Shown piece by piece: positions 1 through 64,000 of a stretch of 64,000 nucleotides of DNA (positions are counted from its first letter, which is position 1; each line of letters opens with the position of its first letter). The translations under genes and the position numbers were made by a program. Source of the DNA: a virus; the IMG/VR virus record IMGVR_UViG_3300009157_000018, positions 1 to 64,000 of that record. One strand, 5' to 3'. Under the pieces are notes generated by a model, which ran no database searches, had not been told where the DNA came from, and worked only from the letters and a program-made list of their open reading frames with translations.

Positions 1-927
1 ACGGGAGAAGAAGAAACTGTTGTGGAAGATGAGCAGCCAGCAGAGCCAACTATAGACTTGAGTGATATCAAGTATACGGGAGTGCCCTACTGGTATGAAA
101 GCGCAAAGGATACAGAGTTCCTAGAGGACTTTATCGATGCGCGTAAGACAGAACCTATCAATCTTCTGATCAAGGGACCAGCCGGTTCGGGGAAGACGCA
201 AGGAATCTACAAGCTGGCTGAACGATTGAACATTCCACTCTTTGTGATGAACTGTGCAGTCGTTACCAATATCGATCAGTGGGTTGGTTCTAAGGAAGTT
301 ACTCCAGAACGAGGAACATTCTTTCAGGGAAGTGAGCATTTGGCTCACTTGGAAGCCGATGGTGTTCCGCCTGGGATTATGTTGTACGATGAAATCAATC
401 GTATGACTCCCGATGTAGCAAACTTCTGGCTTCCATTGTTGGATGATCAGGCTGGTGTTTGGTCGCCGGTTGCTGGCCGAAAGGTAGCACTCCATCCCGA
501 TAATATCATCGTTGCTACGATGAATGAGGGCGCTGGATATACTGGAACCTATACACAAGACTGGGCACTCCGTGATCGTTTCGGATGGACATTGGAACGC
601 CAATTCCCGCCGGAACTGGAAGAAATCAGGATTCTCGTAACCCGTACAGGTATTGATCCTAACCTTGCTCAGCAAATCGTGAAGGTTTGTGACCAGTCAC
701 GAAACACTTGGGCTAGGGAAGAAATCGATACTCCAATCTCTACTCGCGCCGCAATCTTCTGGTCAATGGCCGTAGTAAGCGGTAAGGGTAGAACAGTCCG
801 TGAAGCAGCCGACTATAGTATTCTACCGCTTTACAATGGTAACGGTGGAACAGAGTCAGACCGATCTAAGATCATGATGATGTTGGATGGTAAGGTTGTA
901 GACGGAACCATCGGAGATAACTACTAA
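1..927 (+). CDS. MoxR/CbbQ/CobS-type AAA+ ATPase (5' end probably truncated by window edge)
   Basis: Walker A GPAGSGKT, Walker B LYDEINR, ATMN and ALRDRF motifs; frame open from base 1. Confidence 0.9.
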   Translation, partial: TGEEETVVEDEQPAEPTIDLSDIKYTGVPYWYESAKDTEFLEDFIDARKTEPINLLIKGPAGSGKTQGIYKLAERLNIPLFVMNCAVVTNIDQWVGSKEVTPERGTFFQGSEHLAHLEADGVPPGIMLYDEINRMTPDVANFWLPLLDDQAGVWSPVAGRKVALHPDNIIVATMNEGAGYTGTYTQDWALRDRFGWTLERQFPPELEEIRILVTRTGIDPNLAQQIVKVCDQSRNTWAREEIDTPISTRAAIFWSMAVVSGKGRTVREAADYSILPLYNGNGGTESDRSKIMMMLDGKVVDGTIGDNY

Positions 928-1229
928 TGGCTCAGAAGATCGCTTGCGATACGAATAACCGCACAGCAGTGAATTTCAACGCCCTACAGGTTGGTGATCT
1001 ATTTCACTGGGGCGGTGCAGCGTATGGTAAATGTTACGAGTATGTTGTTATGGAAAATAACAATGGTGTAAATCTGTTTGCGATGAGGCTACCGCGAAAC
1101 GGCAGTCTGGCTAGGATTCATCGAACAAGTTTCGCAGCCAACAGAGTTAATTGGATGCACCACGGAGAACAGTTGGATACATACTTTGCTAAGCAGACCA
1201 GGAAGAGTAGGAAACCTGCGGGACCGTAA
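927..1229 (+). CDS. hypothetical protein
   Basis: 100-aa ORF coupled to upstream stop (TAATG). Confidence 0.7.
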   Translation: MAQKIACDTNNRTAVNFNALQVGDLFHWGGAAYGKCYEYVVMENNNGVNLFAMRLPRNGSLARIHRTSFAANRVNWMHHGEQLDTYFAKQTRKSRKPAGP

Positions 1230-1286
1230 AAGTTCCGACGCCAGCGGGTAAGGGAAACTTTACCCGCTGTAGTCGGCGTTTTTGCC
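1226..1286 (+). terminator. long GC-rich hairpin (terminator or RNase III-type site)
   Basis: CCGAC..CAGCGGGTAAG-GGAAA-CTTTACCCGCTG..GTCGG followed by TTTTT. Confidence 0.5.
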
Positions 1287-1318
1287 GAAATAAATCTCCT
1301 AAAGGAAAGGAGGAAACC

Positions 1319-3130
1319 TTGTCGAAGAATACTACTGCTGCTTACAGTTCTTATAGAACTAAGGAGTGGTGGGAATCAGACTGGGACAGATGGTCTGACT
1401 GGGAAGACGAAAGCCGATTGGTGCGGCGGGATAGTTCTGAATACAGTCCGGCAACATCTGGCAAGGGCATGACTGGTTCAGATATCAAACTAGCGGTTGC
1501 TTTGCGATCTGCTAGGGCTATGGTATCCGTTCTAGACACCAATCAGAAAGAGAAGATGTCTGTTGACTTTTTCTCTGAGGGTAGTGGTCAAATTGCGGCA
1601 ACTCTATTGAAGGCAGGGAAGATATTTATATCCGCCCAGCCTATTCTAGATTATCCCGACGATTTTACTACTGCCATTCGTTGTGTCAATGGAGAGACTG
1701 TACATGAAGTTGGTCACTCTGTTGGAACAAGGAAGCGATTAGAGAAAGGCTGTTTCCCAGCTGATACTGGTGACAAGCCCAGGGACACAGTTGTAAGGAC
1801 AATCACTAATGTTCTCGAAGATAATCTTATCGAAAGAGAACAGTTGTCGATCAATCCAGGGTTTAAGAAGCATCTTGATGCGACTTTCGAATGGATTGAG
1901 GAACAGGGATTGGCTGATAAGGACAATATTCAGCCTTGGGACGAAGCAAGTATAGAAGAAAGAACCGGCCACCTAACTCAACTCCTGAGATACAAGGATT
2001 CCACCGATAAGTGGAAGACAATTCCGAGCGATATTCAGGACACTCTCTTGGGTATCAATCAGAAGTATCTCAACTCTCGCGATTCAGAGAAGAAGGGACT
2101 TATCCTGGAGACTCTGGATATCCTAACTAAGGATGCTGAATACGAACCAACTCCTCCACCCGATGGGAATGGAGAAGAACCTGGTGAGGGACAGTCGGGA
2201 GAAGGAGAAGAAGGAAAAGAAGGTCAGGAAGGGAATGGCAAGGAGAAGAAGAATAGTCCTAGGATTATCAATGGCTTGCTTGGGCATCAGTGCCTAGGCA
2301 AAGGAACCACTGAGATTTCCAAGCAACAGGCAATTCGTATTGCTGAGTTGGTGGAACAAGAAGCTGAGTGGCATGATAAGTCTAAGACTCTTATTACTCG
2401 TCCCCCTGTAGAGACTCCCAAAGCGGCTAAGAGAACGCCAGAGGTCAATAAGTTGATCGGAGCAATCCGAGCTCGACCGACGAAGTTCACGAAACCGGCT
2501 AGTCTGCAAAAGTCAGGAACGGTAGATGCGAACAATCTCCATCGAATCTTCTACGATCCGGTGGACTTGCGAGTATTCCATCGCCCTACGATTGCGGGCA
2601 AGACTTGGGCAAGAATCTATCTGTTGGCTGATATGAGTTCTAGTATGAATACTGAACTCGAAACAGTCTACGATTGCGCTGTCATGATGATCTATGCTTT
2701 CAAGGATATGAAAGTAGCCACGAAAGTATACGGGTATACCGATCACAGTAGAATGAATCAAATCTACCGTCTTTGGGAACCCGGAGATAAGATGGAACGG
2801 CTCAATATCATCTTTGAGCAGTATCGCGGCGGCACGCCGACCGGTGATGCTCTGAACTGGGCCGTAGAAAACATCATGAAAGAGTCAGACGGACCAGAAG
2901 AAAAGAAACTGATTATTGTATTGACTGATGGTGCCCCGAACGACCGTGATCTAGTCAAGTCGGTAGTTATCGGCGCGAACAGACGCGGAATCTCCGTTCT
3001 AGAAATCGCAGTCAATACCTTTAGTGAAGAAATGCAGAAAGCGATGTTTGGTAAGAATGTGATTGCCTACCGGTATGGTGGTCCATCACAGACTTCCAAG
3101 CTTGCCAAGTGGCTATCGGAGAATATGTGA
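1319..3130 (+). CDS. CobT/NorD-like VWA protein with N-terminal HExxH metallopeptidase-like domain
   Basis: HEVGH motif, acidic/Pro linker, MIDAS DMSSSM...GGTP...LTDG; strong SD AAAGGAGG. Confidence 0.85.
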   Translation: MSKNTTAAYSSYRTKEWWESDWDRWSDWEDESRLVRRDSSEYSPATSGKGMTGSDIKLAVALRSARAMVSVLDTNQKEKMSVDFFSEGSGQIAATLLKAGKIFISAQPILDYPDDFTTAIRCVNGETVHEVGHSVGTRKRLEKGCFPADTGDKPRDTVVRTITNVLEDNLIEREQLSINPGFKKHLDATFEWIEEQGLADKDNIQPWDEASIEERTGHLTQLLRYKDSTDKWKTIPSDIQDTLLGINQKYLNSRDSEKKGLILETLDILTKDAEYEPTPPPDGNGEEPGEGQSGEGEEGKEGQEGNGKEKKNSPRIINGLLGHQCLGKGTTEISKQQAIRIAELVEQEAEWHDKSKTLITRPPVETPKAAKRTPEVNKLIGAIRARPTKFTKPASLQKSGTVDANNLHRIFYDPVDLRVFHRPTIAGKTWARIYLLADMSSSMNTELETVYDCAVMMIYAFKDMKVATKVYGYTDHSRMNQIYRLWEPGDKMERLNIIFEQYRGGTPTGDALNWAVENIMKESDGPEEKKLIIVLTDGAPNDRDLVKSVVIGANRRGISVLEIAVNTFSEEMQKAMFGKNVIAYRYGGPSQTSKLAKWLSENM

Positions 3131-3315
3131 AAGACATTACAAATGCTGAGATTCAAGACGGAGATATTCTAGTCTATGATGGCTGGAAGCTCTCTGCTTG
3201 GTCGAATGCTGAGAAATCTTCCGCTTTGCCAGGATTGGTTAGGGTAGAGTGTGCGTTTGGCACACTCTACCTTGATCCTGACGGGAAGGTAAGTATAGAA
3301 GAGCCAGAGAAATAG
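3127..3315 (+). CDS. hypothetical protein
   Basis: GTGA overlap with upstream stop. Confidence 0.55.
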   Translation: MKDITNAEIQDGDILVYDGWKLSAWSNAEKSSALPGLVRVECAFGTLYLDPDGKVSIEEPEK

Positions 3316-3329
3316 CGTTAAGGAGGCTA

Positions 3330-3599
3330 ATGTTTAGGAAGCACTGGTGGGGGGATATTCTCGGTGGCTTCGAAGAAGGAGAAGAAGAACATACAATCGG
3401 AAGGGTACACTATTCGTTGCCCTGGCCGGTGTTTATTGTAGACTGGGTGTTTGACCATCATCCCAACTGGGAATGGTGGAACAACTTTTGGGACAAGGTA
3501 TCGCCGTACTACGGCGATCCTTTGTGCTATATCTATTGCACCAAGGTCAGTCAATGGGCTTGGAAATACTCTATCGAACACGAAAGAATCGATTACTAA
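3330..3599 (+). CDS. hypothetical Trp-rich protein
   Basis: SD AAGGAGG, 89 aa. Confidence 0.7.
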   Translation: MFRKHWWGDILGGFEEGEEEHTIGRVHYSLPWPVFIVDWVFDHHPNWEWWNNFWDKVSPYYGDPLCYIYCTKVSQWAWKYSIEHERIDY

Positions 3600-3669
3600 T
3601 GGTCTGACTCCAGGGCCGAACGCAAGTTTGACCCTGGCGCTAGCCCACTAGGCTAGGAAAGGATGAAAC

Positions 3670-4029
3670 ATGACGAGAGAATTGCTGTTCTCCGTAACTA
3701 AGAAGGACTTGCGGATAGATACCTTCAAGTCTGGTGGCCCTGGAGGACAGAACCAGAATAAGCGAGATACGGGAGTTCGCATTACTCACAAAGCCTCTGG
3801 CGCAGTGGGTACAGCTCGCGAACACCGAACACAGGAACAGAATAAGAAAACCGCTTTTCGTCGAATGGCGGAAAGCAAGCAATTTAAGGCTTGGCATCGC
3901 GTAGAAACTGCTCGTCGATCCGGTTACTTAGCCGATATTGAGCAGAAGGTAGAGAAGCAGATGGCTCCTAGTAACCTACGGATAGAAGTCGTACAGGAAG
4001 GAAAGTGGGTAAAATGGCGACCAACGTAG
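3670..4029 (+). CDS. peptide chain release factor (RF-1/GGQ) domain protein, peptidyl-tRNA hydrolase-like
   Basis: DTFKSGGPGGQNQNKRDTGVRITH...RTQEQNK matches RF domain 3; no codon-recognition domain. Confidence 0.9.
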   Translation: MTRELLFSVTKKDLRIDTFKSGGPGGQNQNKRDTGVRITHKASGAVGTAREHRTQEQNKKTAFRRMAESKQFKAWHRVETARRSGYLADIEQKVEKQMAPSNLRIEVVQEGKWVKWRPT

Positions 4030-4367
4030 AGGAAGCATGGCGCTCTCTTGTCAACGCCGGAATCTCCGGCTACGACTGGGACGAAGACGAGCGGGCCGGG
4101 ATACGAGTCCTGACAGACCTGCTCGCAGACGAGCGGCAGGCCGGACGACAAGAAGCCATCGACTCGTTCACGGATCGATTGGACGGTCTACTGGCAAGCG
4201 AGCGGCGGGCCAATCCAAAGGTAATGGCCGAAGCACTACAGCAGTTGTGGCGAGTTCGCAATCTAGACGACTCATTCGTGTGGAACTTGCCAGTACCGCC
4301 AGACGAGAACACGGCGAAGGCGTTGTCTGCCGCTTACAACGCCATTCTCGACAGGAAGGGAGTTTAA
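4014..4367 (+). CDS. hypothetical protein
   Basis: ORF in operon context. Confidence 0.6.
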   Translation: MATNVEEAWRSLVNAGISGYDWDEDERAGIRVLTDLLADERQAGRQEAIDSFTDRLDGLLASERRANPKVMAEALQQLWRVRNLDDSFVWNLPVPPDENTAKALSAAYNAILDRKGV

Positions 4368-4368
4368 A

Positions 4369-4731
4369 TTGAATAGAAGTAGCGGGTCAACGGCAACTTT
4401 TATGAAAGAGTTTTATGCTCTTCGAATGAAAGCCTTGGCAATAGCCGAGGTGAAATGTAGAACGGAACCTAGGAACCTATATCCTGATACACAAATGGGA
4501 ATAGATGTTCGCCCCGAGGGCGTTGTCTTTTTCGATCTAGTACCTAGATCATATGATGATGGGGAAGAAGTCGCGGAGATCATCGTATCTTGGGAGGATA
4601 TCGAGGACTCTGGGACTGCCCTAAAGCGGTACAAGGCAACGATTGCTGAACGGGAGAAAGAACAAGAAGCCGAGAGAAAGAAATGGCGAGAAGATCAGTA
4701 CAATCGTCTGAAGAAAGAATTTGGTGATTGA
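4369..4731 (+). CDS. hypothetical protein
   Basis: ORF in operon context, SD AAGGGAG. Confidence 0.6.
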   Translation: MNRSSGSTATFMKEFYALRMKALAIAEVKCRTEPRNLYPDTQMGIDVRPEGVVFFDLVPRSYDDGEEVAEIIVSWEDIEDSGTALKRYKATIAEREKEQEAERKKWREDQYNRLKKEFGD

Positions 4732-5533
4732 TCAGTTCCTCGCTCAGTATTCCGAAAACACTCGGGATACCTATCGGATCGTGCTATCCGACTTCGGTAA
4801 GTTCCTTGGTCGTGGCCCTGAAACGGCCACTTCCGAGGAGCTTATCCGATACCAAATGAGCATATCCCACCAGGCTAATACAACTGTTGCGAAGAAGATC
4901 GCAGTTCTTTCTTCTTTTTTCCAGTTCGTTTTGTCGATGGGCATAAGGGGCGACAACCCCACTCTTCCTGTTCGTCGCAAGAAGGTGGATGTGTTCAAAA
5001 CAATTCGGTGGCTAGAAGACGATGAAGTTGATGCGTTGCTAGAAGTTGCCGAGGATACTGGGAAACGCGAGTTGGCCCTGGTTTGGCTGGCGCTGCACGG
5101 ACTCCGCGTAAGCGAGATTGTGGGGCTGAATGTCAATCAGTTCAAAACTGGCATTATCTGGAATCTTCTCGGTAAGGGCAATAAGACCAGGATTGTGCCG
5201 ATGACGCTTGCAGCTCAGAACGCAATTCGGGCTTACATTGGCAATAGGAAAAGCGGACCTCTGTTGGTTTCAAGCAGAAAGCAACGTCTTTCCAAGCGCC
5301 AAGCGCAGCGAGATATCTACAACCTGACTGAAAAGGCAGGAAAGAAGATCAACATTCACGGCTTGCGGCATACTTACGGGACTCGGGCCACGCGGCGCGG
5401 TGTTCCAACGGTAACGCTAGCCAAACTAATGGGCCACGCATCTGTGGCAACCACGCAAAAGTATGTTCACTTAGATTCTGGCGACCTACAGGAAGCCAAT
5501 GATCTAATCTATCCATCGGAGGTAGAAGTTTGA
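4721..5533 (+). CDS. XerC/D-like tyrosine recombinase
   Basis: GLRVSE, GKGNK, HGLRH, MGHAS and catalytic Y (TQKY); core-binding domain but no arm-binding domain. Confidence 0.92.
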   Translation: MVIDQFLAQYSENTRDTYRIVLSDFGKFLGRGPETATSEELIRYQMSISHQANTTVAKKIAVLSSFFQFVLSMGIRGDNPTLPVRRKKVDVFKTIRWLEDDEVDALLEVAEDTGKRELALVWLALHGLRVSEIVGLNVNQFKTGIIWNLLGKGNKTRIVPMTLAAQNAIRAYIGNRKSGPLLVSSRKQRLSKRQAQRDIYNLTEKAGKKINIHGLRHTYGTRATRRGVPTVTLAKLMGHASVATTQKYVHLDSGDLQEANDLIYPSEVEV

Positions 5534-5760
5534 TGTCAATTTCAAAATCAAGATTAACATGTGAATGTGGAATCCAGAGATCAGTAACAATATCATCACC
5601 AATTGGTGTTCAACTTTCAGATTTGGAAAAGCTCAATATAGCAGAAGCTTTGGCAGACGAAATTGAATATTTGGAGGAACAAGGTTTCGCAGGAAAGACT
5701 ATCAAGTGGGTAACTAATCTCAGAAGTAAATTCGTAGATGATGAAGGGAAACCAAAATGA
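5533..5760 (+). CDS. hypothetical protein
   Basis: coupled ORF, lower GC than neighbours. Confidence 0.55.
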   Translation: MSISKSRLTCECGIQRSVTISSPIGVQLSDLEKLNIAEALADEIEYLEEQGFAGKTIKWVTNLRSKFVDDEGKPK

Positions 5761-5993
5761 CCCATAACATCGGCCACACTGAGCCGCACTACTGCGTGAC
5801 CGAAGCCGACCTGAAAGCCGAACGAGCCGACGAGCGCCGCGCCACGGTGGAGCGTATTCGGCCCTACTTTGAGACTCTGGCTGATTCCTTCGATCGAAGC
5901 CCCGCTAAACCGGGAGGCCGGTTCGCTGACGAGTTGCGCGAAAAGTGGCGAGAGATGCACGACGCCATCCTCGATACAAAGGCCGACGAATGA
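5757..5993 (+). CDS. hypothetical protein
   Basis: ATGA overlap. Confidence 0.6.
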   Translation: MTHNIGHTEPHYCVTEADLKAERADERRATVERIRPYFETLADSFDRSPAKPGGRFADELREKWREMHDAILDTKADE

Positions 5994-6685
5994 AGAACTA
6001 CGCCGCAAACCAACTGCGTTACTACTTTCAATCGCACAACCTCAACGCCGTCTACCTAGAATACCTCGATGAAGCCTTAGCCGAAGCCGCCGCCCCCTAC
6101 CGCGAACTGGTCGATGGCATCGACCATGAGCGGACGCAGTACCGCGAGGCGCTGGAACGGCTGGTGGAGGGCTCAGGCTCCTCAGACCAAAGAACAGGAC
6201 TGGGAACTCGGCAAAGCACTGACCGAAGCCCGCGCCCTGCTGGAGAAGAAGCCATGATGACTGAAAAGGCTGAGTGGCTCGGAGAACTTCCCCAAGCTCT
6301 CCGAGACACCTATTCTGGTGAGTTTATCAAGTTATTTGGGAATCACAATGACGAACCACCAAACTGGAAAGAAATAAGACCAGACCAGTTTTGGAGTAAA
6401 TTCTCAAGTTATGGAACAGGCCAGGCTACATCTTTCCGTCAAATCAGTCCAGCCGACAGGAAGAAACCACTGCTGTCAGTCCATTTGTTCCATTACAGTG
6501 ATGGAACTGGGCTAGGAGTGCATGTTGACTGGAAATACCAGAATGACCCTGATTGGATTCCGACATTCTATTCGTTTGCCATTTGTGAACACAAGCGGGT
6601 ATCTACGCTAGATACCCTTCGTGGTTGGCACGAAGGCTATTGCGAAAAATGCGGAATGGGCATGAACTATGACTCCGGGGATTGA
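5990..6685 (+). CDS. hypothetical protein with C-terminal Cys/His Zn-binding motif (possible second start near 6255)
   Basis: ATGA overlap; CEH...CEKCG; internal GGAGAAG-ATGATG. Confidence 0.55.
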   Translation: MKNYAANQLRYYFQSHNLNAVYLEYLDEALAEAAAPYRELVDGIDHERTQYREALERLVEGSGSSDQRTGLGTRQSTDRSPRPAGEEAMMTEKAEWLGELPQALRDTYSGEFIKLFGNHNDEPPNWKEIRPDQFWSKFSSYGTGQATSFRQISPADRKKPLLSVHLFHYSDGTGLGVHVDWKYQNDPDWIPTFYSFAICEHKRVSTLDTLRGWHEGYCEKCGMGMNYDSGD

Positions 6686-6758
6686 AAGTAAAAAACTGAA
6701 TGCAGTTTTATCCGTAATCGCTCTACTGATTGTCCTAACCATCAGAAGTATGTAAAGC

Positions 6759-6796
6759 AAACCCCCGGCTCCACGCTCGGAGCCGGGGGTTTTTTT
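6759..6796. terminator. bidirectional intrinsic terminator between convergent operons
   Basis: AAACCCCCGGCTCC-ACGCTC-GGAGCCGGGGG-TTTTTTT. Confidence 0.85.
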
Positions 6797-6801
6797 ATGC
6801 G

Positions 6802-8646
6802 CTAAAGCGAAATCTGGCTTGGAGCTCGATCACGGAATTTCTCTACATGCGTCACTACGAGAATCTGCTGGTATCGCTTGGTTAACTTCTCAAACGCGGT
6901 CCATGCCATCTCTTGCCGGTCGTCATCGAGGGATTCTAGAACCTCGTCAAGGAACAGCACACCCACGGAATCGGACTGCAACTCTGCGATTGCCAGCCGT
7001 AAGGCTAGCGCGAACACATCTTGCTCGCCGCCCGACAGGTGGGCAAACCCTTTGAGTTCCCCCGAGGGCGACCGATACTGAATCTCGTAGTTCGGGGTCA
7101 GGGCCAGTTCGTCGTACTGTCCATCGGTCAGTTCGGATACAAGTTCCGAGGCGATGGCTTCCAGCGATGGAATCGCTTCCTCCACCAACTTCGCCTTGAG
7201 CACGATTAGTTCTGAGACGGTCACATCGAGGGTCGTTACGGCCTTTTCAGCCTCCTGGACATCAGCTGCGACCTGGTTGCCGCTCGCTAAGTCGGTTTCC
7301 ACGCGTTTGCGCTCGTGCTCGTCTGCCTTCATTTTGGCCGAGAGGTAGGCTGTTCGCTCACGAATCTCTGCCAATCGTTCGCGGTGAGTCTCTACAATTT
7401 CATTGGCGGTAGAGATATCGGGCTCTTCTGCAACTTTGAGTAGGTTGCGCTCAACTGATGCATTGCGGTATTCATCTTGGGCACCCCAAATTACTCGACG
7501 GGTCTGCAGTCGGAGATTTAGGTAACGGTCAACTAAATCGGCCTTTTCTTGCCATTCCTCGGCGGCCTTCTCCAACTCACGAAGTTCTTCCAGGCGGCTG
7601 TTTAGCTTTACATTCTTGCTATCGAGGGCCGCTAACTCCTTTTCGATCTCCAGCATGTGCTCTTCCATCTCGTCGAAAGGCCGACCACAATGAGGACAAA
7701 CCCCGTCCTTGTGGGCTTTCTGGAGTTCCAAGGTGCGCTCGGTCGTCATCCGCTGTTCGGTTAGTAGGTCAATGATCTGCTCGCGATCCACCATCTCTGG
7801 CTGCGGACCCGGATTGGGCGGTAAGCGCAGGGTACCAAGGGCTGCCAAAGCGTCCTGAACCGCCTTAGAAGCCCGATTTATCCTGACGATTAATGCGTCG
7901 TCGGCCTGCTTGTACTGGTCAAAAGCACGCATCTCCGCGCGTTGCGCGGCTACCACATCCTCGGCTGCTTTGAGTTCATCAGTGACGGATGCCCGTTCGC
8001 GGGCGAGCGCATCGCGCTGCCCTGTGCTTGAAAGGATTTCGTCATCCAGTTCCCTTAGGCGCTTTTGCGCCAGACGAACGTCGGTCGAGCTGCGGCGCAG
8101 GATTTCCAGTTCGCGTTTCGCTAGGCGCGTTTCATCCCGTACTCGGTCGATGGCTGACGAGACGATATCCACCCCAAGAAGCCTTAGGACCGTCTTGACT
8201 CGGTTTCCGGGAGTCAACGAAGAGAGACCGGCTAATTCCTCCTGCCGGGAGAAGACGGACACAAGGAACCCAACCCGGTCCATGCCCAAGACCTTGCCGA
8301 CCTCCACGGTCGTCGGGTCGAGGCCGTTGGCGATCCCCTCGCCGTCGCGGTCGAGACTGGCCCCGGAAGTGCCGTTGACCCGCTGCCAGCGCGTCACCTG
8401 ATAGGCGCCAGAGGGCGTCTGAAACCAAAGTGCCACCTCGGCCTTTTCCGCGCCCCAAGTGACCACATCGGCCTTCCCAGTCGGTAGCACATCAGGACCG
8501 TACAGCGCCCATGCGATGGCGTTGGCGACGGTGCTTTTGCCAACCCCGTTATTGCCGACTAAAGCGGAGATTCCTCCTGGCAGTTCCCAGTCATGCACGC
8601 CATTAAGGACACGAAAGTTCTCAGTTCGTAGGCGAGATATCTGCAC
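6802..8646 (-). CDS. sbcC: SbcC/Rad50-like SMC ATPase
   Basis: GNNGVGKST, CPHC zinc hook, LSGGE signature, FLDE, VVTH. Confidence 0.93.
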   Translation of the reverse strand: MQISRLRTENFRVLNGVHDWELPGGISALVGNNGVGKSTVANAIAWALYGPDVLPTGKADVVTWGAEKAEVALWFQTPSGAYQVTRWQRVNGTSGASLDRDGEGIANGLDPTTVEVGKVLGMDRVGFLVSVFSRQEELAGLSSLTPGNRVKTVLRLLGVDIVSSAIDRVRDETRLAKRELEILRRSSTDVRLAQKRLRELDDEILSSTGQRDALARERASVTDELKAAEDVVAAQRAEMRAFDQYKQADDALIVRINRASKAVQDALAALGTLRLPPNPGPQPEMVDREQIIDLLTEQRMTTERTLELQKAHKDGVCPHCGRPFDEMEEHMLEIEKELAALDSKNVKLNSRLEELRELEKAAEEWQEKADLVDRYLNLRLQTRRVIWGAQDEYRNASVERNLLKVAEEPDISTANEIVETHRERLAEIRERTAYLSAKMKADEHERKRVETDLASGNQVAADVQEAEKAVTTLDVTVSELIVLKAKLVEEAIPSLEAIASELVSELTDGQYDELALTPNYEIQYRSPSGELKGFAHLSGGEQDVFALALRLAIAELQSDSVGVLFLDEVLESLDDDRQEMAWTAFEKLTKRYQQILVVTHVEKFRDRAPSQISL

Positions 8647-8750
8647 GCTTGATCCATTCGTCCACTGTCATATTGCACTCGTCGCAATAGGTAGCCACTT
8701 TCCGGCCATTGATATCAATATATACCCACTTGTGGCATCTCCAACAAGCG

Positions 8751-9782
8751 TTAGGATTGTGAGAGGGCTTCGAGACCCCTTGTTTCAACATCTTTTCTCT
8801 TGACGCCTCTGGGTATCTTGGCAGTCTTGATATGTTCTTTCCAGTTTTCTTCTATGGAGAAGACTTGACTAAGTGCTTGAGATTCCTCTTGTTCGTCTGT
8901 GGTCCCAAGGTCAGTTCGACGTATTTGGTATTCAAGGGATGGAGAGAGTTCCTTTCGTACTGATACCAAGTCCAAGGACTGGTATTGCTCCGATGTGCTC
9001 TCAATACTGAGTCGAACGATAGCATTCTCGATTTCATGATCTCGTACCACCTCTAGGTAGTTATCTGAATTGGCTATGAGATTGACCCATTCCCGTGTTT
9101 GGTGGTCAATAAACCGAACCTTGCCATCCTCAAAGACCGCCGCACCGGTCGGGTTGTTCCATTCGCCCCACGCGAACCTATCTGTCGATCCGACATAGAT
9201 CGGAAGCAAAGGTGGACGCCGCGCACCTGCTGCTCCGGCGGATCGACGATGATAATGGCCCAATAAGACCGGTTTTTCCCTGGGGAGCTCGCCCACCGGA
9301 ACGTGATCCCCTGGATACGGCACGTCAGAACAAGCCCAATGGCCTGCGATAAACGAAAAACCGTCCGCCAACTGCAGGTGAGAGACAACCTCGTCTTTGT
9401 CGCCGTAAGGAATCATGTACCCGCCCAGCGCCTCACCCGGCTTAGTGAATCCGTGGAATTTTGGGCACTGAGACTCTAATAGTTCGTATAGGTGAATATC
9501 GGACTGTGACCGTACAAGGGTGTGGTTGCCATTGACTGAATAGAAGGGTAGGTCAATTTCATTGATGGTACGGATCAAAGCGCCGATGGCCCTCTTGCGG
9601 GGACTCGGCGTGTTGGCGAGGTCGCCCAAGTCCAAAATGGCCTCAACGCCCTCGTTTGCGAGGTTTTCCAGGCTCGCCTGGAAGCTGCGAATAACATCAC
9701 TTTCGCGGATATTGACCCCGTTTGCCGCTCGGTTGCCGTGGAAGTACCCCACATGCGCGTCAGCCAAAACCCCGATCTTCAT
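8751..9782 (-). CDS. sbcD: SbcD/Mre11-like nuclease
   Basis: DAHVG, GDL, GNH and GHYH phosphoesterase motifs; adjacent to SbcC. Confidence 0.9.
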   Translation of the reverse strand: MKIGVLADAHVGYFHGNRAANGVNIRESDVIRSFQASLENLANEGVEAILDLGDLANTPSPRKRAIGALIRTINEIDLPFYSVNGNHTLVRSQSDIHLYELLESQCPKFHGFTKPGEALGGYMIPYGDKDEVVSHLQLADGFSFIAGHWACSDVPYPGDHVPVGELPREKPVLLGHYHRRSAGAAGARRPPLLPIYVGSTDRFAWGEWNNPTGAAVFEDGKVRFIDHQTREWVNLIANSDNYLEVVRDHEIENAIVRLSIESTSEQYQSLDLVSVRKELSPSLEYQIRRTDLGTTDEQEESQALSQVFSIEENWKEHIKTAKIPRGVKRKDVETRGLEALSQS

Positions 9783-9937
9783 TCCATCATCTCTTGAAGT
9801 CGCTTTTTCTTCAATCGTTCCCGGTAACGCTTTTGCACTTCAGCCGGGGTCAGCCTGCGAGGCGGGTTGAATCCGCCGTAAGCACGGCGCTTGTCAGGAA
9901 AGTTCGAGCGGCGTCTCCCGGTGGACTCGCTCATGTG

Positions 9938-10411
9938 TTATCCATAAGACTGGTCGCTGGCCGCCTCGGAGGCGGTTTCTGGTAAGAGTCTCATCAACTC
10001 TTCCACCGCCGTGCGATAACGAAACTCAGCGCTGGAATCACCGTTCGCAAAATCTACCAAGGCTTGCTTAATTTCCTCGGCTTCACTTTCCATGCAACAC
10101 TCGCCACAGTAGTCAGCCTTAGGATGCCTAGGTTTTCCGAGTTCACAGTTATCCCCCTTGTTGAGATCACAGTTGCAAACACCATGCTCACACATGGCAT
10201 CTCTGACCTTCAATCCAATGAATGGATTGAGGTAATCGCAGTGAGATAACCAACTATCTTGATTCTTCTTTTTGCGTTCCCCAGCAACAAACTTGCCCTT
10301 AGCTTTCGCCTGGTTGTCTGCTTCAATACATTCAACTATGCAGCTTATCTCTGGTGGCTCGTAATCATAGTAGCGGGTGATTTCGGGAGTTTGCACCCAA
10401 TAGTGCTTCAT
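9938..10411 (-). CDS. Cys-rich hypothetical protein
   Basis: 157 aa, CEHGVCNC...C...CGEC. Confidence 0.65.
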   Translation of the reverse strand: MKHYWVQTPEITRYYDYEPPEISCIVECIEADNQAKAKGKFVAGERKKKNQDSWLSHCDYLNPFIGLKVRDAMCEHGVCNCDLNKGDNCELGKPRHPKADYCGECCMESEAEEIKQALVDFANGDSSAEFRYRTAVEELMRLLPETASEAASDQSYG

Positions 10412-11049
10412 GGCGTGGTTGACACAACCTTGCCTGTTTTGGTTTCATGGACGGCCTTCTTCACGTTGACAGGAGTGCTTGGACTGTTCGTCCAAGACGA
10501 TGTGATATTCGAAGCAACAGCCGTCGCTCCAGAATATCCAGCAGATGTACCCTTGTAGGTTGCTACATTATTAGCACCAATGCCAATGACTTTAGCCGAT
10601 AGAATAGCATCTTGATTAGCACCAAGAAATACGAATTGATGACCTGCCTTCTCAGCCTTCTTGATAATCTTCTTCACCATAGCTGCAGAAGTGTATTCCT
10701 TGCTAGCATTTTCAAGGCCATCTGTCAGGATCACAAACAGATTTGCACCAATCGGAGCATTTTGTACAGTCTTTCCAATGGCATCATACAAGGCCGTCAT
10801 GCCACGCGGTAGATAATCCGCTTTAGTAAGTTTGCGTACTGTCTTAAGTTCCTCGTCCTCCAACACGGATTCATATTGATCATCAAACCGAATCACATTA
10901 ATACGTGCTGTAGGTGATGTTTTCTTAACTTCTGCGATATACTTGTTGGCCGAACCAATCACCTCTTCTTGTCCAATTGCATCCATTGATCCTGACATGT
11001 CTAGGATCAAGTTTATGTTAGTTTGCTGCTGGGTTACCACTTTTACCAT
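10408..11049 (-). CDS. stand-alone VWA domain protein
   Basis: ILDMSGSM, GMTALYDAIG, TDGLENAS, FLGANQDA. Confidence 0.9.
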   Translation of the reverse strand: MVKVVTQQQTNINLILDMSGSMDAIGQEEVIGSANKYIAEVKKTSPTARINVIRFDDQYESVLEDEELKTVRKLTKADYLPRGMTALYDAIGKTVQNAPIGANLFVILTDGLENASKEYTSAAMVKKIIKKAEKAGHQFVFLGANQDAILSAKVIGIGANNVATYKGTSAGYSGATAVASNITSSWTNSPSTPVNVKKAVHETKTGKVVSTTP

Positions 11050-12221
11050 CCTTCTGACTTTCTATCTTGAACTAGGACAGGCGCCGCAATCGTAGGCCCG
11101 TGTTCGGGACTCGTAATCCAAAACGCCTGCTGTGCTTCCTCGGGTCGGAGCCGCTTACCGTAAGCGTACTCGTCGTATCCCTTCATTGAACCCCCCATGA
11201 CCAATCCTTGGCTCGGTGGCTGGTACTGATGAAAGTGACCTACCACCATGAAATCCATAGGCTTGTCAGTTGCCATCTGCCGAACACTGGTGCGATGCAC
11301 ACCTAACGAAAGTGGAGCGCGAGCTCCCTGGATACCACTGCCACCCTTGAATTCGTCACCGTGAGTTATCAGGTATCGGGTATCGTATAACTGTACGATA
11401 TGATCGATGGAATCTGACACTTCGAAGGTGACGCGATCATCTTTGGCAAACTCGCGGGCCAAAACCCGCCACATCAACCACTCGATGTTCGACTGGGCTC
11501 GGTTCTTGTAAACCGGCTTATGACTGTTCCTACCGTGATTTCCGACTACGGCCGCTAGGTGAACCTTGCCAAATTCGTCCGCTAGGACGCTGATGGCTTG
11601 GTACAGTTCGCCGGTCCAGAACACCGCGCCCTCGTACAATGTCGATTCGTTCGACTCTTTCAGCTCGGCATGAATGTCGCCAGACAGAATGTCACCCGTC
11701 GCAAAGACTGCCACACCCTCTATGTCGATCCCGCTGATGTAGTCGCGGGCAAGGACGACTGACCGCTCTACCCACCGCCGAAGCCTCTGCTGGGCGATGG
11801 TGCGGTTGTAGGCGTTGATGTACGACACCTGTTCGGGCCGCACGATCTCGTCAAAGTGCGTATCTGACAATTGGAGCGTCACGATCCCAGTATGTCCACG
11901 CTTGGCGGGAGTCTTAATCGTCCACTTCGGCGGCTTTACGATGGTTGCGTCGATCGTCTCCAACACGCCAAGGAGCCGTCTTAACTCGTCGTTCTCCTTG
12001 GTTTTGGTCTCCAGAGCCCTGGACATTTGCCGTAACTCGCCCTCAAAACTCGTTTCTAGGGCAGTGTCAGCCTCCGCACGTGCTTGGTCGAGGTGCGCTT
12101 GGATACCCAACCGCTTGCGCTTCAACCGCACGGCGTCGGGGGTTCGGTGCGCCAGTTCGGCTATCTGTTCGTCTGTGTGATCTGCAAATAGATGTTCGTA
12201 GATTCGCCATCCGCCACTCAA
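11043..12221 (-). CDS. calcineurin-like metallophosphoesterase with N-terminal HTH
   Basis: SDTH, GD..GDIH, GNHGR, HGD and GHFH motifs; N-terminal IAELAHRTPDAVRLKR. Confidence 0.85.
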   Translation of the reverse strand: MSGGWRIYEHLFADHTDEQIAELAHRTPDAVRLKRKRLGIQAHLDQARAEADTALETSFEGELRQMSRALETKTKENDELRRLLGVLETIDATIVKPPKWTIKTPAKRGHTGIVTLQLSDTHFDEIVRPEQVSYINAYNRTIAQQRLRRWVERSVVLARDYISGIDIEGVAVFATGDILSGDIHAELKESNESTLYEGAVFWTGELYQAISVLADEFGKVHLAAVVGNHGRNSHKPVYKNRAQSNIEWLMWRVLAREFAKDDRVTFEVSDSIDHIVQLYDTRYLITHGDEFKGGSGIQGARAPLSLGVHRTSVRQMATDKPMDFMVVGHFHQYQPPSQGLVMGGSMKGYDEYAYGKRLRPEEAQQAFWITSPEHGPTIAAPVLVQDRKSEGW

Positions 12222-12234
12222 GGCAGTTACCTCG

Positions 12235-12462
12235 TTAAGAATTTAGACGAGTCTCTTGGTAAAGCTTGGCTTTTGTGCCACAGCCTCGGCAATAGATATT
12301 GCTTACCTCGATACTCTGCTCGTCGCTAGTTGCATAGTCTAGGAGTGCATCCACTCCATCGTAACTCCAAATCCTTTTGCACTTCGGGTTAGGACATTGT
12401 GCCAAGGCATCTATCTTGGAAATATCTCTGAAGGGATTATTACTAATGGGGACCACCACCAT
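12235..12462 (-). CDS. zinc-ribbon protein
   Basis: CPNPKC...CRGC. Confidence 0.6.
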   Translation of the reverse strand: MVVVPISNNPFRDISKIDALAQCPNPKCKRIWSYDGVDALLDYATSDEQSIEVSNIYCRGCGTKAKLYQETRLNS

Positions 12463-12784
12463 TCGGCATCAACATACCGTTCAACTGAATGGCAGGAACG
12501 AAAGTTACTTCCCCATTCTCATCGATATCAATATCAAGGCCGCCCATAAAGACGCCAGATAGCAGTGCCTTGTTAATCATCGATGTACTGGCCCACTCTG
12601 TAACCTTGACCATTTCTTCTGGCTTAGGTTCTTCTCCATGGAGCATGATCCTGGACCTGTTGAGTGACTCCATCAGGTATTGAGCCTGATCTGGACTCAA
12701 CAGGTTAAAACCACTCTTCTTCCAAGGAGGTTCATTTTTCTTACGTCTGGGCATCTTTAAGCTCCTAGAACTGGGCTTCGCCAT
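12443..12784 (-). CDS. hypothetical protein
   Basis: ORF in operon context. Confidence 0.6.
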   Translation of the reverse strand: MAKPSSRSLKMPRRKKNEPPWKKSGFNLLSPDQAQYLMESLNRSRIMLHGEEPKPEEMVKVTEWASTSMINKALLSGVFMGGLDIDIDENGEVTFVPAIQLNGMLMPNGGGPH

Positions 12785-13202
12785 GTACCTTCCGTACTGA
12801 TTGCGCCCAACGAACTCGATCTTTCATGCTGAACACATACGAATCGAGAAGGTCACGGACGAACCGGTATTGTCCTAGCAATGCTTCTTGCGCGGCATGG
12901 CGGTCGGCCTCGGTTGATAAGGGTTTGCCGTCCGCTGCACGCGATTTGGCAGGCAGTTTTTCCAGTTTGGCCTGTGATAGGTAGTATTCTGCGACGACGG
13001 CGAGAGCAGCCACGCGGGGAAGCCAGCCGTCAATCTGTCTCGTCACCATCTGATCCAACTGCAACGGATCATCTGGCAGTGGGCTTGAAAGAGTCTTAGC
13101 CACTGGCTTTAGTTCGATTTGCACCGCCTCAGCCCAGTCGGCAAAGTCTTCGTCGAGCTCGGTAGCCCGGATGAAACTCGGCCAACGGTAGATATCGCTC
13201 AC
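12765..13202 (-). CDS. hypothetical helical protein
   Basis: ORF in operon context. Confidence 0.6.
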   Translation of the reverse strand: MSDIYRWPSFIRATELDEDFADWAEAVQIELKPVAKTLSSPLPDDPLQLDQMVTRQIDGWLPRVAALAVVAEYYLSQAKLEKLPAKSRAADGKPLSTEADRHAAQEALLGQYRFVRDLLDSYVFSMKDRVRWAQSVRKVHGEAQF

Positions 13203-13687
13203 TTATTCCTCAGTTCCTCGTTCTCTAGCGTCAAGGCTAGGATGGTATTTTCCCAATGAGTGACCAAATCGTGGAGCCATTCGTATTCTATGACCGCCCA
13301 CTCATTTGATGCACCTTTGACATGATACAGGAAAATCGGTTCCCGCATGAGTAATCGTGCCTCTGCTGAAATTTTGTCCAGCAGTGCAACGGGGAAGGTC
13401 ACGGTTTTCTCGCCACGCCCGTCAATTTGGTCCCATGACTTGGTTTCAATTAGCAACTTGAGCGTCCCAATATCGGCTACCACATCGCCAGCGAGCGTTG
13501 GGTCTTCGGCAGCAAAGGCACCGGACCCCACCTGGCGGTGGTAGTCGTATTTCTTGGCAAAGCGGCTTTCGTAGGCCCTGCCTGCCTCTTTGGGCTTGCG
13601 TCCCCCTCGGGACATGGGCTTAGGGCCTTTCTTCTCGCGCTTTCTGGGCTTCGGAATGGGACCGTTGGACGGTCTGATACTAGCCAT
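13199..13687 (-). CDS. Holliday junction resolvase-like PD-(D/E)xK nuclease
   Basis: GRAYE...GSGA...GDV...IETK. Confidence 0.75.
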   Translation of the reverse strand: MASIRPSNGPIPKPRKREKKGPKPMSRGGRKPKEAGRAYESRFAKKYDYHRQVGSGAFAAEDPTLAGDVVADIGTLKLLIETKSWDQIDGRGEKTVTFPVALLDKISAEARLLMREPIFLYHVKGASNEWAVIEYEWLHDLVTHWENTILALTLENEELRNK

Positions 13688-13930
13688 TTAGAACGGAGCC
13701 CTGCCCTCGATGTAGTAGTTCACTCTGATGATTCCTTCGATTGGGACCTTGTTGAACCTACCGTTCTTATCTTCCAAGAGAAGAGTGCCATCCTCATGCC
13801 CGGAGTACTTACCGGTTACGGTACGCTTGATTTTCGGACCCTGATAAGTGACGACATACACAGTGTCGTCCTTCTCCATCTTGGAGACTGCTTCAACAGC
13901 ACTTGTTACGCGATTCGGACTGAACGGCAT
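13688..13930 (-). CDS. small beta-barrel (Sm/RimP-C-like) protein
   Basis: VTGKYSGHEDGTLLLED...KVPIEGIIRV pattern. Confidence 0.5.
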   Translation of the reverse strand: MPFSPNRVTSAVEAVSKMEKDDTVYVVTYQGPKIKRTVTGKYSGHEDGTLLLEDKNGRFNKVPIEGIIRVNYYIEGRAPF

Positions 13931-14683
13931 CTACAGCCACCCTCGATCAAACGGCGTGCGGAACATCTTCTCGGTCAGGAATGGATCGGCTGCCGTTGCT
14001 GGCTTATCGCCCCACTTACGGATAAAGTACTTGTTGTTGGCGTCGTGCGTGATGTGGTTGGCCTTCTCCAGCTCAGGGTCGGACTTGATAGTACGGCTGC
14101 CGTAATGGAAAAACCGCGCCCCTTCGAAGCCGACGGCACGCTTGCCCGCGAGGACGATCCGCCAATGCATGTCCAAATCCTCGTTATAGGCAGGCGCAAA
14201 GGTCTCATCGAAAGGCCCTACTTCCAGGAAGAGGTGGGAATTCACCATAAAGCACGAGAAGTGCGGGGTTTCCGGGGCTTCCGTGGTTTCGGCGGCTTCT
14301 TCCAAGGTTGGGAGGTCGTTCCAAGGAAGGGCTGTCCAAAGGATGATATCGGGAGAAGACTGTTCGGCAAATCGGACAAGGTTATCGACCAGTGTGGAGC
14401 GGAATACGATATCCAAGTTAGGAACAATGACATAATCACACCCTTGTTTCAGTAAGAACTCTATAGCACGATTCCACGCCATTGATACACAGTTGTCTGG
14501 ATTCTCCAAGACAGTCCCCTTGGATTGTAGGTACTGTCGGTACTCAGGCTTAGAAATGAAGTTTTCTACCCCACAGAACACAATCTCGTGGTCTTCACTC
14601 TTAACTGAATCCAATGTTTCCTTCGCGTACTTAAAGTGCTCTTCGTTAGAAATGTACGCTGGGTATCCTATTCCTACCTTCAT
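13931..14683 (-). CDS. glycosyltransferase family 2
   Basis: SMAWNRA, NLDI, GPFDETFAPAYNEDLD, FFHYGSRT. Confidence 0.85.
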   Translation of the reverse strand: MKVGIGYPAYISNEEHFKYAKETLDSVKSEDHEIVFCGVENFISKPEYRQYLQSKGTVLENPDNCVSMAWNRAIEFLLKQGCDYVIVPNLDIVFRSTLVDNLVRFAEQSSPDIILWTALPWNDLPTLEEAAETTEAPETPHFSCFMVNSHLFLEVGPFDETFAPAYNEDLDMHWRIVLAGKRAVGFEGARFFHYGSRTIKSDPELEKANHITHDANNKYFIRKWGDKPATAADPFLTEKMFRTPFDRGWL

Positions 14684-14901
14684 CTCTTCTCCCGGAAAGA
14701 GATACTCATAATACTAGACCCAGGGTAAACCGTGGCCGGTTTTCCACATACAAACTCATCTATCCATCCAATAGCACCATCAAACGTATAACTTATTCTC
14801 CAATCATTAAACATACAGATATCGGAGCCATCTGCCTGATGTATTACCAGACCATGAGTTGTATTGTCTGGAAACTGAGTCCTATATAATGGGAAGTTCA
14901 T
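14680..14901 (-). CDS. hypothetical protein
   Basis: ATGA-coupled on both sides. Confidence 0.55.
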   Translation of the reverse strand: MNFPLYRTQFPDNTTHGLVIHQADGSDICMFNDWRISYTFDGAIGWIDEFVCGKPATVYPGSSIMSISFREKR

Positions 14902-15407
14902 TCTCTGGCCAACTTCATGGTGATGATTCCATCCTTGTGTTCTACTTCCTTGTATCCGATGCTCTTGTACAGATTAATAGCTGGTTCGTTCGTATCTAAT
15001 ACATCCAACCAAACATCCCCATTGATCGAGGATAGGAACCGGAAGATGATCCTTCCGAAACCAAACCCCCGCATATTGGGGACCACGCCACCTGTTACCA
15101 CCCAGCGCTTCTCACCTAACAAATGCCGTCTGGCCAAGATGCCAAAGCCTAGTAGCATGGCATCCTGCTCAACATATCTATCTCTTAGAGTTTCGAATGG
15201 TATCTCCAGTAGATACGCATTCAGTTCGCTCTTCTTGTGTAATGGCTTATATGTACCATAATACCACATAATCTGCCGCCATACACTAATGTTCGACCGA
15301 TCGTGCGTCATAAATTCACGCATACCATTGCGGAGTTGGCGCAGTTTCATGGCGTCACGAAGACTGCCAATGGGCCTGATGTTATACGCGGTAGATCGAG
15401 TAGTCAT
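14898..15407 (-). CDS. GNAT acetyltransferase
   Basis: RGFGFG acetyl-CoA motif A; NEPAINLYKSIGY. Confidence 0.88.
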   Translation of the reverse strand: MTTRSTAYNIRPIGSLRDAMKLRQLRNGMREFMTHDRSNISVWRQIMWYYGTYKPLHKKSELNAYLLEIPFETLRDRYVEQDAMLLGFGILARRHLLGEKRWVVTGGVVPNMRGFGFGRIIFRFLSSINGDVWLDVLDTNEPAINLYKSIGYKEVEHKDGIITMKLARE

Positions 15408-16230
15408 TGTTCACCTTTATCGGCATCAGGTTTTTCTGATCGCGGTACTCTGTCAACCACTGTCGTTCAGCCTCTAGATAGACGGCCATCCCTGCGTTCT
15501 GGCCGGGGTCGAGGCCCCACTTGTTGCACCACACACGCATGTCTGCCTCAAACCTAGGTTCAGCCACTAAGGTCGTTCCGCCGAGGTGATCGATATCAAT
15601 TCCCAGGACAGCTACCCGGTAATCGGCCTCTACGGCACGCATAGGCAGGATTTTGTCCCAAAAATGCGCCGGCGGCACACTATCCGGGATGTCAAGCTTA
15701 GGAATAACGCCCTTACGGAAGGCCATAAACATGGAATCGAGGATCAAAGCTGATTGAAGGTCCCTGATGCGCTTACCCGTGTGCTCTTGGAGTTGGCCGC
15801 GTGATCCATTAAAGTTGCACATTGTCCCGCCGCCGCGCCCACCCATGATATCCACCTCATTGGACCCGCAGAATCCAACAACGCCTAACTTGGGGTCATC
15901 TTCGAAGAAGAACCGCAGACGCTCGTCCCAGCCGTACTCGTAGACAAACACGTCGTTGTGCATGATTGCGATGATTTCAGCATTCGCCCAGCGTGCCTGG
16001 AGCTGGGTGATTGGGAAGTAAAAGCCTTTGTTATCCTCGTTTCGAAGAACACTCGCACTGAAGGGCAAGTCATCGGGTAGGACATACGGTTCGTCAGAGG
16101 CATTGTCAATGACGACAAGATGAAAGTCGGCGGCGCCCTGAACAGACTTCACCAAGAAGTCAATGCATTCGTTGGTAATCTCTGGCCTGTTAAGGACTGG
16201 GATGCCCAGAACAATCATTGACAACACCAT
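15382..16230 (-). CDS. glycosyltransferase family 2-like
   Basis: IPVLN, IDNASD, HNDV, LDS.FM, HFWD motifs. Confidence 0.85.
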   Translation of the reverse strand: MVLSMIVLGIPVLNRPEITNECIDFLVKSVQGAADFHLVVIDNASDEPYVLPDDLPFSASVLRNEDNKGFYFPITQLQARWANAEIIAIMHNDVFVYEYGWDERLRFFFEDDPKLGVVGFCGSNEVDIMGGRGGGTMCNFNGSRGQLQEHTGKRIRDLQSALILDSMFMAFRKGVIPKLDIPDSVPPAHFWDKILPMRAVEADYRVAVLGIDIDHLGGTTLVAEPRFEADMRVWCNKWGLDPGQNAGMAVYLEAERQWLTEYRDQKNLMPIKVNNDYSIYRV

Positions 16231-16355
16231 CTGATGAATGCATCAGCCAGTTCACCGCCATGAGATATAAGGAAGACCAGTAGAGCACCTAGTAAAATCC
16301 ATACTAGACATCCGAGTGAATCTACTTTTATTGTAGTCCCGTCATCACTCATGGA

Positions 16356-16604
16356 TCACACCAATGCTCCCCATAGGTGGACGGCCCACATCGGGATGCA
16401 CGCACAATAGAGTGGATCGGCGTGGCATCGACGGCAAACTTCATAACCGGCGTCCCAATCGAACACCCGACCATATCCGCACCGACAGCCGCCGCTAGAA
16501 GGCACGGACCCGGCCAGATTCGGAGTCAATAGACGCGGCAAGAGAACACCGCGTCGGTGGTAGCCATACATCTGGCATCGGTGGCAGCGGTAGTGCCTAA
16601 TCAT
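16356..16604 (-). CDS. Cys-rich small protein
   Basis: multiple CxxC motifs; ATGA coupling. Confidence 0.5.
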   Translation of the reverse strand: MIRHYRCHRCQMYGYHRRGVLLPRLLTPNLAGSVPSSGGCRCGYGRVFDWDAGYEVCRRCHADPLYCACIPMWAVHLWGALV

Positions 16605-17719
16605 ACGAAATCATTAGCAGCATCAATCACTTGTGCTGTCTCTTCTTCGGTTAGCGCACTGTGAACAGGTATGTTCATCATCCGTTCGGTGTAGTAGTCC
16701 ACTCCGGTTAGCCGATCAGCACGTGCGGCGCTGAAAAACTTCTTGAACACTGATAGCCGGTCGTTGCGCCAATGCACCTGTGAAACCTCAACCCCCCGCT
16801 CGGCCATGTGCTGGCGGAACGCGTCTTGCATCCCGGCTCGGGGCAGGATCAGGGTGTAAAGCCAGTTTGCCGACTGGGCTCCGTAGGGAACTTCCCGATC
16901 GCGGCGGTACGCCTCGTCGAGGTGTGCGTCGTAACGGGCCGCGTTAAGGCGTTGCGCTTCGAGGACCTCCTCAAGATACTTCAGCTGCACGAGTCCTATG
17001 GCTGCGTTAAGGTCATTCATGTGGAACTTATAGCCCCAGTCAGCAACATCGAGGGAGCCCCTGAAGTCGGTGGTGTTCTCGCGATCCACGCCAAACCACC
17101 GCAAAAGCTTGCCCTTGCGGTAATCACTCAAGTATTTGTAGGCCAGAGCACCTCCGTCCACCGTCGTAATCGACTTAATGGCTTGGAAACTGAAGGCTGT
17201 AAAGTCGGCAAGGTCGGCATTCCCGACCGGTACCTTCTCGTACTTGGCTCCGAACGAATGGGCAGCGTCAGAGATAAACCGAATCTCCTTCGCCAAGGTC
17301 AGGTCGCTTAGCATGGTGTAATCCACCGGCAAACCACCCCAATCCACGGTCAGGATTGCCTTGGTCTTCTCGGTAATCTTCTCTGCGACGCTGTTAATGT
17401 CGATTAGGCCAGTGATCGGGTGAACGTCGGCCCAGACGATCTTGGCACCGAAAGCCATGATCGGGACATTAGACGCTACACATGTCATCGGTGTGGCAAT
17501 AACCTCATCACCAGGCTTAACATGTGCCAGTCGAAGTGCAAGCGTGATGGCCGAAGTACCAGAGTTGAGGGATGTAACCTGATTGTTACCAAGTATCCTG
17601 CTCAGTTCCCATTCAAACTCGTCAACCTTTGGTCCCTGCGTAACATACCCGCTATGGAGAACATCGAGTACTGCGTCGTCCACCTCAGGTGGCATCAGTA
17701 CCCTAAATAGTTTTATCAT
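16601..17719 (-). CDS. DegT/DnrJ/EryC1/StrS sugar aminotransferase
   Basis: NSGTSA, DAAHSFGA, FSFQAIKSITTVDGG (PLP Lys), GYKFHMNDLNAAIG. Confidence 0.95.
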   Translation of the reverse strand: MIKLFRVLMPPEVDDAVLDVLHSGYVTQGPKVDEFEWELSRILGNNQVTSLNSGTSAITLALRLAHVKPGDEVIATPMTCVASNVPIMAFGAKIVWADVHPITGLIDINSVAEKITEKTKAILTVDWGGLPVDYTMLSDLTLAKEIRFISDAAHSFGAKYEKVPVGNADLADFTAFSFQAIKSITTVDGGALAYKYLSDYRKGKLLRWFGVDRENTTDFRGSLDVADWGYKFHMNDLNAAIGLVQLKYLEEVLEAQRLNAARYDAHLDEAYRRDREVPYGAQSANWLYTLILPRAGMQDAFRQHMAERGVEVSQVHWRNDRLSVFKKFFSAARADRLTGVDYYTERMMNIPVHSALTEEETAQVIDAANDFV

Positions 17720-17856
17720 TCTGGTTTATCTTCTACATGCTCCCCATTGCGACAGCCCTCGCACCGTATCAGGTCTGAGATAACTACCTTCTCAGCACAC
17801 AAACACTCTGGGCACAAACATTCTATGATTACCTTGCCGTCTACTATCTCAGCCAT
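17716..17856 (-). CDS. 46-aa Cys-rich zinc-finger-like protein (not in ORF track)
   Basis: MAEIVDGKVIIECLCPECLCAEKVVISDLIRCEGCRNGEHVEDKPE; stop overlaps DegT start. Confidence 0.6.
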   Translation of the reverse strand: MAEIVDGKVIIECLCPECLCAEKVVISDLIRCEGCRNGEHVEDKPE

Positions 17857-18352
17857 TCAGGGTGCCTCGAATTAGCAGATCATCAATTCTTCTGCCACTT
17901 ACCCCACGAACCTGCCCGTTATACAGTAAGTACTTTAGTGTTCTCAGGTTTCGTCCAGTATATTGCGACACCTCTACGAGAGACATCGCCAGATCATCTC
18001 GTAGCCTTCTGATAAACAATAATTCTTCTCTTGGTATATGGGTGCGATAACCAAGTTTTGAATCTAACAGAGCCAAGGCCGTGGTAGCCTTATCGCGATT
18101 GACTATTAGATACGGCATCATTCCATTTATCATATCTATACAATCCTTAGTTCTTCCAACCCGGAGTCTAGAGGCAGCATCCACATTGTCATATATGCTA
18201 GACCTAATGCCATTAGCGCTTAGAAAGAACTGTATATCCTCAAGGACTTTCCTACTCTTCTTCTGCGATATGTCTAATCTAACACTAGTATCTTGATAGG
18301 TGTAAACACAGCCCTCTCCGTCGAAGAACCCAGCGATGTATTCCCAGTTCAT
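17849..18352 (-). CDS. free-standing LAGLIDADG homing endonuclease with C-terminal HTH
   Basis: YIAGFFDGEG motif; ATG overlaps dehydratase stop. Confidence 0.9.
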   Translation of the reverse strand: MNWEYIAGFFDGEGCVYTYQDTSVRLDISQKKSRKVLEDIQFFLSANGIRSSIYDNVDAASRLRVGRTKDCIDMINGMMPYLIVNRDKATTALALLDSKLGYRTHIPREELLFIRRLRDDLAMSLVEVSQYTGRNLRTLKYLLYNGQVRGVSGRRIDDLLIRGTLNG

Positions 18353-19350
18353 CTCATCCACTCAACGTGGCGAAGGGTCCAGTCGATAGTCTTTTCTAGC
18401 GACTCATAGAGGGGAATGGGAGGAGCCCACCCTTGACCTCGTAACAGGGTGTCATCTAATGCATACCTGGGATCGTGTCCAGGCCGCTGCTGATGAAAGT
18501 CCTCTAACTGGTACCGTAGTTCCTTTCCCATGATCTCAGCGATCATCTCTGCCAGCTCCAAGTTATCTATCTCCCGTTCCCCCCTGACATTCCAACGATC
18601 CGGGCGATCTACTACGCCACGGTCAAACATGGAAGGAGCCATGGTCTTCGTGAGATAGAGCAAGGCATCCGCGTGGTTCCGAGCATGGAGATAGAAGCGC
18701 GAACCAATATCCCCAGGCTTACCGTGAACCGTAACTGACTGTCCGTGAAAGATACGAGAAATGCACATCGGCACGAACTTCTCCGGGTCTTGGCGCTCGC
18801 CAATCATGTTCATCGTGTTAGTGATGACCAGAGGAACACCGTAAGTTCGCCAGTACGATATGGCTATGGCTTCCTGAGCCGCCTTGGAACCGGAATACGG
18901 ATTGGATGGGATGATCGTTGACCACTCGACAAAGTTCTCGTCGTGAGGTGCTGGTCCGTACACTTCATCGGTAGAAACTTGGATAAAGACGCTGGGCTTG
19001 ACAGCTCTGGCGTACTCCAACATCGTAATGACCGACGACACATTGTTCTCGATAAACGGTCTAGGGTCTTCGATGGAGCGGTCTACATGCGAGTCCGACG
19101 CGAGGTTCCACACATAGTCGATGGGTCCGATCTTCTCGACAAGTCGAGGGCTTATGTCGCTTCGAAGGTCGCAGTACTCGACAGTGACCCGCTTGGGGTC
19201 CCACACGTCGAGATCGAGCCGCAGCGAATCTCCCTTATGCCGGAAGGTTGCAAGGCCCACGATCTCCCAGTCGGTGTTCGATAGCACATGCTCCAAGGCG
19301 TGGCTGCCCGCAAACCCAGCTATGCCTGTCAACAAGAGCCGTTTACTCAT
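18349..19350 (-). CDS. rmlB: dTDP-glucose 4,6-dehydratase (RmlB-like)
   Basis: TGIAGFAG, SHVDRSI, STDEVYG, YSGSK, RPGHD.RY. Confidence 0.93.
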   Translation of the reverse strand: MSKRLLLTGIAGFAGSHALEHVLSNTDWEIVGLATFRHKGDSLRLDLDVWDPKRVTVEYCDLRSDISPRLVEKIGPIDYVWNLASDSHVDRSIEDPRPFIENNVSSVITMLEYARAVKPSVFIQVSTDEVYGPAPHDENFVEWSTIIPSNPYSGSKAAQEAIAISYWRTYGVPLVITNTMNMIGERQDPEKFVPMCISRIFHGQSVTVHGKPGDIGSRFYLHARNHADALLYLTKTMAPSMFDRGVVDRPDRWNVRGEREIDNLELAEMIAEIMGKELRYQLEDFHQQRPGHDPRYALDDTLLRGQGWAPPIPLYESLEKTIDWTLRHVEWMR

Positions 19351-20686
19351 AGTGCTTATCCAGATTTGGCGATTCTTGGCCAGGCTCGGGAACCGTGGTA
19401 TGGCGTTCCACAAACTTGAAACTGGGGGCGTGGAACGCCAGAGGCAAGCGGCCCGTGGCACCCTGACGGTTCTTCTCGATCTTGCCGTGCGTCTGGTTGC
19501 TCAGCGAATCAGCCTTATCTATCCTCCAGAGCATGATGACCACATCTGAATCTTCCTCAATCCTTCCTGACTCTCTCAGGTCTGACAACTGCGGCTCGCC
19601 GCCGCGCATCTCGATCTGACGGTTCAACTGTGACAATAATAGCATAGGTACATGAAATTCGCGAGCCATCATTTTCAGGGTACTGGTGATGGCACCGATA
19701 TTCAGACGCTCTTCCTCTCTCGTCCGGTCTTTGAGCAATTGCAGATAATCAATGACGACAAGCGATAGTGGACCCTCTTGCATCTGCATACGACTCATCG
19801 CAGCTCTAACTGTGGTTGTCGTGGAGGAGGGCGCATCCAGAAGGTGGAACGGTAATGCTGCTCTCGACAATGCGAGGTTATCCAAGGCCGTGCTGTCCGC
19901 ACCATCCTCGACGCCAAATTCCAAGGCTGCTTTCGACAAGGCACCAGACCTGACGGCGTAGCGATACAGCATTTGCTCCGGGGTCATCTCGATACTCACG
20001 AAGAGAACCAAACCACCGTTATGCGAAACATACTCGGCAATATTCTCCGCGAATGTGGACTTGCCTATCGTGGTTCTAGCGGCTAGCGTTACCAGGTCTC
20101 CTCGACGGAGACCTCCTCCCATCAGGTTATCCATGGTCGCAAACCCAGTAGGCACCACCGATAGATCGGTTTGATTCTTCTCAGTGAAGTACTTCTTCAA
20201 GATGGCGGCTTGAGCTGCCGGGGTAACAAGGTTATCTCCGGTATCTGCGGAGCCGATGGCATCCAGCAGAATCTCCTTGGCCTTGCTCTCGACCAGTGTG
20301 GCGTCCCGCTCTTCATAGACGGATGACACGATCTGACGGCCAGCCTTTAAGATAGATCGTCTCCGGGCTTCCGCTTTAATTTGTGTTGCGTGACTCTCTA
20401 TCGACATGGAATGAGGGGTTTCCATCAGCAAGCCCGCCAGATATGACGAACTCTGGTCCTCATTGACCATAAACGGGGAAAGAGAGGAGATATCAATGGG
20501 TTTGCCCTGTTGGAACAACTCCAACATTGCTTTCCATATCGCTTCATGCTTCGGGGACCAGAAGTCCTCGGGCTTGAGAATCGTTGCCACGCTGGCTATC
20601 TTGGCCGGGTCGAGCAGGACCGATCCGAGCAGGAGTTTTTCCGCAGCAGAGTTATGCGGGGTCTTCTGATTGAGTAATTGAGCCAT
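19343..20686 (-). CDS. dnaB: replicative DNA helicase DnaB
   Basis: AARTTIGKS, IEM, IDYLQL, LSQLNR, LSDLRESGRIEEDSD, KNRQG. Confidence 0.95.
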   Translation of the reverse strand: MAQLLNQKTPHNSAAEKLLLGSVLLDPAKIASVATILKPEDFWSPKHEAIWKAMLELFQQGKPIDISSLSPFMVNEDQSSSYLAGLLMETPHSMSIESHATQIKAEARRRSILKAGRQIVSSVYEERDATLVESKAKEILLDAIGSADTGDNLVTPAAQAAILKKYFTEKNQTDLSVVPTGFATMDNLMGGGLRRGDLVTLAARTTIGKSTFAENIAEYVSHNGGLVLFVSIEMTPEQMLYRYAVRSGALSKAALEFGVEDGADSTALDNLALSRAALPFHLLDAPSSTTTTVRAAMSRMQMQEGPLSLVVIDYLQLLKDRTREEERLNIGAITSTLKMMAREFHVPMLLLSQLNRQIEMRGGEPQLSDLRESGRIEEDSDVVIMLWRIDKADSLSNQTHGKIEKNRQGATGRLPLAFHAPSFKFVERHTTVPEPGQESPNLDKHYE

Positions 20687-20693
20687 TGGGTTT

Positions 20694-20702
20694 ATTCTAG
20701 CA
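20694..20702 (-). promoter_or_regulatory. extended -10 promoter, probably giving leaderless dnaB mRNA
   Basis: TGC-TAGAAT 7 nt before ATG; no SD. Confidence 0.6.
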
Positions 20703-20898
20703 CACCGTAATTTTCCTGGCAGAGCCCTTGGATTTCCTCTCTTCTCTGTCAAAGAAAATTCCACGGCTCTCGCGCGCGCGCGGTTTCCTAGGCTTTCCTA
20801 GGCTAATAGCCATGGACACCGTGGAAACATTAGGGATTCCACGAAGGGGGGTGATTTGAAAAGAGGGGGGCCACCGCGTCTCACGCGACCCGAAAATA

Positions 20899-20909
20899 TG
20901 TGGTATAGT
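20899..20909 (+). promoter_or_regulatory. extended -10 promoter
   Basis: TGTGGTATAGT upstream of gene at 20954. Confidence 0.6.
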
Positions 20910-20953
20910 AGGCACTACACCGCCAAGCGGGCGGGCAAAACAAGAGGTAGATT

Positions 20954-21583
20954 GTGACGGAAACAATCCGTGTCCGGTATAACCGGAGATTCTCCCAGAA
21001 GCTGGGGGATGACTTTGATACAACAGAAATCGGCGGGGAGTGGGAGTTTGAAACCCCTGTCGTAGAGAATTTTGATGACGAGTACAGCAAGGCTTACTTC
21101 ATCGTCACCAAGACCATTGATCGCCTGTTTGACGGCGTGAGCGAGCGCATAGAGACCGAGAAGGTCAGTAAGCCAGCGGTTAGCGAGGAACGACCCCGCG
21201 CAGTCGCCAGCCGCCAGGAGTATGATCCCGACGAAAACCAAGATACCGGTGAATATCGCACATTTGAGCGCGGGGAAGGCGAGGATGACATTGTTGATCG
21301 TCAGCCTGTGCATATTCCGAGAGCTCGTGTCTGGGATGTAAAGTCCGGTGAGACCAAGAATAAGAAGCCCTATGTTGCTGTCCGAGTAGGTAACTTGGAC
21401 CACATCCCCACCAGGAATGGGTATGCTCGCGTGAAGAGTTACAACGCAGCTATGATTCGTAAACTAGAAGCTCTAACTCCTGAGCGTCCTGACTATGTGG
21501 ACCTCTGGGGCCACTATGAAAGTTGGCAGGGCAACGAAGGTACTATGTGGGACTTCGTACCTGAGAGAGTTGAGAAGCTGTGA
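20954..21583 (+). CDS. OB-fold nucleic-acid-binding protein (SSB-like)
   Basis: C-terminal RVWDVKSGETKNKKPYVAVRV...VDLWGHYESW resembles an OB fold; SD GAGG. Confidence 0.5.
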   Translation: MTETIRVRYNRRFSQKLGDDFDTTEIGGEWEFETPVVENFDDEYSKAYFIVTKTIDRLFDGVSERIETEKVSKPAVSEERPRAVASRQEYDPDENQDTGEYRTFERGEGEDDIVDRQPVHIPRARVWDVKSGETKNKKPYVAVRVGNLDHIPTRNGYARVKSYNAAMIRKLEALTPERPDYVDLWGHYESWQGNEGTMWDFVPERVEKL

Positions 21584-21804
21584 CAGATAAAAATAGGCCG
21601 ACGACATTCGGACAATTCGATGTCGTAGCCTATGACTGGATAGATCAAGAGGAGAATCCTCTCATCAAGTTAGTCGAAGACGAGGACGACATGAAGTTGT
21701 TAGAAATCGTCGTCGGTGGTGGAGTCATCCTATTGTGGCCTGCCCAAGAGATAGCAAGACAGATTCAAGAACTAGTTTCCCCTGAGCCTGCCCCTACAAC
21801 ATAA
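21580..21804 (+). CDS. hypothetical protein
   Basis: GTGA coupling. Confidence 0.6.
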   Translation: MTDKNRPTTFGQFDVVAYDWIDQEENPLIKLVEDEDDMKLLEIVVGGGVILLWPAQEIARQIQELVSPEPAPTT

Positions 21805-22090
21805 AGGCTACGCCGTTTATCAGAAAGCCTGCCATTCCTGCCAGAGCCATAGCGAGGGCGCCCGTGAGAGCGACGCCCTCGTTTCTTTTATGCAACCAGA
21901 TCAATGCAAGTGTGACTATCGCAACTCCAACAGCCTTCGGTGCCAGGACCAGGGCCAACCCACCTAACTCATAGAGATACACGGATACCGGGTTGAGCTC
22001 ACCGGTGATCCCGTAACGCTGGTGGGCGAGTAGGAAGGTAATGGCATCCAAGAACTGGAACAAAACCGCAAAGGCCAATAGCCAATACAT
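21794..22090 (-). CDS. small membrane protein (DUF5658-like)
   Basis: LDAIT...ELNP...K motif; 3 hydrophobic helices. Confidence 0.7.
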   Translation of the reverse strand: MYWLLAFAVLFQFLDAITFLLAHQRYGITGELNPVSVYLYELGGLALVLAPKAVGVAIVTLALIWLHKRNEGVALTGALAMALAGMAGFLINGVAFML

Positions 22091-22091
22091 G

Positions 22092-23861
22092 CTATCTAGC
22101 GAACTCTAAGATGTACCAGTAAGCATCAATATGTAACAGTCGTGCGGTCGATCCCGCTGATTTGTCGATCTTGCCTGGAGACAGGCCCAAGCCAGCGGAG
22201 GGCACATTTGATCCCGAAGTGCCCACGCTCACGCCATCGATAAAGAACTCGACGCTCGTAATCGCCGCGTTGACCTCTGCCTCAAAGGTATGCCAGTTGG
22301 TATCGGCAGCAACATTGGTATCTACTGTTGTTTCGGTAGATGCTTGCCGAGTAACACCCTCCCATTCCCCGCTATTAACCGAGTGCGTGTAGCGGAAGAA
22401 TACTCCGTTGGTATGTTCGCCCGCGTGGAGGTCGCCCAGCCCGATACGGACACTGTACGTCTGCGTCCCATCCGACAAAGTTTCTAGTCGGGCAACTACA
22501 CCATAGCGGACCTTTCCGCCACCGAGAATCACCCGGTTGCCGGGGTTAGCCAGCGCGCAGCGACCCGTCGTGGTCGTTCCCGTGGAGAGCGTAACTACAC
22601 CGGGATGATTGTTCGCCACCCCGACGAATGAACTAGCGGCTCCGGCACCCGATGGGAAGGCGGAGACCCCGCCTTCGTACACGTCGGTGGTCGCAACCCA
22701 AAAGAGATCGTCAGCAATGACCGTGTGACCACGGCCCATTCGGATCGTGCCGACTGGGAATCCTCGCTCATCAGCAGCCGAGACGTCGTATCCGGCTACA
22801 TAGTCTGTGACGCCTTGAAGGACGCGTTCAGTCGTAAGGCTTGAAAGATCAAGCCCTGCAGCCCCAGAGCCCGATATAACTAAGAGTTCATTCCCTGCAT
22901 CGTTATACTCATAGAGCTGAACATTACCCGTGCCTGATAGTTTCTGGTATAGGTAATTGGGAGTCGTGTCGTTGCTAGTGACCATAGACTTATAAGCATC
23001 AGCCGCAAGATCAAGAGACCATACCTCCATTACAGCCGGAGCGCTGGAATTGGCTTTCATATTCGCTGTGCCTGAAGAAGTAGCCCAAGACCACTTGTAC
23101 GTGTGACTACCAGGGGATACGCCAGTAAGCACAAAGGCTATTGATGCAGCCCTCCACTCAGGAGTAGTAGCCGCCGCTGCCCTCGCTACAATGGATTCTC
23201 CAGCGGCACCAGCAATATCTGTTGTAGACTCACGCAAACCGAAACTGATAAATGAACCAGCAGTCTGTTGAGGTTGAACTACAGAGGTGAGCCGGACGAG
23301 CACTGCACCAGAAACAGGAGCATCAAAGGTTACAGCTGCATTGGTAGCGTCAACATCGGCAAGACTAGAACCAGATGTAGCCTCATCACCCGCCGTATGA
23401 GACTTGTATCCTAGGAGCGATCCAAGATTAGAGCCACCTCCGCCGCCGCCACTGTTAACAGTAACCAGAGCAATGCCACCACCCAAGTCCTGTACAGTTC
23501 CACCAGATAATCGAATAGTGCTTACTGATGAAACAGATGGAGAGCCATCGAATTCTTCAACAGCTAGACTACTTCCGCCACCGCTGTTGACGGTGATTGT
23601 ACCTACTCCGCTGGGACTTACGGTCGAAACAACATTACTCCCAACAAAGTTCAGAGTATAAACGCGTCCTCTCGTGGTTCCTTCATCTTGGAGACGAATA
23701 GGCCAATCTACTGCCCATGTCGAAGCAGCGCCAACGCCACTCACATAGGTCATTACTTGCCCAGTGTGAGTACCAGAAGGCAGGGAGCCAAACGGCAATT
23801 CTCCGTAGTGTCCTTGTTCGAAATCGTGCTGTGGGAGTGTTGGATCGCGAGTAACTGGCAT
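22092..23861 (-). CDS. tail fibre / receptor-binding protein
   Basis: Gly/Ser/Thr-rich, modular, lectin-like C-terminus; last gene of tail module. Confidence 0.7.
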   Translation of the reverse strand: MPVTRDPTLPQHDFEQGHYGELPFGSLPSGTHTGQVMTYVSGVGAASTWAVDWPIRLQDEGTTRGRVYTLNFVGSNVVSTVSPSGVGTITVNSGGGSSLAVEEFDGSPSVSSVSTIRLSGGTVQDLGGGIALVTVNSGGGGGGSNLGSLLGYKSHTAGDEATSGSSLADVDATNAAVTFDAPVSGAVLVRLTSVVQPQQTAGSFISFGLRESTTDIAGAAGESIVARAAAATTPEWRAASIAFVLTGVSPGSHTYKWSWATSSGTANMKANSSAPAVMEVWSLDLAADAYKSMVTSNDTTPNYLYQKLSGTGNVQLYEYNDAGNELLVISGSGAAGLDLSSLTTERVLQGVTDYVAGYDVSAADERGFPVGTIRMGRGHTVIADDLFWVATTDVYEGGVSAFPSGAGAASSFVGVANNHPGVVTLSTGTTTTGRCALANPGNRVILGGGKVRYGVVARLETLSDGTQTYSVRIGLGDLHAGEHTNGVFFRYTHSVNSGEWEGVTRQASTETTVDTNVAADTNWHTFEAEVNAAITSVEFFIDGVSVGTSGSNVPSAGLGLSPGKIDKSAGSTARLLHIDAYWYILEFAR

Positions 23862-24355
23862 TAAGCAGCCTTTACATACTGAGCCGTAACGATTGTTCCG
23901 TCGATAAGAACGGTGTGTGGAATGACATTGCCGGTAGGGCCAACATCATAGTGGGTCGGATCATACGCTTCCAGGCCATCAAACCATACAGCGCGGTAAA
24001 ACAAGACAGGCAGAGACGGGTCGAACTCATTTCCAACTCTATCCAACTCCTCGTAGATTGTCTGGTTAGCGGGATAAGAGTCAGTGGTGGGAGCCGGGTT
24101 GTTTGGATTGTCCAAGATAATGATGTATTCAGGGGTATCGCAAGTCGCCGGAATAACAACTTGCATGTCCCCTGCATCGGGAATCGGCCCATTGTTACCG
24201 GATAGGTCGCCAAGGTTATCGCCAAATCCCTCTAGCCCCCAAGCCGTATCATCAAACCTCTTTTGGTCTAACTTGGTCCTGGTCTTTGCGAAATCAGACA
24301 TGGGAGCATGTCTTCTAACTGTTTGAATGTTTATTCCTACACGTTTATTTGTCAT
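23861..24355 (-). CDS. minor virion/tail protein
   Basis: tail module context; C-terminus similar to neighbours (VTAQY). Confidence 0.6.
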   Translation of the reverse strand: MTNKRVGINIQTVRRHAPMSDFAKTRTKLDQKRFDDTAWGLEGFGDNLGDLSGNNGPIPDAGDMQVVIPATCDTPEYIIILDNPNNPAPTTDSYPANQTIYEELDRVGNEFDPSLPVLFYRAVWFDGLEAYDPTHYDVGPTGNVIPHTVLIDGTIVTAQYVKAA

Positions 24356-24789
24356 GCTACATATCGTACCCAGACATAAGAGGTGTCTATCAAGTCCGCT
24401 GTGAATTCGATAGTACGTGGTGGGATAAATGTCCACCCGCTTGTATCCATATACAAGAAATCCACACTGACTGTTCTCACATACTTCGCGTTGGTAGGAA
24501 GTAAGTACAGTCTAGCCGTGGACCTGGCAGCCTGAGCACCCACGGCAACTGAGGTATTGGTTCCAGTAGGATTAACTTCGAAACCATCTAAGGTGGCGTA
24601 AATGATTACTTGGTCAGGATCAGTAATTGTTTCCCCCACGATGATACCATCTATGCATGCCCAGCAACCCAACGCACGATCAGGCGGTTCGTCGCGAGCT
24701 TCCCTGGCAATATCTTCATCAGCCTGATGGAACTCACTCTTGAGTGGTGGTCTTTTATTCAGGACTCCGAGCATGACGGTCTTAGGCAT
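24352..24789 (-). CDS. minor virion/tail protein
   Basis: C-terminal WTFIPPRTIEF..VWVRY resembles YTFTPPRLVIF..VTAEY of the upstream gene. Confidence 0.6.
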   Translation of the reverse strand: MPKTVMLGVLNKRPPLKSEFHQADEDIAREARDEPPDRALGCWACIDGIIVGETITDPDQVIIYATLDGFEVNPTGTNTSVAVGAQAARSTARLYLLPTNAKYVRTVSVDFLYMDTSGWTFIPPRTIEFTADLIDTSYVWVRYVA

Positions 24790-26660
24790 TATGTAGTCCC
24801 ACCAAGCGAAAGGTACTCGGCTGTTACTTGAGTTCCCACAGGTAGCGTATGAGTAAATATAACTAAACGGGGAGGTGTAAAGGTATAGTGGAGATTTGGT
24901 TCCGCATGAACTCCGTTGACCCACAGATTTTGGATTTGGTCCGCGTCACTTGGAAGAACATATCTAGATTCTGATATTCTGGAAAGATTAGCACTTAGAA
25001 GTGCATCCTGATTTGCTTCTTCCCATTCTCCCAATGGGTCCCATATAGGATACCCAAACTCATCCAAGGTAATCATAAGATTACCTTCACTATCGGTAAC
25101 CCGATTACAGTCAAGTACTGCTATGCCATCAGCGAACATAGAAATAAACTTAACCACAGATCGCTTCTCAACACCACCAAGTTGGCCGGATTCGGCGGTA
25201 ATACTTATCCCACCTTCCTTAGCAGTAGCTACGCTCCATGTCAAGGTTGGAGTTAGTGGTTCAGTTTCAGACTCATCCCACAGCCAAACTTGTTGAGTTG
25301 TGGCAGAAGTTATAATACGACAACTGTATATAACATTTGCTGTCCAAGAAACATTGGCGGAGATAACCCCTCCATTGATACTTATTTTACCGGGACTACT
25401 TGAAAATGGCGGCTCGAACTGCACTTCTCTATATGGTGTAGTCCCCCAAGGATCAATTGGACTGATCTTCCATCCTACATCCGCATAAGCACCGTTACCT
25501 ACTTCTAGCCAAACAAATTGAAAATATAACTCAGGTGGGAAAGAGGGCTTAAAGTCTAATCGTCTTATATGACAACCAGAGTACCACAATTCAGCACCTA
25601 CATTGAATTGAGGATTGGATGGGTCGTTACTTTGCTGAATAAACCCAGCAAACGCGTTCCTTGACTTAAATGCAGGAACAGTAATAGGTACTGTATTGTC
25701 ATCATAGTGATTCCAATTAAACCAACCACTTGTTCCTGGAAATTGAACAGGAATTTGTCCAAAACCCGGATGATCAGCCTGAGTTCCAATAGTCATGGTA
25801 TAACCATTTCGGAAATCCAGACTATTGGAGTAATCAGTAGTATCCACTACTCCAATATCAAGAGCATACATTCTAACCATCTGGTCGCCCAAGTCTGGTT
25901 GGGCTATTTCGTAATCCATCGGTCGAAAAACTTGGCCAACTGCAGCGGAATCGACACCCTGCATTTCGAATCTTAGCCATGGAGTAGTAGGCTGAGCAGA
26001 TATCGTAAGAGTAGTACCCTGATCATCAAATTTAGCGGTACCTGTTCCTCTGTTCTCTTGAACAGTCATATTAAATTCCATGGTACCAGCGTACTGTCCG
26101 TCGGTCCAGTGGGACAAATCGGTATCACAATCAGTGTATAGGCTCGGATCATCTGGGAGATTGATAAAAACATCCACTAAAACTTGATCTGGCAGGTTTG
26201 TGGACCATCTTCCCTTAGCAGCTAGTTGATAGCCATCGTATACATCATCGAATGCATTAAGGGTTCCCACCCATTTAAAATAATGCGGCTCGACATTATG
26301 GTTTGAACTTCCGCATTCGTTAGTGCTACCCCCAGGACCGTTTCTGCCGGTGATTAATGAGCTAGCGCCGGTAAGGAACAACTTATTAGTGAATGTACAA
26401 TATGTTAGGGAATATGCCTCAGAAAGAACAAAATCATCTATCTGCTCGGTAATAGCGATTCTAGTTTGAGGAGGACAAGGATTGTCTAGACCACCGGGGC
26501 CTCCTGGTGTGTAGCAATCAAAGTTTAAGCCCCCACTGATAAGAGAGGACCCACCAGAGTCAACAAACTGGGAGACTTCCTTGGCTGTCTTTCCTATCTC
26601 GGCACTGACACGGCGATGGCGGAAAGACTCAATGAAAATCTCCTGTTTCTTCTTAACCAT
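24789..26660 (-). CDS. minor tail protein
   Basis: 623-aa beta-rich ORF following tail-tip gene. Confidence 0.65.
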   Translation of the reverse strand: MVKKKQEIFIESFRHRRVSAEIGKTAKEVSQFVDSGGSSLISGGLNFDCYTPGGPGGLDNPCPPQTRIAITEQIDDFVLSEAYSLTYCTFTNKLFLTGASSLITGRNGPGGSTNECGSSNHNVEPHYFKWVGTLNAFDDVYDGYQLAAKGRWSTNLPDQVLVDVFINLPDDPSLYTDCDTDLSHWTDGQYAGTMEFNMTVQENRGTGTAKFDDQGTTLTISAQPTTPWLRFEMQGVDSAAVGQVFRPMDYEIAQPDLGDQMVRMYALDIGVVDTTDYSNSLDFRNGYTMTIGTQADHPGFGQIPVQFPGTSGWFNWNHYDDNTVPITVPAFKSRNAFAGFIQQSNDPSNPQFNVGAELWYSGCHIRRLDFKPSFPPELYFQFVWLEVGNGAYADVGWKISPIDPWGTTPYREVQFEPPFSSSPGKISINGGVISANVSWTANVIYSCRIITSATTQQVWLWDESETEPLTPTLTWSVATAKEGGISITAESGQLGGVEKRSVVKFISMFADGIAVLDCNRVTDSEGNLMITLDEFGYPIWDPLGEWEEANQDALLSANLSRISESRYVLPSDADQIQNLWVNGVHAEPNLHYTFTPPRLVIFTHTLPVGTQVTAEYLSLGGTT

Positions 26661-28788
26661 TGCTATATTCCGTCACAATCCTCCCGATCCGCATGCGCTC
26701 ACCTGAAGTAAGCGATAGACGAGGAGAATGAAGGATGGTAGATTCACCGACCAAGAGTGGACCACCAATCTCGTCTGGCTTAAACGAGACGTTGTAACGC
26801 TTTACTGGGTCCTTGTGCTCCTGGAGCTCGGTCCAAGCTTGGCGAGTCAGGAGATAAGCATCGTTTGCATCAGCGTTCTCGGCTTTGCGAATCTTCACGC
26901 CCATGCGTGCCACCGCGTTCATGTCGATGACGAACGCCTTGATTGGCACATCCCCAAACCCGGTTACCAGCGCCAAGACAGCGCTGCATGTTTCGGAGTA
27001 GTCGAGTTCAGCGTCGGCATTGATGATCGTCCCACCCTCGTTCTCTCCCTCGCGGATGATTGTGTTGGAATACGAACCCACCACACCAAGCAAGTCAATG
27101 GAACCGTCGTGATTGAATCTCAACCACGAGTTGGTTATCTCACTTAGCCTGGTAATCATTCGGAGGTTGGTTTCATAGAATGAACGCTGGTACAAGATAT
27201 GTGAGAAGCTGCCTTCAAGACCGTCAATGTCAACATAATAGGCAGTGGCCGAAGCATTCTTAGCACCGCTTAGGGTGGCACGAATGTCGTGCGCTCCAAA
27301 GTTTCCCGACCAAGTGTAGACATTCTGCTGGAACTGATAGGTAGAGTTATACAGGTCAACAGCCGTTGGTCCAGCTCCATCAACATACACATGCATGATG
27401 CCGAAGGTCGGTCCCTTGCTGCTGATGATCGAAACCTTATCGCCCTTGAAGTCATACATCATGGCACTGCCCGATATTGTGGCTCTCTGGGTTGTGAAGT
27501 TCCGATAGTATGTTCCCTCGGCTTTCACCCAACTCCCGGTGTACCCAATTGATGGGTCATTATCCTTGATAGGACGGTATGAAGTTCGGTACTCCCCGGT
27601 GAAATAGTCAATCTGCGGGGTACCACTAACCTGTTCTACCTTCAGGGCATGAACATCAGAAGTTAAGCCGGTAACCTCAAATCCTTTGACTTGATAGGTT
27701 CCGCTGGGGATAAAGGCTGTGCCCTGATCCACATTGTCAACATAAAACCGTGCTACGGCATCGCCGCCGCTCGTGCCCTGTGTAAAGTAAACGCTGTTAC
27801 TGACGCCACGGAATCGGTGGATAGAAAATCCTACCGACGGCGTGCCTGAAAGCCTGGTAACGAGCGAGTTACCCAGAACTCCATCGCCATTGAACGCACC
27901 CTGCTCTCCAACAGAAGCCCAGGTTCCTCCTCGGATAACATTGCCGCTATCGTCATTCTCGATCCATGGTATGTCGTAGGTTGTGTCTGGCCCAATCTCA
28001 GCTGCCTTGTTATAGACAAGGACGGACGCTAAGCGGGCGATCTGGTCAGTGGAGTCCGAGACGATAACTCGGACAAACCGGGCATTGCCGCTGAAAACAT
28101 AAATGTCTCCCTTGTCAGACTGAGGAAGAGTGTCGGTCTTGGAACCGCGACTGGTATACGACACATCATCGGTCGAGGTTTCCACGGTGTATTTGTACCA
28201 GCGCTGGTCCCACCAGGGCGGAACTACCCGAATCGCGTTAAGGGCTTGGGTTGACCCCAAATCGATGGTCACATAGTTCGAGCCGCTCAAGAAGGCCGCC
28301 CAATAGTTGTTCTCTAGCGGGTCGCCGGTAATAGCGTTTACCGCAGGGTGCATTGGATGGGTGTCGCTCGCCCGAATGACTGCAAGCGGAGCCTTGCCGA
28401 TGTTGTCGTAGAGGAACTCTTGGTACAGGTCGTCAATGGGCCAGCCATCAAAGTCTCGCCGTCCCACATTCTTGGTGCTAAGAAGGATTCCGCGCTGCGC
28501 GCCACCGAAACTGTAGGTGTTATCGGTGTTGATGGTCCTGGTCGTTTGGTCTACTACCCCAGCGAAAATGAGCTCATTGCCGTCGTAAAGGCGAAACCGA
28601 CCTTCATTGGACCGATCGCTATTGGCGTCGGGAATGTACAAGATGGCCTCATCGTCCATCGGGATCGTTACATCGGCATCCCCTACAGTCCCAAGTTCGT
28701 CGGTGATCCGGGCTGAGATGACATTTGGAGAGGCGAAGAGTTTATTGAAGTTATAGTCACAAATCTCAAGGATTAGGTCTTGGTCCAT
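26653..28788 (-). CDS. tail tip/hub protein with discoidin (F5/8) and carbohydrate-binding domains
   Basis: YVTIDLG...YTVETSTD...ARFVRV; follows Dit. Confidence 0.75.
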   Translation of the reverse strand: MDQDLILEICDYNFNKLFASPNVISARITDELGTVGDADVTIPMDDEAILYIPDANSDRSNEGRFRLYDGNELIFAGVVDQTTRTINTDNTYSFGGAQRGILLSTKNVGRRDFDGWPIDDLYQEFLYDNIGKAPLAVIRASDTHPMHPAVNAITGDPLENNYWAAFLSGSNYVTIDLGSTQALNAIRVVPPWWDQRWYKYTVETSTDDVSYTSRGSKTDTLPQSDKGDIYVFSGNARFVRVIVSDSTDQIARLASVLVYNKAAEIGPDTTYDIPWIENDDSGNVIRGGTWASVGEQGAFNGDGVLGNSLVTRLSGTPSVGFSIHRFRGVSNSVYFTQGTSGGDAVARFYVDNVDQGTAFIPSGTYQVKGFEVTGLTSDVHALKVEQVSGTPQIDYFTGEYRTSYRPIKDNDPSIGYTGSWVKAEGTYYRNFTTQRATISGSAMMYDFKGDKVSIISSKGPTFGIMHVYVDGAGPTAVDLYNSTYQFQQNVYTWSGNFGAHDIRATLSGAKNASATAYYVDIDGLEGSFSHILYQRSFYETNLRMITRLSEITNSWLRFNHDGSIDLLGVVGSYSNTIIREGENEGGTIINADAELDYSETCSAVLALVTGFGDVPIKAFVIDMNAVARMGVKIRKAENADANDAYLLTRQAWTELQEHKDPVKRYNVSFKPDEIGGPLLVGESTILHSPRLSLTSGERMRIGRIVTEYSNG

Positions 28789-29567
28789 TAGCGTTCCAAT
28801 CTAGGATTCATGTACACTCGGACATTACCTGTTCCTGTGACTTGAGAAATATTAGCGGTAAAGGACCCGCTGCCAACATGGTATATACCAAAGTCTGGAC
28901 CACTCGTAAGCATGCTAAGATAGTTTGCGCCTGCGGTATCCTTGATGGTCAGGTTCGAACAATTCACTGTGATCGTGTTGGCGTGTGATCCATTAAGTTG
29001 GAACACCTTGCCGCTGTTCGAATGTGAAACGCGAATGCCAGTAATGCCTGGTGGTATCTCGAAACTGGGATAGGTCTTTCTGGTATCAGGCATATTCAAA
29101 ACGATGGTATCGTCCCCGCTGATAGCGTCGGTGGTTGTTACCTCGGGTCCCAAGAACCAAGGAAAGGCGTTGAATACCATGTTGAACGCAATGCGCCGGT
29201 GATCGGGTGCTATGAGAGGGTTAGAAGCTGTTCTGAACTTGGCCAACATCCAATGATCAGAAGGACCAAAGAACAATGTCGATGCGCTCGCAACTCGGGC
29301 CACCATTCTGAGTGAATCACGATACTGATCTAAGCAATCTCCAAGATGCGCTAAGCCAGTGACATGATCTAAGCGAGACAACACGATGAACGAGAGGTTA
29401 ACTTCTCGGAAGCCCGCACCCTGATCGTTCATAAATCCACCATCTCTACCGATCACATCTGTTTGGGCTATTCGCATAAGGAACGGGTTGTCTTCGGATT
29501 GGAGATACCCTGGAAGATTTTGCCCGTCATATTTCACACGGTACTTGGGGGTGGGGTTAACAGGCAT
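28788..29567 (-). CDS. distal tail protein (Dit)-like
   Basis: immediately follows tape measure; GRDG and F.A.PW motifs. Confidence 0.7.
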   Translation of the reverse strand: MPVNPTPKYRVKYDGQNLPGYLQSEDNPFLMRIAQTDVIGRDGGFMNDQGAGFREVNLSFIVLSRLDHVTGLAHLGDCLDQYRDSLRMVARVASASTLFFGPSDHWMLAKFRTASNPLIAPDHRRIAFNMVFNAFPWFLGPEVTTTDAISGDDTIVLNMPDTRKTYPSFEIPPGITGIRVSHSNSGKVFQLNGSHANTITVNCSNLTIKDTAGANYLSMLTSGPDFGIYHVGSGSFTANISQVTGTGNVRVYMNPRLER

Positions 29568-29569
29568 GG

Positions 29570-32500
29570 CTACACTCTCAACGCATCTCTGATGGCTTGA
29601 CTGATAATGTTATAGATCATTTGTTGTAGTAGAGCAGGCTCCAAACCATTAAGTTCTACCGGAACATTGATGACGAAGTTACCTTGAGTTGGATCAAAGT
29701 TCAGACCACTTCCACTGGATAATTGGCCACCTAATCCGAACAGCGTTGGCTGAGATATCAAGGCTGAGAGTGGCCCAGCATTGACTACCAAGTTGCTGAG
29801 TAAGGCTTCCTGTTGCAGTCTGGCAGCCTCAAGACGGTTCGCCTCATCCATCTGTTGGGTAAGTTCTTCGATGGCGATCCTCAGAAGATTCTCGTCAAGA
29901 CCACGAACTTCTCTCAGGAATGCGGCGTCTTTGATGATCGTGATAATGTCATCTGAAGCTTCTTTTGTCGCGCCTGGAATCTTGCTTTGGAGTTGTAGGG
30001 CTATTTGAATTGCTTGTTGCAATTGGGCACTAGACAAGTCCCCGATGTCTAGGATAGACTGGTCAGGCCCATTCGCGGCGCCAGTAGGCGTGCTACTAAC
30101 TCCACCACCACCAGTAAAGGTCCCACCTATATTTGGGGTGCGGAATGCAGAAAGTAGTCGGCTAAACAGTGCTTGAATTTGCGCGCTAAGGTTGGTCATG
30201 ACTGATCCAACATTGCTTGTCGTGAAATTCCTTGCTCTCTGGGTGGATGATTCAGGGTCGTCTCCCTCGAAGAATCCTCCTCGAAGGTCTCGCCGTTCAG
30301 TAGTAATGATTGTCCGTATGATAATCGGATTCGCAGCGACAGTGGCGGCAACGCCCGCTTGGGCACCCGCCAGCGTTACTAGGGCAGCAATCAATGTGCC
30401 CACAGCTCCAGAACTGGTACCAGATTGCAGAATAACGCCCAGCAGCGTTTCAGCCAAGGCAACATTTCCCTGTCCAGCCGAAGCCAGTTCGGGAATCAGC
30501 GTTCGCAATTGATCACCGTAAGCCGCCACGAGTTGAGATGCTTGGCCAGCAGCCTCAGTAATACGAGCCTCACCAGCGGTGAACTCATCCATTGAGATTG
30601 CGCCTTCCTTCATTCTGTCGAACAGTTTAATCAACTGGTCGCCCTGTTCTTCAGCAAGTCCATCAAGAATCAATGTTGCGTCGGCCGCTATTCGTTGTGC
30701 AGCAGTAAGTTGTTGAGTAGCATCAGTTGCACCCAAGAGTTGTGCCATGAGTTCTTCGGCAGATAACGCTTCTCCATCCATACCCTCAGTAACTTCTATT
30801 ACAGATGCAAACAATTCATCTGAGCTTCTTCCGACTGCTGATATGGCACCATTACTAGCAGTCATCTCATCAACCAAAACTCCGAAGGTTTCTTCCGTAA
30901 GAAGATTGGCCTCTCCTAGCATTTTGATGGTTTCTACCATGGCTCGAAGATTATCTAACTGAGTTTCGTTTTCGGTACCGGTAATTCTGATTCCAATACT
31001 CGACAAATCAGGAAGTTCAATACCGCTCCCAATGCCTGGGATTTCAATTAGTCCTTTTGCTTGAATGTTCCGAAGTCGCCCCTCAACATGAACAATGGTT
31101 TCAGCTATATCATTTGTAACACCAGCTTGTTCTTTCAATGAGGTAATAGCACTAGCCTGATCCGCAAGCTGAGTGCCAAGTTCGATGGCGGCGAAGGCAA
31201 TAAGCAAAGGAAGGAATCGAGCCATGAGCGCCACGGCTCCAGCCAAGGCAGTTCTTAAGCCACCAACAACACCGGCCATGACTCCTAGGCTCCTGCTTGC
31301 AACTAGTGCTTGCGCCGACAAAGTTGTCATTCCCAACCCAGCTGCCCTTGTAGATACTGCTAAGAAGTGAGTTGATCGGGCAGCTAAGGTAGCTTCAACT
31401 GTAAAGAGTTTTAGGCTGGCTGATCCACTAATGAGCAAAGAGGTTCTAAAGGCCGCGAAACTAGTGCTAAGTCCCAATAATCCAGCACCGAACCGCTCCA
31501 ATATGGCAATGGCTACTAAGGCACCACCAGTGAAAGCCAGGAATCGTGCAGAGAATGAAGTAAATTCTGGGCCAGCAGATTCCAAGAAGCCAAGGATCGA
31601 GTTTCCGAAATTCAGGAATCCCTTGGCTGCTGTTTCCATATCTTCATCAAGACCCAGCAGCAGAGTTTGTATGCGAGTGGTAAACGACTGGAATCTTCCC
31701 GGCAATGTATTGGCGATAATCAAACTGGCCGCCGATAGTTCCCCAGTGCCATCGGAAGCATCACGAGCCATCTCTTGCAGGGCAGCTCCGATAGATGCAA
31801 TAAGTTGATTGTTGAATCCAACAGCTCCAGGGTTCAACGGAGGGATAAGTTCTTGGAGGGCCAGCCGACCCTGTTCGGCGGTGACTGCACCTGATTGAAC
31901 TGCTTGGAATAACTGAATAAGGATAGCGTCGGCATCCTTCAGATTGCCAACAGCATCCCGAGTCTCCACTGCACCTTCAACGATCTTCTCGAAACCCGCA
32001 AGTACCTCTGGGTCTGACAATTTAGAAAGGCTGGTCCGCAATAGAGTACCGATTTCTCGACCAGACTGACCGGTACGGAAGATTAATTGGTCCATGATGG
32101 CGGTCAAGAAACGAAGATCGAAACCGGATACTTGTGCGTTCAATCCAGCTTCAGTCAGACCGTCTGCTAATTGGGTAATCTCAAAAGCAGAGCGATGGCC
32201 CAAGCTCACTACACTGTCTAGGAATGATCTGAATCGTTCCAAAGGAGTAAGATTGCCAAGACTATCAATCTGTGCCAGGCCATCAGCCGTGATTCTAAAT
32301 AACGATGTCAATTGGGCAGCGGCTTGCTGGGTATTTGTCCCAGGTCCAAGAACATTGGTAAACTCACCAATGATTTGTTGGAATCCCTCTACATCACCTA
32401 GCAGTGCATCGGTGTCTAAAGTTCCAGTGCCTCCATCAGTTTGGATACTTCGTAGAGCACCGGCCACAAGGTCTGTGACAGCCAAGAGTTCTCGGAAGTC

Positions 32501-33709
32501 AGTAGCAGTTTCTATAGCAATATCTCCCAAGCTTCGCAGGAAACCATCGGCTTGGGTATCGGATAATCCTCCGAGTACCAACCCCAGTCTGGCGGTATCT
32601 CGATCAATGTCTCCGATAAGTTGGAATCCAGCACCAATGCCCTCTATGGCGCGGCTAAACGCGTTATAGATGACCAAGCCTTCAGCGATTCGCAAAGCAT
32701 GGTGGCTAAAGGTCCTGGTTGCGGTGTCCCACTGAAGCGCATATTGCTTCTGCAGATTCGTTAGCCGGGTCATTTCGGCGTTCAGTCGTCTGACTCCGGG
32801 AGCACCAGCATCGATCTGCCGTTGTACATTTACGATTTGGGCAGCGACATTGCTTTGCTGTGGTATCTGCCCAGCCACTCCACGCCGCTGCTCACTTGCA
32901 AAGAGTCGCTCTTTCTCTTGGATGAGTTTCTGGACGGTGGGGGAAATCGTGGCTTCGAAGCGCTTTAGGGCAAACCCAGCATTCTGGAACTGGATTTCCA
33001 ATTGCTTGATCTGAGTGGCTGCACCTGAGAATCGAAGATTCGGGATGGTGCGAGATAGTTCTTGAAGTTGTTTGTTGACATTAATCAGGTCTTGGATAGT
33101 CTTCTGACTACCAAAGCCCCCACCAACACCTAGTTTTTGTTGTGTCGCAAGTTGCCGCTCAAGATTTCTACGCTGAAGTAGAAGGTCACGACTAGTTTGT
33201 AACTGTTGCTGTTTTATCCCCGCAGCGATGCCAGCCAGGAGTGGTTGCAATGCTGCTTTCAGCCCAGCAGCACTTCCAAACTCTGTCTGCCCCATTAATC
33301 CTCGTTGAGCGAGAGTGGTAGAAGCCAGTTGAAGTTGCTTAATCTGAGCTGCTGTTGGAGCGAGTCCCGCCGCAGCTGATGTGAATACCGGACCTTTTCT
33401 GCTTACAATGTCGAACAACTTCTGAAGTTGTGCGAGTTCTCGGTTAAGAGACTTTACCGCATCTCGGGCACCGTAAATTTGCTGCCGTCTTGCATTCCAA
33501 GCAGCAAGGGACTCATTCTTATCACGAGAAGCACTCAAGTTGCCAACTTGATTTAGTGCATCAATGTCAGCTTGGATTTTGGCTGGAGTCCGGGTAGCAC
33601 GCTGCGCTCTCTGCTCAGCCTGCTGAACTACGCGGAGAAGACTATTGATTTCGCGTTTGGCTTGGTCAGAGTTAACGCGAACATTTATGAGAATGTCGTC
33701 TCGGGGCAT
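29570..33709 (-). CDS. tail tape measure protein
   Basis: 1379 aa, Ala/Leu/Gln-rich; TGQSGREIGTLLRT core motif; hydrophobic segment. Confidence 0.9.
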   Translation of the reverse strand: MPRDDILINVRVNSDQAKREINSLLRVVQQAEQRAQRATRTPAKIQADIDALNQVGNLSASRDKNESLAAWNARRQQIYGARDAVKSLNRELAQLQKLFDIVSRKGPVFTSAAAGLAPTAAQIKQLQLASTTLAQRGLMGQTEFGSAAGLKAALQPLLAGIAAGIKQQQLQTSRDLLLQRRNLERQLATQQKLGVGGGFGSQKTIQDLINVNKQLQELSRTIPNLRFSGAATQIKQLEIQFQNAGFALKRFEATISPTVQKLIQEKERLFASEQRRGVAGQIPQQSNVAAQIVNVQRQIDAGAPGVRRLNAEMTRLTNLQKQYALQWDTATRTFSHHALRIAEGLVIYNAFSRAIEGIGAGFQLIGDIDRDTARLGLVLGGLSDTQADGFLRSLGDIAIETATDFRELLAVTDLVAGALRSIQTDGGTGTLDTDALLGDVEGFQQIIGEFTNVLGPGTNTQQAAAQLTSLFRITADGLAQIDSLGNLTPLERFRSFLDSVVSLGHRSAFEITQLADGLTEAGLNAQVSGFDLRFLTAIMDQLIFRTGQSGREIGTLLRTSLSKLSDPEVLAGFEKIVEGAVETRDAVGNLKDADAILIQLFQAVQSGAVTAEQGRLALQELIPPLNPGAVGFNNQLIASIGAALQEMARDASDGTGELSAASLIIANTLPGRFQSFTTRIQTLLLGLDEDMETAAKGFLNFGNSILGFLESAGPEFTSFSARFLAFTGGALVAIAILERFGAGLLGLSTSFAAFRTSLLISGSASLKLFTVEATLAARSTHFLAVSTRAAGLGMTTLSAQALVASRSLGVMAGVVGGLRTALAGAVALMARFLPLLIAFAAIELGTQLADQASAITSLKEQAGVTNDIAETIVHVEGRLRNIQAKGLIEIPGIGSGIELPDLSSIGIRITGTENETQLDNLRAMVETIKMLGEANLLTEETFGVLVDEMTASNGAISAVGRSSDELFASVIEVTEGMDGEALSAEELMAQLLGATDATQQLTAAQRIAADATLILDGLAEEQGDQLIKLFDRMKEGAISMDEFTAGEARITEAAGQASQLVAAYGDQLRTLIPELASAGQGNVALAETLLGVILQSGTSSGAVGTLIAALVTLAGAQAGVAATVAANPIIIRTIITTERRDLRGGFFEGDDPESSTQRARNFTTSNVGSVMTNLSAQIQALFSRLLSAFRTPNIGGTFTGGGGVSSTPTGAANGPDQSILDIGDLSSAQLQQAIQIALQLQSKIPGATKEASDDIITIIKDAAFLREVRGLDENLLRIAIEELTQQMDEANRLEAARLQQEALLSNLVVNAGPLSALISQPTLFGLGGQLSSGSGLNFDPTQGNFVINVPVELNGLEPALLQQMIYNIISQAIRDALRV

Positions 33710-34004
33710 TAAGTGCCTTCTATTTCGGAGTCACTGAACTCCAACATCATGGGTCGTTCGCCGGCGCCGGTCACGTCCATTGCTTTGCGAACAAAGTCAG
33801 CACACTTATCCGATGAGTGCCAAATAGCCTTGGGCGGCTGTGCCTTAGTAGGCAACTTGAAAAATTCCAGGATTCTCCGCGCCTCAGACACTACGATAGA
33901 TAGAGTCCAAGGCCATTCCGTGGGGGATCGATATTCAGGGAAGAGGGGCTGATTAGTATGATCGGCGGTCTGGACCAGCACCAAAACTTCCGGCCGCCGA
34001 CCTA
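33709..34004 (-). CDS. tail assembly chaperone -1 frameshift extension (gpGT-like)
   Basis: open -1 frame reached via the A AAA AAC slippery site. Confidence 0.8.
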
Positions 34005-34715
34005 GTTTTTTAGGGCCTCCGGTTCGACCATTAAGCCGTAATGGCTCGACGCCAATAAATCGAGCACAACCGAGCGCAGCTCGTTCACCTCGGAACTGGT
34101 CTTAAAGGCAGGCTTAGTACACTTTTCGTCCAAGAAAGTACCGCGACTGATCATCTGGCAGTTGAATTCCCTCATCCAAATGCCAGCTAGAATGTTTTCG
34201 ATCAGGGCGGGTTCAGCCTCGACTCGGAGGTCTTCCAAGGAAATCTCCTTAACCTCTTCGTCCAGTTCCTTCTTGGCGCTCTTCACCGTAGCCCTTACGG
34301 ATTCCTCGCGTTGCTCCTCGATCTCCTCAACTTCGAGCTCGTGCTGCTCAAGGTCAGCGTTCGTTATATCAGGGCCTTCAGGATCAGGAACAAAGGTTTG
34401 GTCCCGGTTCTCCAGGGATTCACGCTTAATCGCGGTTGTTCGTTCTGCCAATCGGTTATTAATCCACAATACCGATAACTGGTCCCGGTTATATTCTTCT
34501 AGTTCTTCCATAACAAGAAGTTGCCGTTCGTTAGAATCCGGGTCCAAGAGCTTCTTTCGAAGTTCTCTAGAGACACGGCGTGCATAGGCTTGGCACATGT
34601 CCCGGTCGATTGGGTTCATGGACTTGATCCAAACCGTCATCTCGTTCTCAGTGTCTTTGTCTAAGACGACGGGCACAGGCTTTAAGAATAGTGTATCGAG
34701 TGTAGGTGTTTTCAT
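34002..34715 (-). CDS. tail assembly chaperone (gpG-like)
   Basis: upstream of tape measure; ends GCC CTA AAA AAC TAG. Confidence 0.8.
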   Translation of the reverse strand: MKTPTLDTLFLKPVPVVLDKDTENEMTVWIKSMNPIDRDMCQAYARRVSRELRKKLLDPDSNERQLLVMEELEEYNRDQLSVLWINNRLAERTTAIKRESLENRDQTFVPDPEGPDITNADLEQHELEVEEIEEQREESVRATVKSAKKELDEEVKEISLEDLRVEAEPALIENILAGIWMREFNCQMISRGTFLDEKCTKPAFKTSSEVNELRSVVLDLLASSHYGLMVEPEALKN

Positions 34716-34726
34716 AGTTCCTTCCA

Positions 34727-34767
34727 ACAAGAAGGGGTGGGTCCCTGAGCGGGGGACCCACCCCTTC
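34727..34767 (-). terminator. intrinsic terminator-like hairpin
   Basis: GAAGGGGTGGGTCCC-7nt-GGGACCCACCCCTTC-TTGTT. Confidence 0.65.
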
Positions 34768-34863
34768 ATTTAACGGCCTCCTAAGTGGCCATCATTTATC
34801 CGGTGGAGTAGATTGCATAGGCATCACCTCCCCTATTGGTTTGTTTCCATTATACCATAACAC

Positions 34864-34904
34864 AAAAACACCGGGGTGGAGCCATTCATGCTCACACCCC
34901 GGTG
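34864..34904 (-). terminator. terminator at 3' end of tRNA island
   Basis: CACCGGGGTGTGAGC...GCTCCACCCCGGTG-TTTTT. Confidence 0.8.
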
Positions 34905-34933
34905 AATGTGTTTTCCATCCTAGGTTATAGGTT

Positions 34934-35007
34934 TGGAGCCGCAGCGAGGAATTGAACCCCGATTCACCGCTTACAAGGCGGGTTTCTTGCCGTTAGAAGA
35001 CGGCGGC
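34934..35007 (-). tRNA. tRNA-Thr(UGU)
   Basis: cloverleaf, loop CTTGTAA, encoded CCA. Confidence 0.85.
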
Positions 35008-35020
35008 TCGCGTGTTAGAA

Positions 35021-35308
35021 CTAGGGCGCGGGCTCAGGCTCGGGCTCTGGCTCTGGCTCAGGTGCGGGAGCCGGGGAAACGGCTTCCGTGATCGCGTCAA
35101 TGTCCGCGTCAGCCTCTTCGGCTGTGACAAGTAGAGCGTCGATCTGCTCCTGGGTGACGGCGCCTGCCATCAGTTCGTCAAGTTGTGCCTGTAGTTCGGC
35201 CAACTTTGCGCTTGCGTCGGCTGATGCAGCCATAACTGCATCAAATGCTGCCTGTGAGCTTGTCTTAAGGTCTTCTAGCTCTGCTGATAGTGCTGTAATA
35301 TCTGCCAT
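35021..35308 (-). CDS. acidic coiled-coil protein with C-terminal (PE)n tail
   Basis: SD GGAG; PAPAPEPEPEPEPEPAP. Confidence 0.7.
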   Translation of the reverse strand: MADITALSAELEDLKTSSQAAFDAVMAASADASAKLAELQAQLDELMAGAVTQEQIDALLVTAEEADADIDAITEAVSPAPAPEPEPEPEPEPAP

Positions 35309-35480
35309 TATTGTCTCCGTGTTTTCAAGGATTTGTAACTGTAATCGGTTTTTCTGGGAATTCCGTTTCCCACCCCACAATGAGTCCCAGAAATTCTCTG
35401 GTTGCCCACCACGGTCTTTATTTCTATCTACTTTACTCGTATCGGTCCCCCTTTCTCTGGAGGATAACTGCTCCTATAAC

Positions 35481-35508
35481 AGTATACCACATACCTCCAT
35501 CCTGTCAA
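35481..35508 (-). promoter_or_regulatory. sigma70/sigA-type promoter
   Basis: TTGACA-16nt-TATACT with TG extension. Confidence 0.7.
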
Positions 35509-35514
35509 TAGATT

Positions 35515-35589
35515 TGGAGGACCAGTTGGGGGTCGAACCCAAGTCGTCGGTTTACGAAACCGGCATCCTAGCCACTAGACGACTGATCC
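35515..35589 (-). tRNA. tRNA-Thr(CGU)
   Basis: loop TTCGTAA, CCA. Confidence 0.85.
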
Positions 35590-36129
35590 CCTGATAATTT
35601 TTCGCACCTGAGGCCATGAGGAGGCCCTAGGAAGCCCGCTAAGGTCCGTAGTGAGGTTGTGCGCCCTAGCAAATAAAATTGCCTTCCTGTCGGATTCCAG
35701 GAACTCTAGGCAATTTTGAGGCTTGTCATCAACAAGCAATTCTGCGTCAGTAAAATCGATCTTCCGATCTTTAGGCCCGACGATGGTGACTCTCTGGAAT
35801 TGAGGGCGCCATTTGCCGAGCCACTTCCAAGTGTTGTACTCGGCCCATTGGGGCTTGGAGGTAACGCATTCTAGATAATGACCTTCCCGCCGTAATCGAT
35901 CTAAGGTTCCGATTGCTCCGTCTACGGCAGGGAAGGTATGCCATAACCATTCTCGTTCTCGTAGCCATGTCCACCAGTTCTGTCCAATGATAGGATCAAG
36001 GATAGGATGTAGGTCCCACTGATAGATATCTTCTTCGGAAAGAACTACACCGTACTCCTTCTTAACAGAGTCGCGGAGTCCCCCCACAAAATCTAGAACA
36101 GTATCGTCTAGATCGATTGCCAAATGCAT
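35575..36129 (-). CDS. 5'(3')-deoxyribonucleotidase (HAD, NT5C)
   Basis: IDLDDT, VTS, K and LVDDK motifs. Confidence 0.9.
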   Translation of the reverse strand: MHLAIDLDDTVLDFVGGLRDSVKKEYGVVLSEEDIYQWDLHPILDPIIGQNWWTWLREREWLWHTFPAVDGAIGTLDRLRREGHYLECVTSKPQWAEYNTWKWLGKWRPQFQRVTIVGPKDRKIDFTDAELLVDDKPQNCLEFLESDRKAILFARAHNLTTDLSGLPRASSWPQVRKIIRGSVV

Positions 36130-36311
36130 TACTTCGACTTGATTTCGACTATTTCAACGGCTTCTGTAGGATTGAAGTCCCAGATCGAAACATCATCTAA
36201 TCCAAGTCCTGTTCCATTTTTCTCAATCAATTCCTTGAGCACGAGGGCTTCAATGCCTCCGTGGACCGCGATCTCGTAAGAGATCGTAGCCTTGACAACG
36301 GAATCTACCAC
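36129..36311 (-). CDS. hypothetical protein
   Basis: coupled 60-aa ORF. Confidence 0.55.
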   Translation of the reverse strand: MVDSVVKATISYEIAVHGGIEALVLKELIEKNGTGLGLDDVSIWDFNPTEAVEIVEIKSK

Positions 36312-36677
36312 TTACTTTCCTTCCTCTTCATCGTGAAGAATCTTCGAAGCCACGAATTCCCCAGCCATGATATTGAACATCACGGCAGCCGCGTGGTCTT
36401 CGTCTGTTTCCCCCGTCGCCCATTGTATCAGATGCCGCAAAGCCGACGAGCGATAGCGTGCTAGTTCTTCTTCTCCTCTCGCCATCTCCCAATTGCGAGC
36501 GTCGTATTTCTCAGCTCCCCTGGTCATCAGGTCTGCAAATCGCGTTAGCATCTGCTCATGATACGGAACGCCGAGCGGAAATAAGAGATCGAATCTGGCT
36601 TTCCCATCCTCGGTATCGCGTACCATTCCGCTCTCGTACTCGCTACGCTTGCCAGAATCCTTGGTAATCCTTGTCAT
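36312..36677 (-). CDS. dATP/dGTP diphosphohydrolase domain protein (DUF5664-like)
   Basis: GMVRD..GKARFDLL...GAEKY..NW...SALRHL...EDHAAA..FN. Confidence 0.85.
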   Translation of the reverse strand: MTRITKDSGKRSEYESGMVRDTEDGKARFDLLFPLGVPYHEQMLTRFADLMTRGAEKYDARNWEMARGEEELARYRSSALRHLIQWATGETDEDHAAAVMFNIMAGEFVASKILHDEEEGK

Positions 36678-36857
36678 ACCTTCCCTTATCATCGTAGAAC
36701 TGTGGTTGCTGGTAATCCTTGTGGGTGTGACGATCCTTGGTGTTGTTGGTTCTAGAGCGAGAAGCATCACAGCATTTAATCCCACCAGGACAAGAGGGGA
36801 ACATATAAGTCTTGGGCTTATGCCTCTTGAAATTAGCCATCAACTCACCTTTAGTAT

Positions 36858-36933
36858 TGGTACCGCCCCAGAGAATCGAACTCTGCTGCATCTATATGTA
36901 ACATAGAGGCCCCCACCAGAAGGCAAGGGCGGT
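36858..36933 (-). tRNA. tRNA-Val(UAC)
   Basis: loop GTTACAT, A1-U72, CCA. Confidence 0.75.
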
Positions 36934-36935
36934 AT

Positions 36936-37009
36936 TGGAGCCGGAGCTGGGAGTCGAACCCAAACTGAATCCTTACCAAGGATTTAGTCTACCGTTAACT
37001 TACACCGAC
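36936..37009 (-). tRNA. tRNA-Thr(GGU)
   Basis: loop TTGGTAA, CCA. Confidence 0.85.
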
Positions 37010-37188
37010 TTGTTGTTTTCTTCTTCCCTCTTTAGAATACGAAGACAGGATTCGCACGACTTCTCGTCGGCAGGCAGTTCCGCTGCAGTCTTCGAATCCA
37101 TATATCCCCACTTACCACAATATGCTTTCGGAAGACCAATGCGGCTCTGAAACCGCTCGACATGCCAACTCTTAATAAGGAACCACAT
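37000..37188 (-). CDS. small Zn-binding protein
   Basis: WH...YCG...CESC. Confidence 0.55.
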   Translation of the reverse strand: MWFLIKSWHVERFQSRIGLPKAYCGKWGYMDSKTAAELPADEKSCESCLRILKREEENNKSV

Positions 37189-37190
37189 CT

Positions 37191-37370
37191 TTATTGAATC
37201 CCTGACTTACAATTCTTAGCTGCCGCGTGGCTGTTCTGGAACGCTCGTTCCTCGGAGTCACCATTCGCAATCGTCTTGTTGAAGACGCGCATGAATACTT
37301 GCTGACAACGAGTAGTGGTATATTCCTTTTTTACAGCCTCGGGAAGCTCCTCTGTCTTAGAATATGGCAC
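37191..37370 (-). CDS. ChaB-family protein (59 aa, not in ORF track)
   Basis: MPYSKTEELPEAVK...QQVFMRVFN...EERAFQNSHAAAK. Confidence 0.8.
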   Translation of the reverse strand: MPYSKTEELPEAVKKEYTTTRCQQVFMRVFNKTIANGDSEERAFQNSHAAAKNCKSGIQ

Positions 37371-37565
37371 TTACTTTACCTTCCTGAAAGAATCTTCATA
37401 ATTCGATCTCCATTTCCGTACCTCGCTAGGGCTTGGAAGTCCTGGTATATGCACAATCTCGCCAAAAGGTTCAGCGTAAGGATCGTAGTCTTCCTCTTCG
37501 CGCTTGCGTTCCCAAGCAAGTAGTCTCAGAAGAAACCACCGACCTATGCCTTTTATATCGCGCAT
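37371..37565 (-). CDS. hypothetical protein
   Basis: MRDIKG... with SD GGAGG. Confidence 0.55.
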   Translation of the reverse strand: MRDIKGIGRWFLLRLLAWERKREEEDYDPYAEPFGEIVHIPGLPSPSEVRKWRSNYEDSFRKVK

Positions 37566-37575
37566 GTCCTGCCTC

Positions 37576-37917
37576 CTAGGGTATTTGGGTCTTTTTATTA
37601 GTGTAGCCTCTAGTGTGTGTTCTGATGCGGTGACAGTTGGAGCAGACCACATCGCACTTGACTATCTCCAATTGTAGGCGCTCAATAGACATAGAGGAGG
37701 CTCTGACTGACCCTATCGCGAATTCCTTGTCGCCCCTATGGTCGAAGTCCATGACATATGGTGGGTAACTTTCCCCGCAGTCGGCACATGGCTTGCTTTT
37801 CGCTGCATCGATATAAGCTCTAGTGCGTGCCCGTGCGCGAAGGTTGGAGTCAATGTATTTCTCCTTGTTCGCCTCATAATGAGCACGATAAGATTCCTGT
37901 GATGCCCAACCGCTCAT
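37576..37917 (-). CDS. HNH endonuclease
   Basis: CADC...DFDH...CDVVCSNCH. Confidence 0.9.
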   Translation of the reverse strand: MSGWASQESYRAHYEANKEKYIDSNLRARARTRAYIDAAKSKPCADCGESYPPYVMDFDHRGDKEFAIGSVRASSMSIERLQLEIVKCDVVCSNCHRIRTHTRGYTNKKTQIP

Positions 37918-37935
37918 GGTCGCCTTCTATAAAGT

Positions 37936-38012
37936 TGGTCTGGGAGGCTGGGATCGAACCAGCGACCTTCTGCTCCCAAAGCAGACGCGCTACCTGGCTG
38001 CGCTACACCCAG
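37936..38012 (-). tRNA. tRNA-Pro(UGG)
   Basis: loop TTTGGGA, CCA. Confidence 0.9.
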
Positions 38013-38020
38013 ACGCTAAT

Positions 38021-38092
38021 TGGAGAGAGGGGGCACGATCCCCTGACGAGGGGCTATCACCCTCGCTTGGTCCCAACCAACATGGCTCTCCA
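38021..38092 (-). ncRNA. non-canonical tRNA-like element
   Basis: GGAGAG/CTCTCC-A stem with three arms; T-loop ATCGTG; no canonical anticodon loop. Confidence 0.5.
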
Positions 38093-38228
38093 TTGAAATC
38101 CCGGCTACACGGCATTACGCCTTACCACTGCCCCAAACGAAGGAGCACCCACCTTCCTTACCGGGTGCGCGTAGCAGCGGCCTCACGGCTCACACTCCAC
38201 GCTACCGTGGGAGTCACCCACGAATTAT

Positions 38229-38304
38229 TGGTGCTACCGGACGGGATCGAACCGCCGACGCTCTGCTCTTCAAGCAGACGCTCTACCTACTGAGCTACAG
38301 TAGC
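38229..38304 (-). tRNA. tRNA-Phe(GAA)
   Basis: loop TTGAAGA, CCA. Confidence 0.92.
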
Positions 38305-38306
38305 AC

Positions 38307-38390
38307 TGGTGGTACTCCAGGGATTCGAACCCCGATAGCCAAGACGACTGCTTTACACGCAGTTGATTTCACCCACTTACCATGAGTACC
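38307..38390 (-). tRNA. tRNA-Tyr(GUA)
   Basis: loop GTGTAAA, extended variable arm, CCA. Confidence 0.85.
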
Positions 38391-38392
38391 AT

Positions 38393-38464
38393 TGGCGCCG
38401 CCAGAAGGACTCGAACCCTCAATAAAAGCTTAGAACACTTCGACCCATCCAATGGGATGGCGGC
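38393..38464 (-). tRNA. tRNA-Arg(UCU)
   Basis: stem GAAGT/GCTTT, loop GTTCTAA, G73, CCA. Confidence 0.7.
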
Positions 38465-38472
38465 GTATTTTG

Positions 38473-38625
38473 TTACGGAGTGAGTGCGCTCAGTGCTAGA
38501 GCAACCAGCACTAGCCCAACCCATCCTAGTTTGATGGTGCTAGTTCCCAACTTGAAATCGATAGCCTCTAGTCCAAATAGGATTGCGGCTATGATATACA
38601 TAATTAGATCAGGAGTAACGTCCAT
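38473..38625 (-). CDS. 50-aa membrane protein
   Basis: MDVTPDLIMYIIAAILFGLEA...GWVGLVLVALALSALTP. Confidence 0.65.
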   Translation of the reverse strand: MDVTPDLIMYIIAAILFGLEAIDFKLGTSTIKLGWVGLVLVALALSALTP

Positions 38626-38697
38626 TTATACCCTCTTTGCGAAGAAGATGATCGCTAAGATCACCAATATGATAATCAGAATTGTTACTACGTCCAT
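38626..38697 (-). CDS. 23-aa single-helix membrane peptide
   Basis: MDVVTILIIILVILAIIFFAKRV; SD GAGGTG. Confidence 0.65.
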   Translation of the reverse strand: MDVVTILIIILVILAIIFFAKRV

Positions 38698-38860
38698 TTT
38701 CTCACCTCTGTTGTGCCGGTAACGAGACTTCCGGCTCGGAACCTACCGCCAGAGCGATGCCGACGAGGGCCTTCCCGAGATGGCTTCTGGCTTATACCTC
38801 GGTACACATGACCCAACCGCTTACGGGGACCACGTGGTAGTCCTTGGGAGCGGGGTTAAT

Positions 38861-38948
38861 TGGCGGAAGGCCAAGGAATCGAACCTTGGCTGGTGTTACC
38901 CAGGCTACTGTTCAGCAAACAGACACATTACCGCTCTGTCAACCTTCC
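38861..38948 (-). tRNA. tRNA-Ser(GCU)
   Basis: loop TTGCTGA, long variable arm. Confidence 0.9.
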
Positions 38949-38950
38949 GT

Positions 38951-39026
38951 TGGTGAGTCCGGCAGGGCTCGAACCTGCATACGCGGAGTTTAAAAGACTC
39001 CCGTTCATCCGTTGAACTACGGACCC
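38951..39026 (-). tRNA. tRNA-Lys(UUU)
   Basis: loop CTTTTAA. Confidence 0.9.
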
Positions 39027-39029
39027 ATT

Positions 39030-39103
39030 TGGAGGACTCTGCCAGATTCGAACTGGCGTAAGCGGGTTTGCAATCCGCCCCCTCGCCGCTCGGGCAAGAG
39101 TCC
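39030..39103 (-). tRNA. tRNA-Cys(GCA)
   Basis: loop TTGCAAA, U73. Confidence 0.9.
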
Positions 39104-39363
39104 TTGTTAACCTCTGGCGACTGCGGTGACCACAAACACACCCTACTTACGCTGGGGCCTACGATGATCGCAAGCGATCTTGGGCGCCTGGGCAGTCCGC
39201 CGATCAGACGCGCATGTGGTCTCTTCCTCAGAGGCTAATTATTGGAAGAAAGGCTTACACACCGCGCATTTATTTCTGATTCACGCGGCCCTTATCTAGT
39301 CCGGCTAAGCAGTACAGAAACACTGCTTTCGCCCCCCACTCCTGGGCCTTCCTTCGCATCTAT

Positions 39364-39439
39364 TGGTGGGCAGCATAGGGATCGAACCTATGACCTACTG
39401 TATGTCATACAGACGCTCTTACCGCTGAGCTAGCCGCCC
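39364..39439 (-). tRNA. tRNA-Val(GAC)
   Basis: loop ATGACAT. Confidence 0.85.
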
Positions 39440-39612
39440 GCTTGTTCTTTTGCTCGTTCTAATATCGACTTGCGCTCTTCCTCAGGGTCTACTAAAACTA
39501 CTCTGGGAGAAGGTGATAAAGGAACAACTTCTTCTTCCTTATCCTCCTTCGGTCGGTCCGGCATACGCTCCTCGGGTCGGAACTGCGTATAAGTTCGCTT
39601 TCGTTTAGCCAT
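39430..39612 (-). CDS. hypothetical protein
   Basis: 60-aa charged ORF. Confidence 0.55.
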   Translation of the reverse strand: MAKRKRTYTQFRPEERMPDRPKEDKEEEVVPLSPSPRVVLVDPEEERKSILERAKEQAGG

Positions 39613-39817
39613 GATTCACCCCATCGTCTTCGATAGTAATGTTGGATTCTTTGAAGGGGACTGCTCCACCTTCATTCTCCCAATCGGATGCTGGCTGATC
39701 TTCTACTGATTCGTAGATGCGCCGCAATCGATCCGATTCGGTCCTGCCTCCAAAGGCAGGTTGGCGAGTAATTATTCCTATATCGTTCATATTCTCCTTA
39801 GATCGTAGTTTCGCCAT
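39605..39817 (-). CDS. hypothetical protein
   Basis: 70-aa ORF; internal SD AAGGAG. Confidence 0.55.
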   Translation of the reverse strand: MAKLRSKENMNDIGIITRQPAFGGRTESDRLRRIYESVEDQPASDWENEGGAVPFKESNITIEDDGVNHG

Positions 39818-39956
39818 CTGTCCCTATATACTCCATCATCATCGGGGACTTGCATGGCCGATCCGACCACCAAGTGCCAATCATTGATCGTAATGTGGAG
39901 TCGTATACCTTCAAGACCACAACTCCATCGTGTGCATAGATGTATTTTCATAGTTT

Positions 39957-40032
39957 TGGTAGCCCCCCTGAGATTCGAACTCAGACTGGAACGCTTTTGA
40001 GACGTTTGCCTCTGCCGTTGGGCTAGAGGGCC
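39957..40032 (-). tRNA. tRNA-Leu(CAA), short variable loop
   Basis: loop CTCAAAA; 76 nt. Confidence 0.85.
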
Positions 40033-40034
40033 AT

Positions 40035-40110
40035 TGGTACCCTCGGTCAGATTCGAACTGACACTGGACCGGGCTTAAACCGGACGCCTCTGCCGTTGGG
40101 CTACGAGGGC
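40035..40110 (-). tRNA. tRNA-Leu(UAA), short variable loop
   Basis: loop TTTAAGC; 76 nt. Confidence 0.85.
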
Positions 40111-41342
40111 TCTCTTAGCCGGAACCCGGCCTGTACCTGTTCGGGTTCGGCACGAATAGCCGACCCCTTAGATTGATCAAACAACTCTGCTATTGTATGC
40201 GATCTTTTCTCAATTGTCAAGTCATGCTCGGCAGCCCATTGTGCGGACTCAGTTGCATTTAACTCACTGAATCGGATGCTGGCTGAAATTCGACCAGGAC
40301 GAGCCACCGCTGGATGGAATCTACCGATATCTTCATTGGTAGTAATCAGTACAAGGATGCGAAGCCCTTGACCAATCAATCCATCTACGAGGTTCAGTAG
40401 ACGACTTAAACCCTGGCCTGATCGCTCTTTAGCATCTGCGCTTAAGAGCTCGCCTGTATCTTCGAAGATCAGGGTGCGCCAGCGTTTGTCTGGCTCACTC
40501 TCGCCCTCGTCATCATCAAGCGGAGAATATCTCTCACTACCGATGATAACATTCATCAGATAGGATGCTTCTGCACCGAAGAATTTCTCAGGGTCAACGA
40601 CATACTCGAAATCACACCAATCTCGCCATTCGTTAGCCAGTGCCCGAATTGCATAGGTTTTCCCGGTTCCTGGAGGGCCATACCACAAGAGCAATTGTCC
40701 TGTGACTAAAGATTCGGGCCGGAAATCCTTGGCCAACATCTTCGATAGACCTGTGTAGGTCTCATAAGAATAGTTGGGTGCGATTTCGTCCCATTTTGGA
40801 ACTGCAATCTTCCGACGAATCAGATTCGGGCCGTTGGATGCCAGCGACCAGAAGTGCAGATCAATGATGTGTTCGTCGCCTTCGGCTGTGATCGGCTTAT
40901 ACACATCATGTAGGCCGATCAGCCACTTCACACCTATGTCATAGTCATCTGTGTAACAAGTGAAGGTAGAAGCTCCGGCATCGCGAGATACAATGTCAAT
41001 GATAATCTCGTCATTGATCCAAGTAAAACGCTCCCAGCGCTTGCTGCTATTCTTGAAAGTTTTGGGGTCCATGTAGCTGCGCCGATAAAACAACGGCACG
41101 CCCATGTCCGCAAGGTGAGACTCTTCTACGACTACATCCGTCTCCCAATTGGCAGACACACAATAACGAAGACCTCGGGCCGCGATCTCGCGCATCGCGA
41201 TATCGTGTCCCAGACTGTCATCGCTGGTTTCCAAGGCCAATCCAATTTGCTTCGCATCAGTCTCGACTAATACCCCTGTACTTGCCGGTAGACCAATTTC
41301 AGCCCTGGAGAAATCCTTGCCCTTGTCGTATGATCTTCCCAT
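40101..41342 (-). CDS. AAA ATPase (DUF5925-associated type)
   Basis: GPPGTGKT, IFED, LLNLVDGLIGQG, TTN, RPGR. Confidence 0.88.
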   Translation of the reverse strand: MGRSYDKGKDFSRAEIGLPASTGVLVETDAKQIGLALETSDDSLGHDIAMREIAARGLRYCVSANWETDVVVEESHLADMGVPLFYRRSYMDPKTFKNSSKRWERFTWINDEIIIDIVSRDAGASTFTCYTDDYDIGVKWLIGLHDVYKPITAEGDEHIIDLHFWSLASNGPNLIRRKIAVPKWDEIAPNYSYETYTGLSKMLAKDFRPESLVTGQLLLWYGPPGTGKTYAIRALANEWRDWCDFEYVVDPEKFFGAEASYLMNVIIGSERYSPLDDDEGESEPDKRWRTLIFEDTGELLSADAKERSGQGLSRLLNLVDGLIGQGLRILVLITTNEDIGRFHPAVARPGRISASIRFSELNATESAQWAAEHDLTIEKRSHTIAELFDQSKGSAIRAEPEQVQAGFRLREPS

Positions 41343-41359
41343 GTTCCTCCCGAAATATT

Positions 41360-41436
41360 TGGGGTGACCGCAGAGGCTCGAACTCTGTTACCTCGGTCCA
41401 CAACCGAGTGCCTCAGCCGGTTTGGCTTCGGCCACC
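41360..41436 (-). tRNA. tRNA-His(GUG)
   Basis: loop TTGTGGA, G-1:C73. Confidence 0.9.
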
Positions 41437-41441
41437 ATGGT

Positions 41442-41513
41442 TGGCGGGAACGGTAGGAATCGAACCCACTGCGTTCTGCTTTGGAGGCAGTCGCCTTACC
41501 TTAAGTCGAACCC
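41442..41513 (-). tRNA. tRNA-Trp(CCA)
   Basis: loop CTCCAAA; two U-U pairs in acceptor stem; short D-arm. Confidence 0.7.
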
Positions 41514-41573
41514 GCGCTAATGGGAGTGCCAGGCCAAACGCTCAACTCGACCCCTGTTGCTCCCTTGTCGGGG

Positions 41574-41603
41574 ATTCTACTACACCCCGATAGCGCTTGT
41601 CAA
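41574..41603 (-). promoter_or_regulatory. sigma70/sigA-type promoter
   Basis: TTGACA-18nt-TAGAAT. Confidence 0.7.
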
Positions 41604-41605
41604 GT

Positions 41606-41896
41606 TTATCCTTGAGGCTGTTCGCCTGAAGGCGGATCGCCCAGAGCAGCGCTTCCAGAAGAAGCCGCCTCAGCAACGAGGGCCTTGGTGGTCTTCGCTG
41701 AGAAGACGAGCTGACGGATAATTTCTGTAGCGATGGCAGCGGCAGCAAGGCCAACAGCCACAACAAACTCAGACGAGAACTCTAGCCCTAACTGGCCAGC
41801 AATAAACAGCGTAGCAGCAGTAGCAGCGGCAGAAGAGTAAGCGACAATACGAGCAGCTTCTCGTTCTAGTAAACCTTTAATCCAATCTGGTAGCAT
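41606..41896 (-). CDS. holin-like membrane protein
   Basis: 2 TM helices, IRQLVFS motif; downstream of endolysin. Confidence 0.7.
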   Translation of the reverse strand: MLPDWIKGLLEREAARIVAYSSAAATAATLFIAGQLGLEFSSEFVVAVGLAAAAIATEIIRQLVFSAKTTKALVAEAASSGSAALGDPPSGEQPQG

Positions 41897-41920
41897 ATCT
41901 AAATTCCTTACTATATAGTA

Positions 41921-42826
41921 TTATCCCAACGCGACCTTCGCGTTGTTAATCTTCTGGTTCTGCGCCGTGAGAATCACGGTCATGTCATCCAGTTGAGTCT
42001 TTAGAGGGGCAGTAGCAGCAGCAATCTCTGCGGCGCAATCCGATGGAGTAGAAACAGTCTCAGCAGAAATAAGAGGCGTTAGTGTAGAGATATGGAAATA
42101 TCCGCGCTCTTGCTTGCTTCCTGTCCACAAAGCACCCGTATACCATGCGCTTGATCCATTGATGTTGGCTCCACCGACTTGAAAATCTGGATAAAAGATA
42201 GTACCAGCCGGGAATTGAGCAAGAGCTGCGTTTGCAGTACTTGGATCACGCCGGAAGTTCGTGCCAGCATTTTTGGTTGATGCCTGCTTATTGATTAGCC
42301 GCTGAGGATTGCTTCCAAGTACCACTTCTGATGCTCCTGCCGTAAGAATGGTTTGATCTAACAGGGGCCACAAATCCTTGGCCACACCATTAGGAAATTG
42401 ACTAGTGTGCTGTTTACAATCTGCATGTAGATGTGGGCCACTGATTCCGTAACCAGTTGCACCCAGGACACCAATCTGTTGCCCTTTAGACACGGTTGTA
42501 TTCACAGCCACACTAAATGACTGAAGATGGGCGTATCCTGTAGACCAATACCCACCTGAGTCTAAGCGACCAGCATGTGTCACTCGCATGATCAGGGCTC
42601 CATGACCAACCTGGCCCGGTGTATTTTGAATATACCGACTGGTTACCTTACCAGAGGCCATTGCATACACGGGAGCCCCCTGTCGTGCATTGCCAATGTC
42701 AAGAGCACATCCAACACCGGACCTTACATGCGCGGCACATCCACGAGTTACGACGAAATCAAGATTACCAGCTGGCCTAACCCAACCTTCTGGGTGGAGA
42801 TAGCCAGGAACTGGAGTTGCAAACAT
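41921..42826 (-). CDS. endolysin, M23 peptidase with SH3-like domain
   Basis: ALDIG...YAHL...GATG...GPHLH; NFRRDPST SH3-like; C-terminal coiled coil. Confidence 0.85.
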   Translation of the reverse strand: MFATPVPGYLHPEGWVRPAGNLDFVVTRGCAAHVRSGVGCALDIGNARQGAPVYAMASGKVTSRYIQNTPGQVGHGALIMRVTHAGRLDSGGYWSTGYAHLQSFSVAVNTTVSKGQQIGVLGATGYGISGPHLHADCKQHTSQFPNGVAKDLWPLLDQTILTAGASEVVLGSNPQRLINKQASTKNAGTNFRRDPSTANAALAQFPAGTIFYPDFQVGGANINGSSAWYTGALWTGSKQERGYFHISTLTPLISAETVSTPSDCAAEIAAATAPLKTQLDDMTVILTAQNQKINNAKVALG

Positions 42827-42848
42827 ACCTTCTGTCCTTCCGGGCGCT

Positions 42849-42872
42849 AAAAAGCGCCCTTAGGAGGCGCTT
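42849..42872 (-). terminator. intrinsic terminator
   Basis: AAGCGCC-TCCTAAG-GGCGCTT-TTT. Confidence 0.6.
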
Positions 42873-42877
42873 AAGTT

Positions 42878-42960
42878 TGGTACTGACCGAGAGATTCGAA
42901 CTCTCACCCCGAAGGACTTGTTCCTAAGACAAGCGCGTAAACCAATTCCGCCAGGCCAGC
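42878..42960 (-). tRNA. tRNA-Leu(UAG)
   Basis: loop CTTAGGA, variable arm. Confidence 0.9.
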
Positions 42961-43061
42961 ACACGATTAGTGCCGGTTACCGGGTCCGGCGCTGTTTCAG
43001 ACGGGATACATTTTACAAGCCCCAAATTGGCTAACCGATTACCTCTCACAGCGGTAAGTAA

Positions 43062-43139
43062 TGGTGGAGGCGCGGAGAATCGAACTCCGATCTTTCGGGT
43101 GCAAACCGACTGTGTAGACGCCACTAGCACTACACCCCC
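43062..43139 (-). tRNA. tRNA-Ala(UGC)
   Basis: G3-U70, loop TTTGCAC. Confidence 0.85.
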
Positions 43140-43147
43140 ACGACCAT

Positions 43148-43158
43148 ATTGTACCACA
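43148..43158 (-). promoter_or_regulatory. extended -10 promoter
   Basis: TGTGGTACAAT just upstream of tRNA-Ala. Confidence 0.6.
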
Positions 43159-43162
43159 GTTA

Positions 43163-43648
43163 TTATGAAGACGCCAGACGAATGATGAGATTGATCGCCA
43201 GAGAACCGACCGTAGCCGCGATCCCGACGAGAAGACCGACCTTCCATTGGTTGCTTCGTAGACGGTCGTTTTGGTCTTCACGATCTCTAGCCATCTGCTC
43301 CTTTGAAAGACGTTCGGTTTCAACCCGCTTGATTTCGGCAGTCTTCAGTTCTGCTAGCGTCATAGAAATGGTCGCAATGTCAGCCTTCGTAGCAAAATTG
43401 CGCTCTCGGTCATTCATGGTCTCACGCCACTCATTGGCGTCAGCCTTGTTTTCTTTCGCTAGCAGGGCGGCAGTGTCGATCGCCGCCTGAGAGAATTGGT
43501 GTTCCCTAGCGTGAGCGGCTTCGTGTTGTAAATGTTCCCGTTCATGATTGGCCCAAATTAGGTCCAAACGGTCACGGAGGGCAACAAGTTCGCCATGAAT
43601 GGTTGCATTTGTCGCCCGAGTTGAATTTTCAGTGTTGTCCTCAGGCAT
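43163..43648 (-). CDS. coiled-coil protein with C-terminal TM helix (lysis accessory-like)
   Basis: ANEWRETMND...KVGLLVGIAATVGSLAINLII; SD GGGGAGG. Confidence 0.7.
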   Translation of the reverse strand: MPEDNTENSTRATNATIHGELVALRDRLDLIWANHEREHLQHEAAHAREHQFSQAAIDTAALLAKENKADANEWRETMNDRERNFATKADIATISMTLAELKTAEIKRVETERLSKEQMARDREDQNDRLRSNQWKVGLLVGIAATVGSLAINLIIRLASS

Positions 43649-43686
43649 TACCCCTCCCCCTGTGCCACTAGCACATGGTATGCATG

Positions 43687-43905
43687 TTATACTTCAGGTT
43701 GATCGATAATTTCAGTTGCCTCTGGCATTTTCATGCCATCAGCATTGAAGTTCTTGGCTGCTTCCTTAGCAATAGCCTCGGCTGCTGGATCACGCATCGG
43801 CGTGAGCTTAGGAGGAAGAAGTAGTTCATCCTTCATAGCCTTAACGCGCTTCTCAGCCTCCTTGTCATCCTTGTATCTGCGACTATTACGCAAGTTCTTT
43901 AACAC
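43687..43905 (-). CDS. hypothetical protein
   Basis: GTG start after GAGGG; upstream part of the listed ORF is tRNA-Asp. Confidence 0.55.
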   Translation of the reverse strand: MLKNLRNSRRYKDDKEAEKRVKAMKDELLLPPKLTPMRDPAAEAIAKEAAKNFNADGMKMPEATEIIDQPEV

Positions 43906-43917
43906 TCTACCCTCGTT

Positions 43918-43993
43918 TGGCGGCGCCCAAGAGACTCGAACTCTCTGACTTCTGGTTGACAACCAGATACCGATACCCTTTGGCTTCGGCGCC
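43918..43993 (-). tRNA. tRNA-Asp(GUC)
   Basis: loop TTGTCAA, G73. Confidence 0.85.
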
Positions 43994-44002
43994 ACGCTAA
44001 TT

Positions 44003-44076
44003 TGGAGCGGCTACCCAGGATCGAACTGGGACTAACAGCTTGGAAGGCTGTTGTACTGCCGTTATACGACAGCCGC
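44003..44076 (-). tRNA. tRNA-Gly(UCC)
   Basis: loop CTTCCAA, U73. Confidence 0.9.
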
Positions 44077-44693
44077 TAGTTCAATTGTTGATGCTGTCCT
44101 GACCGCCTACCCCATAGCCAACTACCGATCATCAACAGAAGCACAACACCTACTACGCTAATCCCACCAGGAATTTCCGGTGTGGCTGTGTCCGTTAAGG
44201 GTCCAGGTAGAGATGGATACTCACCGCCGGTGCCAGGACCAGGTAGTGGAGGTGCAGGCGCTCCGGGTGAAACATCACACGGTCTACTGAAAAGGCTGAC
44301 GAAGTATGTTCGTCCAGTAGAAGGCTGGAAATATGCAGCGGAACCGATTTCAGCCCAATTGCCAGTCATTACGGCAAGGTGAGACGGACTGCCGATCCAT
44401 CCGATTACCGCCTGCGCCAAAGGATCAGCGTAACCCTTATTCCACGCAATGATCTCGCCCCACGACCAACAACCTAACCGTTGGGTTAGATCGGTGTGTG
44501 CAAACTCTCCCGTCACTGTGATTTCTATTACTCGTTCTAGTGCAACTCTGGTTAGCAGTGCAGAGGTTGGTAGGTCCGATTCTCCTACCGACACACGATA
44601 CGCATTAACGGCGTCATCGACTGGTGTGGCTGCGTAAACTGGAGTTGTAATCCCAAATACAAGTGCAAGAATGATAATAATTAACCTTCGCAT
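44076..44693 (-). CDS. secreted CAP/SCP-domain protein with C-terminal membrane anchor
   Basis: signal peptide; NAYR...FAH...GEIIA...WIGSPSH; Pro linker, TDTA, TM helix, RR. Confidence 0.85.
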   Translation of the reverse strand: MRRLIIIILALVFGITTPVYAATPVDDAVNAYRVSVGESDLPTSALLTRVALERVIEITVTGEFAHTDLTQRLGCWSWGEIIAWNKGYADPLAQAVIGWIGSPSHLAVMTGNWAEIGSAAYFQPSTGRTYFVSLFSRPCDVSPGAPAPPLPGPGTGGEYPSLPGPLTDTATPEIPGGISVVGVVLLLMIGSWLWGRRSGQHQQLN

Positions 44694-44763
44694 CAGGTCC
44701 CCCCCCAACATCATATAGTGCCAAATAGGTAGCTATCCGACCAGCCACACTATTTATATGTGT

Positions 44764-44839
44764 TGGAGCCCCTGACAGGAATCGAACCCGCATACGCTCT
44801 GCTTCGAAGGCAGACGTTCATCCGTTGAACTACAGAGGC
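44764..44839 (-). tRNA. tRNA-Arg(UCG)
   Basis: loop CTTCGAA. Confidence 0.85.
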
Positions 44840-44841
44840 CC

Positions 44842-44915
44842 TGGTAGCGACTGCGGGACTCGAACCCGCTTCTCCGACTTGAAAGGCCGGATGCTCAGCC
44901 CTATGCTCAGCCGCC
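44842..44915 (-). tRNA. tRNA-Glu(UUC)
   Basis: loop CTTTCAA. Confidence 0.8.
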
Positions 44916-44924
44916 GTGATAAAT

Positions 44925-45000
44925 TGGTACGGCCTACCAGATTCGAACTGGTGATCTTCTGATTGAGAATCAGATGCCTTGTCCGCTTGGCCAAGGCCGC
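44925..45000 (-). tRNA. tRNA-Glu(CUC)
   Basis: loop TTCTCAA. Confidence 0.85.
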
Positions 45001-45089
45001 ATAAGTAGCCCATCTCACCCCGTGACCGCAGCACTTGTTGGGACAGTTACTAGCGACACCCCAAGTGGGTCGAGAGATAGGCGTGTAAT

Positions 45090-45165
45090 TGGCGAGCCCC
45101 CCGAGATTCGAACTCGGAACCTTATGGGTAAGAACCATCTGCACCAGCCGTTGTGCTAGAGGCCC
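45090..45165 (-). tRNA. tRNA-Lys(CUU)
   Basis: loop TTCTTAC. Confidence 0.85.
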
Positions 45166-45238
45166 GCTGATATTGCCGTGTAGGAGATACGGCGACGACC
45201 ACCCCGCTCCCTACGAAGCGACGGGCTCTGACCCCCCT

Positions 45239-45312
45239 TGGCTGGCTCGCTAGGATTCGAACCTAGATAGTGAGGACCAAAATCTCACGTCCTGCCGTTA
45301 GACGACAAGCCA
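45239..45312 (-). tRNA. tRNA-Gln(UUG)
   Basis: loop TTTTGGT, U1-A72. Confidence 0.88.
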
Positions 45313-45574
45313 ACGCTATTGTGGCGGTAGTACTCCCCAGGCTATGGTGGGCCAAGGACCGCCGAATAAATGCGCTTACTAGCCTTGCGTCCAAGGCCAC
45401 CCCGCCTCCAGGCTTTCTACTAAAGTGCCTATTCCCTCAGCGCGTAGTCCAAGGAGCAGAGGCCCGAAGGCATGCTCCCGGTTAAAATAAGGTCAGGATG
45501 GATCACTGCAGGTCTCATCAACGCACCGGTATCTACTTGCCGGAGGCTCTCTCTTGGCCTACTGACCTTATAAA

Positions 45575-45659
45575 TGGTGGAGGCGCCGACGAGTTGCACA
45601 TCGGGTCCGAAACCGTTCTCTTGCGAGGCTTACAGCTTCGTCGAACCTATCTCACCCCC
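45575..45659 (-). ncRNA. mini-tmRNA: tRNA-like domain only, no tag ORF
   Basis: 5' GGGGGTGAGATAGGTTCGAC and 3' GGACCCGATGTGCAACTCGTCGGCGCCTCCACCA match ssrA ends; G3-U70; 9-bp P2 capped by a GCAA hairpin. Confidence 0.8.
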
Positions 45660-45663
45660 AGGT

Positions 45664-45738
45664 TGGCTGGCACGGAAGGGATCGAACCTTCGAATACACG
45701 GTTAACAGCCGCGCTCTTTACCGCTCAGACACATGCCA
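45664..45738 (-). tRNA. tRNA-Asn(GUU)
   Basis: loop CTGTTAA, U1-A72, G73. Confidence 0.88.
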
Positions 45739-45901
45739 ACGCTAATGGCGAACACGATCAATGTTTCGGTGCGGTCCATATCACGATAGTACCTCAGGTG
45801 ATCGACCCTTCGCTACGTTGAACCCTATCCTAGTTCGCCTAAGCCAGCGTTTGAACAGGGGCGACCCGTCAACCTCTGGCTGTATAAATGATGCTGCTAG
45901 A

Positions 45902-46042
45902 TTATCTGGACCTAGGAATCGACCGTCGCCTTAGAGGTCGTCTAATGTCCCTAACCTGAAATGCATTAAGCCTAGCCTTCGGATTGAATAATCCGATCTT
46001 AGGCTTATAAGAACGGGGAACTCTAAAAAATTTCCCAGGCAT
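45902..46042 (-). CDS. 46-aa very basic Arg-rich protein
   Basis: SD AGGGGA; MPGKFFRVPRSYKPK...RRPLRRRSIPRSR. Confidence 0.6.
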   Translation of the reverse strand: MPGKFFRVPRSYKPKIGLFNPKARLNAFQVRDIRRPLRRRSIPRSR

Positions 46043-46109
46043 AATATCCCCTAATCTGTTGGTCAGCGTCATCCTCATATCTGACCTGTCAGCCCCTCTA
46101 TACTCCATT

Positions 46110-46420
46110 CCGAGTGCCCTAGCACTTTAGGTATAGAACCTTGTGGCCGTTGCCACGCTGCTGACTTCCCGTCGTGGATTCTCCCAAGTCTGTGTCCTTT
46201 AATTTCCAGACTATATCCAGCTCGCGGGAAGCGATAATGGATAGTTGTGAAAGCCACAACAAGAGTCACCACTATAAAATACCTTTGGGGAGTTTATGGG
46301 AAGGTGTACACCACTACTCTTGCTCTTGCAAGTCCTGCTCCCCAAAGGCAGTTAAATTGGCTTCGCGGGTTTCTAGTAAGACCCCAAGCCAGTTACCTTC
46401 TGCCACAACTAGAACACGGC
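46110..46420 (-). ncRNA. putative ~310-nt structured ncRNA of unknown family
   Basis: terminal stem GTGTTCTAG/CTAGGGCAC, long-range TTGTGGC/GCCACAA, at least 6 hairpins, complementary loops. Confidence 0.6.
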
Positions 46421-46613
46421 GGTAACGAATAAATGAGGTAAGGCTTGCCTGGATACGCTACCCATGACCAAGGCGTCCGTCCAGGGCGATGGAATCCAAG
46501 CCATCGCCGTGCGTGGGGAGGAGGTACCCCACACCGTATTCGCCAATTGTTAAAGTTGCTGTGACCCCGGCCGGGTTCTCCCTTGGTTCGCTACCAGAGC
46601 CACAGCAAATAAT

Positions 46614-46631
46614 TGGTACGTCCTACAGGAA
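46614..46631 (-). pseudogene. 3' remnant of a deleted tRNA
   Basis: TTCCTGT-AGGACGT-ACCA only. Confidence 0.5.
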
Positions 46632-46632
46632 A

Positions 46633-46709
46633 TGGTAGGGACCCCGAGAGTCGAACTCGGCTAAACTACCTTATCAGAGTAGCGCTCACGACCGGCCTGC
46701 CCGATCCCT
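46633..46709 (-). tRNA. tRNA-Ile(GAU)
   Basis: loop CTGATAA. Confidence 0.85.
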
Positions 46710-46710
46710 A

Positions 46711-46788
46711 TGGTAGCCTCTCATGGAATCGAACCATGCTCTGAGCCGCTTATAAGACGGATTCCCTCTACCAGAGAGAACAGAGGCC
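46711..46788 (-). tRNA. tRNA-Ile(UAU)
   Basis: loop CTTATAA. Confidence 0.8.
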
Positions 46789-46796
46789 ATTCTGAT

Positions 46797-46870
46797 TGGT
46801 TGCGGGTACGAGAATCGAACTCGTTATCCACAGGTTATGAGCCTGGGCAACCCACCAGGGTCTACCCGCG
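46797..46870 (-). tRNA. tRNA-fMet(CAU)
   Basis: loop CTCATAA; C1:A72 mismatch. Confidence 0.8.
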
Positions 46871-46878
46871 AAGATCAT

Positions 46879-46952
46879 TGGAGCAGATAGCCGGGTTCGA
46901 ACCGACGATTCCTGCATGGCACGCAAGCGTGTTACCACTATACCATATCTGC
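46879..46952 (-). tRNA. tRNA-Gly(GCC)
   Basis: loop GTGCCAT, U73. Confidence 0.88.
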
Positions 46953-46953
46953 T

Positions 46954-47028
46954 TGGCTGCGTCTCTTCGATTCGAACGAAGGGTACACGGGTTCAGAGCC
47001 CGCCGCCTTACCGCTTGGCTAAGACGCA
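46954..47028 (-). tRNA. tRNA-Gln(CUG)
   Basis: loop CTCTGAA. Confidence 0.88.
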
Positions 47029-47139
47029 AAGATGTGTACGGTCTTAAGGCAAGGAGACCATCACAGGAGGTTTACCGCTCTGGCATTGCTGCCCTCTCGG
47101 TCTAACTCAGCACAGCTAGTACACAGACCCGTACTTAAT

Positions 47140-47226
47140 TGGCGGAAGTTGTAGGACTCGAACCCACACGGGCTTTCACACCCATCACTCTTTTCAGGAG
47201 AGCTAAGTACACCAATACGAACTTCC
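47140..47226 (-). tRNA. tRNA-Ser(UGA), atypical C33
   Basis: loop CCTGAAA, long variable arm, G73. Confidence 0.75.
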
Positions 47227-47334
47227 GCGTTTGTTAATTTTGACCCCGGTTACCTGACCACCGAAGTGACCAACCAACCAATCCACCGACTCGCCGGGGG
47301 TCGTTCCAAGGCTGCACCAAGGAGGACAGTGCTA

Positions 47335-47363
47335 ACTGTAACACAGCTCTTTGGGCTTGTCAA
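47335..47363 (-). promoter_or_regulatory. promoter at head of tRNA/ncRNA island
   Basis: TTGACA-17nt-TACAGT with TG extension. Confidence 0.7.
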
Positions 47364-47375
47364 GTGCGAATCGGC

Positions 47376-47411
47376 GCGAGGGACGCCCGGACTAAGCCGA
47401 GCGCCCCCCGC
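47376..47411 (-). terminator. GC hairpin after tail tube gene
   Basis: GCGGGGGGCGCTCGG-CTTAGT-CCGGGCGTCCCTCGC; no U-tract. Confidence 0.5.
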
Positions 47412-47418
47412 AGGCCAT

Positions 47419-48654
47419 CTAGACATGCTTAGTGATGTACCAAGTGAAGTTCTGCGAGTTGGTGAAGGTATATTGCTTCCCAACCTGAGCATCCACTGCT
47501 ACATCTTTCACATCTCCTGTAATCGTCACACCAGACAACACATCGGTTCGAAGAACCTGGTGGGTGTCGGGATGCTTGAATTCCAACTTGATGGCAATGT
47601 CATTTCGGAATGCATCGACGGGGAAATCAGTATCAGTTGTAGCGGTGCTACCACCAATCATGATCTTCTCTAGATCGAAGTCTTCCGCGAAGACAGTGAA
47701 GTTACCCGTTACATCGGCTGGAGTCTGACGCCATGATCCAACCTTTTGGCTACCCATTCCTTCTTCGCTCTGGGCGTTGAAGTTCATGGTTGCGTCAACG
47801 CTCTGCATACCTCTCACTTGCATGCCATTAGGGGCGTTTGCAGTGATGGTAACAGGGATATGATAGTAACCACGAATAGCTGCAGGACTTACGGTGTCCT
47901 TGGCTTGGAACGGATCAGGAGTCGTGCCACCAGTACGCTGGTAAGACCACGCGAACTGAGTGCCGTTAGCGATCTGGGCAAGGATCGTCGCGTTGGTAAT
48001 CGAAACAACCGTACCGCTACATACAAAGTCGTCATTTTCCAGAAGATAAGTGGTAGAACCTGATGGCTGAGCCATCTGGGCGCTAATCAAGAAGTTTCCA
48101 GAAGCCTGCCCACGCGTTAGCGCAATAGCAGTATTCGACAATGTATAGACGGCCTGGCTAGCACCTGATGCTGTCTGATTATCAACTTGAACAAATCGCT
48201 CAAATGCGGTCTTGTTGTCCGCAGTCAGATCGAAGGTCTCCGTTGCCGATGCATTGGTAGCCGCTTGAATACGGTAACTACCGACTGTTGCCTGCCGAAC
48301 GTAAACGCTCTGCAACCATGCAGTACGAGCAGTGTTTCTCTGCATCATTAGAACGTCAACATCAGCGTTGCCAAGCATATCCTGAACAGTCTTATTTGAC
48401 CAGGTATGCGAAGGATCGAAGTTCGCAAACATCGAAATCAATCGAGCATTGACTAAGTTGGCGTCAATAGGTAGCGTGACATCAGGAGAATCGAAGCTGA
48501 TACCTACAACGGTTTCGTTTCCGATTTCCTTTTCCACGGTATTTGGCCGCTGAGCATTCGTGTTAGCAGACTGTACACGGCGAGCCTGTGAACTAGCTGC
48601 TGGAGTGACAATAAACGGCGCTAAGTTTGCTGGGTCTTGTGATAGACGGCCCAT
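47419..48654 (-). CDS. major tail (tube) protein
   Basis: position after tail terminator; beta-rich; two related halves (EIGNE/GMGSQ ... DVT). Confidence 0.7.
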   Translation of the reverse strand: MGRLSQDPANLAPFIVTPAASSQARRVQSANTNAQRPNTVEKEIGNETVVGISFDSPDVTLPIDANLVNARLISMFANFDPSHTWSNKTVQDMLGNADVDVLMMQRNTARTAWLQSVYVRQATVGSYRIQAATNASATETFDLTADNKTAFERFVQVDNQTASGASQAVYTLSNTAIALTRGQASGNFLISAQMAQPSGSTTYLLENDDFVCSGTVVSITNATILAQIANGTQFAWSYQRTGGTTPDPFQAKDTVSPAAIRGYYHIPVTITANAPNGMQVRGMQSVDATMNFNAQSEEGMGSQKVGSWRQTPADVTGNFTVFAEDFDLEKIMIGGSTATTDTDFPVDAFRNDIAIKLEFKHPDTHQVLRTDVLSGVTITGDVKDVAVDAQVGKQYTFTNSQNFTWYITKHV

Positions 48655-48675
48655 AGAAATATTCCTCCGATGGAA

Positions 48676-49158
48676 TTACGCCTCCACAACTCTACGAAGA
48701 GTTGAGAAGACTTGAGCTCTGAATCTTGACTTTTCTGGCAAGATTGACAGAGTAGGAATCTTTTCCCACCCAACATCATCGGTCACGAAGTAGTCATTAA
48801 TCGTAGGACTAGTCTCGTTCCCGGTGGTGAAGTTGTAGATTGGAATGATGTCACGAATCATGTTCTCAATCGTTTCAGCCAACCGGACTCTCTGTGCATC
48901 ATTCGCCCCATAAATGTGACAAAAGATGATTCGCTCTTTCGCGTGATTTCCGAGCTCATACCCCGTAGGCGTACTACTTCGAAGTTCGATGTAGACGCTG
49001 GGCACAGAGATTTCCTCATATACCGGCCAACCATCACGCACCTGAGATACTGTTACAGTATCCCAGCCTAAAGCGCTCAGGCCACTCTGGATAAAATAGG
49101 TTGCGGAGTACTGGTCAATCTCAGCATCCGACAATGTAGTAGGTGTTGGGTTCGGCAT
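48676..49158 (-). CDS. tail terminator-like protein
   Basis: DGWP...VPSVYIE...IYGAND; position in operon. Confidence 0.65.
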   Translation of the reverse strand: MPNPTPTTLSDAEIDQYSATYFIQSGLSALGWDTVTVSQVRDGWPVYEEISVPSVYIELRSSTPTGYELGNHAKERIIFCHIYGANDAQRVRLAETIENMIRDIIPIYNFTTGNETSPTINDYFVTDDVGWEKIPTLSILPEKSRFRAQVFSTLRRVVEA

Positions 49159-49161
49159 CGC

Positions 49162-49845
49162 TTAGTTACCAAACGGAGTCTTGCGATAGTTCCTTGAAGC
49201 AGGACGCTTGGCAAAGCGACCATCTGGAGAGCGGAACACACTCTGCATGTTTTCTTGCACTCTGTTTCTAACTGTATCCCTTGCAACATGAGTAGCTTTC
49301 GCAATAAAGTTACTCGGCGTGCTTTCGACAACGAACGAAGTTGGTTCAACGCCTGCTATTGAAGGCATATCGCCCAAGACAGCTGAGAACCCGGCGTTAA
49401 GAAATACCCATTGAGGAGTCTTCTCGCCCCAATAGTCCAGCCGACCTTCTGTAACTTGTTCTCGACGTGCTGCACTAGCGAGGACTCTGGCTCTAAAGAG
49501 ATCGAAGCGGCCAGTTCCTCCGTGCCATAAACCAGGAACACCGAATATTTCCTCGATATCCCCTTCGTCACCTACGATATCAGTATCAAAGATACCGAAG
49601 GCATGTCTTCCCCCTGTTCGGAAAGTCCGGCTGATATTCTCAGCAAACTGTCTAATGCTAAAACCAACTTGTGCATATGTTTCCGGGTTGGCTGCAACAG
49701 AATTGATGATTGTATCTTTAGCCTTATCTAATCCGAATCTAATCCCATCATCAATTGCCCCGCTATCGTTCTCGATAGCGTCAACTATATTGGTGATGCG
49801 TTGTGTGAAATTTTTAGAGTCAATTAGTACCGGCACGGGATTCAA
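49162..49845 (-). CDS. neck/tail completion protein
   Basis: morphogenesis operon context. Confidence 0.55.
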   Translation of the reverse strand: MNPVPVLIDSKNFTQRITNIVDAIENDSGAIDDGIRFGLDKAKDTIINSVAANPETYAQVGFSIRQFAENISRTFRTGGRHAFGIFDTDIVGDEGDIEEIFGVPGLWHGGTGRFDLFRARVLASAARREQVTEGRLDYWGEKTPQWVFLNAGFSAVLGDMPSIAGVEPTSFVVESTPSNFIAKATHVARDTVRNRVQENMQSVFRSPDGRFAKRPASRNYRKTPFGN

Positions 49846-50041
49846 CCTCGGTGTTGGTGATTCGCGTATACATGATCCGCTTGGACGCGTTCATCGTATC
49901 TTTCACGATACGACTGATCCGCTCGTCCTTACCACCAAGATGAGCTTCGATATCCGATAGCAGCGCCGCAATACCACGATTGGTGTGCTGTTGAAGCGCT
50001 TCTGCAATAAACTGTTCAGTGACTAAATCCAGTTTTGCCAT
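49820..50041 (-). CDS. hypothetical protein
   Basis: 73-aa ORF, SD AGGA. Confidence 0.6.
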   Translation of the reverse strand: MAKLDLVTEQFIAEALQQHTNRGIAALLSDIEAHLGGKDERISRIVKDTMNASKRIMYTRITNTEVESRAGTN

Positions 50042-50042
50042 C

Positions 50043-50450
50043 CTAATCCTTCCGTGTCAATGCTAATATCAATCGCGACTGGCCCATCGCTTCTCCTGGG
50101 TCCTCGTTAAAGAGGAAATTCCATTGAACCCCATCCATCTCAACATAGTCACAGTTGTTCAAGGTGCTTCGGTAGCGGGCATCCACCTTGACAGAACACT
50201 GTCCCAAGAAGGTAAGGCCACCAGCCACCGGGTTCCATCGCTTCACTGCACCAGGCTGGTAATAACTTGTTATGTAGATTGGAGTCCACTTATTGTCATA
50301 GCCTGTCCCATCGCAATGATCACACTCAATGTTGACAGCTACATTGCCGAGGGCGTTGAGGCCGCCGCAGACCGCGCAGAAGACGAGTTCCTCTTCCGGG
50401 GTTCTTGCATAGGCGATGATTGTTTTTGGTCGCTTAAAACTGGTTGGCAT
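50043..50450 (-). CDS. head-closure-like protein with Zn finger
   Basis: CAVC...CDHCDGTGY; position in operon. Confidence 0.6.
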   Translation of the reverse strand: MPTSFKRPKTIIAYARTPEEELVFCAVCGGLNALGNVAVNIECDHCDGTGYDNKWTPIYITSYYQPGAVKRWNPVAGGLTFLGQCSVKVDARYRSTLNNCDYVEMDGVQWNFLFNEDPGEAMGQSRLILALTRKD

Positions 50451-51688
50451 GTCGCCTCGATGATCTTCTGTAATTCCTGAGCTTTGGATTCCCATGTATG
50501 CGGAATAGCCCACTTGTGTGCCCGCTCAACCGTTTCGGCTACATGCTCAGGATGCGTATACACAAATTCCAGTTGCTCTGCTAGCGAGCGCCAAGAAGGC
50601 TTCGCGAAGAAGGAATACGCTGCCATGTTGCCAGGTTCATAATCCTGTACATCAATGAAATACCCTCGCCCGCGTTCGTGGAGCTCAACCTGAGGCCCAA
50701 ATTTAGTCGCGATCACTGGCGTCTTGGTAATCATGGCTTCTAGGCTTGGAAGGCCGAAGCCTTCGCCACGTGTTGGGAAAGCCAACACATCAGCCGCGTT
50801 ATAGAAGATGTTCATCTCTTCGTCGGTAAAGATGTTGGCGTTCTGCATCAGAACCGCATCAACCAACCCGTAAATGTCCCGGAGGTTAAATAGCGACCAC
50901 CCACCGTGGGTCGGACTCATCGGATTAGCCGAAGTATGAGGGATAAGGAACATTTCCTTATCAGGATGGAGTTTTCGAAACTCCATATAGCCCTTAAACA
51001 GAGTAGGAATGTCCTTACGCCATTGATTCGTGCCAACGAAGTAAACTAGGAACTTGTCTCTGAAATCAGGGATTACTGATCCCCGATTGTACTTACGGAA
51101 CACATCGCTGAGTTCCTTCTTGGCCTGTTCCTTAGGAATCGGGAAGTAAACTTTCGGATCGTATCCGTGATACAGGACCGGCATCTTCTCGAAGTCCGGG
51201 GAAGTCCGGGCCATCATTGCCTTTTGCCAGTAGGAATACGAAATCACTTCATCGAAGTTGGCCGCGATATCAGCGAACGCTGGAGGAAATGGCTCCGAAT
51301 CCATAGGCGAGTAAATGATCTTCTTAGCCCGATGCTTACCCAGAGGAGTAAGTTCTTTCGTTTCCCGGTCGCCCAAATAACGCATTACCACAGGGAAGTC
51401 GTTATTGATAAAGATTACATCTGGATCAAAGGTGCGAACCCACGCATTGGACTTGGTGTAACCAAACGGGTCCATCGCGTTATACATACCTGTCGGATCG
51501 GGAGAATAGAATCCAGCTGGGACCAACTTCCACGGAGTAGTTACCGGCTCCAGGTCATTGTAGTTAATGCCCAAGTGCAGAATCTCGTATTTCCCTGTCT
51601 TATACAGGTTTGTAAGTAAGCCCTTGGCAACTATGCCAAACCCAGTGCGTCCATGGTCACCGATGTACATCAATTTCAGTTTTTCCAA
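50339..51688 (-). CDS. glycosyltransferase family 4 (GT-B)
   Basis: TGFG, NQWRKD, YNAADV, EGFGLPSLEAM. Confidence 0.92.
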   Translation of the reverse strand: MEKLKLMYIGDHGRTGFGIVAKGLLTNLYKTGKYEILHLGINYNDLEPVTTPWKLVPAGFYSPDPTGMYNAMDPFGYTKSNAWVRTFDPDVIFINNDFPVVMRYLGDRETKELTPLGKHRAKKIIYSPMDSEPFPPAFADIAANFDEVISYSYWQKAMMARTSPDFEKMPVLYHGYDPKVYFPIPKEQAKKELSDVFRKYNRGSVIPDFRDKFLVYFVGTNQWRKDIPTLFKGYMEFRKLHPDKEMFLIPHTSANPMSPTHGGWSLFNLRDIYGLVDAVLMQNANIFTDEEMNIFYNAADVLAFPTRGEGFGLPSLEAMITKTPVIATKFGPQVELHERGRGYFIDVQDYEPGNMAAYSFFAKPSWRSLAEQLEFVYTHPEHVAETVERAHKWAIPHTWESKAQELQKIIEATCQPVLSDQKQSSPMQEPRKRNSSSARSAAASTPSAM

Positions 51689-51744
51689 CCGTCCATCCTC
51701 TTAGTAGTTCAGCAGTTAGTTCAGCAGTTCCGTAGCCTATATAA

Positions 51745-51755
51745 ATTATACCACA
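51745..51755 (-). promoter_or_regulatory. extended -10 promoter for GT4 gene
   Basis: TGTGGTATAAT. Confidence 0.6.
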
Positions 51756-51756
51756 C

Positions 51757-52539
51757 TTATACAGGTATTTCGGTAATGGGTTCTGGATCACCTGAGTCTC
51801 TGTGCCAATATGTAGCCGAGTCCCATTTGATTCCAGGATAATATACCTTGTCACGGTTGTACATTGTGCCGTCTCCGGCTGTGTCAAACCACTCCTCAGC
51901 ACTCTTATCAGCAATGAAGTCATCCAGCGATTTCCACTCCATCTCGAATGGGGTGCCGTTGAATGACATTTCAGCATCATGCCAGTTACCTTTGCCTGCC
52001 CACCATGCGCTACGCGCCATGAGCGAGGCTACATTGGCGATAAACTCCATGTCAGCTGCCGTTGCAGTGGGCGTAACAGCTCCAAGCACGCTGGTATATC
52101 CAAAGTCAGGTAGGCGTCTCGAAATCCATGCTGTGGCCTGATCAATCCACTCCCGAGCTGCGTCATCATCTACATGGTCATCGTCAATTGACGAGTCGAT
52201 AACCTTAGCCCGCCACCGCTCCAAGATCAAATACGAAGTCTTGTTGAAGACGTTGTAATAGACCTCCTCGGTCTGCAAGTTGCCGGTCTCGATCAAAACA
52301 CTGATGTATCCAACATAACGACCCGCATTTGTTGTTGCTGGAGAGGACTGCGGGATCACATACGAAGCGAGTCCAGACTGAACGAAGCAAGTACCGTCAT
52401 CAACGATCAGGGTACCTGTATCCATGTTGATAATGTCGATGGTCGCGGAGACTGGTAGCACAGGAGTGACTCCATCCGCAGCGAATACATCGACACTCAG
52501 CGGGCCACCGTAATCTCCAATGTAGAATTTCTGAGCCAT
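51757..52539 (-). CDS. head-tail adaptor-like virion protein
   Basis: Ig-like N-terminus plus helical C-terminus; position in operon. Confidence 0.55.
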   Translation of the reverse strand: MAQKFYIGDYGGPLSVDVFAADGVTPVLPVSATIDIINMDTGTLIVDDGTCFVQSGLASYVIPQSSPATTNAGRYVGYISVLIETGNLQTEEVYYNVFNKTSYLILERWRAKVIDSSIDDDHVDDDAAREWIDQATAWISRRLPDFGYTSVLGAVTPTATAADMEFIANVASLMARSAWWAGKGNWHDAEMSFNGTPFEMEWKSLDDFIADKSAEEWFDTAGDGTMYNRDKVYYPGIKWDSATYWHRDSGDPEPITEIPV

Positions 52540-52547
52540 AATCGCCT

Positions 52548-55500
52548 CTATCTTCTTCTTCGTCCAGTTATTGCCGTCCGAAGTCGATTGCCAGTTTGAC
52601 TTCCACGCAACCTAGCTATTCCATCGCCCACGACCCGAGAGCGACTTACCGAAGTTTCCAAGATTGATCCCAGCGTAGTGATGTTCTCACCAGATCGGAA
52701 TACCAATCTGAGCACCGTATCCGTAATAGAAAACGATTCAAGGGTTTCTCTAAACAGAGAAACCTGGCGCTCTGCACTTTCCACAAACGCAAGGGTCTCG
52801 GTCGCAAATCTCTGGATCGCAAGAGGGAAGCCCTCAACGAATTCACTGAACGAGATAGCGTCTACGGCATCTCGGGCAAAGCCCGCGAATCGCACTATTG
52901 AATCTGTTAGGCCGAGCGCATCCGTAGTTGAGCGTACCAAAGTAGAAACACGTTCGGCAGTGTCAGCCAGGCTGAGTGAATCCGAAATGGCTCTAAGCAG
53001 AGTCACTGATCGAGAAACAGTATCGCTAAGCCCCAGGGCATCTGATACAGATCGGAGAATAACCCGGAAACCATCGACCGATTCTGAGAAGGAGATAGAA
53101 TCGACCGTCGTTCTCATAGCGGTCAATGCTCTGGCAACGATATCTACAAGAGACACCGTATCAGTCGTAGTTCTGACCAGACTCACAAGCCGAGTTACCG
53201 AATCAGCCAAGGCCAAAGCATCGGTCGCGAATCTCTGAACAACAGCGAGTGCTGCTTCGACTACTTCAGAGAAGGAGATAGCATCAGATACATCCCTAAA
53301 GAATGATCCCACTCTGGTTGCTGCATCAGCGAATGAAAGACTGTCAATCGTTGAGCGTACCGAAGTCAGAACTCTGACAGACATATCAGCCAAAGTCAGC
53401 GAATCTGTGGTTATTCGGAACAGTGAGGCTATTCTGGTCGAAACATCAGCCAAGCCAAGAGCGTCGGCTACTGTTCTCACAGCCGTCTTAATCTGTGTTG
53501 CTACATCGGCCAGTGACAGTGTGTCGATTGTAGATCGAACAAAGTTGCTTACTCTGGTCGCAGTATCGGTCAGGTTGAGAGCATCAACGGTAGACCGCAA
53601 AATAACCCGGAGACCTATCGCAACATCCGCAAATGTAATCGAGTCAGCTACAGTACGGAATAGGCTAACAGTTCGCGTAACTACATCTGCAAGTCCAAGC
53701 GCGTCCGAAGCACTCCGCAGGAAGGTACCCGTTCGCGTGACCACATCGGCCAAAGTCAGCGCGTCAGTAATGCTGCGGATAAATGTGCCTGTTCGGGTTG
53801 CTGTATCCGAGAAGGTTATGGAGTCAATCGCCGCTCGAACTTTAGCCTCGATATCCGAGACAACTTCCGAGAAGGTAAGTTGATCGGAAATATCACGAAG
53901 GAAGGTACCCGTCCTGGTAGCAGCGTCAATTGAGCTCAGTGCATCAGCAGCAGATCGCAAGATAGCTCGAATAGCCTCTGCCGTATCTGCCAGTGAGAGT
54001 GAATCAGTGGTCGTTCGAATTGCTGTAAGAACTCGCACTGCTGCATCGGAAAGCGTAAGACTGTCCGCAACACTTCTTATAAAGGTGCCAACTCTGGTTG
54101 CTGCATCAGTGAGCGTAAGGGAAGCTACTGTCGTCCGTACAACACTTTTGATTCGATTGGCAACATCTGCCAGCGTCAGGCTGTCAGACACAGCTCTCAG
54201 GAAAGTACCTGTTCGAGTAACAACATCCGAGAATGACAATGCGTCGGTGGTTGTTCGAACTGCTGCCTTGATCCTGGTAACTGCGTCCGCTAAAGTCAGC
54301 GAATCTGTGGTTGCCCTGATAAATGTTCCTACTCTAGCCGCAGCGTCAGAAAGAAACAAGGCATCAACCGTTGATCTGATAAGAATCCGAGTTCCAGTTG
54401 CAACATCGGCCAGATTCAAGGAATCTGAAACAGCCCGAATAAAGGTGCCGGTTCTAGTAACAGCATCGGCTAGTGCAATGGCATCAATCGCGGTTCTCAC
54501 CGCACTCCTGATCCGAGTTGCTACATCCGTCAGAGTTAGTCCATCGGCTATTGATCGAAGGAATGTCCCAGTTCGCGTAACAGTATCATTAAGTGATAAT
54601 GCGTCAGTGACAGAGCGAACTGCGCCTTTCGAGCGAGTGGCCACATCGGCTAGGGTAAGTCCCTGTGTAATACTTCGTAAGAATGTACCGGTGCGGCTGG
54701 CCACATCGCTCAGAGTCAGAGCATCAGTGACTATTCGGGCTAAAATCTTTGTACTCGTCGCAGCGTCGCCCAAGGTCAACCCTTGTGCGATTGCCCGGAT
54801 AAAGGTGCCAACACGCGCTGCGACTTCAGCCAGATTAAGCGTATCAGTAATACTACGAACAAACCCGCCGGAACGGGATGCCCCAGCAGATGGACCTGTG
54901 AAGCCTGTGTTGTAATGTTCTAGTATCTGGGTCGGGGTCAGGACGGTATCGTAGATCGCTATTTCATCGAGAGAGCCGGGGAACCACGAGGTTCCACCGG
55001 TCCCCGTGTTGCCGATAGCGAGTTGGGCACCCGCAGCGTCGGCAAGCGTCTGGTCCCCGATGTAGGCTGTGACGTCGGTACCGTCTTTGTAGATCAGCGT
55101 ATTGCCGCTGCCAGTTCCGTTGTAAGTGGCAACAAAGTGGTGCCAGTTTCCGGTATCGGTGGTCGTGCCCGATTCGGTGGCGATCTGGGCCACGCCCGCC
55201 TTGGCGAAGAAGAACTTGTCGCCAGTCCCGAAGCCGACCGCGTAGGCGTTGGTGCCCCGGTAAAGGATAAACCGGAGGGCGGCGGTGTCTGCAGAGAGGT
55301 TGGCCCAGCACTCAACGCTCAACGGCCCGTTGCCGAAGTCCATCGAAGCGTGGCCGGTAATTCGGAACTGCTCCGTCGATCCGTCGAATGCGATGGCCGT
55401 GTCCGCGTCGCCCGCTAAAGCTCCAGTCTGACTATAGGTGGGCGTCCCATCCGTGAACGCCGCGTGGTTGGTGCCCGCCGAGTCCTGGGGAAGCCCGGAT

Positions 55501-55691
55501 GCTTCGCCCATGCGCCAGTAGGAGACGGGTGAGTCGGCTATAACCACAGCACTATATGAACCACTTGCCCCATCATTGAGCGTGAGGGCATCAATAGCCG
55601 TGCGGATAATTGCCTCAACACCATTGGCGGCAGGATAAACAGAGGGCCGACGCTGTTGCGGTTGTGGAGGTCTACGAAATAGGCCAGGCAT
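52548..55691 (-). CDS. virion fibre-like protein: LamG/concanavalin domain plus ~36 tandem 20-aa repeats
   Basis: SYWRMGE...WHHFVATY...GSLDEIAIY; repeat RSITDALTLADVATRTGTFL. Confidence 0.85.
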   Translation of the reverse strand: MPGLFRRPPQPQQRRPSVYPAANGVEAIIRTAIDALTLNDGASGSYSAVVIADSPVSYWRMGEASGLPQDSAGTNHAAFTDGTPTYSQTGALAGDADTAIAFDGSTEQFRITGHASMDFGNGPLSVECWANLSADTAALRFILYRGTNAYAVGFGTGDKFFFAKAGVAQIATESGTTTDTGNWHHFVATYNGTGSGNTLIYKDGTDVTAYIGDQTLADAAGAQLAIGNTGTGGTSWFPGSLDEIAIYDTVLTPTQILEHYNTGFTGPSAGASRSGGFVRSITDTLNLAEVAARVGTFIRAIAQGLTLGDAATSTKILARIVTDALTLSDVASRTGTFLRSITQGLTLADVATRSKGAVRSVTDALSLNDTVTRTGTFLRSIADGLTLTDVATRIRSAVRTAIDAIALADAVTRTGTFIRAVSDSLNLADVATGTRILIRSTVDALFLSDAAARVGTFIRATTDSLTLADAVTRIKAAVRTTTDALSFSDVVTRTGTFLRAVSDSLTLADVANRIKSVVRTTVASLTLTDAATRVGTFIRSVADSLTLSDAAVRVLTAIRTTTDSLSLADTAEAIRAILRSAADALSSIDAATRTGTFLRDISDQLTFSEVVSDIEAKVRAAIDSITFSDTATRTGTFIRSITDALTLADVVTRTGTFLRSASDALGLADVVTRTVSLFRTVADSITFADVAIGLRVILRSTVDALNLTDTATRVSNFVRSTIDTLSLADVATQIKTAVRTVADALGLADVSTRIASLFRITTDSLTLADMSVRVLTSVRSTIDSLSFADAATRVGSFFRDVSDAISFSEVVEAALAVVQRFATDALALADSVTRLVSLVRTTTDTVSLVDIVARALTAMRTTVDSISFSESVDGFRVILRSVSDALGLSDTVSRSVTLLRAISDSLSLADTAERVSTLVRSTTDALGLTDSIVRFAGFARDAVDAISFSEFVEGFPLAIQRFATETLAFVESAERQVSLFRETLESFSITDTVLRLVFRSGENITTLGSILETSVSRSRVVGDGIARLRGSQTGNRLRTAITGRRRR
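52670..54860 (-). repeat. degenerate 60-bp coding tandem repeat
   Basis: 20-aa unit R-S/T-x-x-D-A/S-L-x-L-x-D-x-x-x-R. Confidence 0.85.
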
Positions 55692-55702
55692 GACCTAGCC
55701 TC

Positions 55703-56188
55703 TTAGTTCAGTTCGTGGTAGGTGATCCCAGCGGACCAGTTGGCCAACGCAGCTGGCGTACCGACGATTTTTAGAACGATGGCTGTATCTGCCGGAAGGC
55801 GGATTCGTTCCTCCGGGGTAGGCACCCACAGCCAACCGTTCAGGTTATTAAAACCATCATAAATAATTGGAGTGACAGCACCGGCACCTTCTGCCGAAGC
55901 ATCTGTACCAGCCGTACCTTCAGCACCAGCCGTACCACCGACAATACCGGAAGCACGGCCACCAAGGAAGTGTCCGACCGGGGTCGTGCTGGTATAGGTC
56001 CCAAACGCGGTCACTTTGGTCCCGAGGATGATGCCAAGTTGATCACTGGTCACACTATCCTGTTGGCCGACCCATGCGCGTAGAATCTCGATGTTCGACC
56101 CGCCCGTGGCCAGCGTGGAATCGGTATGGATGATAACCAAGGTAGCATCCGCGACAATTGTTTGGTTTTGCATTGTAACTGAGTACAT
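55703..56188 (-). CDS. virion structural protein
   Basis: Thr/Gly-rich beta protein, GWLWVPTPEERI. Confidence 0.6.
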   Translation of the reverse strand: MYSVTMQNQTIVADATLVIIHTDSTLATGGSNIEILRAWVGQQDSVTSDQLGIILGTKVTAFGTYTSTTPVGHFLGGRASGIVGGTAGAEGTAGTDASAEGAGAVTPIIYDGFNNLNGWLWVPTPEERIRLPADTAIVLKIVGTPAALANWSAGITYHELN

Positions 56189-56197
56189 TAACGACTC

Positions 56198-56875
56198 CTA
56201 GTGGGCGAGGATTTGGGGATAGAGCGAGAAGCGTGGTACGCGTTCTGAGGCGACGACCACCGGAAGTACGGCCACCGTATATGCTCGCCATGCCAACGAC
56301 TGATCGGTGTTGAACGCATCAGGGTCCGAGGAGAACACTCCCGTTCGATTCGCCGCAGCCACCGAACTGTTGGTTGCGGGGGTCCCTCCGATTCCAGTCG
56401 TCTTTTGGACTAAGCCGCTGTATCCGCTGGGTGCAGCGTTGCACCAGGTGTCGTCATCGGCCTCCTCGCCAGCCTGATAGAATGTCGAGAAAAACCTACA
56501 CTCCGATCCCCCAGCAGAAGGAACCAGATTCCCCGAATCAGGACCCGTGGATGTACCCGTTGTGACGGTGGCGAACTCGGGCGGGGTAGAAAAGTCTTGG
56601 AGGTTGTAGGCGATCGCACACGCCTTGGAAGACGTGATCGTTATAGCGACATTCCCACCCTCGGACCCAACTAGCTCCTTGTAGAGGATGTGGAAGTTGG
56701 CGTTGATGTTTGTCAAGTTAACGAAGCTGTCACCGGGCGAGATTGTGCCAGCCACCGATAGCGATAGGAAGATGAGGACCAGATCGCCCGTGGTCTGGGT
56801 GAACGTCGGGGTGGCCGTTGTTCCCGCCGTGGTCAGGGCGTATTCCGTGGTGGCCACGATAGACGGGGCAGCCAT
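56198..56875 (-). CDS. virion structural protein
   Basis: Thr/Ser-rich, GDLVLIFL motif. Confidence 0.6.
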   Translation of the reverse strand: MAAPSIVATTEYALTTAGTTATPTFTQTTGDLVLIFLSLSVAGTISPGDSFVNLTNINANFHILYKELVGSEGGNVAITITSSKACAIAYNLQDFSTPPEFATVTTGTSTGPDSGNLVPSAGGSECRFFSTFYQAGEEADDDTWCNAAPSGYSGLVQKTTGIGGTPATNSSVAAANRTGVFSSDPDAFNTDQSLAWRAYTVAVLPVVVASERVPRFSLYPQILAH

Positions 56876-57433
56876 CTACATCGTCCAGTCTTGCGGTGGG
56901 CACACTCCCTGAATCCAGGACGGTGATCCCGCACCATGCACGTCCACGCTGAACGCCACATCTCGCGCATCGCGCCCAGTGTTGGTCAGCGTCACCGTCC
57001 ATGTTCCGCTAGTTAAAATACCAGGAGCGTAGAGGCTTAATGGACGAAGAGCGCAGCGCCAGAATAGATCACGGCCCTGCCGATCCATTCGGAAGTAGGC
57101 TGGATATACTGTCCCGGCTGGTGAAGTTGCCGTCAGGAGCAGTGGGCCGCCTCGGTAGGCATCGCTGTATAGGAAGCCTCCGGTACCCGGCGATCGTCCG
57201 TCAAGAGCGAGATCGCACCAGCGCAACATGACGCTGAACGATTCGCCAGGTGCTAGAGAACCCTTCCACGTTCGATCGTGAATCCAGTCCTCGTGGTAAC
57301 AGGTAGATAACCCACCGATGGGCTGAATCTTATGTTCATCGACAAGGAATAGGCCAGACTGGGGCTTGCCCGCCGCTACCGGGGCAGCCACAAGCAGGCC
57401 GACCAGCAGAGCCAAGATCAAGCGCTTAATCAT
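56876..57433 (-). CDS. secreted protein (signal peptide)
   Basis: MIKRLILALLVGLLVAAPVAA; C-terminal GTWTVTL beta-sandwich. Confidence 0.65.
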   Translation of the reverse strand: MIKRLILALLVGLLVAAPVAAGKPQSGLFLVDEHKIQPIGGLSTCYHEDWIHDRTWKGSLAPGESFSVMLRWCDLALDGRSPGTGGFLYSDAYRGGPLLLTATSPAGTVYPAYFRMDRQGRDLFWRCALRPLSLYAPGILTSGTWTVTLTNTGRDARDVAFSVDVHGAGSPSWIQGVCPPQDWTM

Positions 57434-57495
57434 TTCATATATCTCCATTGTGGTGTTGGGGGGATAAATCCCCCCATTCACCACTTAGGCTACCC

Positions 57496-58299
57496 TTATG
57501 ACAGGGTTACGGTGTCGGTTACCTGGAGAGTATCGCCGTTGATCACATTGGCGTCAGCGTTCAGCACGGTCTCGAAGACCATGATGCCCGTTGCGGTCAG
57601 CGTGCTCGCGGTGAACAGTCCCATCTTGTGGATGGCCGGGAAGGTAGCCGTAATTGAGTACGACTTCTGCAATGTAAAGGTCGCAGTACCCGGCGTATGG
57701 GCATAGGTAGCTAACTGTCGGTTCGCACCGCCAGTCGTAATCTCGCCCGTAAGTGCCGTATCCGTAGCGGATGCTGCACCAGCGTTTTCAGTCAGCGCCA
57801 TGTAACGAGGACGAACGGTCGGATAGATCGCGTAGTTCGCGGTCGCACCCGGAGTCGTTCCAGCTGAGTCGTCAGCATTCTTCCAAGCATCAATGGTCAG
57901 AACCGTACCAGTGTTCGACCCAATGTTGCCATAGACCGGTGTGTTCGTAGTCTCTTCAGCAATGACTGTCCAGCCCTTGAAGCGATCAGTCGTCCAAGCT
58001 TCGCCAGTATCGGTAAGGCTGGTTGCAGATGAACCGGTTGCCACATTAGCACCGTTGTTCACACCTGCTGCCCCTAGGCCGTCCGCAACGAGGTCGCGAC
58101 CGGTATTGGTAAGTAGGTTGTGGCTAATTCCCAAGTCGGTAAAGGTGTCATCAGCATGAAAGATGATGGCACTGACTTCATTGGGTCCTAACCGAAATGA
58201 TTGTTCGACAGTTCGACCGCGAACAATAGAAAGCATAGCCGAATCCGACAGAGTTACCACCTCTAGTTGAGGCTTCGGCCGTGGCTTAAGAAAATTCAT
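57496..58299 (-). CDS. virion structural protein
   Basis: HNLLTNTGRD...DTALTGE...GDTLQVT; follows capsid gene. Confidence 0.7.
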   Translation of the reverse strand: MNFLKPRPKPQLEVVTLSDSAMLSIVRGRTVEQSFRLGPNEVSAIIFHADDTFTDLGISHNLLTNTGRDLVADGLGAAGVNNGANVATGSSATSLTDTGEAWTTDRFKGWTVIAEETTNTPVYGNIGSNTGTVLTIDAWKNADDSAGTTPGATANYAIYPTVRPRYMALTENAGAASATDTALTGEITTGGANRQLATYAHTPGTATFTLQKSYSITATFPAIHKMGLFTASTLTATGIMVFETVLNADANVINGDTLQVTDTVTLS

Positions 58300-58347
58300 A
58301 TCCTTTTTTCTCCTGTACCATCACCAAAGGATGGACTCTGTAGAAAC

Positions 58348-58389
58348 AAAATAGAGGGGCCGACCCCGGAAGATCGGGACCGGCCCCTC
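58348..58389 (-). terminator. terminator after major capsid gene
   Basis: GAGGGGCCGGTCCCG..CGGGGTCGGCCCCTC-TATTTT. Confidence 0.8.
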
Positions 58390-58415
58390 GGGGTAATCGC
58401 TAAGTCCTAATTGGT

Positions 58416-59444
58416 TTATGCAACCGTTAGGACAAACGACCAGTCTGGGTGGAAGATGCGAGGCAGAACAGCACAGGCAACTCGGATGTACTCGCGAGTT
58501 GGGTCTGGCATTGTCCAGTTCTCAGCACCAATTCCCTCAACTACTGTGCCGTCAGCAAGCAAGTGAGGAACAAAGGCCATCTCACCGTACTTCTCCCCGC
58601 CATCGGTAGCACCGACAACGAACAACACCTTGTTGTTCGGCAAGAAGTACTGGAAGGTCCCTGCCCAGTTCACGTCTTCCTTGTAACCCTCGTCATAATT
58701 AACAATACGAATATTGCTGATGACAGAGGTAACGTGCTCAGACTTGACTAGATCGTTCGCGCCTTCAACATATCGGAACTCCTGTCTTAGGAGATCGTGA
58801 GCATCAAGGAGATTGTGCGTATTGCTATTCATATACGCAACCTTGATTCGACGCCCAGTGTCTTCACGAACCTTCTTCAAGGCATTCGCGAAGTCAGCGC
58901 GAGCTGTAGCCGTAGTTGGAGCATCCCACTTTGCTGTGCTTGTAAGCGTTACAAACTGGGTAACTGGCACTCCGAAACTGATCTTGAAGGTCAAAAGCTG
59001 GCCATCAATAGTGTCAGAGTAGTTGATTTCACCGGTCAAGGCAGCATCCCACCGCATCTTTTCAAGACGCGTTTCAACATTGCCGCGCATGCGGGCTAGT
59101 TGACGAGTGATGCCAGCTCGGCCAATTCGGGCCTCTCGCTCGCCAGGCTGGCGAAGGAAGAGGATATCGGCCTCCGAAATAGCGTACTTCTGTCGGATAT
59201 CGACAGCCTCGGCGCTCAGTCGATCAATCCCAGGATGCTTAACAAGCGGGGACTGAGCGTCATAAGCAACGAGCGGTGCGATATTTCGGCCACCAAGCTC
59301 AACTTCCCACTGCACTTCGCGAGTAGGAGAAGAACCGTTTGGCAGAAGCTGATCACCAACCAAATCGCCAGTTGGGCGAAGGTTGCTAACCAGATCGGTT
59401 AGAACGACGCTTCGGAGGAAGGGGATTTCGTTATATAGACCCAT
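58416..59444 (-). CDS. major capsid protein (lambda gpE-like family)
   Basis: IAPLVAYDAQSP, RLEKMRWDAALTG, KWD, YDEGY, FLPNNKV. Confidence 0.9.
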   Translation of the reverse strand: MGLYNEIPFLRSVVLTDLVSNLRPTGDLVGDQLLPNGSSPTREVQWEVELGGRNIAPLVAYDAQSPLVKHPGIDRLSAEAVDIRQKYAISEADILFLRQPGEREARIGRAGITRQLARMRGNVETRLEKMRWDAALTGEINYSDTIDGQLLTFKISFGVPVTQFVTLTSTAKWDAPTTATARADFANALKKVREDTGRRIKVAYMNSNTHNLLDAHDLLRQEFRYVEGANDLVKSEHVTSVISNIRIVNYDEGYKEDVNWAGTFQYFLPNNKVLFVVGATDGGEKYGEMAFVPHLLADGTVVEGIGAENWTMPDPTREYIRVACAVLPRIFHPDWSFVLTVA

Positions 59445-59459
59445 TTCTCATTCCTCCGA

Positions 59460-59810
59460 CTAAACGATCACGAAGTGTTCAGAAAGTTCCACTCGTGCAG
59501 CATCGTCGATGCCGATAAGTGAACCAGACCGTACCACTCCCATGACCTGCATTGATCCCAGATGATCGCCATCTGAAGCATCAACGCGCTCAAATAGAAT
59601 TCCTTTTGCCGTCTCAGTTCCGTCGCTAGCGCCACCGGCATAGATAGTGTACTTACCTGAGGCAGTTACCTTACCTAGAACAGTACCACCAGAAAGGACA
59701 GTGCTTGAGCTCACGATAGTTACCGAGAACAGCGAGTCCAATCCATGGTCGTTGACATAGTACGGAAGCGCGGGACGAGCGGAATCTTCTAATGCAGCAT
59801 TAATAGGCAT
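59460..59810 (-). CDS. head decoration protein
   Basis: GTVLGKVTASGKY...DGTETAKGILF. Confidence 0.88.
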   Translation of the reverse strand: MPINAALEDSARPALPYYVNDHGLDSLFSVTIVSSSTVLSGGTVLGKVTASGKYTIYAGGASDGTETAKGILFERVDASDGDHLGSMQVMGVVRSGSLIGIDDAARVELSEHFVIV

Positions 59811-59813
59811 AGA

Positions 59814-60968
59814 TTATTCCTTCTTGTCTACTGGTGGCGGAAATGCTTCCAAGGCTTCCTGCCGCCATTTTGGAAGATTGTCACGAACGACCGCCTCGTC
59901 CACATCAATTTCGTCTTCCGTTGGCTCCACCTCGGCATCAGAAGCGATTCCCTGTGCAGGGGTAACTGCGGAAAGGAGAATTTGCTTCATCGCCTGGTAT
60001 GCATCATCATCGAGGTTGGACAGCATCTTGGTGTAAGCCTCGCGCTGGGTCTCGGTGGTTGGTGCAATTTTTTCTAGTTCCGAAAGTCGCTCGGAAACAC
60101 GCTTATCTGATTCTAGTTGTGCTTTTTCAGCAGCAACCTGGGCAGAAAGCTCCTCGTACATCGCCTTCCAGTCTTCCTGGCTGTCAGCGGGTTGCTTATC
60201 AGAAGCCTCTTCCGCAGACTCGGCAACAATTGGTATCGGCATATTTGCCTCCCCGTTGTCAGTATCATTCCGCGATACATCGGCTTCCGATGAACTCTCA
60301 AATGAGTTCCACAATAAACTATCACTTACAGTGCCATTAGTACTATCAGTAGTAGTTGTAATGACAAAGTTTGTGACTGCATCGTTCGTCGTAGCCACGG
60401 TCATCGGCTGTATAGACGGCATGGCCGCGAGTGTTGCCACATCTTCGTCATACGCCTCTGCCAACGCGAGTACTCGATTGCGAGGATCAGCCCCCTTGGA
60501 CACGATGCCCAATCCAGAAAACACACCATCCTTTGGAGTGATATGAACCCCTTCTTCGGACTCCTCTTCATCGAAGTCATCAATCATGAGTTCGACAGAG
60601 GTTTCAAGGGCTCCATCACCGAACAGTTCGACAACTTTGCGAACAGCCTCGGGATAGTAATGTCTCCACAATGCAGCGGTAGTCTGAATCTTCTCGGTTA
60701 ATGGATCGAAATTGGCTGAAGTAATCGACCCAATCACATTTTTACTGTGACCAGAAGCTTTCCCATCCAATAGCAAGATGTTGACTGGTTTCCCAATCAA
60801 CTCCTTTACATGCTTCGCCAAATATTCATTGGTGAAGTGGAGGATGTGACCCGTTGCTGTTTTATTGGTAACCCCGACACTCACCACATCAGCGACCATC
60901 GTGACCTCGGAAGGGTCCTTTGGATTCGCTAACGAGGCTTCGACGGGGAGGTTAAATCTTGTGTTCAC
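59814..60968 (-). CDS. prohead protease/scaffold
   Basis: GH...IG, TSVEL, FSGLGIV..GADP; acidic coiled-coil C-terminus. Confidence 0.8.
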   Translation of the reverse strand: MNTRFNLPVEASLANPKDPSEVTMVADVVSVGVTNKTATGHILHFTNEYLAKHVKELIGKPVNILLLDGKASGHSKNVIGSITSANFDPLTEKIQTTAALWRHYYPEAVRKVVELFGDGALETSVELMIDDFDEEESEEGVHITPKDGVFSGLGIVSKGADPRNRVLALAEAYDEDVATLAAMPSIQPMTVATTNDAVTNFVITTTTDSTNGTVSDSLLWNSFESSSEADVSRNDTDNGEANMPIPIVAESAEEASDKQPADSQEDWKAMYEELSAQVAAEKAQLESDKRVSERLSELEKIAPTTETQREAYTKMLSNLDDDAYQAMKQILLSAVTPAQGIASDAEVEPTEDEIDVDEAVVRDNLPKWRQEALEAFPPPVDKKE

Positions 60969-62656
60969 GATTGCTTCACCTTGGATTCTCGAATTTGACC
61001 GCCCCGTGAAGATCGGGACTTATCCTTTTGAGTATCAGGTCCCGTCCCAGACGACTTAGGCTTTTCAGCCCCAGCAGGAGGTCTTCCATCACCTGGCGTC
61101 CCCACTGTCTGTGAGAACGACGGTCGGATGGCAAAGACTTCCTCCAAACCGTCCTTCTTCTCGCGCTTGCGTCGAGAAAGTTCTCGTTCCGTGCTGGTGT
61201 TTGCCAGATCATGGAGAGTCTCGACCGAGAGAACACCACGATCGTACAAGCCCTGAGCGAAGGTTCGGAAGTTCGCGTCATCGTCAAGATCACGAGTCTG
61301 GAACAATGCGTACACATCGAAGTCCCAGCCATTTTCTTCAGCGATTCTTCTAAACCAGAAATTATTCTGGTCTTCGACTATATCGCGCCAGTAACCAAGT
61401 CGAGCTCGGTTGGCTGATACATCGAGCGAGCCAGAGTCCAAGTCTCCGGCACCACGGCTCTTGCTGTTAAGCGGGAATCCGAAGTGACCATAGATTTCAC
61501 TAACTGGCTGCCAGAATTTCTCAGACGAGTTCAGGATATCGGTCGGTGGAGTTACCACCTGAACCTTCACGCCGTCAGGAACAGCGTGGCTCTGGACTCG
61601 GCCACCTTCCATAAACTTCTGGACAATGGACCGCGACTTGCCTGGTGAGGTTCCTGGTGGGAATGTCCACACCAAGAGCAAATTCACCATGCCGTCTGCC
61701 ACCGACCAGTCAGCCAAGGACAACTTTCGCTTCATCGCGATGGCCGAGAAGATCGGCACTAAGGTTGGTGTTGGCCAACGCTTATTCTGGCGTAGCCGTA
61801 AGCTCGCGATATACGCGTCTTCTTGCGGCAGCTCGATTGCGAAACTACTCTGCAAGCGAGGAGCGGCCTCGAATTGGTTATCCGTCATAGACGATGACAG
61901 GAAGCTCAGATCAGTGACCAATCGCTTCCGAACATCAGGAATGATTTCGGTAATCCCATTCTTCCGGCGCTTGGTTATCGCCTCGGCTTGCTTGGCAGAT
62001 AATAAGTAATAATACTTTCGTTGCCCAGAAAACGGGTCAATGTAGGGAATAATCGCCTTTTGGTTCAGATTAACCAGGACGCGAGGCATCCGATACACTT
62101 TCCCATCGCACAAAACTGGTCCCCAGTTGGGAAGGGTATATGCAAAGCTGGTAAGAACCAAGTCCAACATCAATGAGCGATCATATTCTTGGAGACCACC
62201 AAAGATGCCGATAGATCGATTAACCTCGGTAACCCATTTATCTATCGCTTCGCGCTCAGAGACGCTCTCCTCTGGCATCTGAATCTCTTGAGCCGTGATC
62301 GATTGCTCGATATCGCGGTTGATAAGGGAGTGAACGAGCGGCTCCTGCTCGTAGTAGTCCTCAGACCACTCGACCCTGGTGTAATAGTCCGAAGGGACTG
62401 TGAGTCTAGGAGTTCGGTATCCCTCGGGTAGCGCCGAAGGCGTGACAAGTTTTCCATCTTTCCAACCTGCTACGGTAAGCAGGGCGTTAAGGCCCGGAGC
62501 AACTGCATCCCACTCGGACAACAGGTCCTTGACCTTTTCTTTATTCCCATTAAGATGCTCTGGAACTTGACTTGTAACCTGTACAGTTCCGTCATCCCCA
62601 AGGGTCGTAATAAGTTGTGCGCTCGTAACGTCGTCTTCCACGGCACCTATGCTCAC
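60965..62656 (-). CDS. portal protein
   Basis: 563 aa directly upstream of protease and capsid; YEQEPLVHSLIN; LYDRGVLSVET. Confidence 0.75.
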   Translation of the reverse strand: MSIGAVEDDVTSAQLITTLGDDGTVQVTSQVPEHLNGNKEKVKDLLSEWDAVAPGLNALLTVAGWKDGKLVTPSALPEGYRTPRLTVPSDYYTRVEWSEDYYEQEPLVHSLINRDIEQSITAQEIQMPEESVSEREAIDKWVTEVNRSIGIFGGLQEYDRSLMLDLVLTSFAYTLPNWGPVLCDGKVYRMPRVLVNLNQKAIIPYIDPFSGQRKYYYLLSAKQAEAITKRRKNGITEIIPDVRKRLVTDLSFLSSSMTDNQFEAAPRLQSSFAIELPQEDAYIASLRLRQNKRWPTPTLVPIFSAIAMKRKLSLADWSVADGMVNLLLVWTFPPGTSPGKSRSIVQKFMEGGRVQSHAVPDGVKVQVVTPPTDILNSSEKFWQPVSEIYGHFGFPLNSKSRGAGDLDSGSLDVSANRARLGYWRDIVEDQNNFWFRRIAEENGWDFDVYALFQTRDLDDDANFRTFAQGLYDRGVLSVETLHDLANTSTERELSRRKREKKDGLEEVFAIRPSFSQTVGTPGDGRPPAGAEKPKSSGTGPDTQKDKSRSSRGGQIRESKVKQS

Positions 62657-62817
62657 TAATCGTTATGCCGGATATAGTAACAATCCGGGCAGTATAGATG
62701 CCGGTCGGTCCCAATCATCAATCTCTGATGGTCAACAGGGCATCGAGGCTGTAGTTCCAAGAAGATGCCCACAAACAACAACACAAATGCTGCTGCTGTA
62801 AATATGATCATTTCCAT
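62656..62817 (-). CDS. small TM plus Zn-ribbon protein
   Basis: hydrophobic helix, then CPVD...CPDC. Confidence 0.5.
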   Translation of the reverse strand: MEMIIFTAAAFVLLFVGIFLELQPRCPVDHQRLMIGTDRHLYCPDCYYIRHND

Positions 62818-63044
62818 GGAAGGAACAACTGAACTGGAAGACACAGCACGCCGAACTTGATATCCCACACATACGCCATTTCTTGGTCTTGGTCAATATG
62901 CTTTAACTGAATGGGATATCCAGACGGAAGTCTCACACCAGATAAGTCTCGAAAGGCGCTTGCTTCATCAAGCTCTATCGGTCCTGCTGTCAACACAAAT
63001 CTTCCCACATTGGAAAGAGTCGGCCATAGACTAGATGCTGCCAT
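62808..63044 (-). CDS. hypothetical protein
   Basis: ORF in operon context. Confidence 0.5.
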   Translation of the reverse strand: MAASSLWPTLSNVGRFVLTAGPIELDEASAFRDLSGVRLPSGYPIQLKHIDQDQEMAYVWDIKFGVLCLPVQLFLPWK

Positions 63045-63054
63045 TATTCTCGGC

Positions 63055-63363
63055 TCACATAGCTTCGTCGGCTAATTTCTTAGCGTAATAGTAGTCTTCG
63101 TACCAGTCAGAAAGGTATTTATCCTTTGCTTTTCGATACTCTTTCCACTCTTCTTGGGTGAACTTCCTCTTCTTGTTCTTTGGAACTCCACCAGACAAAC
63201 CATCTCGGTCGCGTTTTCTCTTAGGAGGTTCCCCAATGCGATATCGCAACTCATCGTATTTCGAGTTGACCGGATACCGATCTTCTAGTTCGCCCCAATA
63301 TTCAGGATTTTCATCTGCGGCAGCTTCGAAAAAGTCGTCAGCCGTCTGTCTTTTCTCAGGCAA
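63055..63363 (-). CDS. hypothetical protein
   Basis: 102-aa charged ORF. Confidence 0.6.
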   Translation of the reverse strand: MPEKRQTADDFFEAAADENPEYWGELEDRYPVNSKYDELRYRIGEPPKRKRDRDGLSGGVPKNKKRKFTQEEWKEYRKAKDKYLSDWYEDYYYAKKLADEAM

Positions 63364-63391
63364 GGAGATACCCTACATGATTACTCTTCAC

Positions 63392-63811
63392 TTATCTCAA
63401 CGACTTTCCATCGACATTTTTTGCGTTTTCCCGGATTATTTTGTCCCTTCGACGTTTAATTGTCGATCCGTGGCCCATTCCACGCCAATAAGCGACTTGT
63501 TCTAGCGACGATCCCTTGACCCAATCCAAGGCTTCTCGACTCGTGTTCCCGTTCTGTTTCAATAGCCATTTATCAAGGTCGATAATGTCTGCGTGGGCCG
63601 ATCCTCCGATCGCCAAAGTCCCATGATTATTGTCTTCATAACATCTCCCAGGAACCAATAATCGACTCCTAAAATAGGCATAAGCACTGATAATGTACCT
63701 TGTATAGTCCGACGGATTCACTTCAATCTGGCCGGTCATTTGAGCCACATAGTTGTCGTATTCCCGACGGTCATCGATAGGAATACGGTGATCCGGTTTT
63801 CTACCAGCCAA
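63392..63811 (-). CDS. hypothetical protein with C-terminal HTH-like segment
   Basis: SLEQVAYWRGMGHGSTIKRR; SD GAGGAG. Confidence 0.6.
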   Translation of the reverse strand: MAGRKPDHRIPIDDRREYDNYVAQMTGQIEVNPSDYTRYIISAYAYFRSRLLVPGRCYEDNNHGTLAIGGSAHADIIDLDKWLLKQNGNTSREALDWVKGSSLEQVAYWRGMGHGSTIKRRRDKIIRENAKNVDGKSLR

Positions 63812-64000
63812 CGTCGTACTCCTCTATCCACATATCAGGCTCTTCTTGGGCGACTGTTGCCTCAGCCTGGCTCAGCAACATGGCTCCAAAAGTTTCGAAT
63901 GAAGACAGATCGTGGTTGTAATGCGGATTCCCGTCGTGGCTGTAATCCGTTTCATAGATGCGATATTTCCCCGTCTTGTCTTCGTGATCGATAGTCGAAC

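Follow-up and report, generated by a model that had tools for sequence, protein, structure and literature searches.

What fills the longer gaps of a phage tRNA array whose other genes stand almost end to end? The window analysed here, the whole 64,000-nt stretch at positions 1 to 64,000 of IMG/VR record IMGVR_UViG_3300009157_000018, carries such an array, in which a sequence-only reading had seen about 17 folded non-coding segments and proposed their release from one transcript. Rather than an array given over to ncRNAs, we think it probable that this is a mosaic cluster of phage tRNA operons, with a few real extra RNA genes among its protein genes and spacers.

The array runs from a sigma-70-type promoter at 47363 to an intrinsic terminator at about 34870 and holds 32 minus-strand tRNAs that cover all 20 amino acids, every one with an encoded CCA (29 called by ARAGORN and two more by Rfam). 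Four of them are placed as follows:

47140-47226 (-), tRNA-Ser-UGA, the first tRNA of the array
44845-44915 (-), tRNA-Glu(TTC)
43921-43993 (-), tRNA-Asp(GTC), assigned by eye
41445-41513 (-), tRNA-Trp, weak

Thirteen tRNA-tRNA junctions measure 1-9 nt and A/U-rich linkers follow the CCA of all tRNAs, which bears out the earlier description of dense packing (2-10 nt apart) and A/U linkers; the spacers are likewise not repeats of one another. The gaps longer than 50 nt number 19 and span 73-1364 nt, not 50-310 nt, and the count of about 17 non-coding segments comes down to about ten, some 2.4 kb of truly non-coding sequence. The order of the tRNAs is the same in three related arrays (L002, L006 and L007), and gap length and content differ greatly among them. 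Their spacers could not be aligned with those of the window, which is no proof of absent constraint given how distant these relatives are (tRNAs 52-86% identical).

About half of the 19 gaps are protein-coding, as judged by Pfam/PHROG matches, protein-level conservation in relatives and a codon-usage profile (LLR 7.9 ± 3.5 in coding windows, -3.8 ± 4.5 in shuffled windows and mostly below 3.6 in spacers). Protein genes of small or medium length, at least 13 of them, are interspersed with the tRNAs:

44079-44714 (-), 212-aa ORF
43687-43905 (-), 72-aa ORF
43163-43648 (-), conserved 161-aa ORF, homologous to an ORF of L006
41921-42826 (-), M23 peptidase (Pfam/PHROG)
41606-41896 (-), 96-aa membrane protein
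40113-41342 (-), AAA ATPase (Pfam/PHROG)
39442-39817 (-), two overlapping small genes (70 and 57 aa), coding by their codon usage and equipped with Shine-Dalgarno sites
38626-38697 (-), 23-aa membrane micro-ORF, conserved at the amino-acid level in L007
38473-38625 (-), 50-aa ORF, small membrane protein
37576-37917 (-), HNH endonuclease (Pfam/PHROG)
37012-37652 (-), small ORFs
36312-36785 (-), MazG-like dATP/dGTP diphosphohydrolase (Pfam/PHROG)
within 35021-37917 (-), 60-aa ORF
35590-36129 (-), NT5C 5'-nucleotidase (Pfam/PHROG)
35021-35380 (-), 119-aa coiled-coil protein, conserved ORF

The NT5C, MazG-like, HNH, AAA ATPase and M23 genes, together with the conserved ORFs, overturn the statement that the gaps lack convincing ORFs, and the stretch 38473-38697, once counted as RNA, holds two small membrane-protein genes instead. 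As to layout, tRNA-Gly(UCC) and tRNA-Asp lie between the 212-aa, 72-aa and 161-aa genes (43163-44714), tRNA-Trp and tRNA-His between the M23 peptidase, 96-aa membrane protein and AAA ATPase genes (40113-42826), and the genes of 35021-37917 alternate with Thr and Val tRNAs.

Three non-coding elements are conserved in the distant relative L007, the first of them a TLD-only RNA (mini-TLD):

45575-45659 (-), tag-less, TLD-only mini-tmRNA, 85 nt
45166-45238 (-), 73-nt two-hairpin small RNA, conserved at 7256-7330 of L007
47029-47139 (-), 111-nt non-coding element flanked by tRNA-Ser and tRNA-Gln, conserved at 2436-2531 of L007

The mini-TLD begins 4 nt after tRNA-Asn and has a 7-bp acceptor stem with G3:U70, A73, an encoded CCA, a T-arm whose loop reads UGCAACU, unlike the usual UUCNANU, and a stemless D-region, while a P2 helix with a GCAA loop replaces the tag/pseudoknot domain. 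Its copies in the window and L007 are 76% identical (orthologous tRNAs average 66%), with six compensatory changes and no broken pair among 24. The Rfam tmRNA model gave no match to it. A covariance model built from these two sequences matched mycobacteriophage DS6A full length (28478-28560; 27 bits, E 3e-4), E. coli ssrA exactly at its 3' end, and 39 phage contigs of IMG/VR. Among 33 distinct sequences, pairing holds in 96.9% of cells, covariation is seen at 19 of the 24 pairs, and GGGG and G3:U70 are invariant. Judged from sequence, this predicted RNA is the clearest extra RNA gene of the array, a stripped-down bacterial ribosome-rescue RNA. Since it bears G3:U70, A73 and CCA and lacks a tag template, its most likely partners are SmpB and/or alanyl-tRNA synthetase, and by binding them it would block or divert host trans-translation, as the TLD-only RNA of DS6A is reported to inhibit tmRNA (PMC4131195, PMC11915505). 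Of the decoy roles proposed earlier, that for an RNA-binding protein, in this case SmpB, is plausible for the mini-TLD, and no result points to decoys for defence nucleases.

Conservation of the other two elements is known from one relative, L007. The 73-nt RNA shows 16 pairs, two of them compensatory and none broken, with 1-nt indels, at 76% identity against the tRNA mean of 66%. The 111-nt element keeps its two ends (5' 20 nt and 3' 38 nt, 97-100% identical), which exceed the adjacent tRNAs in conservation; its centre is replaced, and comparison with L007 gave no covariation. At least two spacers, the mini-TLD and the 73-nt RNA, are by these patterns predicted to be real RNA genes under purifying selection; the 111-nt element before tRNA-Gln would be either cis-regulatory or a small RNA.

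The 73-nt RNA ends in a 5-bp hairpin, the handle (GCCGG, a 9-11 nt loop ending in GUAA, CCGGC, then A), which closes the 3' ends of three spacers in the window, in two of them 8-10 nt before the next tRNA:

45174-45193 (-), handle copy 1, 8 nt before tRNA-Lys
42971-42990 (-), handle copy 2, 3' end of the 101-nt non-coding spacer 42961-43061 (-), 10 nt before tRNA-Leu(UAG)
38710-38738 (-), weaker handle-like copy 3 (17 bits), 3' end of the roughly 150-nt non-coding stretch 38710-38860 (-), directly followed by the micro-ORF's Shine-Dalgarno site

Two exact copies in the window compare with 0.04 expected, and further copies occur in L002, L006 and L007. Among IMG/VR matches, seven precede a tRNA on the same strand by 0-10 nt (0.1 expected) and none is near an opposite-strand tRNA; 352 kb of other phage contigs, several tRNA arrays included, held none. 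The search pattern fixed both stem strands, and the only stem change is one G-C to U-A, in the window. Where the handle lies close to a tRNA, a cut by RNase P would turn it into a 3'-terminal, exonuclease-blocking hairpin of the freed spacer RNA.

The array also carries candidate signals for its own transcription:

47335-47363 (-), promoter P1 of the array, TTGACA, 17 nt, TG-extended TACAGT
41574-41603 (-), ACTTGACA-type promoter-like site
40192-40220 (-), ACTTGACA-type promoter-like site
35481-35508 (-), ACTTGACA-type promoter-like site
47227-47330 (-), putative transcribed leader, containing a hairpin capped by UUCG and the boxA-like motif UUAACAA
46556-46608 (-), 15-bp hairpin (z -3.5), followed by a boxA-like motif at 46545-46555
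34860-34912 (-), intrinsic terminator closing the array, in order an A-run, a 10-bp G+C-rich stem and a U-run (z -3.9)

The four promoter-like sites share the -35 box ACTTGACA. The leader's UUAACAA (47231-47237) stands 5 nt ahead of tRNA-Ser-UGA, and promoter-proximal leaders in both the window and L007 end with motifs of this type, although UUAACAA is not enriched in the window overall (7 against 5.7 expected). CUUUAACAAUU at 46545-46555 is identical over 11 nt to the boxA core of E. coli rrnB (NC_000913), and both directly follow a hairpin; the match is short, and by chance about 0.03 such matches are expected per window. Hairpin and motif together make a candidate rRNA-type antitermination site.

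From the promoter-like sites, the terminator, the encoded CCA and the A/U-rich linkers we infer, in line with the earlier proposal, a polycistronic transcript and release by tRNA processing. Host RNA polymerase would start at the sigma-70-type promoters (47363, 41603, 40220 and 35508) and pass through the 32 tRNA genes, the protein genes (13 or more) and roughly 2.4 kb of spacer that is not translated before stopping near 34870. The hairpin and boxA-like motif, a cis signal in the spacers like the promoter leaders, may recruit Nus factors and so keep Rho from ending the long untranslated transcript. As in established bacterial tRNA maturation, RNase P would cut the 5' end of each tRNA and of the mini-tmRNA, an endonuclease would cut in the A/U-rich trailers and an exonuclease would trim to the encoded CCA, a process that would also free the sequences lying between tRNAs.

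The remaining non-coding spacers are the following:

45739-46632 (-), 894-nt non-coding gap, Ile-GAU to Asn
45313-45574 (-), 262-nt non-coding spacer, z +0.66, no homologues; a 78-nt module closed by a stem lies within it at 45487-45568
45001-45089 (-), 89-nt spacer with a 9-bp closing stem, z -2.0; no homologue found
39104-39363 (-), 260-nt clearly non-coding spacer with two stem-closed domains, z -2.66, whose last bases, right ahead of tRNA-Cys, are UUAACAA; no homologue found
38013-38228 (-), 216-nt non-coding spacer, z -0.84; no homologue found

That the 894-nt gap is one large ornate ncRNA of a new class, of GOLLD/ROOL size, seems to us unlikely. It has no coding signal and no Pfam or PHROG match, its MFE fold joins offset ~88 to the 3' end by a long-range helix of about 10 bp around many sub-hairpins, its z of -5.3 to -5.6 is the lowest of ten 894-nt segments, and GOLLD and ROOL are known beside phage tRNAs (PMC12286853). 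Coding segments of equal length from the same genome, however, span z -0.6 to -4.3 (-4.25 at the extreme), so that the gap is not far beyond them; its 150-nt windows (mean z -1.3) are scarcely more structured than those of genes (-0.8 to -1.1), and its antisense strand, set against its own shuffles, folds as well as the sense strand. Relatives hold just 82-129 nt at this position, Rfam gives no match at E<=10, and no collection searched contains a homologue.

Similarly unlikely is the view that every non-coding spacer except the mini-tmRNA is a functionless leftover (decayed tRNA or protein genes, insertion scars), with structure arising by chance in moderately G+C-rich sequence. The variable gaps within a constant tRNA order fit it, as do the lack of detectable homology for most spacers and the good folding of long coding controls, well below their own shuffles. 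End-to-end closure, claimed earlier for most segments, occurs in 18 of 40 spacers of four related arrays against 15.2 in dinucleotide shuffles, no more than chance. Against this view stand the 73-nt RNA and the 111-nt element's ends, both more conserved than neighbouring tRNAs, the compensatory changes in the former, the handle, which in several phage lineages recurs strand-specifically immediately before tRNAs, and the 260-nt gap, to which none of 200 shuffles was equal in stability; T-arm remnants were found in no spacer of the window apart from the mini-TLD. The relatives' spacers, from four related arrays, have a mean folding z of -1.39, where coding controls have -0.45; this shift is real, if modest, and owes something to unrecognised tRNAs within those spacers. 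Individual gaps of the window range from +0.7 to -3.0, most between +0.7 and -2. The spacers of 894, 262, 260, 216 and 89 nt are, on this evidence, lineage-specific and modestly structured, with no demonstrated function; for the 262-nt spacer, function is unsupported.

Equally unlikely is that nearly all of the ~17 inter-tRNA segments are stable functional RNAs of one transcript, acting as decoys (for defence nucleases or RNA-binding proteins) or as a multi-part RNP: linkers and encoded CCA surround the modules, relatives' spacers are more structured than coding controls, some gaps fold as clean stem-closed domains and three elements are truly conserved, but half of the gaps are protein genes, closing helices are at chance level, most other spacers lack conservation, covariation and above-control stability, some "modules" are promoters, leaders or the antitermination-like site, Rfam finds no family except tRNA in the array even at E<=10, and the genome has no partner gene such as Ro60.

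The mosaic operon cluster can be set beside four known systems. The rrnB antitermination site (boxB hairpin, then boxA) shares the hairpin directly before CUUUAACAAUU and the setting in a long untranslated transcript otherwise open to Rho; the upstream bases differ (GCAA here, UGCU in rrnB), and the window holds one full match. GOLLD and ROOL, like YrlA-type Y RNAs (Rfam), lie beside phage tRNAs, and the size of the 894-nt gap is comparable; the gap differs in matching none of them in Rfam, and this genome has no Ro60/TROVE gene for a Y RNA.

The TLD-only (CDS-less) tmRNA of DS6A (Hudson et al. 2014, PMC4131195; tmRNA database 2025, PMC11915505) is likewise phage-encoded and shares the acceptor stem with G3:U70, the A73, the T-arm and the short, closed P2 helix; both RNAs lack pseudoknots and a tag reading frame. 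The two have little sequence in common (27 bits). The mini-TLD has UGCAACU as its T-loop, its encoded CCA aligns with CUA in DS6A, and it sits inside a 32-tRNA array of a phage that also has a stand-alone GGQ (RF-1 domain) protein gene.

Parallels in placement come from T5 and T4. Stable RNAs are also produced from the tRNA region of phage T5. That of T4 gives the small RNAs RNAC and RNAD (species 1 and 2), whose roles are unknown (PMC3014915). All are small non-tRNA RNAs encoded between phage tRNA genes and presumably co-transcribed with them and released by tRNA-processing enzymes, and the 73-nt, 111-nt and mini-TLD elements are placed in the same way, here likened by position, with stability and processing predicted from sequence. 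Unlike those regions, the present array carries many protein genes between its tRNAs.

The minus-strand tRNA cluster of this phage (34864-47363) is a mosaic tRNA operon, in which protein genes and cis-acting signals sit side by side with a few genuine small RNA genes. The sequence-only reading had taken the gaps between the tRNAs for about 17 structured non-coding RNAs, and it holds in part only, both in what it observed and in how it interpreted it: a 17-member RNA system is not supported, half of the proposed "spacers" being small protein genes and control signals. The raw sequence of phage tRNA arrays resembles that of RNA-only operons, an attractive over-reading that is corrected here.

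ARAGORN called 29 minus-strand tRNAs (34934-47226) and Rfam added two more; the array totals 32, serving all 20 amino acids and including the following:
44845-44915, minus strand, tRNA-Glu(TTC), relaxed settings
41445-41513, minus strand, tRNA-Trp(CCA), a weak match identified with relaxed settings
43921-43993, minus strand, tRNA-Asp(GTC), read by eye

All array tRNAs encode their CCA, usually followed by an A and an A/U-rich trailer. Thirteen junctions measure 1-9 nt, and 19 gaps exceed 50 nt, spanning 73-1364 nt. The relatives compared are distant members of the clade (L002, L006, L007, L003 and L001, with L005 being the same phage as L007); the arrays of L002, L006 and L007 keep nearly the same tRNA order with very different gap lengths. 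Several real but non-canonical tRNAs in this clade (Ser-UGA, Trp-CCA, Met, Glu) went unrecognised by ARAGORN and/or Rfam with the thresholds left at default, so the relatives' "spacers" are partly hidden tRNAs. The sites are:
L002, ~12776-12886 and 15853-15932
L006, 3762-3848, ~8452-8531 and ~4370-4445
L007, ~4700-4774 and ~7540-7620
the window, 41445-41513

The source record is a single contig of 91.5 kb, classed as linear and ~73% complete in IMG/VR, of which the window covers 64 kb. Among 50,697 phage records, searches with the array (megablast, blastn) and with neighbouring proteins (tblastn) found no close cultured relative; the matches were to tRNAs, except for distant AAA ATPase relatives in mycobacteriophage Myrna-like phages. 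Metagenomes yielded 84 homologues (48-94% identity) of a 411-aa protein whose gene lies just upstream of the array, which places the phage in a sizeable uncultured clade, and several relatives' contigs carry soil-metagenome-style names. Single-protein scans of IMG/VR for relatives gave no matches, while an alignment-based scan returned two IMG/VR loci and ten metagenome loci, and none in bacterial genomes.

About half of the gaps are protein-coding, as judged by family matches, conservation and codon usage, the last from a log-likelihood profile for which the long genes of the phage served as training set and which splits coding windows (7.9+/-3.5) cleanly from shuffled ones (-3.8+/-4.5). The genes are:
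35021-35380, minus strand, 119-aa ORF kept in relatives
35575-36129, minus strand, NT5C 5'-nucleotidase
36312-36785, minus strand, MazG-like dATP/dGTP diphosphohydrolase
37576-37917, minus strand, HNH endonuclease
38626-38697, minus strand, 23-aa hydrophobic micro-ORF within the tRNA array (L007 3819-3890)
40101-41342, minus strand, AAA ATPase, a relative of mycobacteriophage Myrna gp262
41921-42826, minus strand, M23 peptidase
43163-43648, minus strand, 161-aa ORF with an L006 homologue (E 3e-12)

The micro-ORF had been a candidate RNA, as an 85-nt stretch 76% identical to L007; its Shine-Dalgarno site and conservative substitutions led us to reject that assignment. A 50-aa membrane-protein ORF lies directly 3' of it. 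Some ORFs reach up to or into the start of the next tRNA, namely a 212-aa ORF at Gly-UCC (44076-44079), the AAA ATPase at Leu-UAA (40101-40113) and NT5C at Thr-CGU (35575-35590), so that tRNA 5' processing would cleave the transcript at their stop codons or close by.

What remains of the proposed RNAs is ~2.4 kb of sequence that is neither coding, by the codon-usage profile, nor tRNA, in just ten stretches:
47227-47418, minus strand
47029-47139, minus strand, the 111-nt element
45739-46632, minus strand, the 894-nt gap
45313-45663, minus strand, holding the mini-TLD
45166-45238, minus strand, the 73-nt RNA
45001-45089, minus strand
42961-43061, minus strand, the 101-nt gap
39104-39363, minus strand, the 260-nt gap
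38711-38860, minus strand, the 150-nt spacer
38013-38228, minus strand

These gaps are more structured than usual, but only modestly. Compared with dinucleotide shuffles, individual gaps in the window range from z +0.7 to -3.0; the 260-nt gap folds into two stem-closed domains with z -2.66 and is matched in stability by 0/200 shuffles. The 894-nt gap as a whole reaches z -5.3 to -5.6, against -0.55 to -4.25 in nine coding segments of that length; in 150-nt windows its mean z is -1.3, against -0.8 and -1.1 in two genes, and its antisense strand scores -6.5. It contains no iterons or origin-like repeats. The relatives' spacers (n=37) have a mean z of -1.39, with 10 below -2.5, against -0.45 and 1 in matched coding segments (n=40), a shift explained in part by the tRNAs (Trp, Ser, Met, Glu) hidden in some of those spacers. 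The terminal helix ascribed to most segments does not hold up, 18/40 spacers pairing end to end against 15.2 expected from shuffles, which is chance level.

Catalogued RNAs account for none of the window's spacers, which match no non-tRNA Rfam family at E<=10. Self-cleaving ribozymes, riboswitches, GOLLD and ROOL were rejected on this ground, and the Rfam models found no GOLLD, ROOL or other catalogued RNA in the relatives or in handle-bearing loci (described below) either. A Ro60/Y-RNA system was likewise rejected, with YrlA unmatched in Rfam and TROVE/Ro60 (PF05731) absent from the 91-kb record (estimated 73% complete). An origin of the spacers as tRNA pseudogenes was rejected for lack of T-arm remnants: RF00005 found no further tRNAs in them at E<=10, and a T-arm hairpin scan returned only the mini-TLD, an 85-nt tag-less, TLD-only mini-tmRNA.

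Few of the window's spacer segments can be aligned among four arrays, all of them with L007 (blastn, nhmmer), and nhmmer found no spacer homologues in 175 other fetched phage loci. Compensatory changes, on which the case for structured RNAs turned, are present in the mini-TLD and the 73-nt RNA, whereas the other spacers are mostly unalignable. The 73-nt RNA (45166-45238, minus strand) has 16 pairs between the window and L007, 2 compensatory and 0 broken, and 1-nt indels exclude coding. The 111-nt element (47029-47139, minus strand) has ends 97-100% identical to L007 around a replaced centre and carries no covariation information. Since orthologous tRNAs of the window and L007 are 52-86% identical (mean 66%), the 76% identity of the mini-TLD and the 73-nt RNA means that both are constrained at least as much as tRNAs; at this distance, the failure of other spacers to align is no proof that constraint is absent. 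All three elements lie on the tRNA strand between promoter and terminator.

The most novel lead still standing is the handle, a short recurrent hairpin at spacer 3' ends that consists of GCCGG, a 9-11 nt loop ending in GUAA, CCGGC and then A. Its copies in this clade are:
45174-45193, minus strand, second hairpin of the 73-nt RNA, exact, 8 nt before a tRNA
42971-42990, minus strand, 3' end of the 101-nt gap, exact, 10 nt before a tRNA
L002 13041-13059, directly before tRNA-Gly
L007 7304-7323
38710-38738, minus strand, weaker copy (hairpin covariance model)
L007 2901-2924 and L006 4226-4251, weaker copies (same model)

The two exact matches in the window, both on the array strand, compare with 0.04 expected. 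A pattern scan of IMG/VR gave at least 120 loci, the majority probably chance matches; among the matches listed, 15 have a same-strand tRNA no more than 300 nt downstream and 0 are near an opposite-strand tRNA, and for seven (in L021, L035, L102, L119, L128, L131 and L137) the distance to the same-strand tRNA downstream is 0-10 nt, where 0.1 would be expected. Immediately next to the handle there is usually another small hairpin; a pseudoknot between the two loops was rejected as inconsistent between examples, judged by eye. No Rfam family covers the handle loci, and a further 352 kb of phage contigs, several tRNA arrays among them, gave the handle model no convincing matches, so the motif is not universal. 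Once RNase P cut the next tRNA, the handle would become the 3'-terminal hairpin of the spacer RNA, a few nucleotides from its end. We offer as a tentative idea, itself rather unlikely to prove right, that the handle marks a widespread and undescribed family of phage small RNAs with exchangeable 5' bodies, a constant 3' hairpin 0-10 nt before a tRNA, a 3' end made by RNase P and a dedicated phage or host recognition factor. If so, the 73-nt, 101-nt and 150-nt spacers would form one functional RNA system and not unrelated filler. The strand-specific hairpin, which recurs immediately before tRNAs in several phage lineages, offers a testable lead on the protection and cleavage of long untranslated phage transcripts.

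The limits first drawn for the array coincide with transcription signals:
47363-47335, minus strand, P1, a strong promoter of the sigma-70 type, extended at -10, that separates the first tRNA from the upstream gene
~34860-34912, minus strand, classic intrinsic terminator at the array end

As the array runs from promoter to terminator, we reasonably infer that it is co-transcribed. Three more near-consensus promoter sites on the array strand (41603, 40220 and 35508) have the -35 box ACTTGACA in common, which recurs in L003 and L007 as ACTTGACA...TGTGGTATACT. Within the transcript, a 15-bp hairpin at 46556-46608 (minus strand, z -3.5) is followed at 46545-46555 by CUUUAACAAUU, which at 11/11 nt is identical to the boxA core found in the rrnB leader of E. 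coli. UUAACAA also stands at other array-strand ends, in the P1 leader (47231-47237) and the 260-nt gap (39104-39110), and a motif of this type closes the promoter-proximal leader of L007 (4356-4364), just before its mini-TLD; 4/7 window copies fall on the array strand inside these 12.5 kb. These boxA-like motifs, short as they are, suggest that a long untranslated transcript may be subject to rRNA-type antitermination, and a candidate rRNA-like boxA gives a testable lead on how such phage transcripts are protected.

The mini-TLD (45575-45659, minus strand) aligns with L007, and both copies combine the features of alanine identity: an acceptor stem of 7 bp carrying the G3:U70 wobble, A73 as discriminator, and a terminal CCA. 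A T-arm is present; the anticodon arm, tag ORF and pseudoknots are absent. The P2 helix (8+3 bp, GCAA cap) has 4 compensatory pairs, and over all 24 pairs there are 6 double and 5 single compensating changes, with 0 broken. A covariance model built from the two copies matched mycobacteriophage DS6A at full length (28478-28560, 27.2 bits, E 3e-4, model positions 1-85) and the 3' end of ssrA in E. coli, where the match stops precisely at the CCA (16.4 bits, E 0.003). The Rfam tmRNA model RF00023 misses the mini-TLD, for which only tRNA-Ala and T-arm fragments matched; with ~290 model positions deleted this is expected, and hence weak evidence against tmRNA identity. An exact T-arm pattern found nothing in IMG/VR, and a looser one found 55 loci (L142-L196), 39 with full-length matches, none of which ARAGORN called as tmRNA; in nine cases a same-strand tRNA is adjacent, and in 28 the fetched locus contains no tRNA. 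Across 33 distinct family members, 96.9% of cells pair and 19/24 pairs covary, and the 5' GGGG (G1-G4), left free by the search pattern, is invariant together with G3:U70. The stretch 45403-45419, ~150 nt downstream, is complementary over 17 nt (76%) to 45569-45585 (minus strand), which comprises the 3' acceptor strand, CCA and trailer of the mini-TLD; it may represent an alternative pairing, or be coincidental. The window also encodes, at 3688-3879 (plus strand), a stand-alone RF-1/GGQ domain protein (PF00472, E 1.4e-20; ORF ~120 aa), and no SmpB gene of the phage's own was found, a combination that hints at phage control or reprogramming of ribosome rescue.

Set against known systems, the placement of small RNAs within a phage tRNA transcription unit has its parallel in RNAC and RNAD of T4, whose roles are still unknown (PMC3014915). 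As at rrn-type boxA antitermination sites, with the hairpin preceding boxA in rrnB too, a hairpin lies immediately 5' of the core sequence, in an operon that is untranslated. The mini-TLD shares the testable defining features of the TLD-only tmRNA described from DS6A (PMC4131195, PMC11915505), a similar RNA to which is reported to inhibit tmRNA strongly, perhaps via SmpB titration (PMC4131195, PMC11915505); SmpB binding, charging by AlaRS and inhibition of trans-translation are credited, for a similar molecule, to Mao et al. 2009 where PMC4131195 cites that work. By its sequence features, the mini-TLD is another tag-less mini-tmRNA of the class already described from DS6A, a class barely described yet common in uncultured phages, a single narrow pattern having retrieved at least 39 IMG/VR contigs.

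Follow-up and report, generated by a model that had tools for sequence, protein, structure and literature searches.

The Locus in Its Genomic Setting

The window, a stretch of 64,000 nucleotides, is part of a 91,461-base IMG/VR virus record with an estimated completeness of 73%. The record encodes a major capsid protein, a DnaB helicase, an integrase-family recombinase and sugar-modification genes; by its capsid and other phage genes it is a viral record, and its source is a soil phage. On the minus strand, the window carries an array of 31 tRNA genes (34934..47226), comprising 29 ARAGORN calls and 2 genes detected by Rfam only (44845-44915 and 43921-43993, minus strand, 43 bits each), at which ARAGORN was silent. 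Within this array we located an 85-nt gene with an encoded CCA end (45575..45659, minus strand). Based on its sequence, its fold, Rfam tmRNA (RF00023) matches to both ends and a covariance model of related phage elements (R2), we assign it with high confidence to the tmRNAs that consist of the tRNA-like domain (TLD) only, also called “CDS-less” tmRNAs, and refer to it as a mini-tmRNA.

Directly upstream of the mini-tmRNA lies tRNA-Asn(GUU) (45664..45738, minus strand; ARAGORN and sequence), with a spacer of 4 nt from the CCA of the tRNA to G1 of the mini-tmRNA. Because of this position within the array, the mini-tmRNA is probably made from the array transcript. A sigma-70-like promoter match (TTGACA, 17 nt, TACAGT, with TG) was found at 47335..47363 on the minus strand, preceding the first tRNA of the array. 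As a consensus match, with 1 found against 1.7 expected in shuffles, it represents a possible promoter of the tRNA array. The phage also encodes a tRNA-Ala(UGC) (43062..43139, minus strand) whose acceptor stem is the same as that of the mini-tmRNA (GGGGGUG/CGCCUCC-ACCA). Such identity between the two acceptor stems was observed in only 3 of 7 phages checked and is therefore not a rule.

Structure of the Mini-tmRNA

An earlier sequence-only reading of this DNA had described the element as an 85-nt tRNA-like domain of tmRNA without the mRNA/tag domain. This description holds: the letters of 45575-45659 on the minus strand are exactly as transcribed there, and tmRNA hallmarks, RF00023 matches to both ends, a covarying family and the match to an element of Mycobacterium phage DS6A (see below) agree with it. 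The 5' strand of the acceptor stem, GGGGGUG (45653..45659; sequence and RNAfold), pairs with the 3' strand CGCCUCC, which is followed by the discriminator A73 and CCA (45575..45585), giving a 7-bp stem with the G3:U70 pair. Next to the 5' strand lies a stemless D-loop analogue, AGAUAGGUUCGA (45641..45652), whose 12 unpaired nucleotides end in GGUUCGA and align with the UUCGAC of the Rfam tmRNA consensus; its end and the next base together make up the tmRNA hallmark GGUUCGAC. There is no D-stem, and the position of the anticodon arm is occupied by P2 with a GNRA cap.

The P2 region (45608..45640, minus strand; RNAfold and family comparison) comprises, in addition to the P2 helix, an internal loop on the 5' side (AAGC), a cap stem of 3 bp that carries a GCAA tetraloop, and one bulged A. 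The P2 helix had been called a perfect 9-bp helix; all 9 bp are present, but they comprise 7 Watson–Crick and 2 G:U pairs. Between the P2 strands the GNRA-capped stub measures only 13-15 nt and replaces the mRNA-like and pseudoknot domain of about 300 nt. A GAC linker (45605..45607), which forms the GGAC junction with the last P2 base and is conserved in all family members, leads into the T-arm (45586..45604). The T-arm was rightly listed as a part of the element, but as a tmRNA hallmark it is atypical, having a 6-bp stem (CCGAUG/CGUCGG) and a 7-nt loop UGCAACU with a G in place of the U55 seen in tRNAs and in the rest of the family. With its 6 bp the T-stem gives an acceptor/T stack of 13 bp, and these deviations could weaken the geometry for EF-Tu or SmpB.

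The minimum free energy structure computed by RNAfold for the 85-nt element is the proposed fold (−30.7 kcal/mol). Compared to shuffled sequences this energy is unexceptional (z −1.3), and thermodynamics alone is thus no proof of the structure. We also considered a tRNA-Ala identity for 45575-45659 and rejected it: neither ARAGORN nor Rfam makes a tRNA call here, and the anticodon arm and D-stem are missing.

Detection by Standard Tools

On the window, ARAGORN reported neither a tmRNA nor a tag at 45575-45659, and Rfam at the gathering threshold returned tRNAs only, so that the mini-tmRNA was not called. When a 101-nt stretch was searched alone, RF00023 aligned 45575-45659 end to end (model positions 1-374, 28.5 bits), with 304 central positions of the model deleted down to 13 nt. 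A tmRNA match restricted to the two ends is what the sequence-only reading had predicted. The score lies below the RF00023 gathering cut-off of 47 bits and also below the scores of other family members with this model. Further, the tRNA-Ala of the phage reached 28.8 bits with RF00023, close to the value of the mini-tmRNA, and the Rfam tmRNA score alone is therefore not specific.

With standard tmRNA (RF00023) the element shares the alanine identity elements, the UUCGAC/GGAC junction, P2a and the T-arm. It differs in its length of 85 nt compared to about 360 nt, and the resume codon, the tag reading frame, the stop codon and PK1-PK4 are missing. Lacking a tag ORF and a stop codon, it cannot by itself direct tagging or termination.

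A search of 500 nt around the locus additionally gave a weak alignment to permuted tmRNA (RF04321, 16 bits). We rejected a permuted (two-piece) tmRNA because its score is far below the cut-off, with only the 3' half matched (27.3 bits, cut-off 47), because A3:U70 would replace G3:U70, and because about 50 nt before tRNA-Gln leave no space for a coding piece. The weak full alignment relies on GGAGGCG, a complement of the acceptor 3' strand located downstream in the spacer between the mini-tmRNA and tRNA-Gln.

Other members of the family are more readily recognized by the Rfam model, with mini-tmRNAs scoring 51-76 bits with RF00023, above the cut-off, in 17 of 18 records tested; the element of DS6A scored 43 bits. 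ARAGORN called none of the family members checked as a mini-tmRNA. At four loci (L014, L030, L031 and L046) it reported “tmRNAs” of 324-343 nt with odd tags, whose 3' end coincides with that of the mini-tmRNA our model finds there; these calls are probably over-extended and hide the short gene.

Conservation in Close Relatives

In Logan contigs from three independent soil-metagenome studies, the element is present without an insertion; the three contigs cover 45359-45746, 45399-45746 and 45603-45746 of the window. The short form at 45575-45659 is not an assembly artefact. Both an assembly deletion and a full-length ssrA in all relatives had been named in the sequence-only reading as findings that would speak against it; the soil contigs of three studies speak against the former, and the short form conserved in the related contigs against the latter. 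Two of the three contigs stem from relatives that are 90-95% identical and differ from the window at only two places within the 85 nt. A C>T change at 45614 (plus strand) converts the P2 wobble pair U26:G46 into U-A, while a G>A change at 45623 (plus strand) turns the GCAA cap into GUAA and thereby keeps the GNRA motif. Over 215 nt downstream, the same contigs show 11 substitutions and 5 indels, a contrast that speaks for constraint on the element. The single contig from an RNA library that touches the region matches tRNA-Asn only, continues with unlike sequence and represents other DNA.

Scanning IMG/VR for a T-arm of the window type (6-bp stem, UGC loop) yielded no matches, whereas the same scan of metagenomes yielded 9. 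Most of these fall in conserved, apparently protein-coding sequence, and the sole real relative is a locus (L249) with the loop UGCGACU and a 6-bp T-stem that differs in sequence yet keeps its strands complementary; the 5' end of this locus is lost in the poly-C end of its contig. From the sequences, we take the T-arm variant of the window to be rare, but no one-off error.

Relatives of the phage as a whole were sought as well. Megablast of 20 kb of the window against isolated phages found none, blastn of the locus returned tRNA-Asn genes only, and a neighbouring 411-aa protein had no relatives in IMG/VR. The exact 5' 21-mer of the mini-tmRNA occurs in IMG/VR in one AT-rich phage contig only (L001). 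We rejected this contig as a carrier of the mini form, as positions 3351-3602 (minus strand) hold a reduced, tag-bearing tmRNA of 252 nt with a central domain (RF00023, 69 bits). This gene was missed by ARAGORN.

A Family of Mini-tmRNAs in Uncultivated Phages

We scanned IMG/VR for TLD halves lying 20-50 nt apart with the D-loop spacing of the window and only CCACCA required, and obtained 6 elements of 80-83 nt, 4 of them distinct. All 6 carry U70, although this position had been left free. A second scan, in which the 5' acceptor strand and the D-loop spacing were free, matched at least 120 contigs. A perfect 7-bp acceptor partner starting with GGG(G/C), which the pattern did not ask for, was present in 115 of the 121 matches listed. 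The resulting family comprises at least 115 viral contigs with at least 99 distinct sequences of 73-95 nt. A scan of a genome collection gave at least 120 further matches, of which only 13 had an adjacent 5' acceptor strand; the rest were left out of the member count.

Members of the family follow a common plan. Their P2 helix has 5-9 bp and is followed on the 5' side by an internal loop rich in purines (NAAR); the cap stem of 2-4 bp ends in a small loop, and the 3' side bears a short bulge. The window element fits this plan, and its T-arm deviates from the 5-bp stem and UUCGAnU loop of the family, a feature that varies within the family and does not define the kind. G1-C72, G2-C71 and G3:U70 are invariant in 87 members, with the 3' letters fixed by the scan pattern. 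In the alignment of these 87 members, 99.6% of the cells of 17 modelled pairs are paired, and 13 of the 17 pairs change on both sides. Shuffling the columns lowers the paired fraction to 71%, and sliding the partners to about 50%. Because the alignment was fitted to the structure of the model, these counts are biased in its favour. When the first five sequences were aligned with MAFFT, the result was similar, with 98.8% paired cells and 10 pairs with double changes.

To score the window element we used the covariance model R2, built from 87 related phage elements including that of DS6A, with the window and four seed loci excluded. The window element reached 56.9 bits (E 1.5e-11) and the tRNA-Ala of the phage 36.9 bits, 20 bits lower. 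As R2 was built without the window, it supports membership independently of the window's own sequence.

The UAA triplet was enriched at the P2 internal loop, being found in 55 of 85 family sequences compared to 33 ± 4 in shuffles. However, the conserved feature of this loop is NAAR; UAAA or UAAG stands at the usual offset in only 41 of the 85 sequences, and the others have GAAA or CAAA. Additionally, DS6A has no UAA at this loop, and in the window the U of the triplet is paired in P2. Based on these three observations, we do not interpret the UAA as a stop codon.

Of 60 family loci examined, about half lack a flanking tRNA gene, which indicates that the mini-tmRNA is independent of a tRNA array; several other loci lie only 1-12 nt from a tRNA gene. 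For 112 mini-tmRNA loci, any given protein family was found next to the element in 10 cases at most, and SmpB is encoded by 0 of 42 carrier records, of which 17 are at least 90% complete. The lack of both SmpB and a recurrent neighbour protein fits a dependence on host factors.

One complete IMG/VR genome of 123,582 bases (G007) carries a full-length tmRNA (77588-77979, locus L247) as well as a mini-tmRNA (46486-46567, locus L248). The former is 392 nt long, is called by ARAGORN with an atypical tag and scores 94 bits, while the latter is 82 nt long and scores 65 bits. This suggests that the two forms are not redundant and have different jobs.

Comparison to Known Tag-Less and Full-Length tmRNAs

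An element of this kind has been known since DS6A. Mycobacterium phage DS6A is listed as “(TLD only)” among ssrA-bearing phages by Hudson, Lau and Williams (PMC4131195), and its element is entered in the tmRNA Website as tmID 11587 (Phage__Mycobacterium.9); Mao et al. 2009 (RNA Biol 6:355) is cited for it in PMC4131195 and PMC11915505. Both citing papers report an inhibition of E. coli tmRNA by the DS6A form or by a molecule like it. PMC11915505 groups DS6A beside the CDS-less organellar tmRNAs, and the tmRNA-database paper, for which RefSeq viruses were searched, mentions DS6A alone. Our model R1, built without DS6A, finds an element of 83 nt in the DS6A genome (JN698994, 28478-28560; 54 bits, E 1.6e-10), which sits between gp33 and gp34 and is unannotated in JN698994.

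Both elements are phage-encoded and about 83-85 nt long. In each of them the acceptor stem contains G3:U70, the D-loop analogue has no stem, a short hairpin closes P2 and a T-arm is present, while a tag frame and pseudoknots are missing; models R1 and R2 both link them. They differ in their carriers, as the window phage comes from soil, is unrelated to DS6A and measures about 91 kb or more, and in their surroundings, the window element lying inside an array of 31 tRNA genes and that of DS6A between protein genes. The window encodes CCA, whereas the DS6A element ends in ACUA. The T-arm of DS6A is canonical (5 bp, UUCGAUU) in contrast to the 6 bp and UGCAACU of the window, and the D-loop and junction read GGUCGAC and GCAC in DS6A but GGUUCGAC and GGAC in the window. 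We conclude that the kind is already known and that the window element is a divergent, somewhat aberrant member of it. In view of the DS6A precedent, the sequence-only reading had overrated the novelty of the element. The breadth of the family in uncultivated phages is a different matter: we found no description of it in the searchable literature, where DS6A is treated as a single curiosity.

Tag-less tmRNAs have been described from jakobid and oomycete mitochondria, and forms of about 65 bp from plastids of Mallomonadaceae (PMC11915505); the jakobid cases agree with the mention of protist mitochondria in the earlier reading. Like the phage element, the organellar RNAs are reduced to little beyond the TLD and would depend on SmpB encoded elsewhere, if they work at all. 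They differ by descent from a resident bacterial gene and by serving organelle ribosomes, whereas the window element is a viral gene that would act on a host system. Rfam searches of the locus and of the element reported no match to the mitochondrial tmRNA family. Full-length tmRNAs are known from the mycobacteriophage Bxz1 group, from Bacillus phage G and, as two-piece forms, from marine phages (PMC4131195, PMC9004378). These are also phage-borne ssrA homologues and often lie beside tRNA genes, but have kept the tag frame.

Proposed Function

The properties attributed to the TLD in the sequence-only reading, namely alanylation and binding to SmpB and EF-Tu, are documented: canonical AlaRS charges the TLD, its affinity for SmpB is high, and its binding to EF-Tu is comparable to that of a tRNA. 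Of the whole tmRNA it is the TLD, together with SmpB, that moves into the empty A site and takes over the nascent chain there (PMC8012679). The phage RNA carries the sequence elements by which AlaRS, SmpB and EF-Tu recognize tmRNA. We propose that the locus is best explained as a phage gene for a TLD-only tmRNA that competes with host tmRNA, and consider this reasonably probable. A function specifically as an inhibitor or decoy is a slightly weaker proposition, to which we still incline; this mechanism is drawn from the established biochemistry of the TLD and from the DS6A precedent. Of the two functions suggested in the sequence-only reading, sequestration of SmpB is the one with published backing, namely for a DS6A-like molecule.

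The RNA would be cut from the array transcript and matured by the tRNA-processing enzymes of the host. Host AlaRS would charge it through G3:U70 and A73, and host SmpB would bind to its D-loop/P2 junction. The mini-tmRNA would then compete with the host's own tmRNA for SmpB, perhaps also for EF-Tu and for ribosomes that have stalled, so that trans-translation would be lowered during infection and phage proteins made from truncated or cleaved mRNAs would undergo less ssrA-tagging and degradation. We infer that herein lies the benefit to the phage. Given the complete phage genome that carries both a full-length tmRNA and a mini-tmRNA (G007), more may be involved than a mere shut-off of trans-translation.

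A productive role in ribosome rescue appears unlikely to us but is the most substantial alternative. An alanylated mini-tmRNA with SmpB would accept the nascent chain on stalled ribosomes, and the peptidyl-RNA would be resolved by the GGQ protein of the phage, by host ArfB or a release factor, or by drop-off and Pth; ribosomes would be freed, and a phage protein would gain one alanine and no degron. Entry into the A site and acceptance of the peptide are what the TLD with SmpB normally does (PMC8012679), and the persistence of tag-less mitochondrial tmRNAs together with imported SmpB suggests that a tag-free function exists (PMC11915505). The enrichment of UAA in the P2 internal loops of family members would also fit, but the motif is really NAAR, UAA is missing from this loop in DS6A, and in the window the U is paired in P2. 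The window phage does encode a stand-alone GGQ protein of 119 aa (3670..4029, plus strand; Pfam RF-1 domain 70.7 bits, phrog_3122 132 bits), which is nearer to the catalytic domain of RF1/RF2/PrfH than to ArfB and had been put forward as a release partner. However, the RF-1 domain was detected in none of 41 other virus records bearing a mini-tmRNA (17 of them at least 90% complete), and a phage-encoded releaser is therefore no general partner of mini-tmRNAs; a link between the GGQ protein and the mini-tmRNA in the window phage is pure speculation. Rescue is further opposed by the missing mRNA-like domain, so that no codon would be placed in the A site after translocation, and by the data on a DS6A-like molecule, which in the form relayed by the citing papers concern inhibition and not rescue. 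Even less credible to us is the specific version in which a working “one-alanine” rescue RNA, together with host SmpB, would take over the nascent chains of ribosomes that have stalled on cleaved phage mRNAs, with degron-free release by the phage GGQ protein. If it were true, a host pathway that destroys the product would have been turned into one that saves it, and the UAA and the 13-bp stack would be part of the adaptation.

We consider it improbable that the element does not mimic a step of translation at all and instead serves as an RNase P/Z punctuation or structural module of the tRNA array, or as an alanyl donor for a non-ribosomal reaction. Its distance of 4 nt from tRNA-Asn and the 1-12 nt that separate several family members from tRNA genes would suit a processing module, but the family loci that stand without flanking tRNA genes would not. 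Further, GGUUCGAC, GGAC, G3:U70, A73 and the encoded CCA are conserved far beyond the needs of a cleavage signal, and most members score above the Rfam tmRNA cut-off. Least probable by far is a functionless locus, whether a decaying remnant of a full-length phage tmRNA or an artefact of assembly. An internal deletion of ssrA can yield such a form, as a 102-nt gene found in the genome-collection scan illustrates, and the T-loop of the window is degenerate relative to the family. Against this stand the same short form in contigs of three independent studies, where the only two differences preserve the structure, the at least 99 distinct family sequences that keep all helices by compensatory change, and the more distant relative from a metagenome that retains the unusual 6-bp T-stem with a compensated sequence.

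If titration of SmpB is true, interference with ribosome rescue and ssrA-tagging would be a common phage strategy that can be tested with simple reporters. Such genes are present in well over a hundred uncultivated phage contigs, and phage pipelines miss this recurrent RNA gene; the variant of the window escapes the Rfam cut-off as well. For the window locus itself the result is confirmatory and not surprising, and its value lies in the prevalence and testability of the family more than in one locus.

Additional Observations at Related Loci and in the Window

The 102-nt gene mentioned above lies at an enterobacterial-type chromosomal ssrA locus (L241, 4791-4892, plus strand) and consists of only the 5' and 3' ends of an E. 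coli-like tmRNA. Its sequence shows the resident gene with its interior deleted, whether naturally or by engineering.

Between the mini-tmRNA and tRNA-Gln of the window lies a non-coding spacer of 262 nt (45313-45574, minus strand), which is kept in the related soil contigs but is more variable there. It contains a long hairpin closed by AAGGUCAG/CUGACCUU and followed by AUUUU, as well as a UUCG-capped hairpin; the folding energy of the spacer as a whole is unexceptional (z +0.66). On the other side of the locus, 313 nt upstream of tRNA-Asn (45747-46059) are missing from related phage contigs of two independent soil studies, which have AAGG instead. This segment is an indel hotspot within the tRNA array. 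Elsewhere in the window, at 16601-19461 and 50339-51688 (minus strand), genes for a DegT-type aminotransferase, a GDP-mannose-4,6-dehydratase-like enzyme and a GT4 glycosyltransferase were found, and their predicted products suggest a sugar modification of DNA, virion or host surface.

Follow-up and report, generated by a model that had tools for sequence, protein, structure and literature searches.

Does the longest tRNA-free gap of a phage tRNA island encode one large and elaborately folded RNA, or do smaller elements lying side by side give that appearance? The question is raised by positions 46110-46420 in a virus sequence (IMG/VR record IMGVR_UViG_3300009157_000018), which a first-pass annotation, made from the letters alone, described as an ornate non-coding RNA of about 310 nt held together by kissing loops and pseudoknots. 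ROOL (RF03087) and GOLLD (RF01998) are large, multi-helix non-coding RNAs that are often found near phage tRNA islands, and many GOLLD members exceed 800 nt (PMC12286853). A new ornate RNA or ribozyme of 300 nt in a phage tRNA island would be notable beside them if it were true, but the evidence does not support it. On balance, the stretch is probably not one 310-nt RNA but a pair of neighbouring spacer cassettes of the tRNA operon, non-coding and each folding independently.

Genomic Setting of the Gap

The sequence comes from an uncultured soil phage, represented by a 91-kb record estimated to be 73% complete; sequences related to this phage are likewise from soil metagenomes. The window, by which we mean the whole stretch of DNA that was analysed, comprises positions 1 to 64,000 of that record. 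Within the window, ARAGORN predicts 29 tRNA genes, all on the minus strand, forming an island flanked by a tail-tube-like gene (47419-48654, minus strand), the product of which has a weak match to Phage_tube_2, and by an ORF of 1379 amino acids. The 894 nt between tRNA-Ile(GAU) and tRNA-Asn are the largest tRNA-free gap of the island, and the 310-nt stretch lies inside it (Table 1). tRNA-Asp and tRNA-Trp were not found by ARAGORN among the 29 tRNAs of the window (1-64000), and tRNA-Asp(GUC) sits between Arg and Ala in two relatives, L003 and L008; the explanation is either that these tRNAs have an atypical form in the window or that its set is incomplete.

A promoter-like site lies upstream of the tRNA block, although the number of such matches found equals that expected from shuffled sequence and is thus at chance level. 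No terminator-like site, again judged by consensus matches, was found between the promoter-like site and the cassettes, and the RNA sense was therefore taken to be that of the minus strand. Folding does not decide the strand: the plus strand (z -4.79) folds about as well as the minus strand (z -4.14 for 46420-46110), so the assignment comes from the tRNAs and not from the fold.

Table 1. Features of the Ile-Asn gap and its surroundings, with positions in the window.
Feature	Position	Strand	Remark
Promoter-like site TTGACA-17-TACAGT with TG	47335-47363	-	Upstream of tRNA block; consensus match only
tRNA-Ile(GAU)	46633-46709	-	Upstream flank of gap; ARAGORN
Ancestral spacer hairpin directly after tRNA-Ile(GAU)	46555-46632	-	Aligns with Ile-to-Asn spacers of L003, L007, and L008
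M1, upstream neighbour cassette, 121 nt, multi-hairpin	46434-46554	-	z -1.88
M2, variable cassette, 153 nt	46281-46433	-	Own 5' hairpin, arm A, arm B
P1 5' strand (46409-46417) and P2 5' strand (46402-46408)	46402-46417	-	Pairs verified; inside M2
M3L, 221-nt cassette kept in relatives	46060-46280	-	Long stem closing three-way junction
P1 3' strand (46114-46122) and P2 3' strand (46141-46147)	46114-46147	-	18-nt insert between
M4, downstream variable cassette, 313 nt	45747-46059	-	z -1.2
Conserved leader AUUAGCGU directly before tRNA-Asn	45739-45746	-	UAGCGU common to L003, L007, and L008
tRNA-Asn(GUU)	45664-45738	-	Downstream flank of gap; ARAGORN and Rfam

Presence and Absence of the Cassettes in Relatives

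Logan contigs from four soil runs (X1, X5, X6, and X7), each from a different study, were aligned to 45400-47400 at a likeness of at least 80%. Position 46434 is joined directly to 46280 in the X1, X5, and X6 contigs, with M2 absent, and X7 skips 160 nt at M2, with six other letters in between. What is missing from this slot in all four relatives includes the 5' strands of both P1 and P2 together with arms A and B, whereas the 3' partner strands of P1 and P2 remain in the relatives that are without M2. The adjoining M3L is kept, with nine substitutions and 10 gap positions (~91% identity), and this conserved unit extends to 46060, that is, beyond the 3' end that had been claimed for the RNA. 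In X6, the contig of which has a loose end at 46102, the region of the P1 and P2 3' strands reads CUAAAGGGCAC where the window has CUAGGGCAC. X7 does have, at another slot, sequence homologous to the initial ~85 nt of M2, directly after a tmRNA-like element that is described below, between 45574 and 45464; this relocated copy has GUUCUAG, arm A, and UUUAAC but is without arm B. It is because relatives keep the second half of the 310-nt stretch and lack or relocate the first that we read the stretch as two cassettes.

The flanking pieces behave in the same modular way. M4 is skipped in X1 and X6, where 46060 is followed by the four letters AAGG and then by 45746, the base with which the tRNA-Asn leader starts; X7 has 97 other letters in place of M4. 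In relatives, the homologue of 45744-45885 is found in a different contig, with loose ends, flanked on either side by a tRNA-like sequence. Since M2 and M4 are skipped, replaced, or relocated in relatives, the gap is a mosaic of exchangeable cassettes. X1 and X5 show two differences from M1 over its 121 nt, and X7 shows one over 46441-46548; of all the sequence near the stretch other than tRNAs, M1 is the best conserved. Both M1 and the tRNAs stand above M3L in conservation, and M1 may have a stronger claim than the 310-nt stretch to being a functional RNA. Elsewhere in the aligned region, X1 and X5 have seven other letters where the window has 47029-47138; in X1, 286 other letters take the place of 46789-46876 (tRNA-Met), and X7 has 163 letters in place of 46712-46876.

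The conservation of M3L is no higher than recent common descent predicts. Six of its nine substitutions are listed, of which four fall at unpaired bases and two convert G-C to G-U, and among the three of 10 gap positions listed, the one-nucleotide deletions at 46205 and 46231 are in or beside loops. This pattern, seen for six of nine substitutions and three of 10 gap positions, is a thin indication that would be compatible with selection for structure.

At greater distance, the cassettes are no longer detected. Homologues of the tail-tube-like protein number 84 and span 27-94% identity; just one falls below 48%, and the closest (P0001-P0022) are at 64-94%. The loci read for distant comparison (L003, L007, and L008; tail-tube identity 52-56%) share the tRNA order Gln-Gly-...-Ile-Asn-Phe-Tyr..., and only 82-129 nt separate their Ile(GAU) from Asn. 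These short spacers match both ends of the gap, aligning with the hairpin that follows tRNA-Ile and sharing the leader motif that precedes tRNA-Asn (Table 1); 46554-45747 (~808 nt) is thus a lineage-specific insert. Structured gaps in tRNA arrays are common in relatives, at 100-420 nt and with z down to -4.6, although several spacers have z near 0. One of them, a 225-nt spacer in L003 (15853-16077, plus strand), folds at -99.2 kcal/mol with z -4.57, and its sequence is unrelated to the cassettes of the window.

Neither the covariance model built for M3 (46110-46280; model R1) nor that for M2 (model R2) matched credibly anywhere else in the window or in relatives with tail-tube identities of 52-58%; the top score, 14.3 bits, was for a wrong-strand alignment in which the model was mostly deleted. 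A blastn comparison of the region with 50,697 phage records found no match, and searching loci L002-L013 with the gap, by nhmmer and by blastn, found nothing; the same holds for genome contigs scanned by tail-tube alignment and by 25-mer and for a single-protein scan of viral contigs. Of four exact 20-26-mer patterns sought in viral contigs, three had no match and the fourth had a single one (L014/L015), which was taken as chance, having only 20 bases in common with the window, no tRNAs nearby, and a position apparently inside a gene. Nor was a second copy of any of the pieces found in the 91-kb genome; each is single-copy.

Folding of the Stretch

All 10 nested helices listed in the first-pass annotation were found, as standard pairs, in their places on the minus strand (P1, P2, A, B, D, E with its inner UCGC/GCGA, F, G, and GAC/GUC); P1 has 9 bp including two G-U pairs, and P2 has 7 bp. 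The stretch is also more stable than chance, with a minimum free energy (MFE) of -121.7 kcal/mol, a z of -3.68, and none of 100 shuffles as good. For comparison, 36 coding-control windows of 170 nt taken from the genes of the phage had z of -0.58 +/- 1.0, with a minimum of -2.69.

The end duplex of P1 and P2 has an energy of -31.2 kcal/mol against -19.9 +/- 4.4 in shuffles and was matched by only 3 of 300; as the ends were chosen after the fact, this excess is only moderate evidence. The probability of P1 and P2 falls from 0.85-1.0 locally to 0.08 and 0.26 with the whole 894-nt gap folded, and in the fold of M3 alone their 3' strands form the local hairpins GUGC/GCAC and GUGGC/GCCAC. The complementarity of P1 and P2 between the cassettes is real in this genome but neither conserved nor required.

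Other parts of the ornate fold fare less well. Arms D (GUUGUG/CACAAC) and G (CCACG/CGUGG) and the GAC/GUC helix have ensemble probabilities of about zero, their bases pairing instead among themselves in one stem of ~21 bp, and the best fold that contains all the proposed helices is 15.5 kcal/mol above the MFE. The GGGAA loop consequently exists only in a disfavoured fold. The kissing loops thus cannot be upheld: the arms they require have next to no probability, and loop-loop complementarity of at least 5 nt arises in 23 of 300 shuffles (8%).

Each of the two cassettes folds on its own. M2 opens with a 5' hairpin, GUUACC/GGUAAC, around the P1 and P2 5' strands; next comes arm A (UGGCUU/AAGCCA), and arm B, of 12-13 bp (CCUUUGGGGAG/CUCCCCAAAGG), holds a short tag-like reading frame that is taken up below. 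M2 alone folds at -51.5 kcal/mol (z -2.13), which, like the value for M4, is inside the coding-control range. In M3L, the ~21-bp stem (46160-46271), which has bulges and three G-U pairs, closes a three-way junction whose other arms are E (46214-46243) and F (46187-46212); 3' of the junction are small hairpins containing the 3' strands of P2 and P1, and then a terminal hairpin at 46061-46086. M3 alone folds at -59.3 kcal/mol with a z of -3.52, below all 36 coding controls, and M3L as a whole has a z of -3.17. M2 alone and M3 alone together come within 3.4 kcal/mol of their joint fold (-114.2 kcal/mol). At each cassette boundary there is a linker rich in A and U, namely AUUUAU (46434) and AUUUUAU (46280); neither the AUUUWAU linker motif nor UUUAAC was enriched. 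Directly before the tRNA-Asn leader, ~93 nt (45746-45839, minus strand) are closed by an acceptor-like stem of 7 bp, GGCGAAC/GUUCGCC, with an A after it, and neither Rfam nor ARAGORN calls a tRNA in this element.

Coding Potential and Known RNA Families

An 83-amino-acid ORF on the plus strand and ORFs on the minus strand were considered as possible genes and rejected: the short ORFs of the stretch had no Pfam or PHROG family match on either strand, and indels in the relatives shift the frame. Single-nucleotide indels, seen at 46103, 46205, and 46231, argue against coding.

The sequence was scanned by cmscan against all 4,227 Rfam families, at the gathering score and then, with filters relaxed, at E <= 10 on lengths of 1.2 kb and 0.39 kb. 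Only tRNAs passed the gathering score, and at E <= 10, there was only noise, namely OmrA-B at 21.6 bits (gathering score 40) and fragments of microRNA and lncRNA models. Thus none of the families that the first-pass annotation had named for such a scan (Intron_gpI, RNase P, tmRNA, GOLLD, and ROOL) matched at E <= 10. It had remarked that the stretch lacks RNase P CR-I/CR-V, and there was no match to RF00010 or RF00011, models that include CR-I to CR-V, at that threshold. The motif GAUAUAGUC, pointed out as resembling the S strand of a group I intron, is indeed present, but the scan gave no match to Intron_gpI (RF00028), and no partial tRNA adjoins 46110 or 46420. Small self-cleaving ribozymes were likewise not detected by the Rfam scan of the stretch at E <= 10. 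With neither a ribozyme nor a large-RNA match in Rfam, and with the 310-nt stretch not kept as a unit, the suggestion of a ribozyme is not sustained. The wider claim of a structured RNA survives in part: the stretch folds above background and does not code, but it is not one closed 310-nt unit, its 5' half being missing in relatives. The evidence supports the description of the stretch as non-coding, structured above background, and outside known RNA families.

A tmRNA-Like Element and the Tag-Like Frame

The island also contains, at 45575-45659 on the minus strand, an element that in sequence is convincingly like the TLD of a tmRNA, standing by itself, with the acceptor GGGGGUG/CGCCUCC, a G3-U70 pair, a GGAC linker, a T-arm, and ACCA. 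Its match to the tmRNA_permuted model is weak (12 bits), and ARAGORN gives no call. The TLD region is kept in relatives (45574-45747 aligns in X7 with five differences); against phage records, it had a chance match in a portal gene only. A short frame some 100 nt past the TLD (45429-45473, minus strand) ends in ...SLDYALRE*, which resembles the actinobacterial tmRNA tag ending DYALAA. In relatives, it has a synonymous C>U at 45447 but also one-nucleotide deletions at 45465 and 45469, and the frame may be what is left of a captured tag region, or else due to chance.

The stretch itself could then be imagined to supply a message piece in trans for this TLD, with a GCC resume codon and the tag AFGEQDLQEQE, as had been suggested by calling it a detached coding piece of a mini-tmRNA. 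The frame AFGEQDLQEQE* does exist after UUUAACU, the TLD is 620 nt downstream of it, and in X7, the homologue of the 5' part of M2 comes directly after the TLD. However, the frame lies, as the annotation had itself remarked of a predicted stem, inside a helix of 12-13 bp with a probability of about 1.0, and arm B with its frame is missing in every relative, the relocated copy in X7 included. ARAGORN found no tmRNA in the window, even at relaxed thresholds, and Rfam found none in 46050-46440. The proposed tag ends in acidic residues, whereas tmRNA tags usually have a hydrophobic end. Mycobacteriophage DS6A already provides a phage tmRNA that consists of a TLD only, and inhibition of tmRNA, perhaps via titration of SmpB, has been proposed for a similar molecule (PMC4131195); given this precedent, no message piece is needed. 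We therefore regard a role of the stretch as a tmRNA message as extremely unlikely.

Discussion

From this arrangement, we infer co-transcription, processing, stability, and any function of the cassettes along the following lines. M2 is, on this reading, a lineage-specific, exchangeable cassette and M3L an older one, with its ~21-bp stem and three-way junction as the core; both lie within an insert of ~808 nt in an ancestral Ile-Asn spacer of ~85-130 nt. Transcription from the upstream promoter would include the cassettes together with the tRNAs, and the host nucleases that mature the adjacent tRNAs could free them, RNase P acting at tRNA-Asn and further cuts being made in the AUUUAU and AUUUUAU linkers. 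M3L might then persist as a small RNA protected by its stem, by analogy with RNAC and RNAD of phage T4; alternatively, the long stem could be a processing site for a double-strand-specific enzyme.

The T4 tRNA region gives rise to a pair of small RNAs, RNAC and RNAD (species 1 and 2), whose role is unknown (PMC3014915). Of the known systems compared here, these are the nearest. Like them, the cassettes are non-coding and on the tRNA strand, between tRNA genes and with no terminator-like site between. RNAC and RNAD are roughly 120-140 nt in size, to which the M3 core and M2 are comparable. The cassettes differ from the T4 RNAs in having no sequence or model match to them, the Rfam scans of all families giving nothing comparable, in being exchanged between close relatives, and in being known from DNA alone, with no RNA run among the sequencing runs listed for the stretch. 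With ROOL and GOLLD, the stretch shares its position in a viral array, here of 29 tRNAs. ROOL is about 580 nt long, and both families are defined by extensive covariation, whereas the unit claimed here is ~305-310 nt with a conserved part of 221 nt, matches neither model, and is not conserved as a unit. The likeness to tmRNA (RF00023, permuted RF04321) consists of the TLD in the same array and the tag-like frame; the stretch itself is without an ARAGORN call or an Rfam match, and the frame is not conserved in relatives. The long stem that closes an insert within a polycistronic precursor of stable RNAs may also be compared to the leader-trailer helices of rRNA operons (RNase III stalks), but the M3L stem has bulges and G-U pairs, and this likeness is an analogy from general knowledge.

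Two further explanations have to be weighed against a pair of cassettes. The whole ~808-nt insert might be neutral filler, debris of recombination in the tRNA array that is transcribed and degraded and has no function, its hairpins coming from G+C-rich sequence and inherited inverted repeats. The coming and going of cassettes among close relatives and their absence from view at 52-58% tail-tube identity are what such debris would give, as are an M3L no better conserved than its surroundings, M2 and M4 with z values (-2.1 and -1.2) that coding sequence also reaches, and the z near 0 of several spacers in relatives. M3, by contrast, folds better (z -3.5) than every one of the coding controls, the listed M3L substitutions avoid or preserve pairs, and phages from four studies have retained M3L amid the exchange of the pieces next to it; we therefore consider mere filler rather unlikely.

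The other explanation keeps a single, lineage-specific, closed RNA of ~310 nt, in which P1 and P2 close a multi-arm fold with tertiary contacts, perhaps catalytic. It draws on the low z of the stretch (-3.7 to -4.1) and on the end duplex, which is highly probable in local contexts and was equalled by so few shuffles; moreover, if the isolated duplex energies of helix C (-7.2) and of the loop pair (-5.4) are credited to it, the ornate fold is lifted to about the MFE energy. Indeed, a P1/P2 duplex that beats 297 of 300 shuffles is evidence against the two-cassette reading, and the phage could form a closed 310-nt fold. Against this stand the absence or relocation of the 5' half in all four relatives while the P1 and P2 3' strands stay, the near-zero probability of the kissing-loop arms D and G, the low probability of P1 and P2 in the full gap, the lack of any ribozyme or large-RNA match in Rfam, and the continuation of the conserved unit to 46060. 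Such an RNA is improbable. A bolder extension of the two-cassette reading, which we think quite unlikely though less so than the closed RNA, is that M3L, and perhaps M1, found unrecorded families of phage small RNAs within a wider system that exchanges cassettes between slots of tRNA operons, the long closing stems serving as signals for excision and stability.

Read as a pair of cassettes, the locus is a documented case of a phage tRNA operon that grows by gaining and swapping folded non-coding cassettes, the Ile-Asn spacer going from ~85-130 to ~430 to 894 nt across relatives. It also carries a caution, in that long-range helices between adjoining cassettes may mimic a single large RNA. The cassette pair belongs to a known but poorly understood kind, the folded spacers between phage tRNA genes, of which it is a fairly ordinary example, and its bearing on the evolution and processing of phage tRNA arrays is modest.
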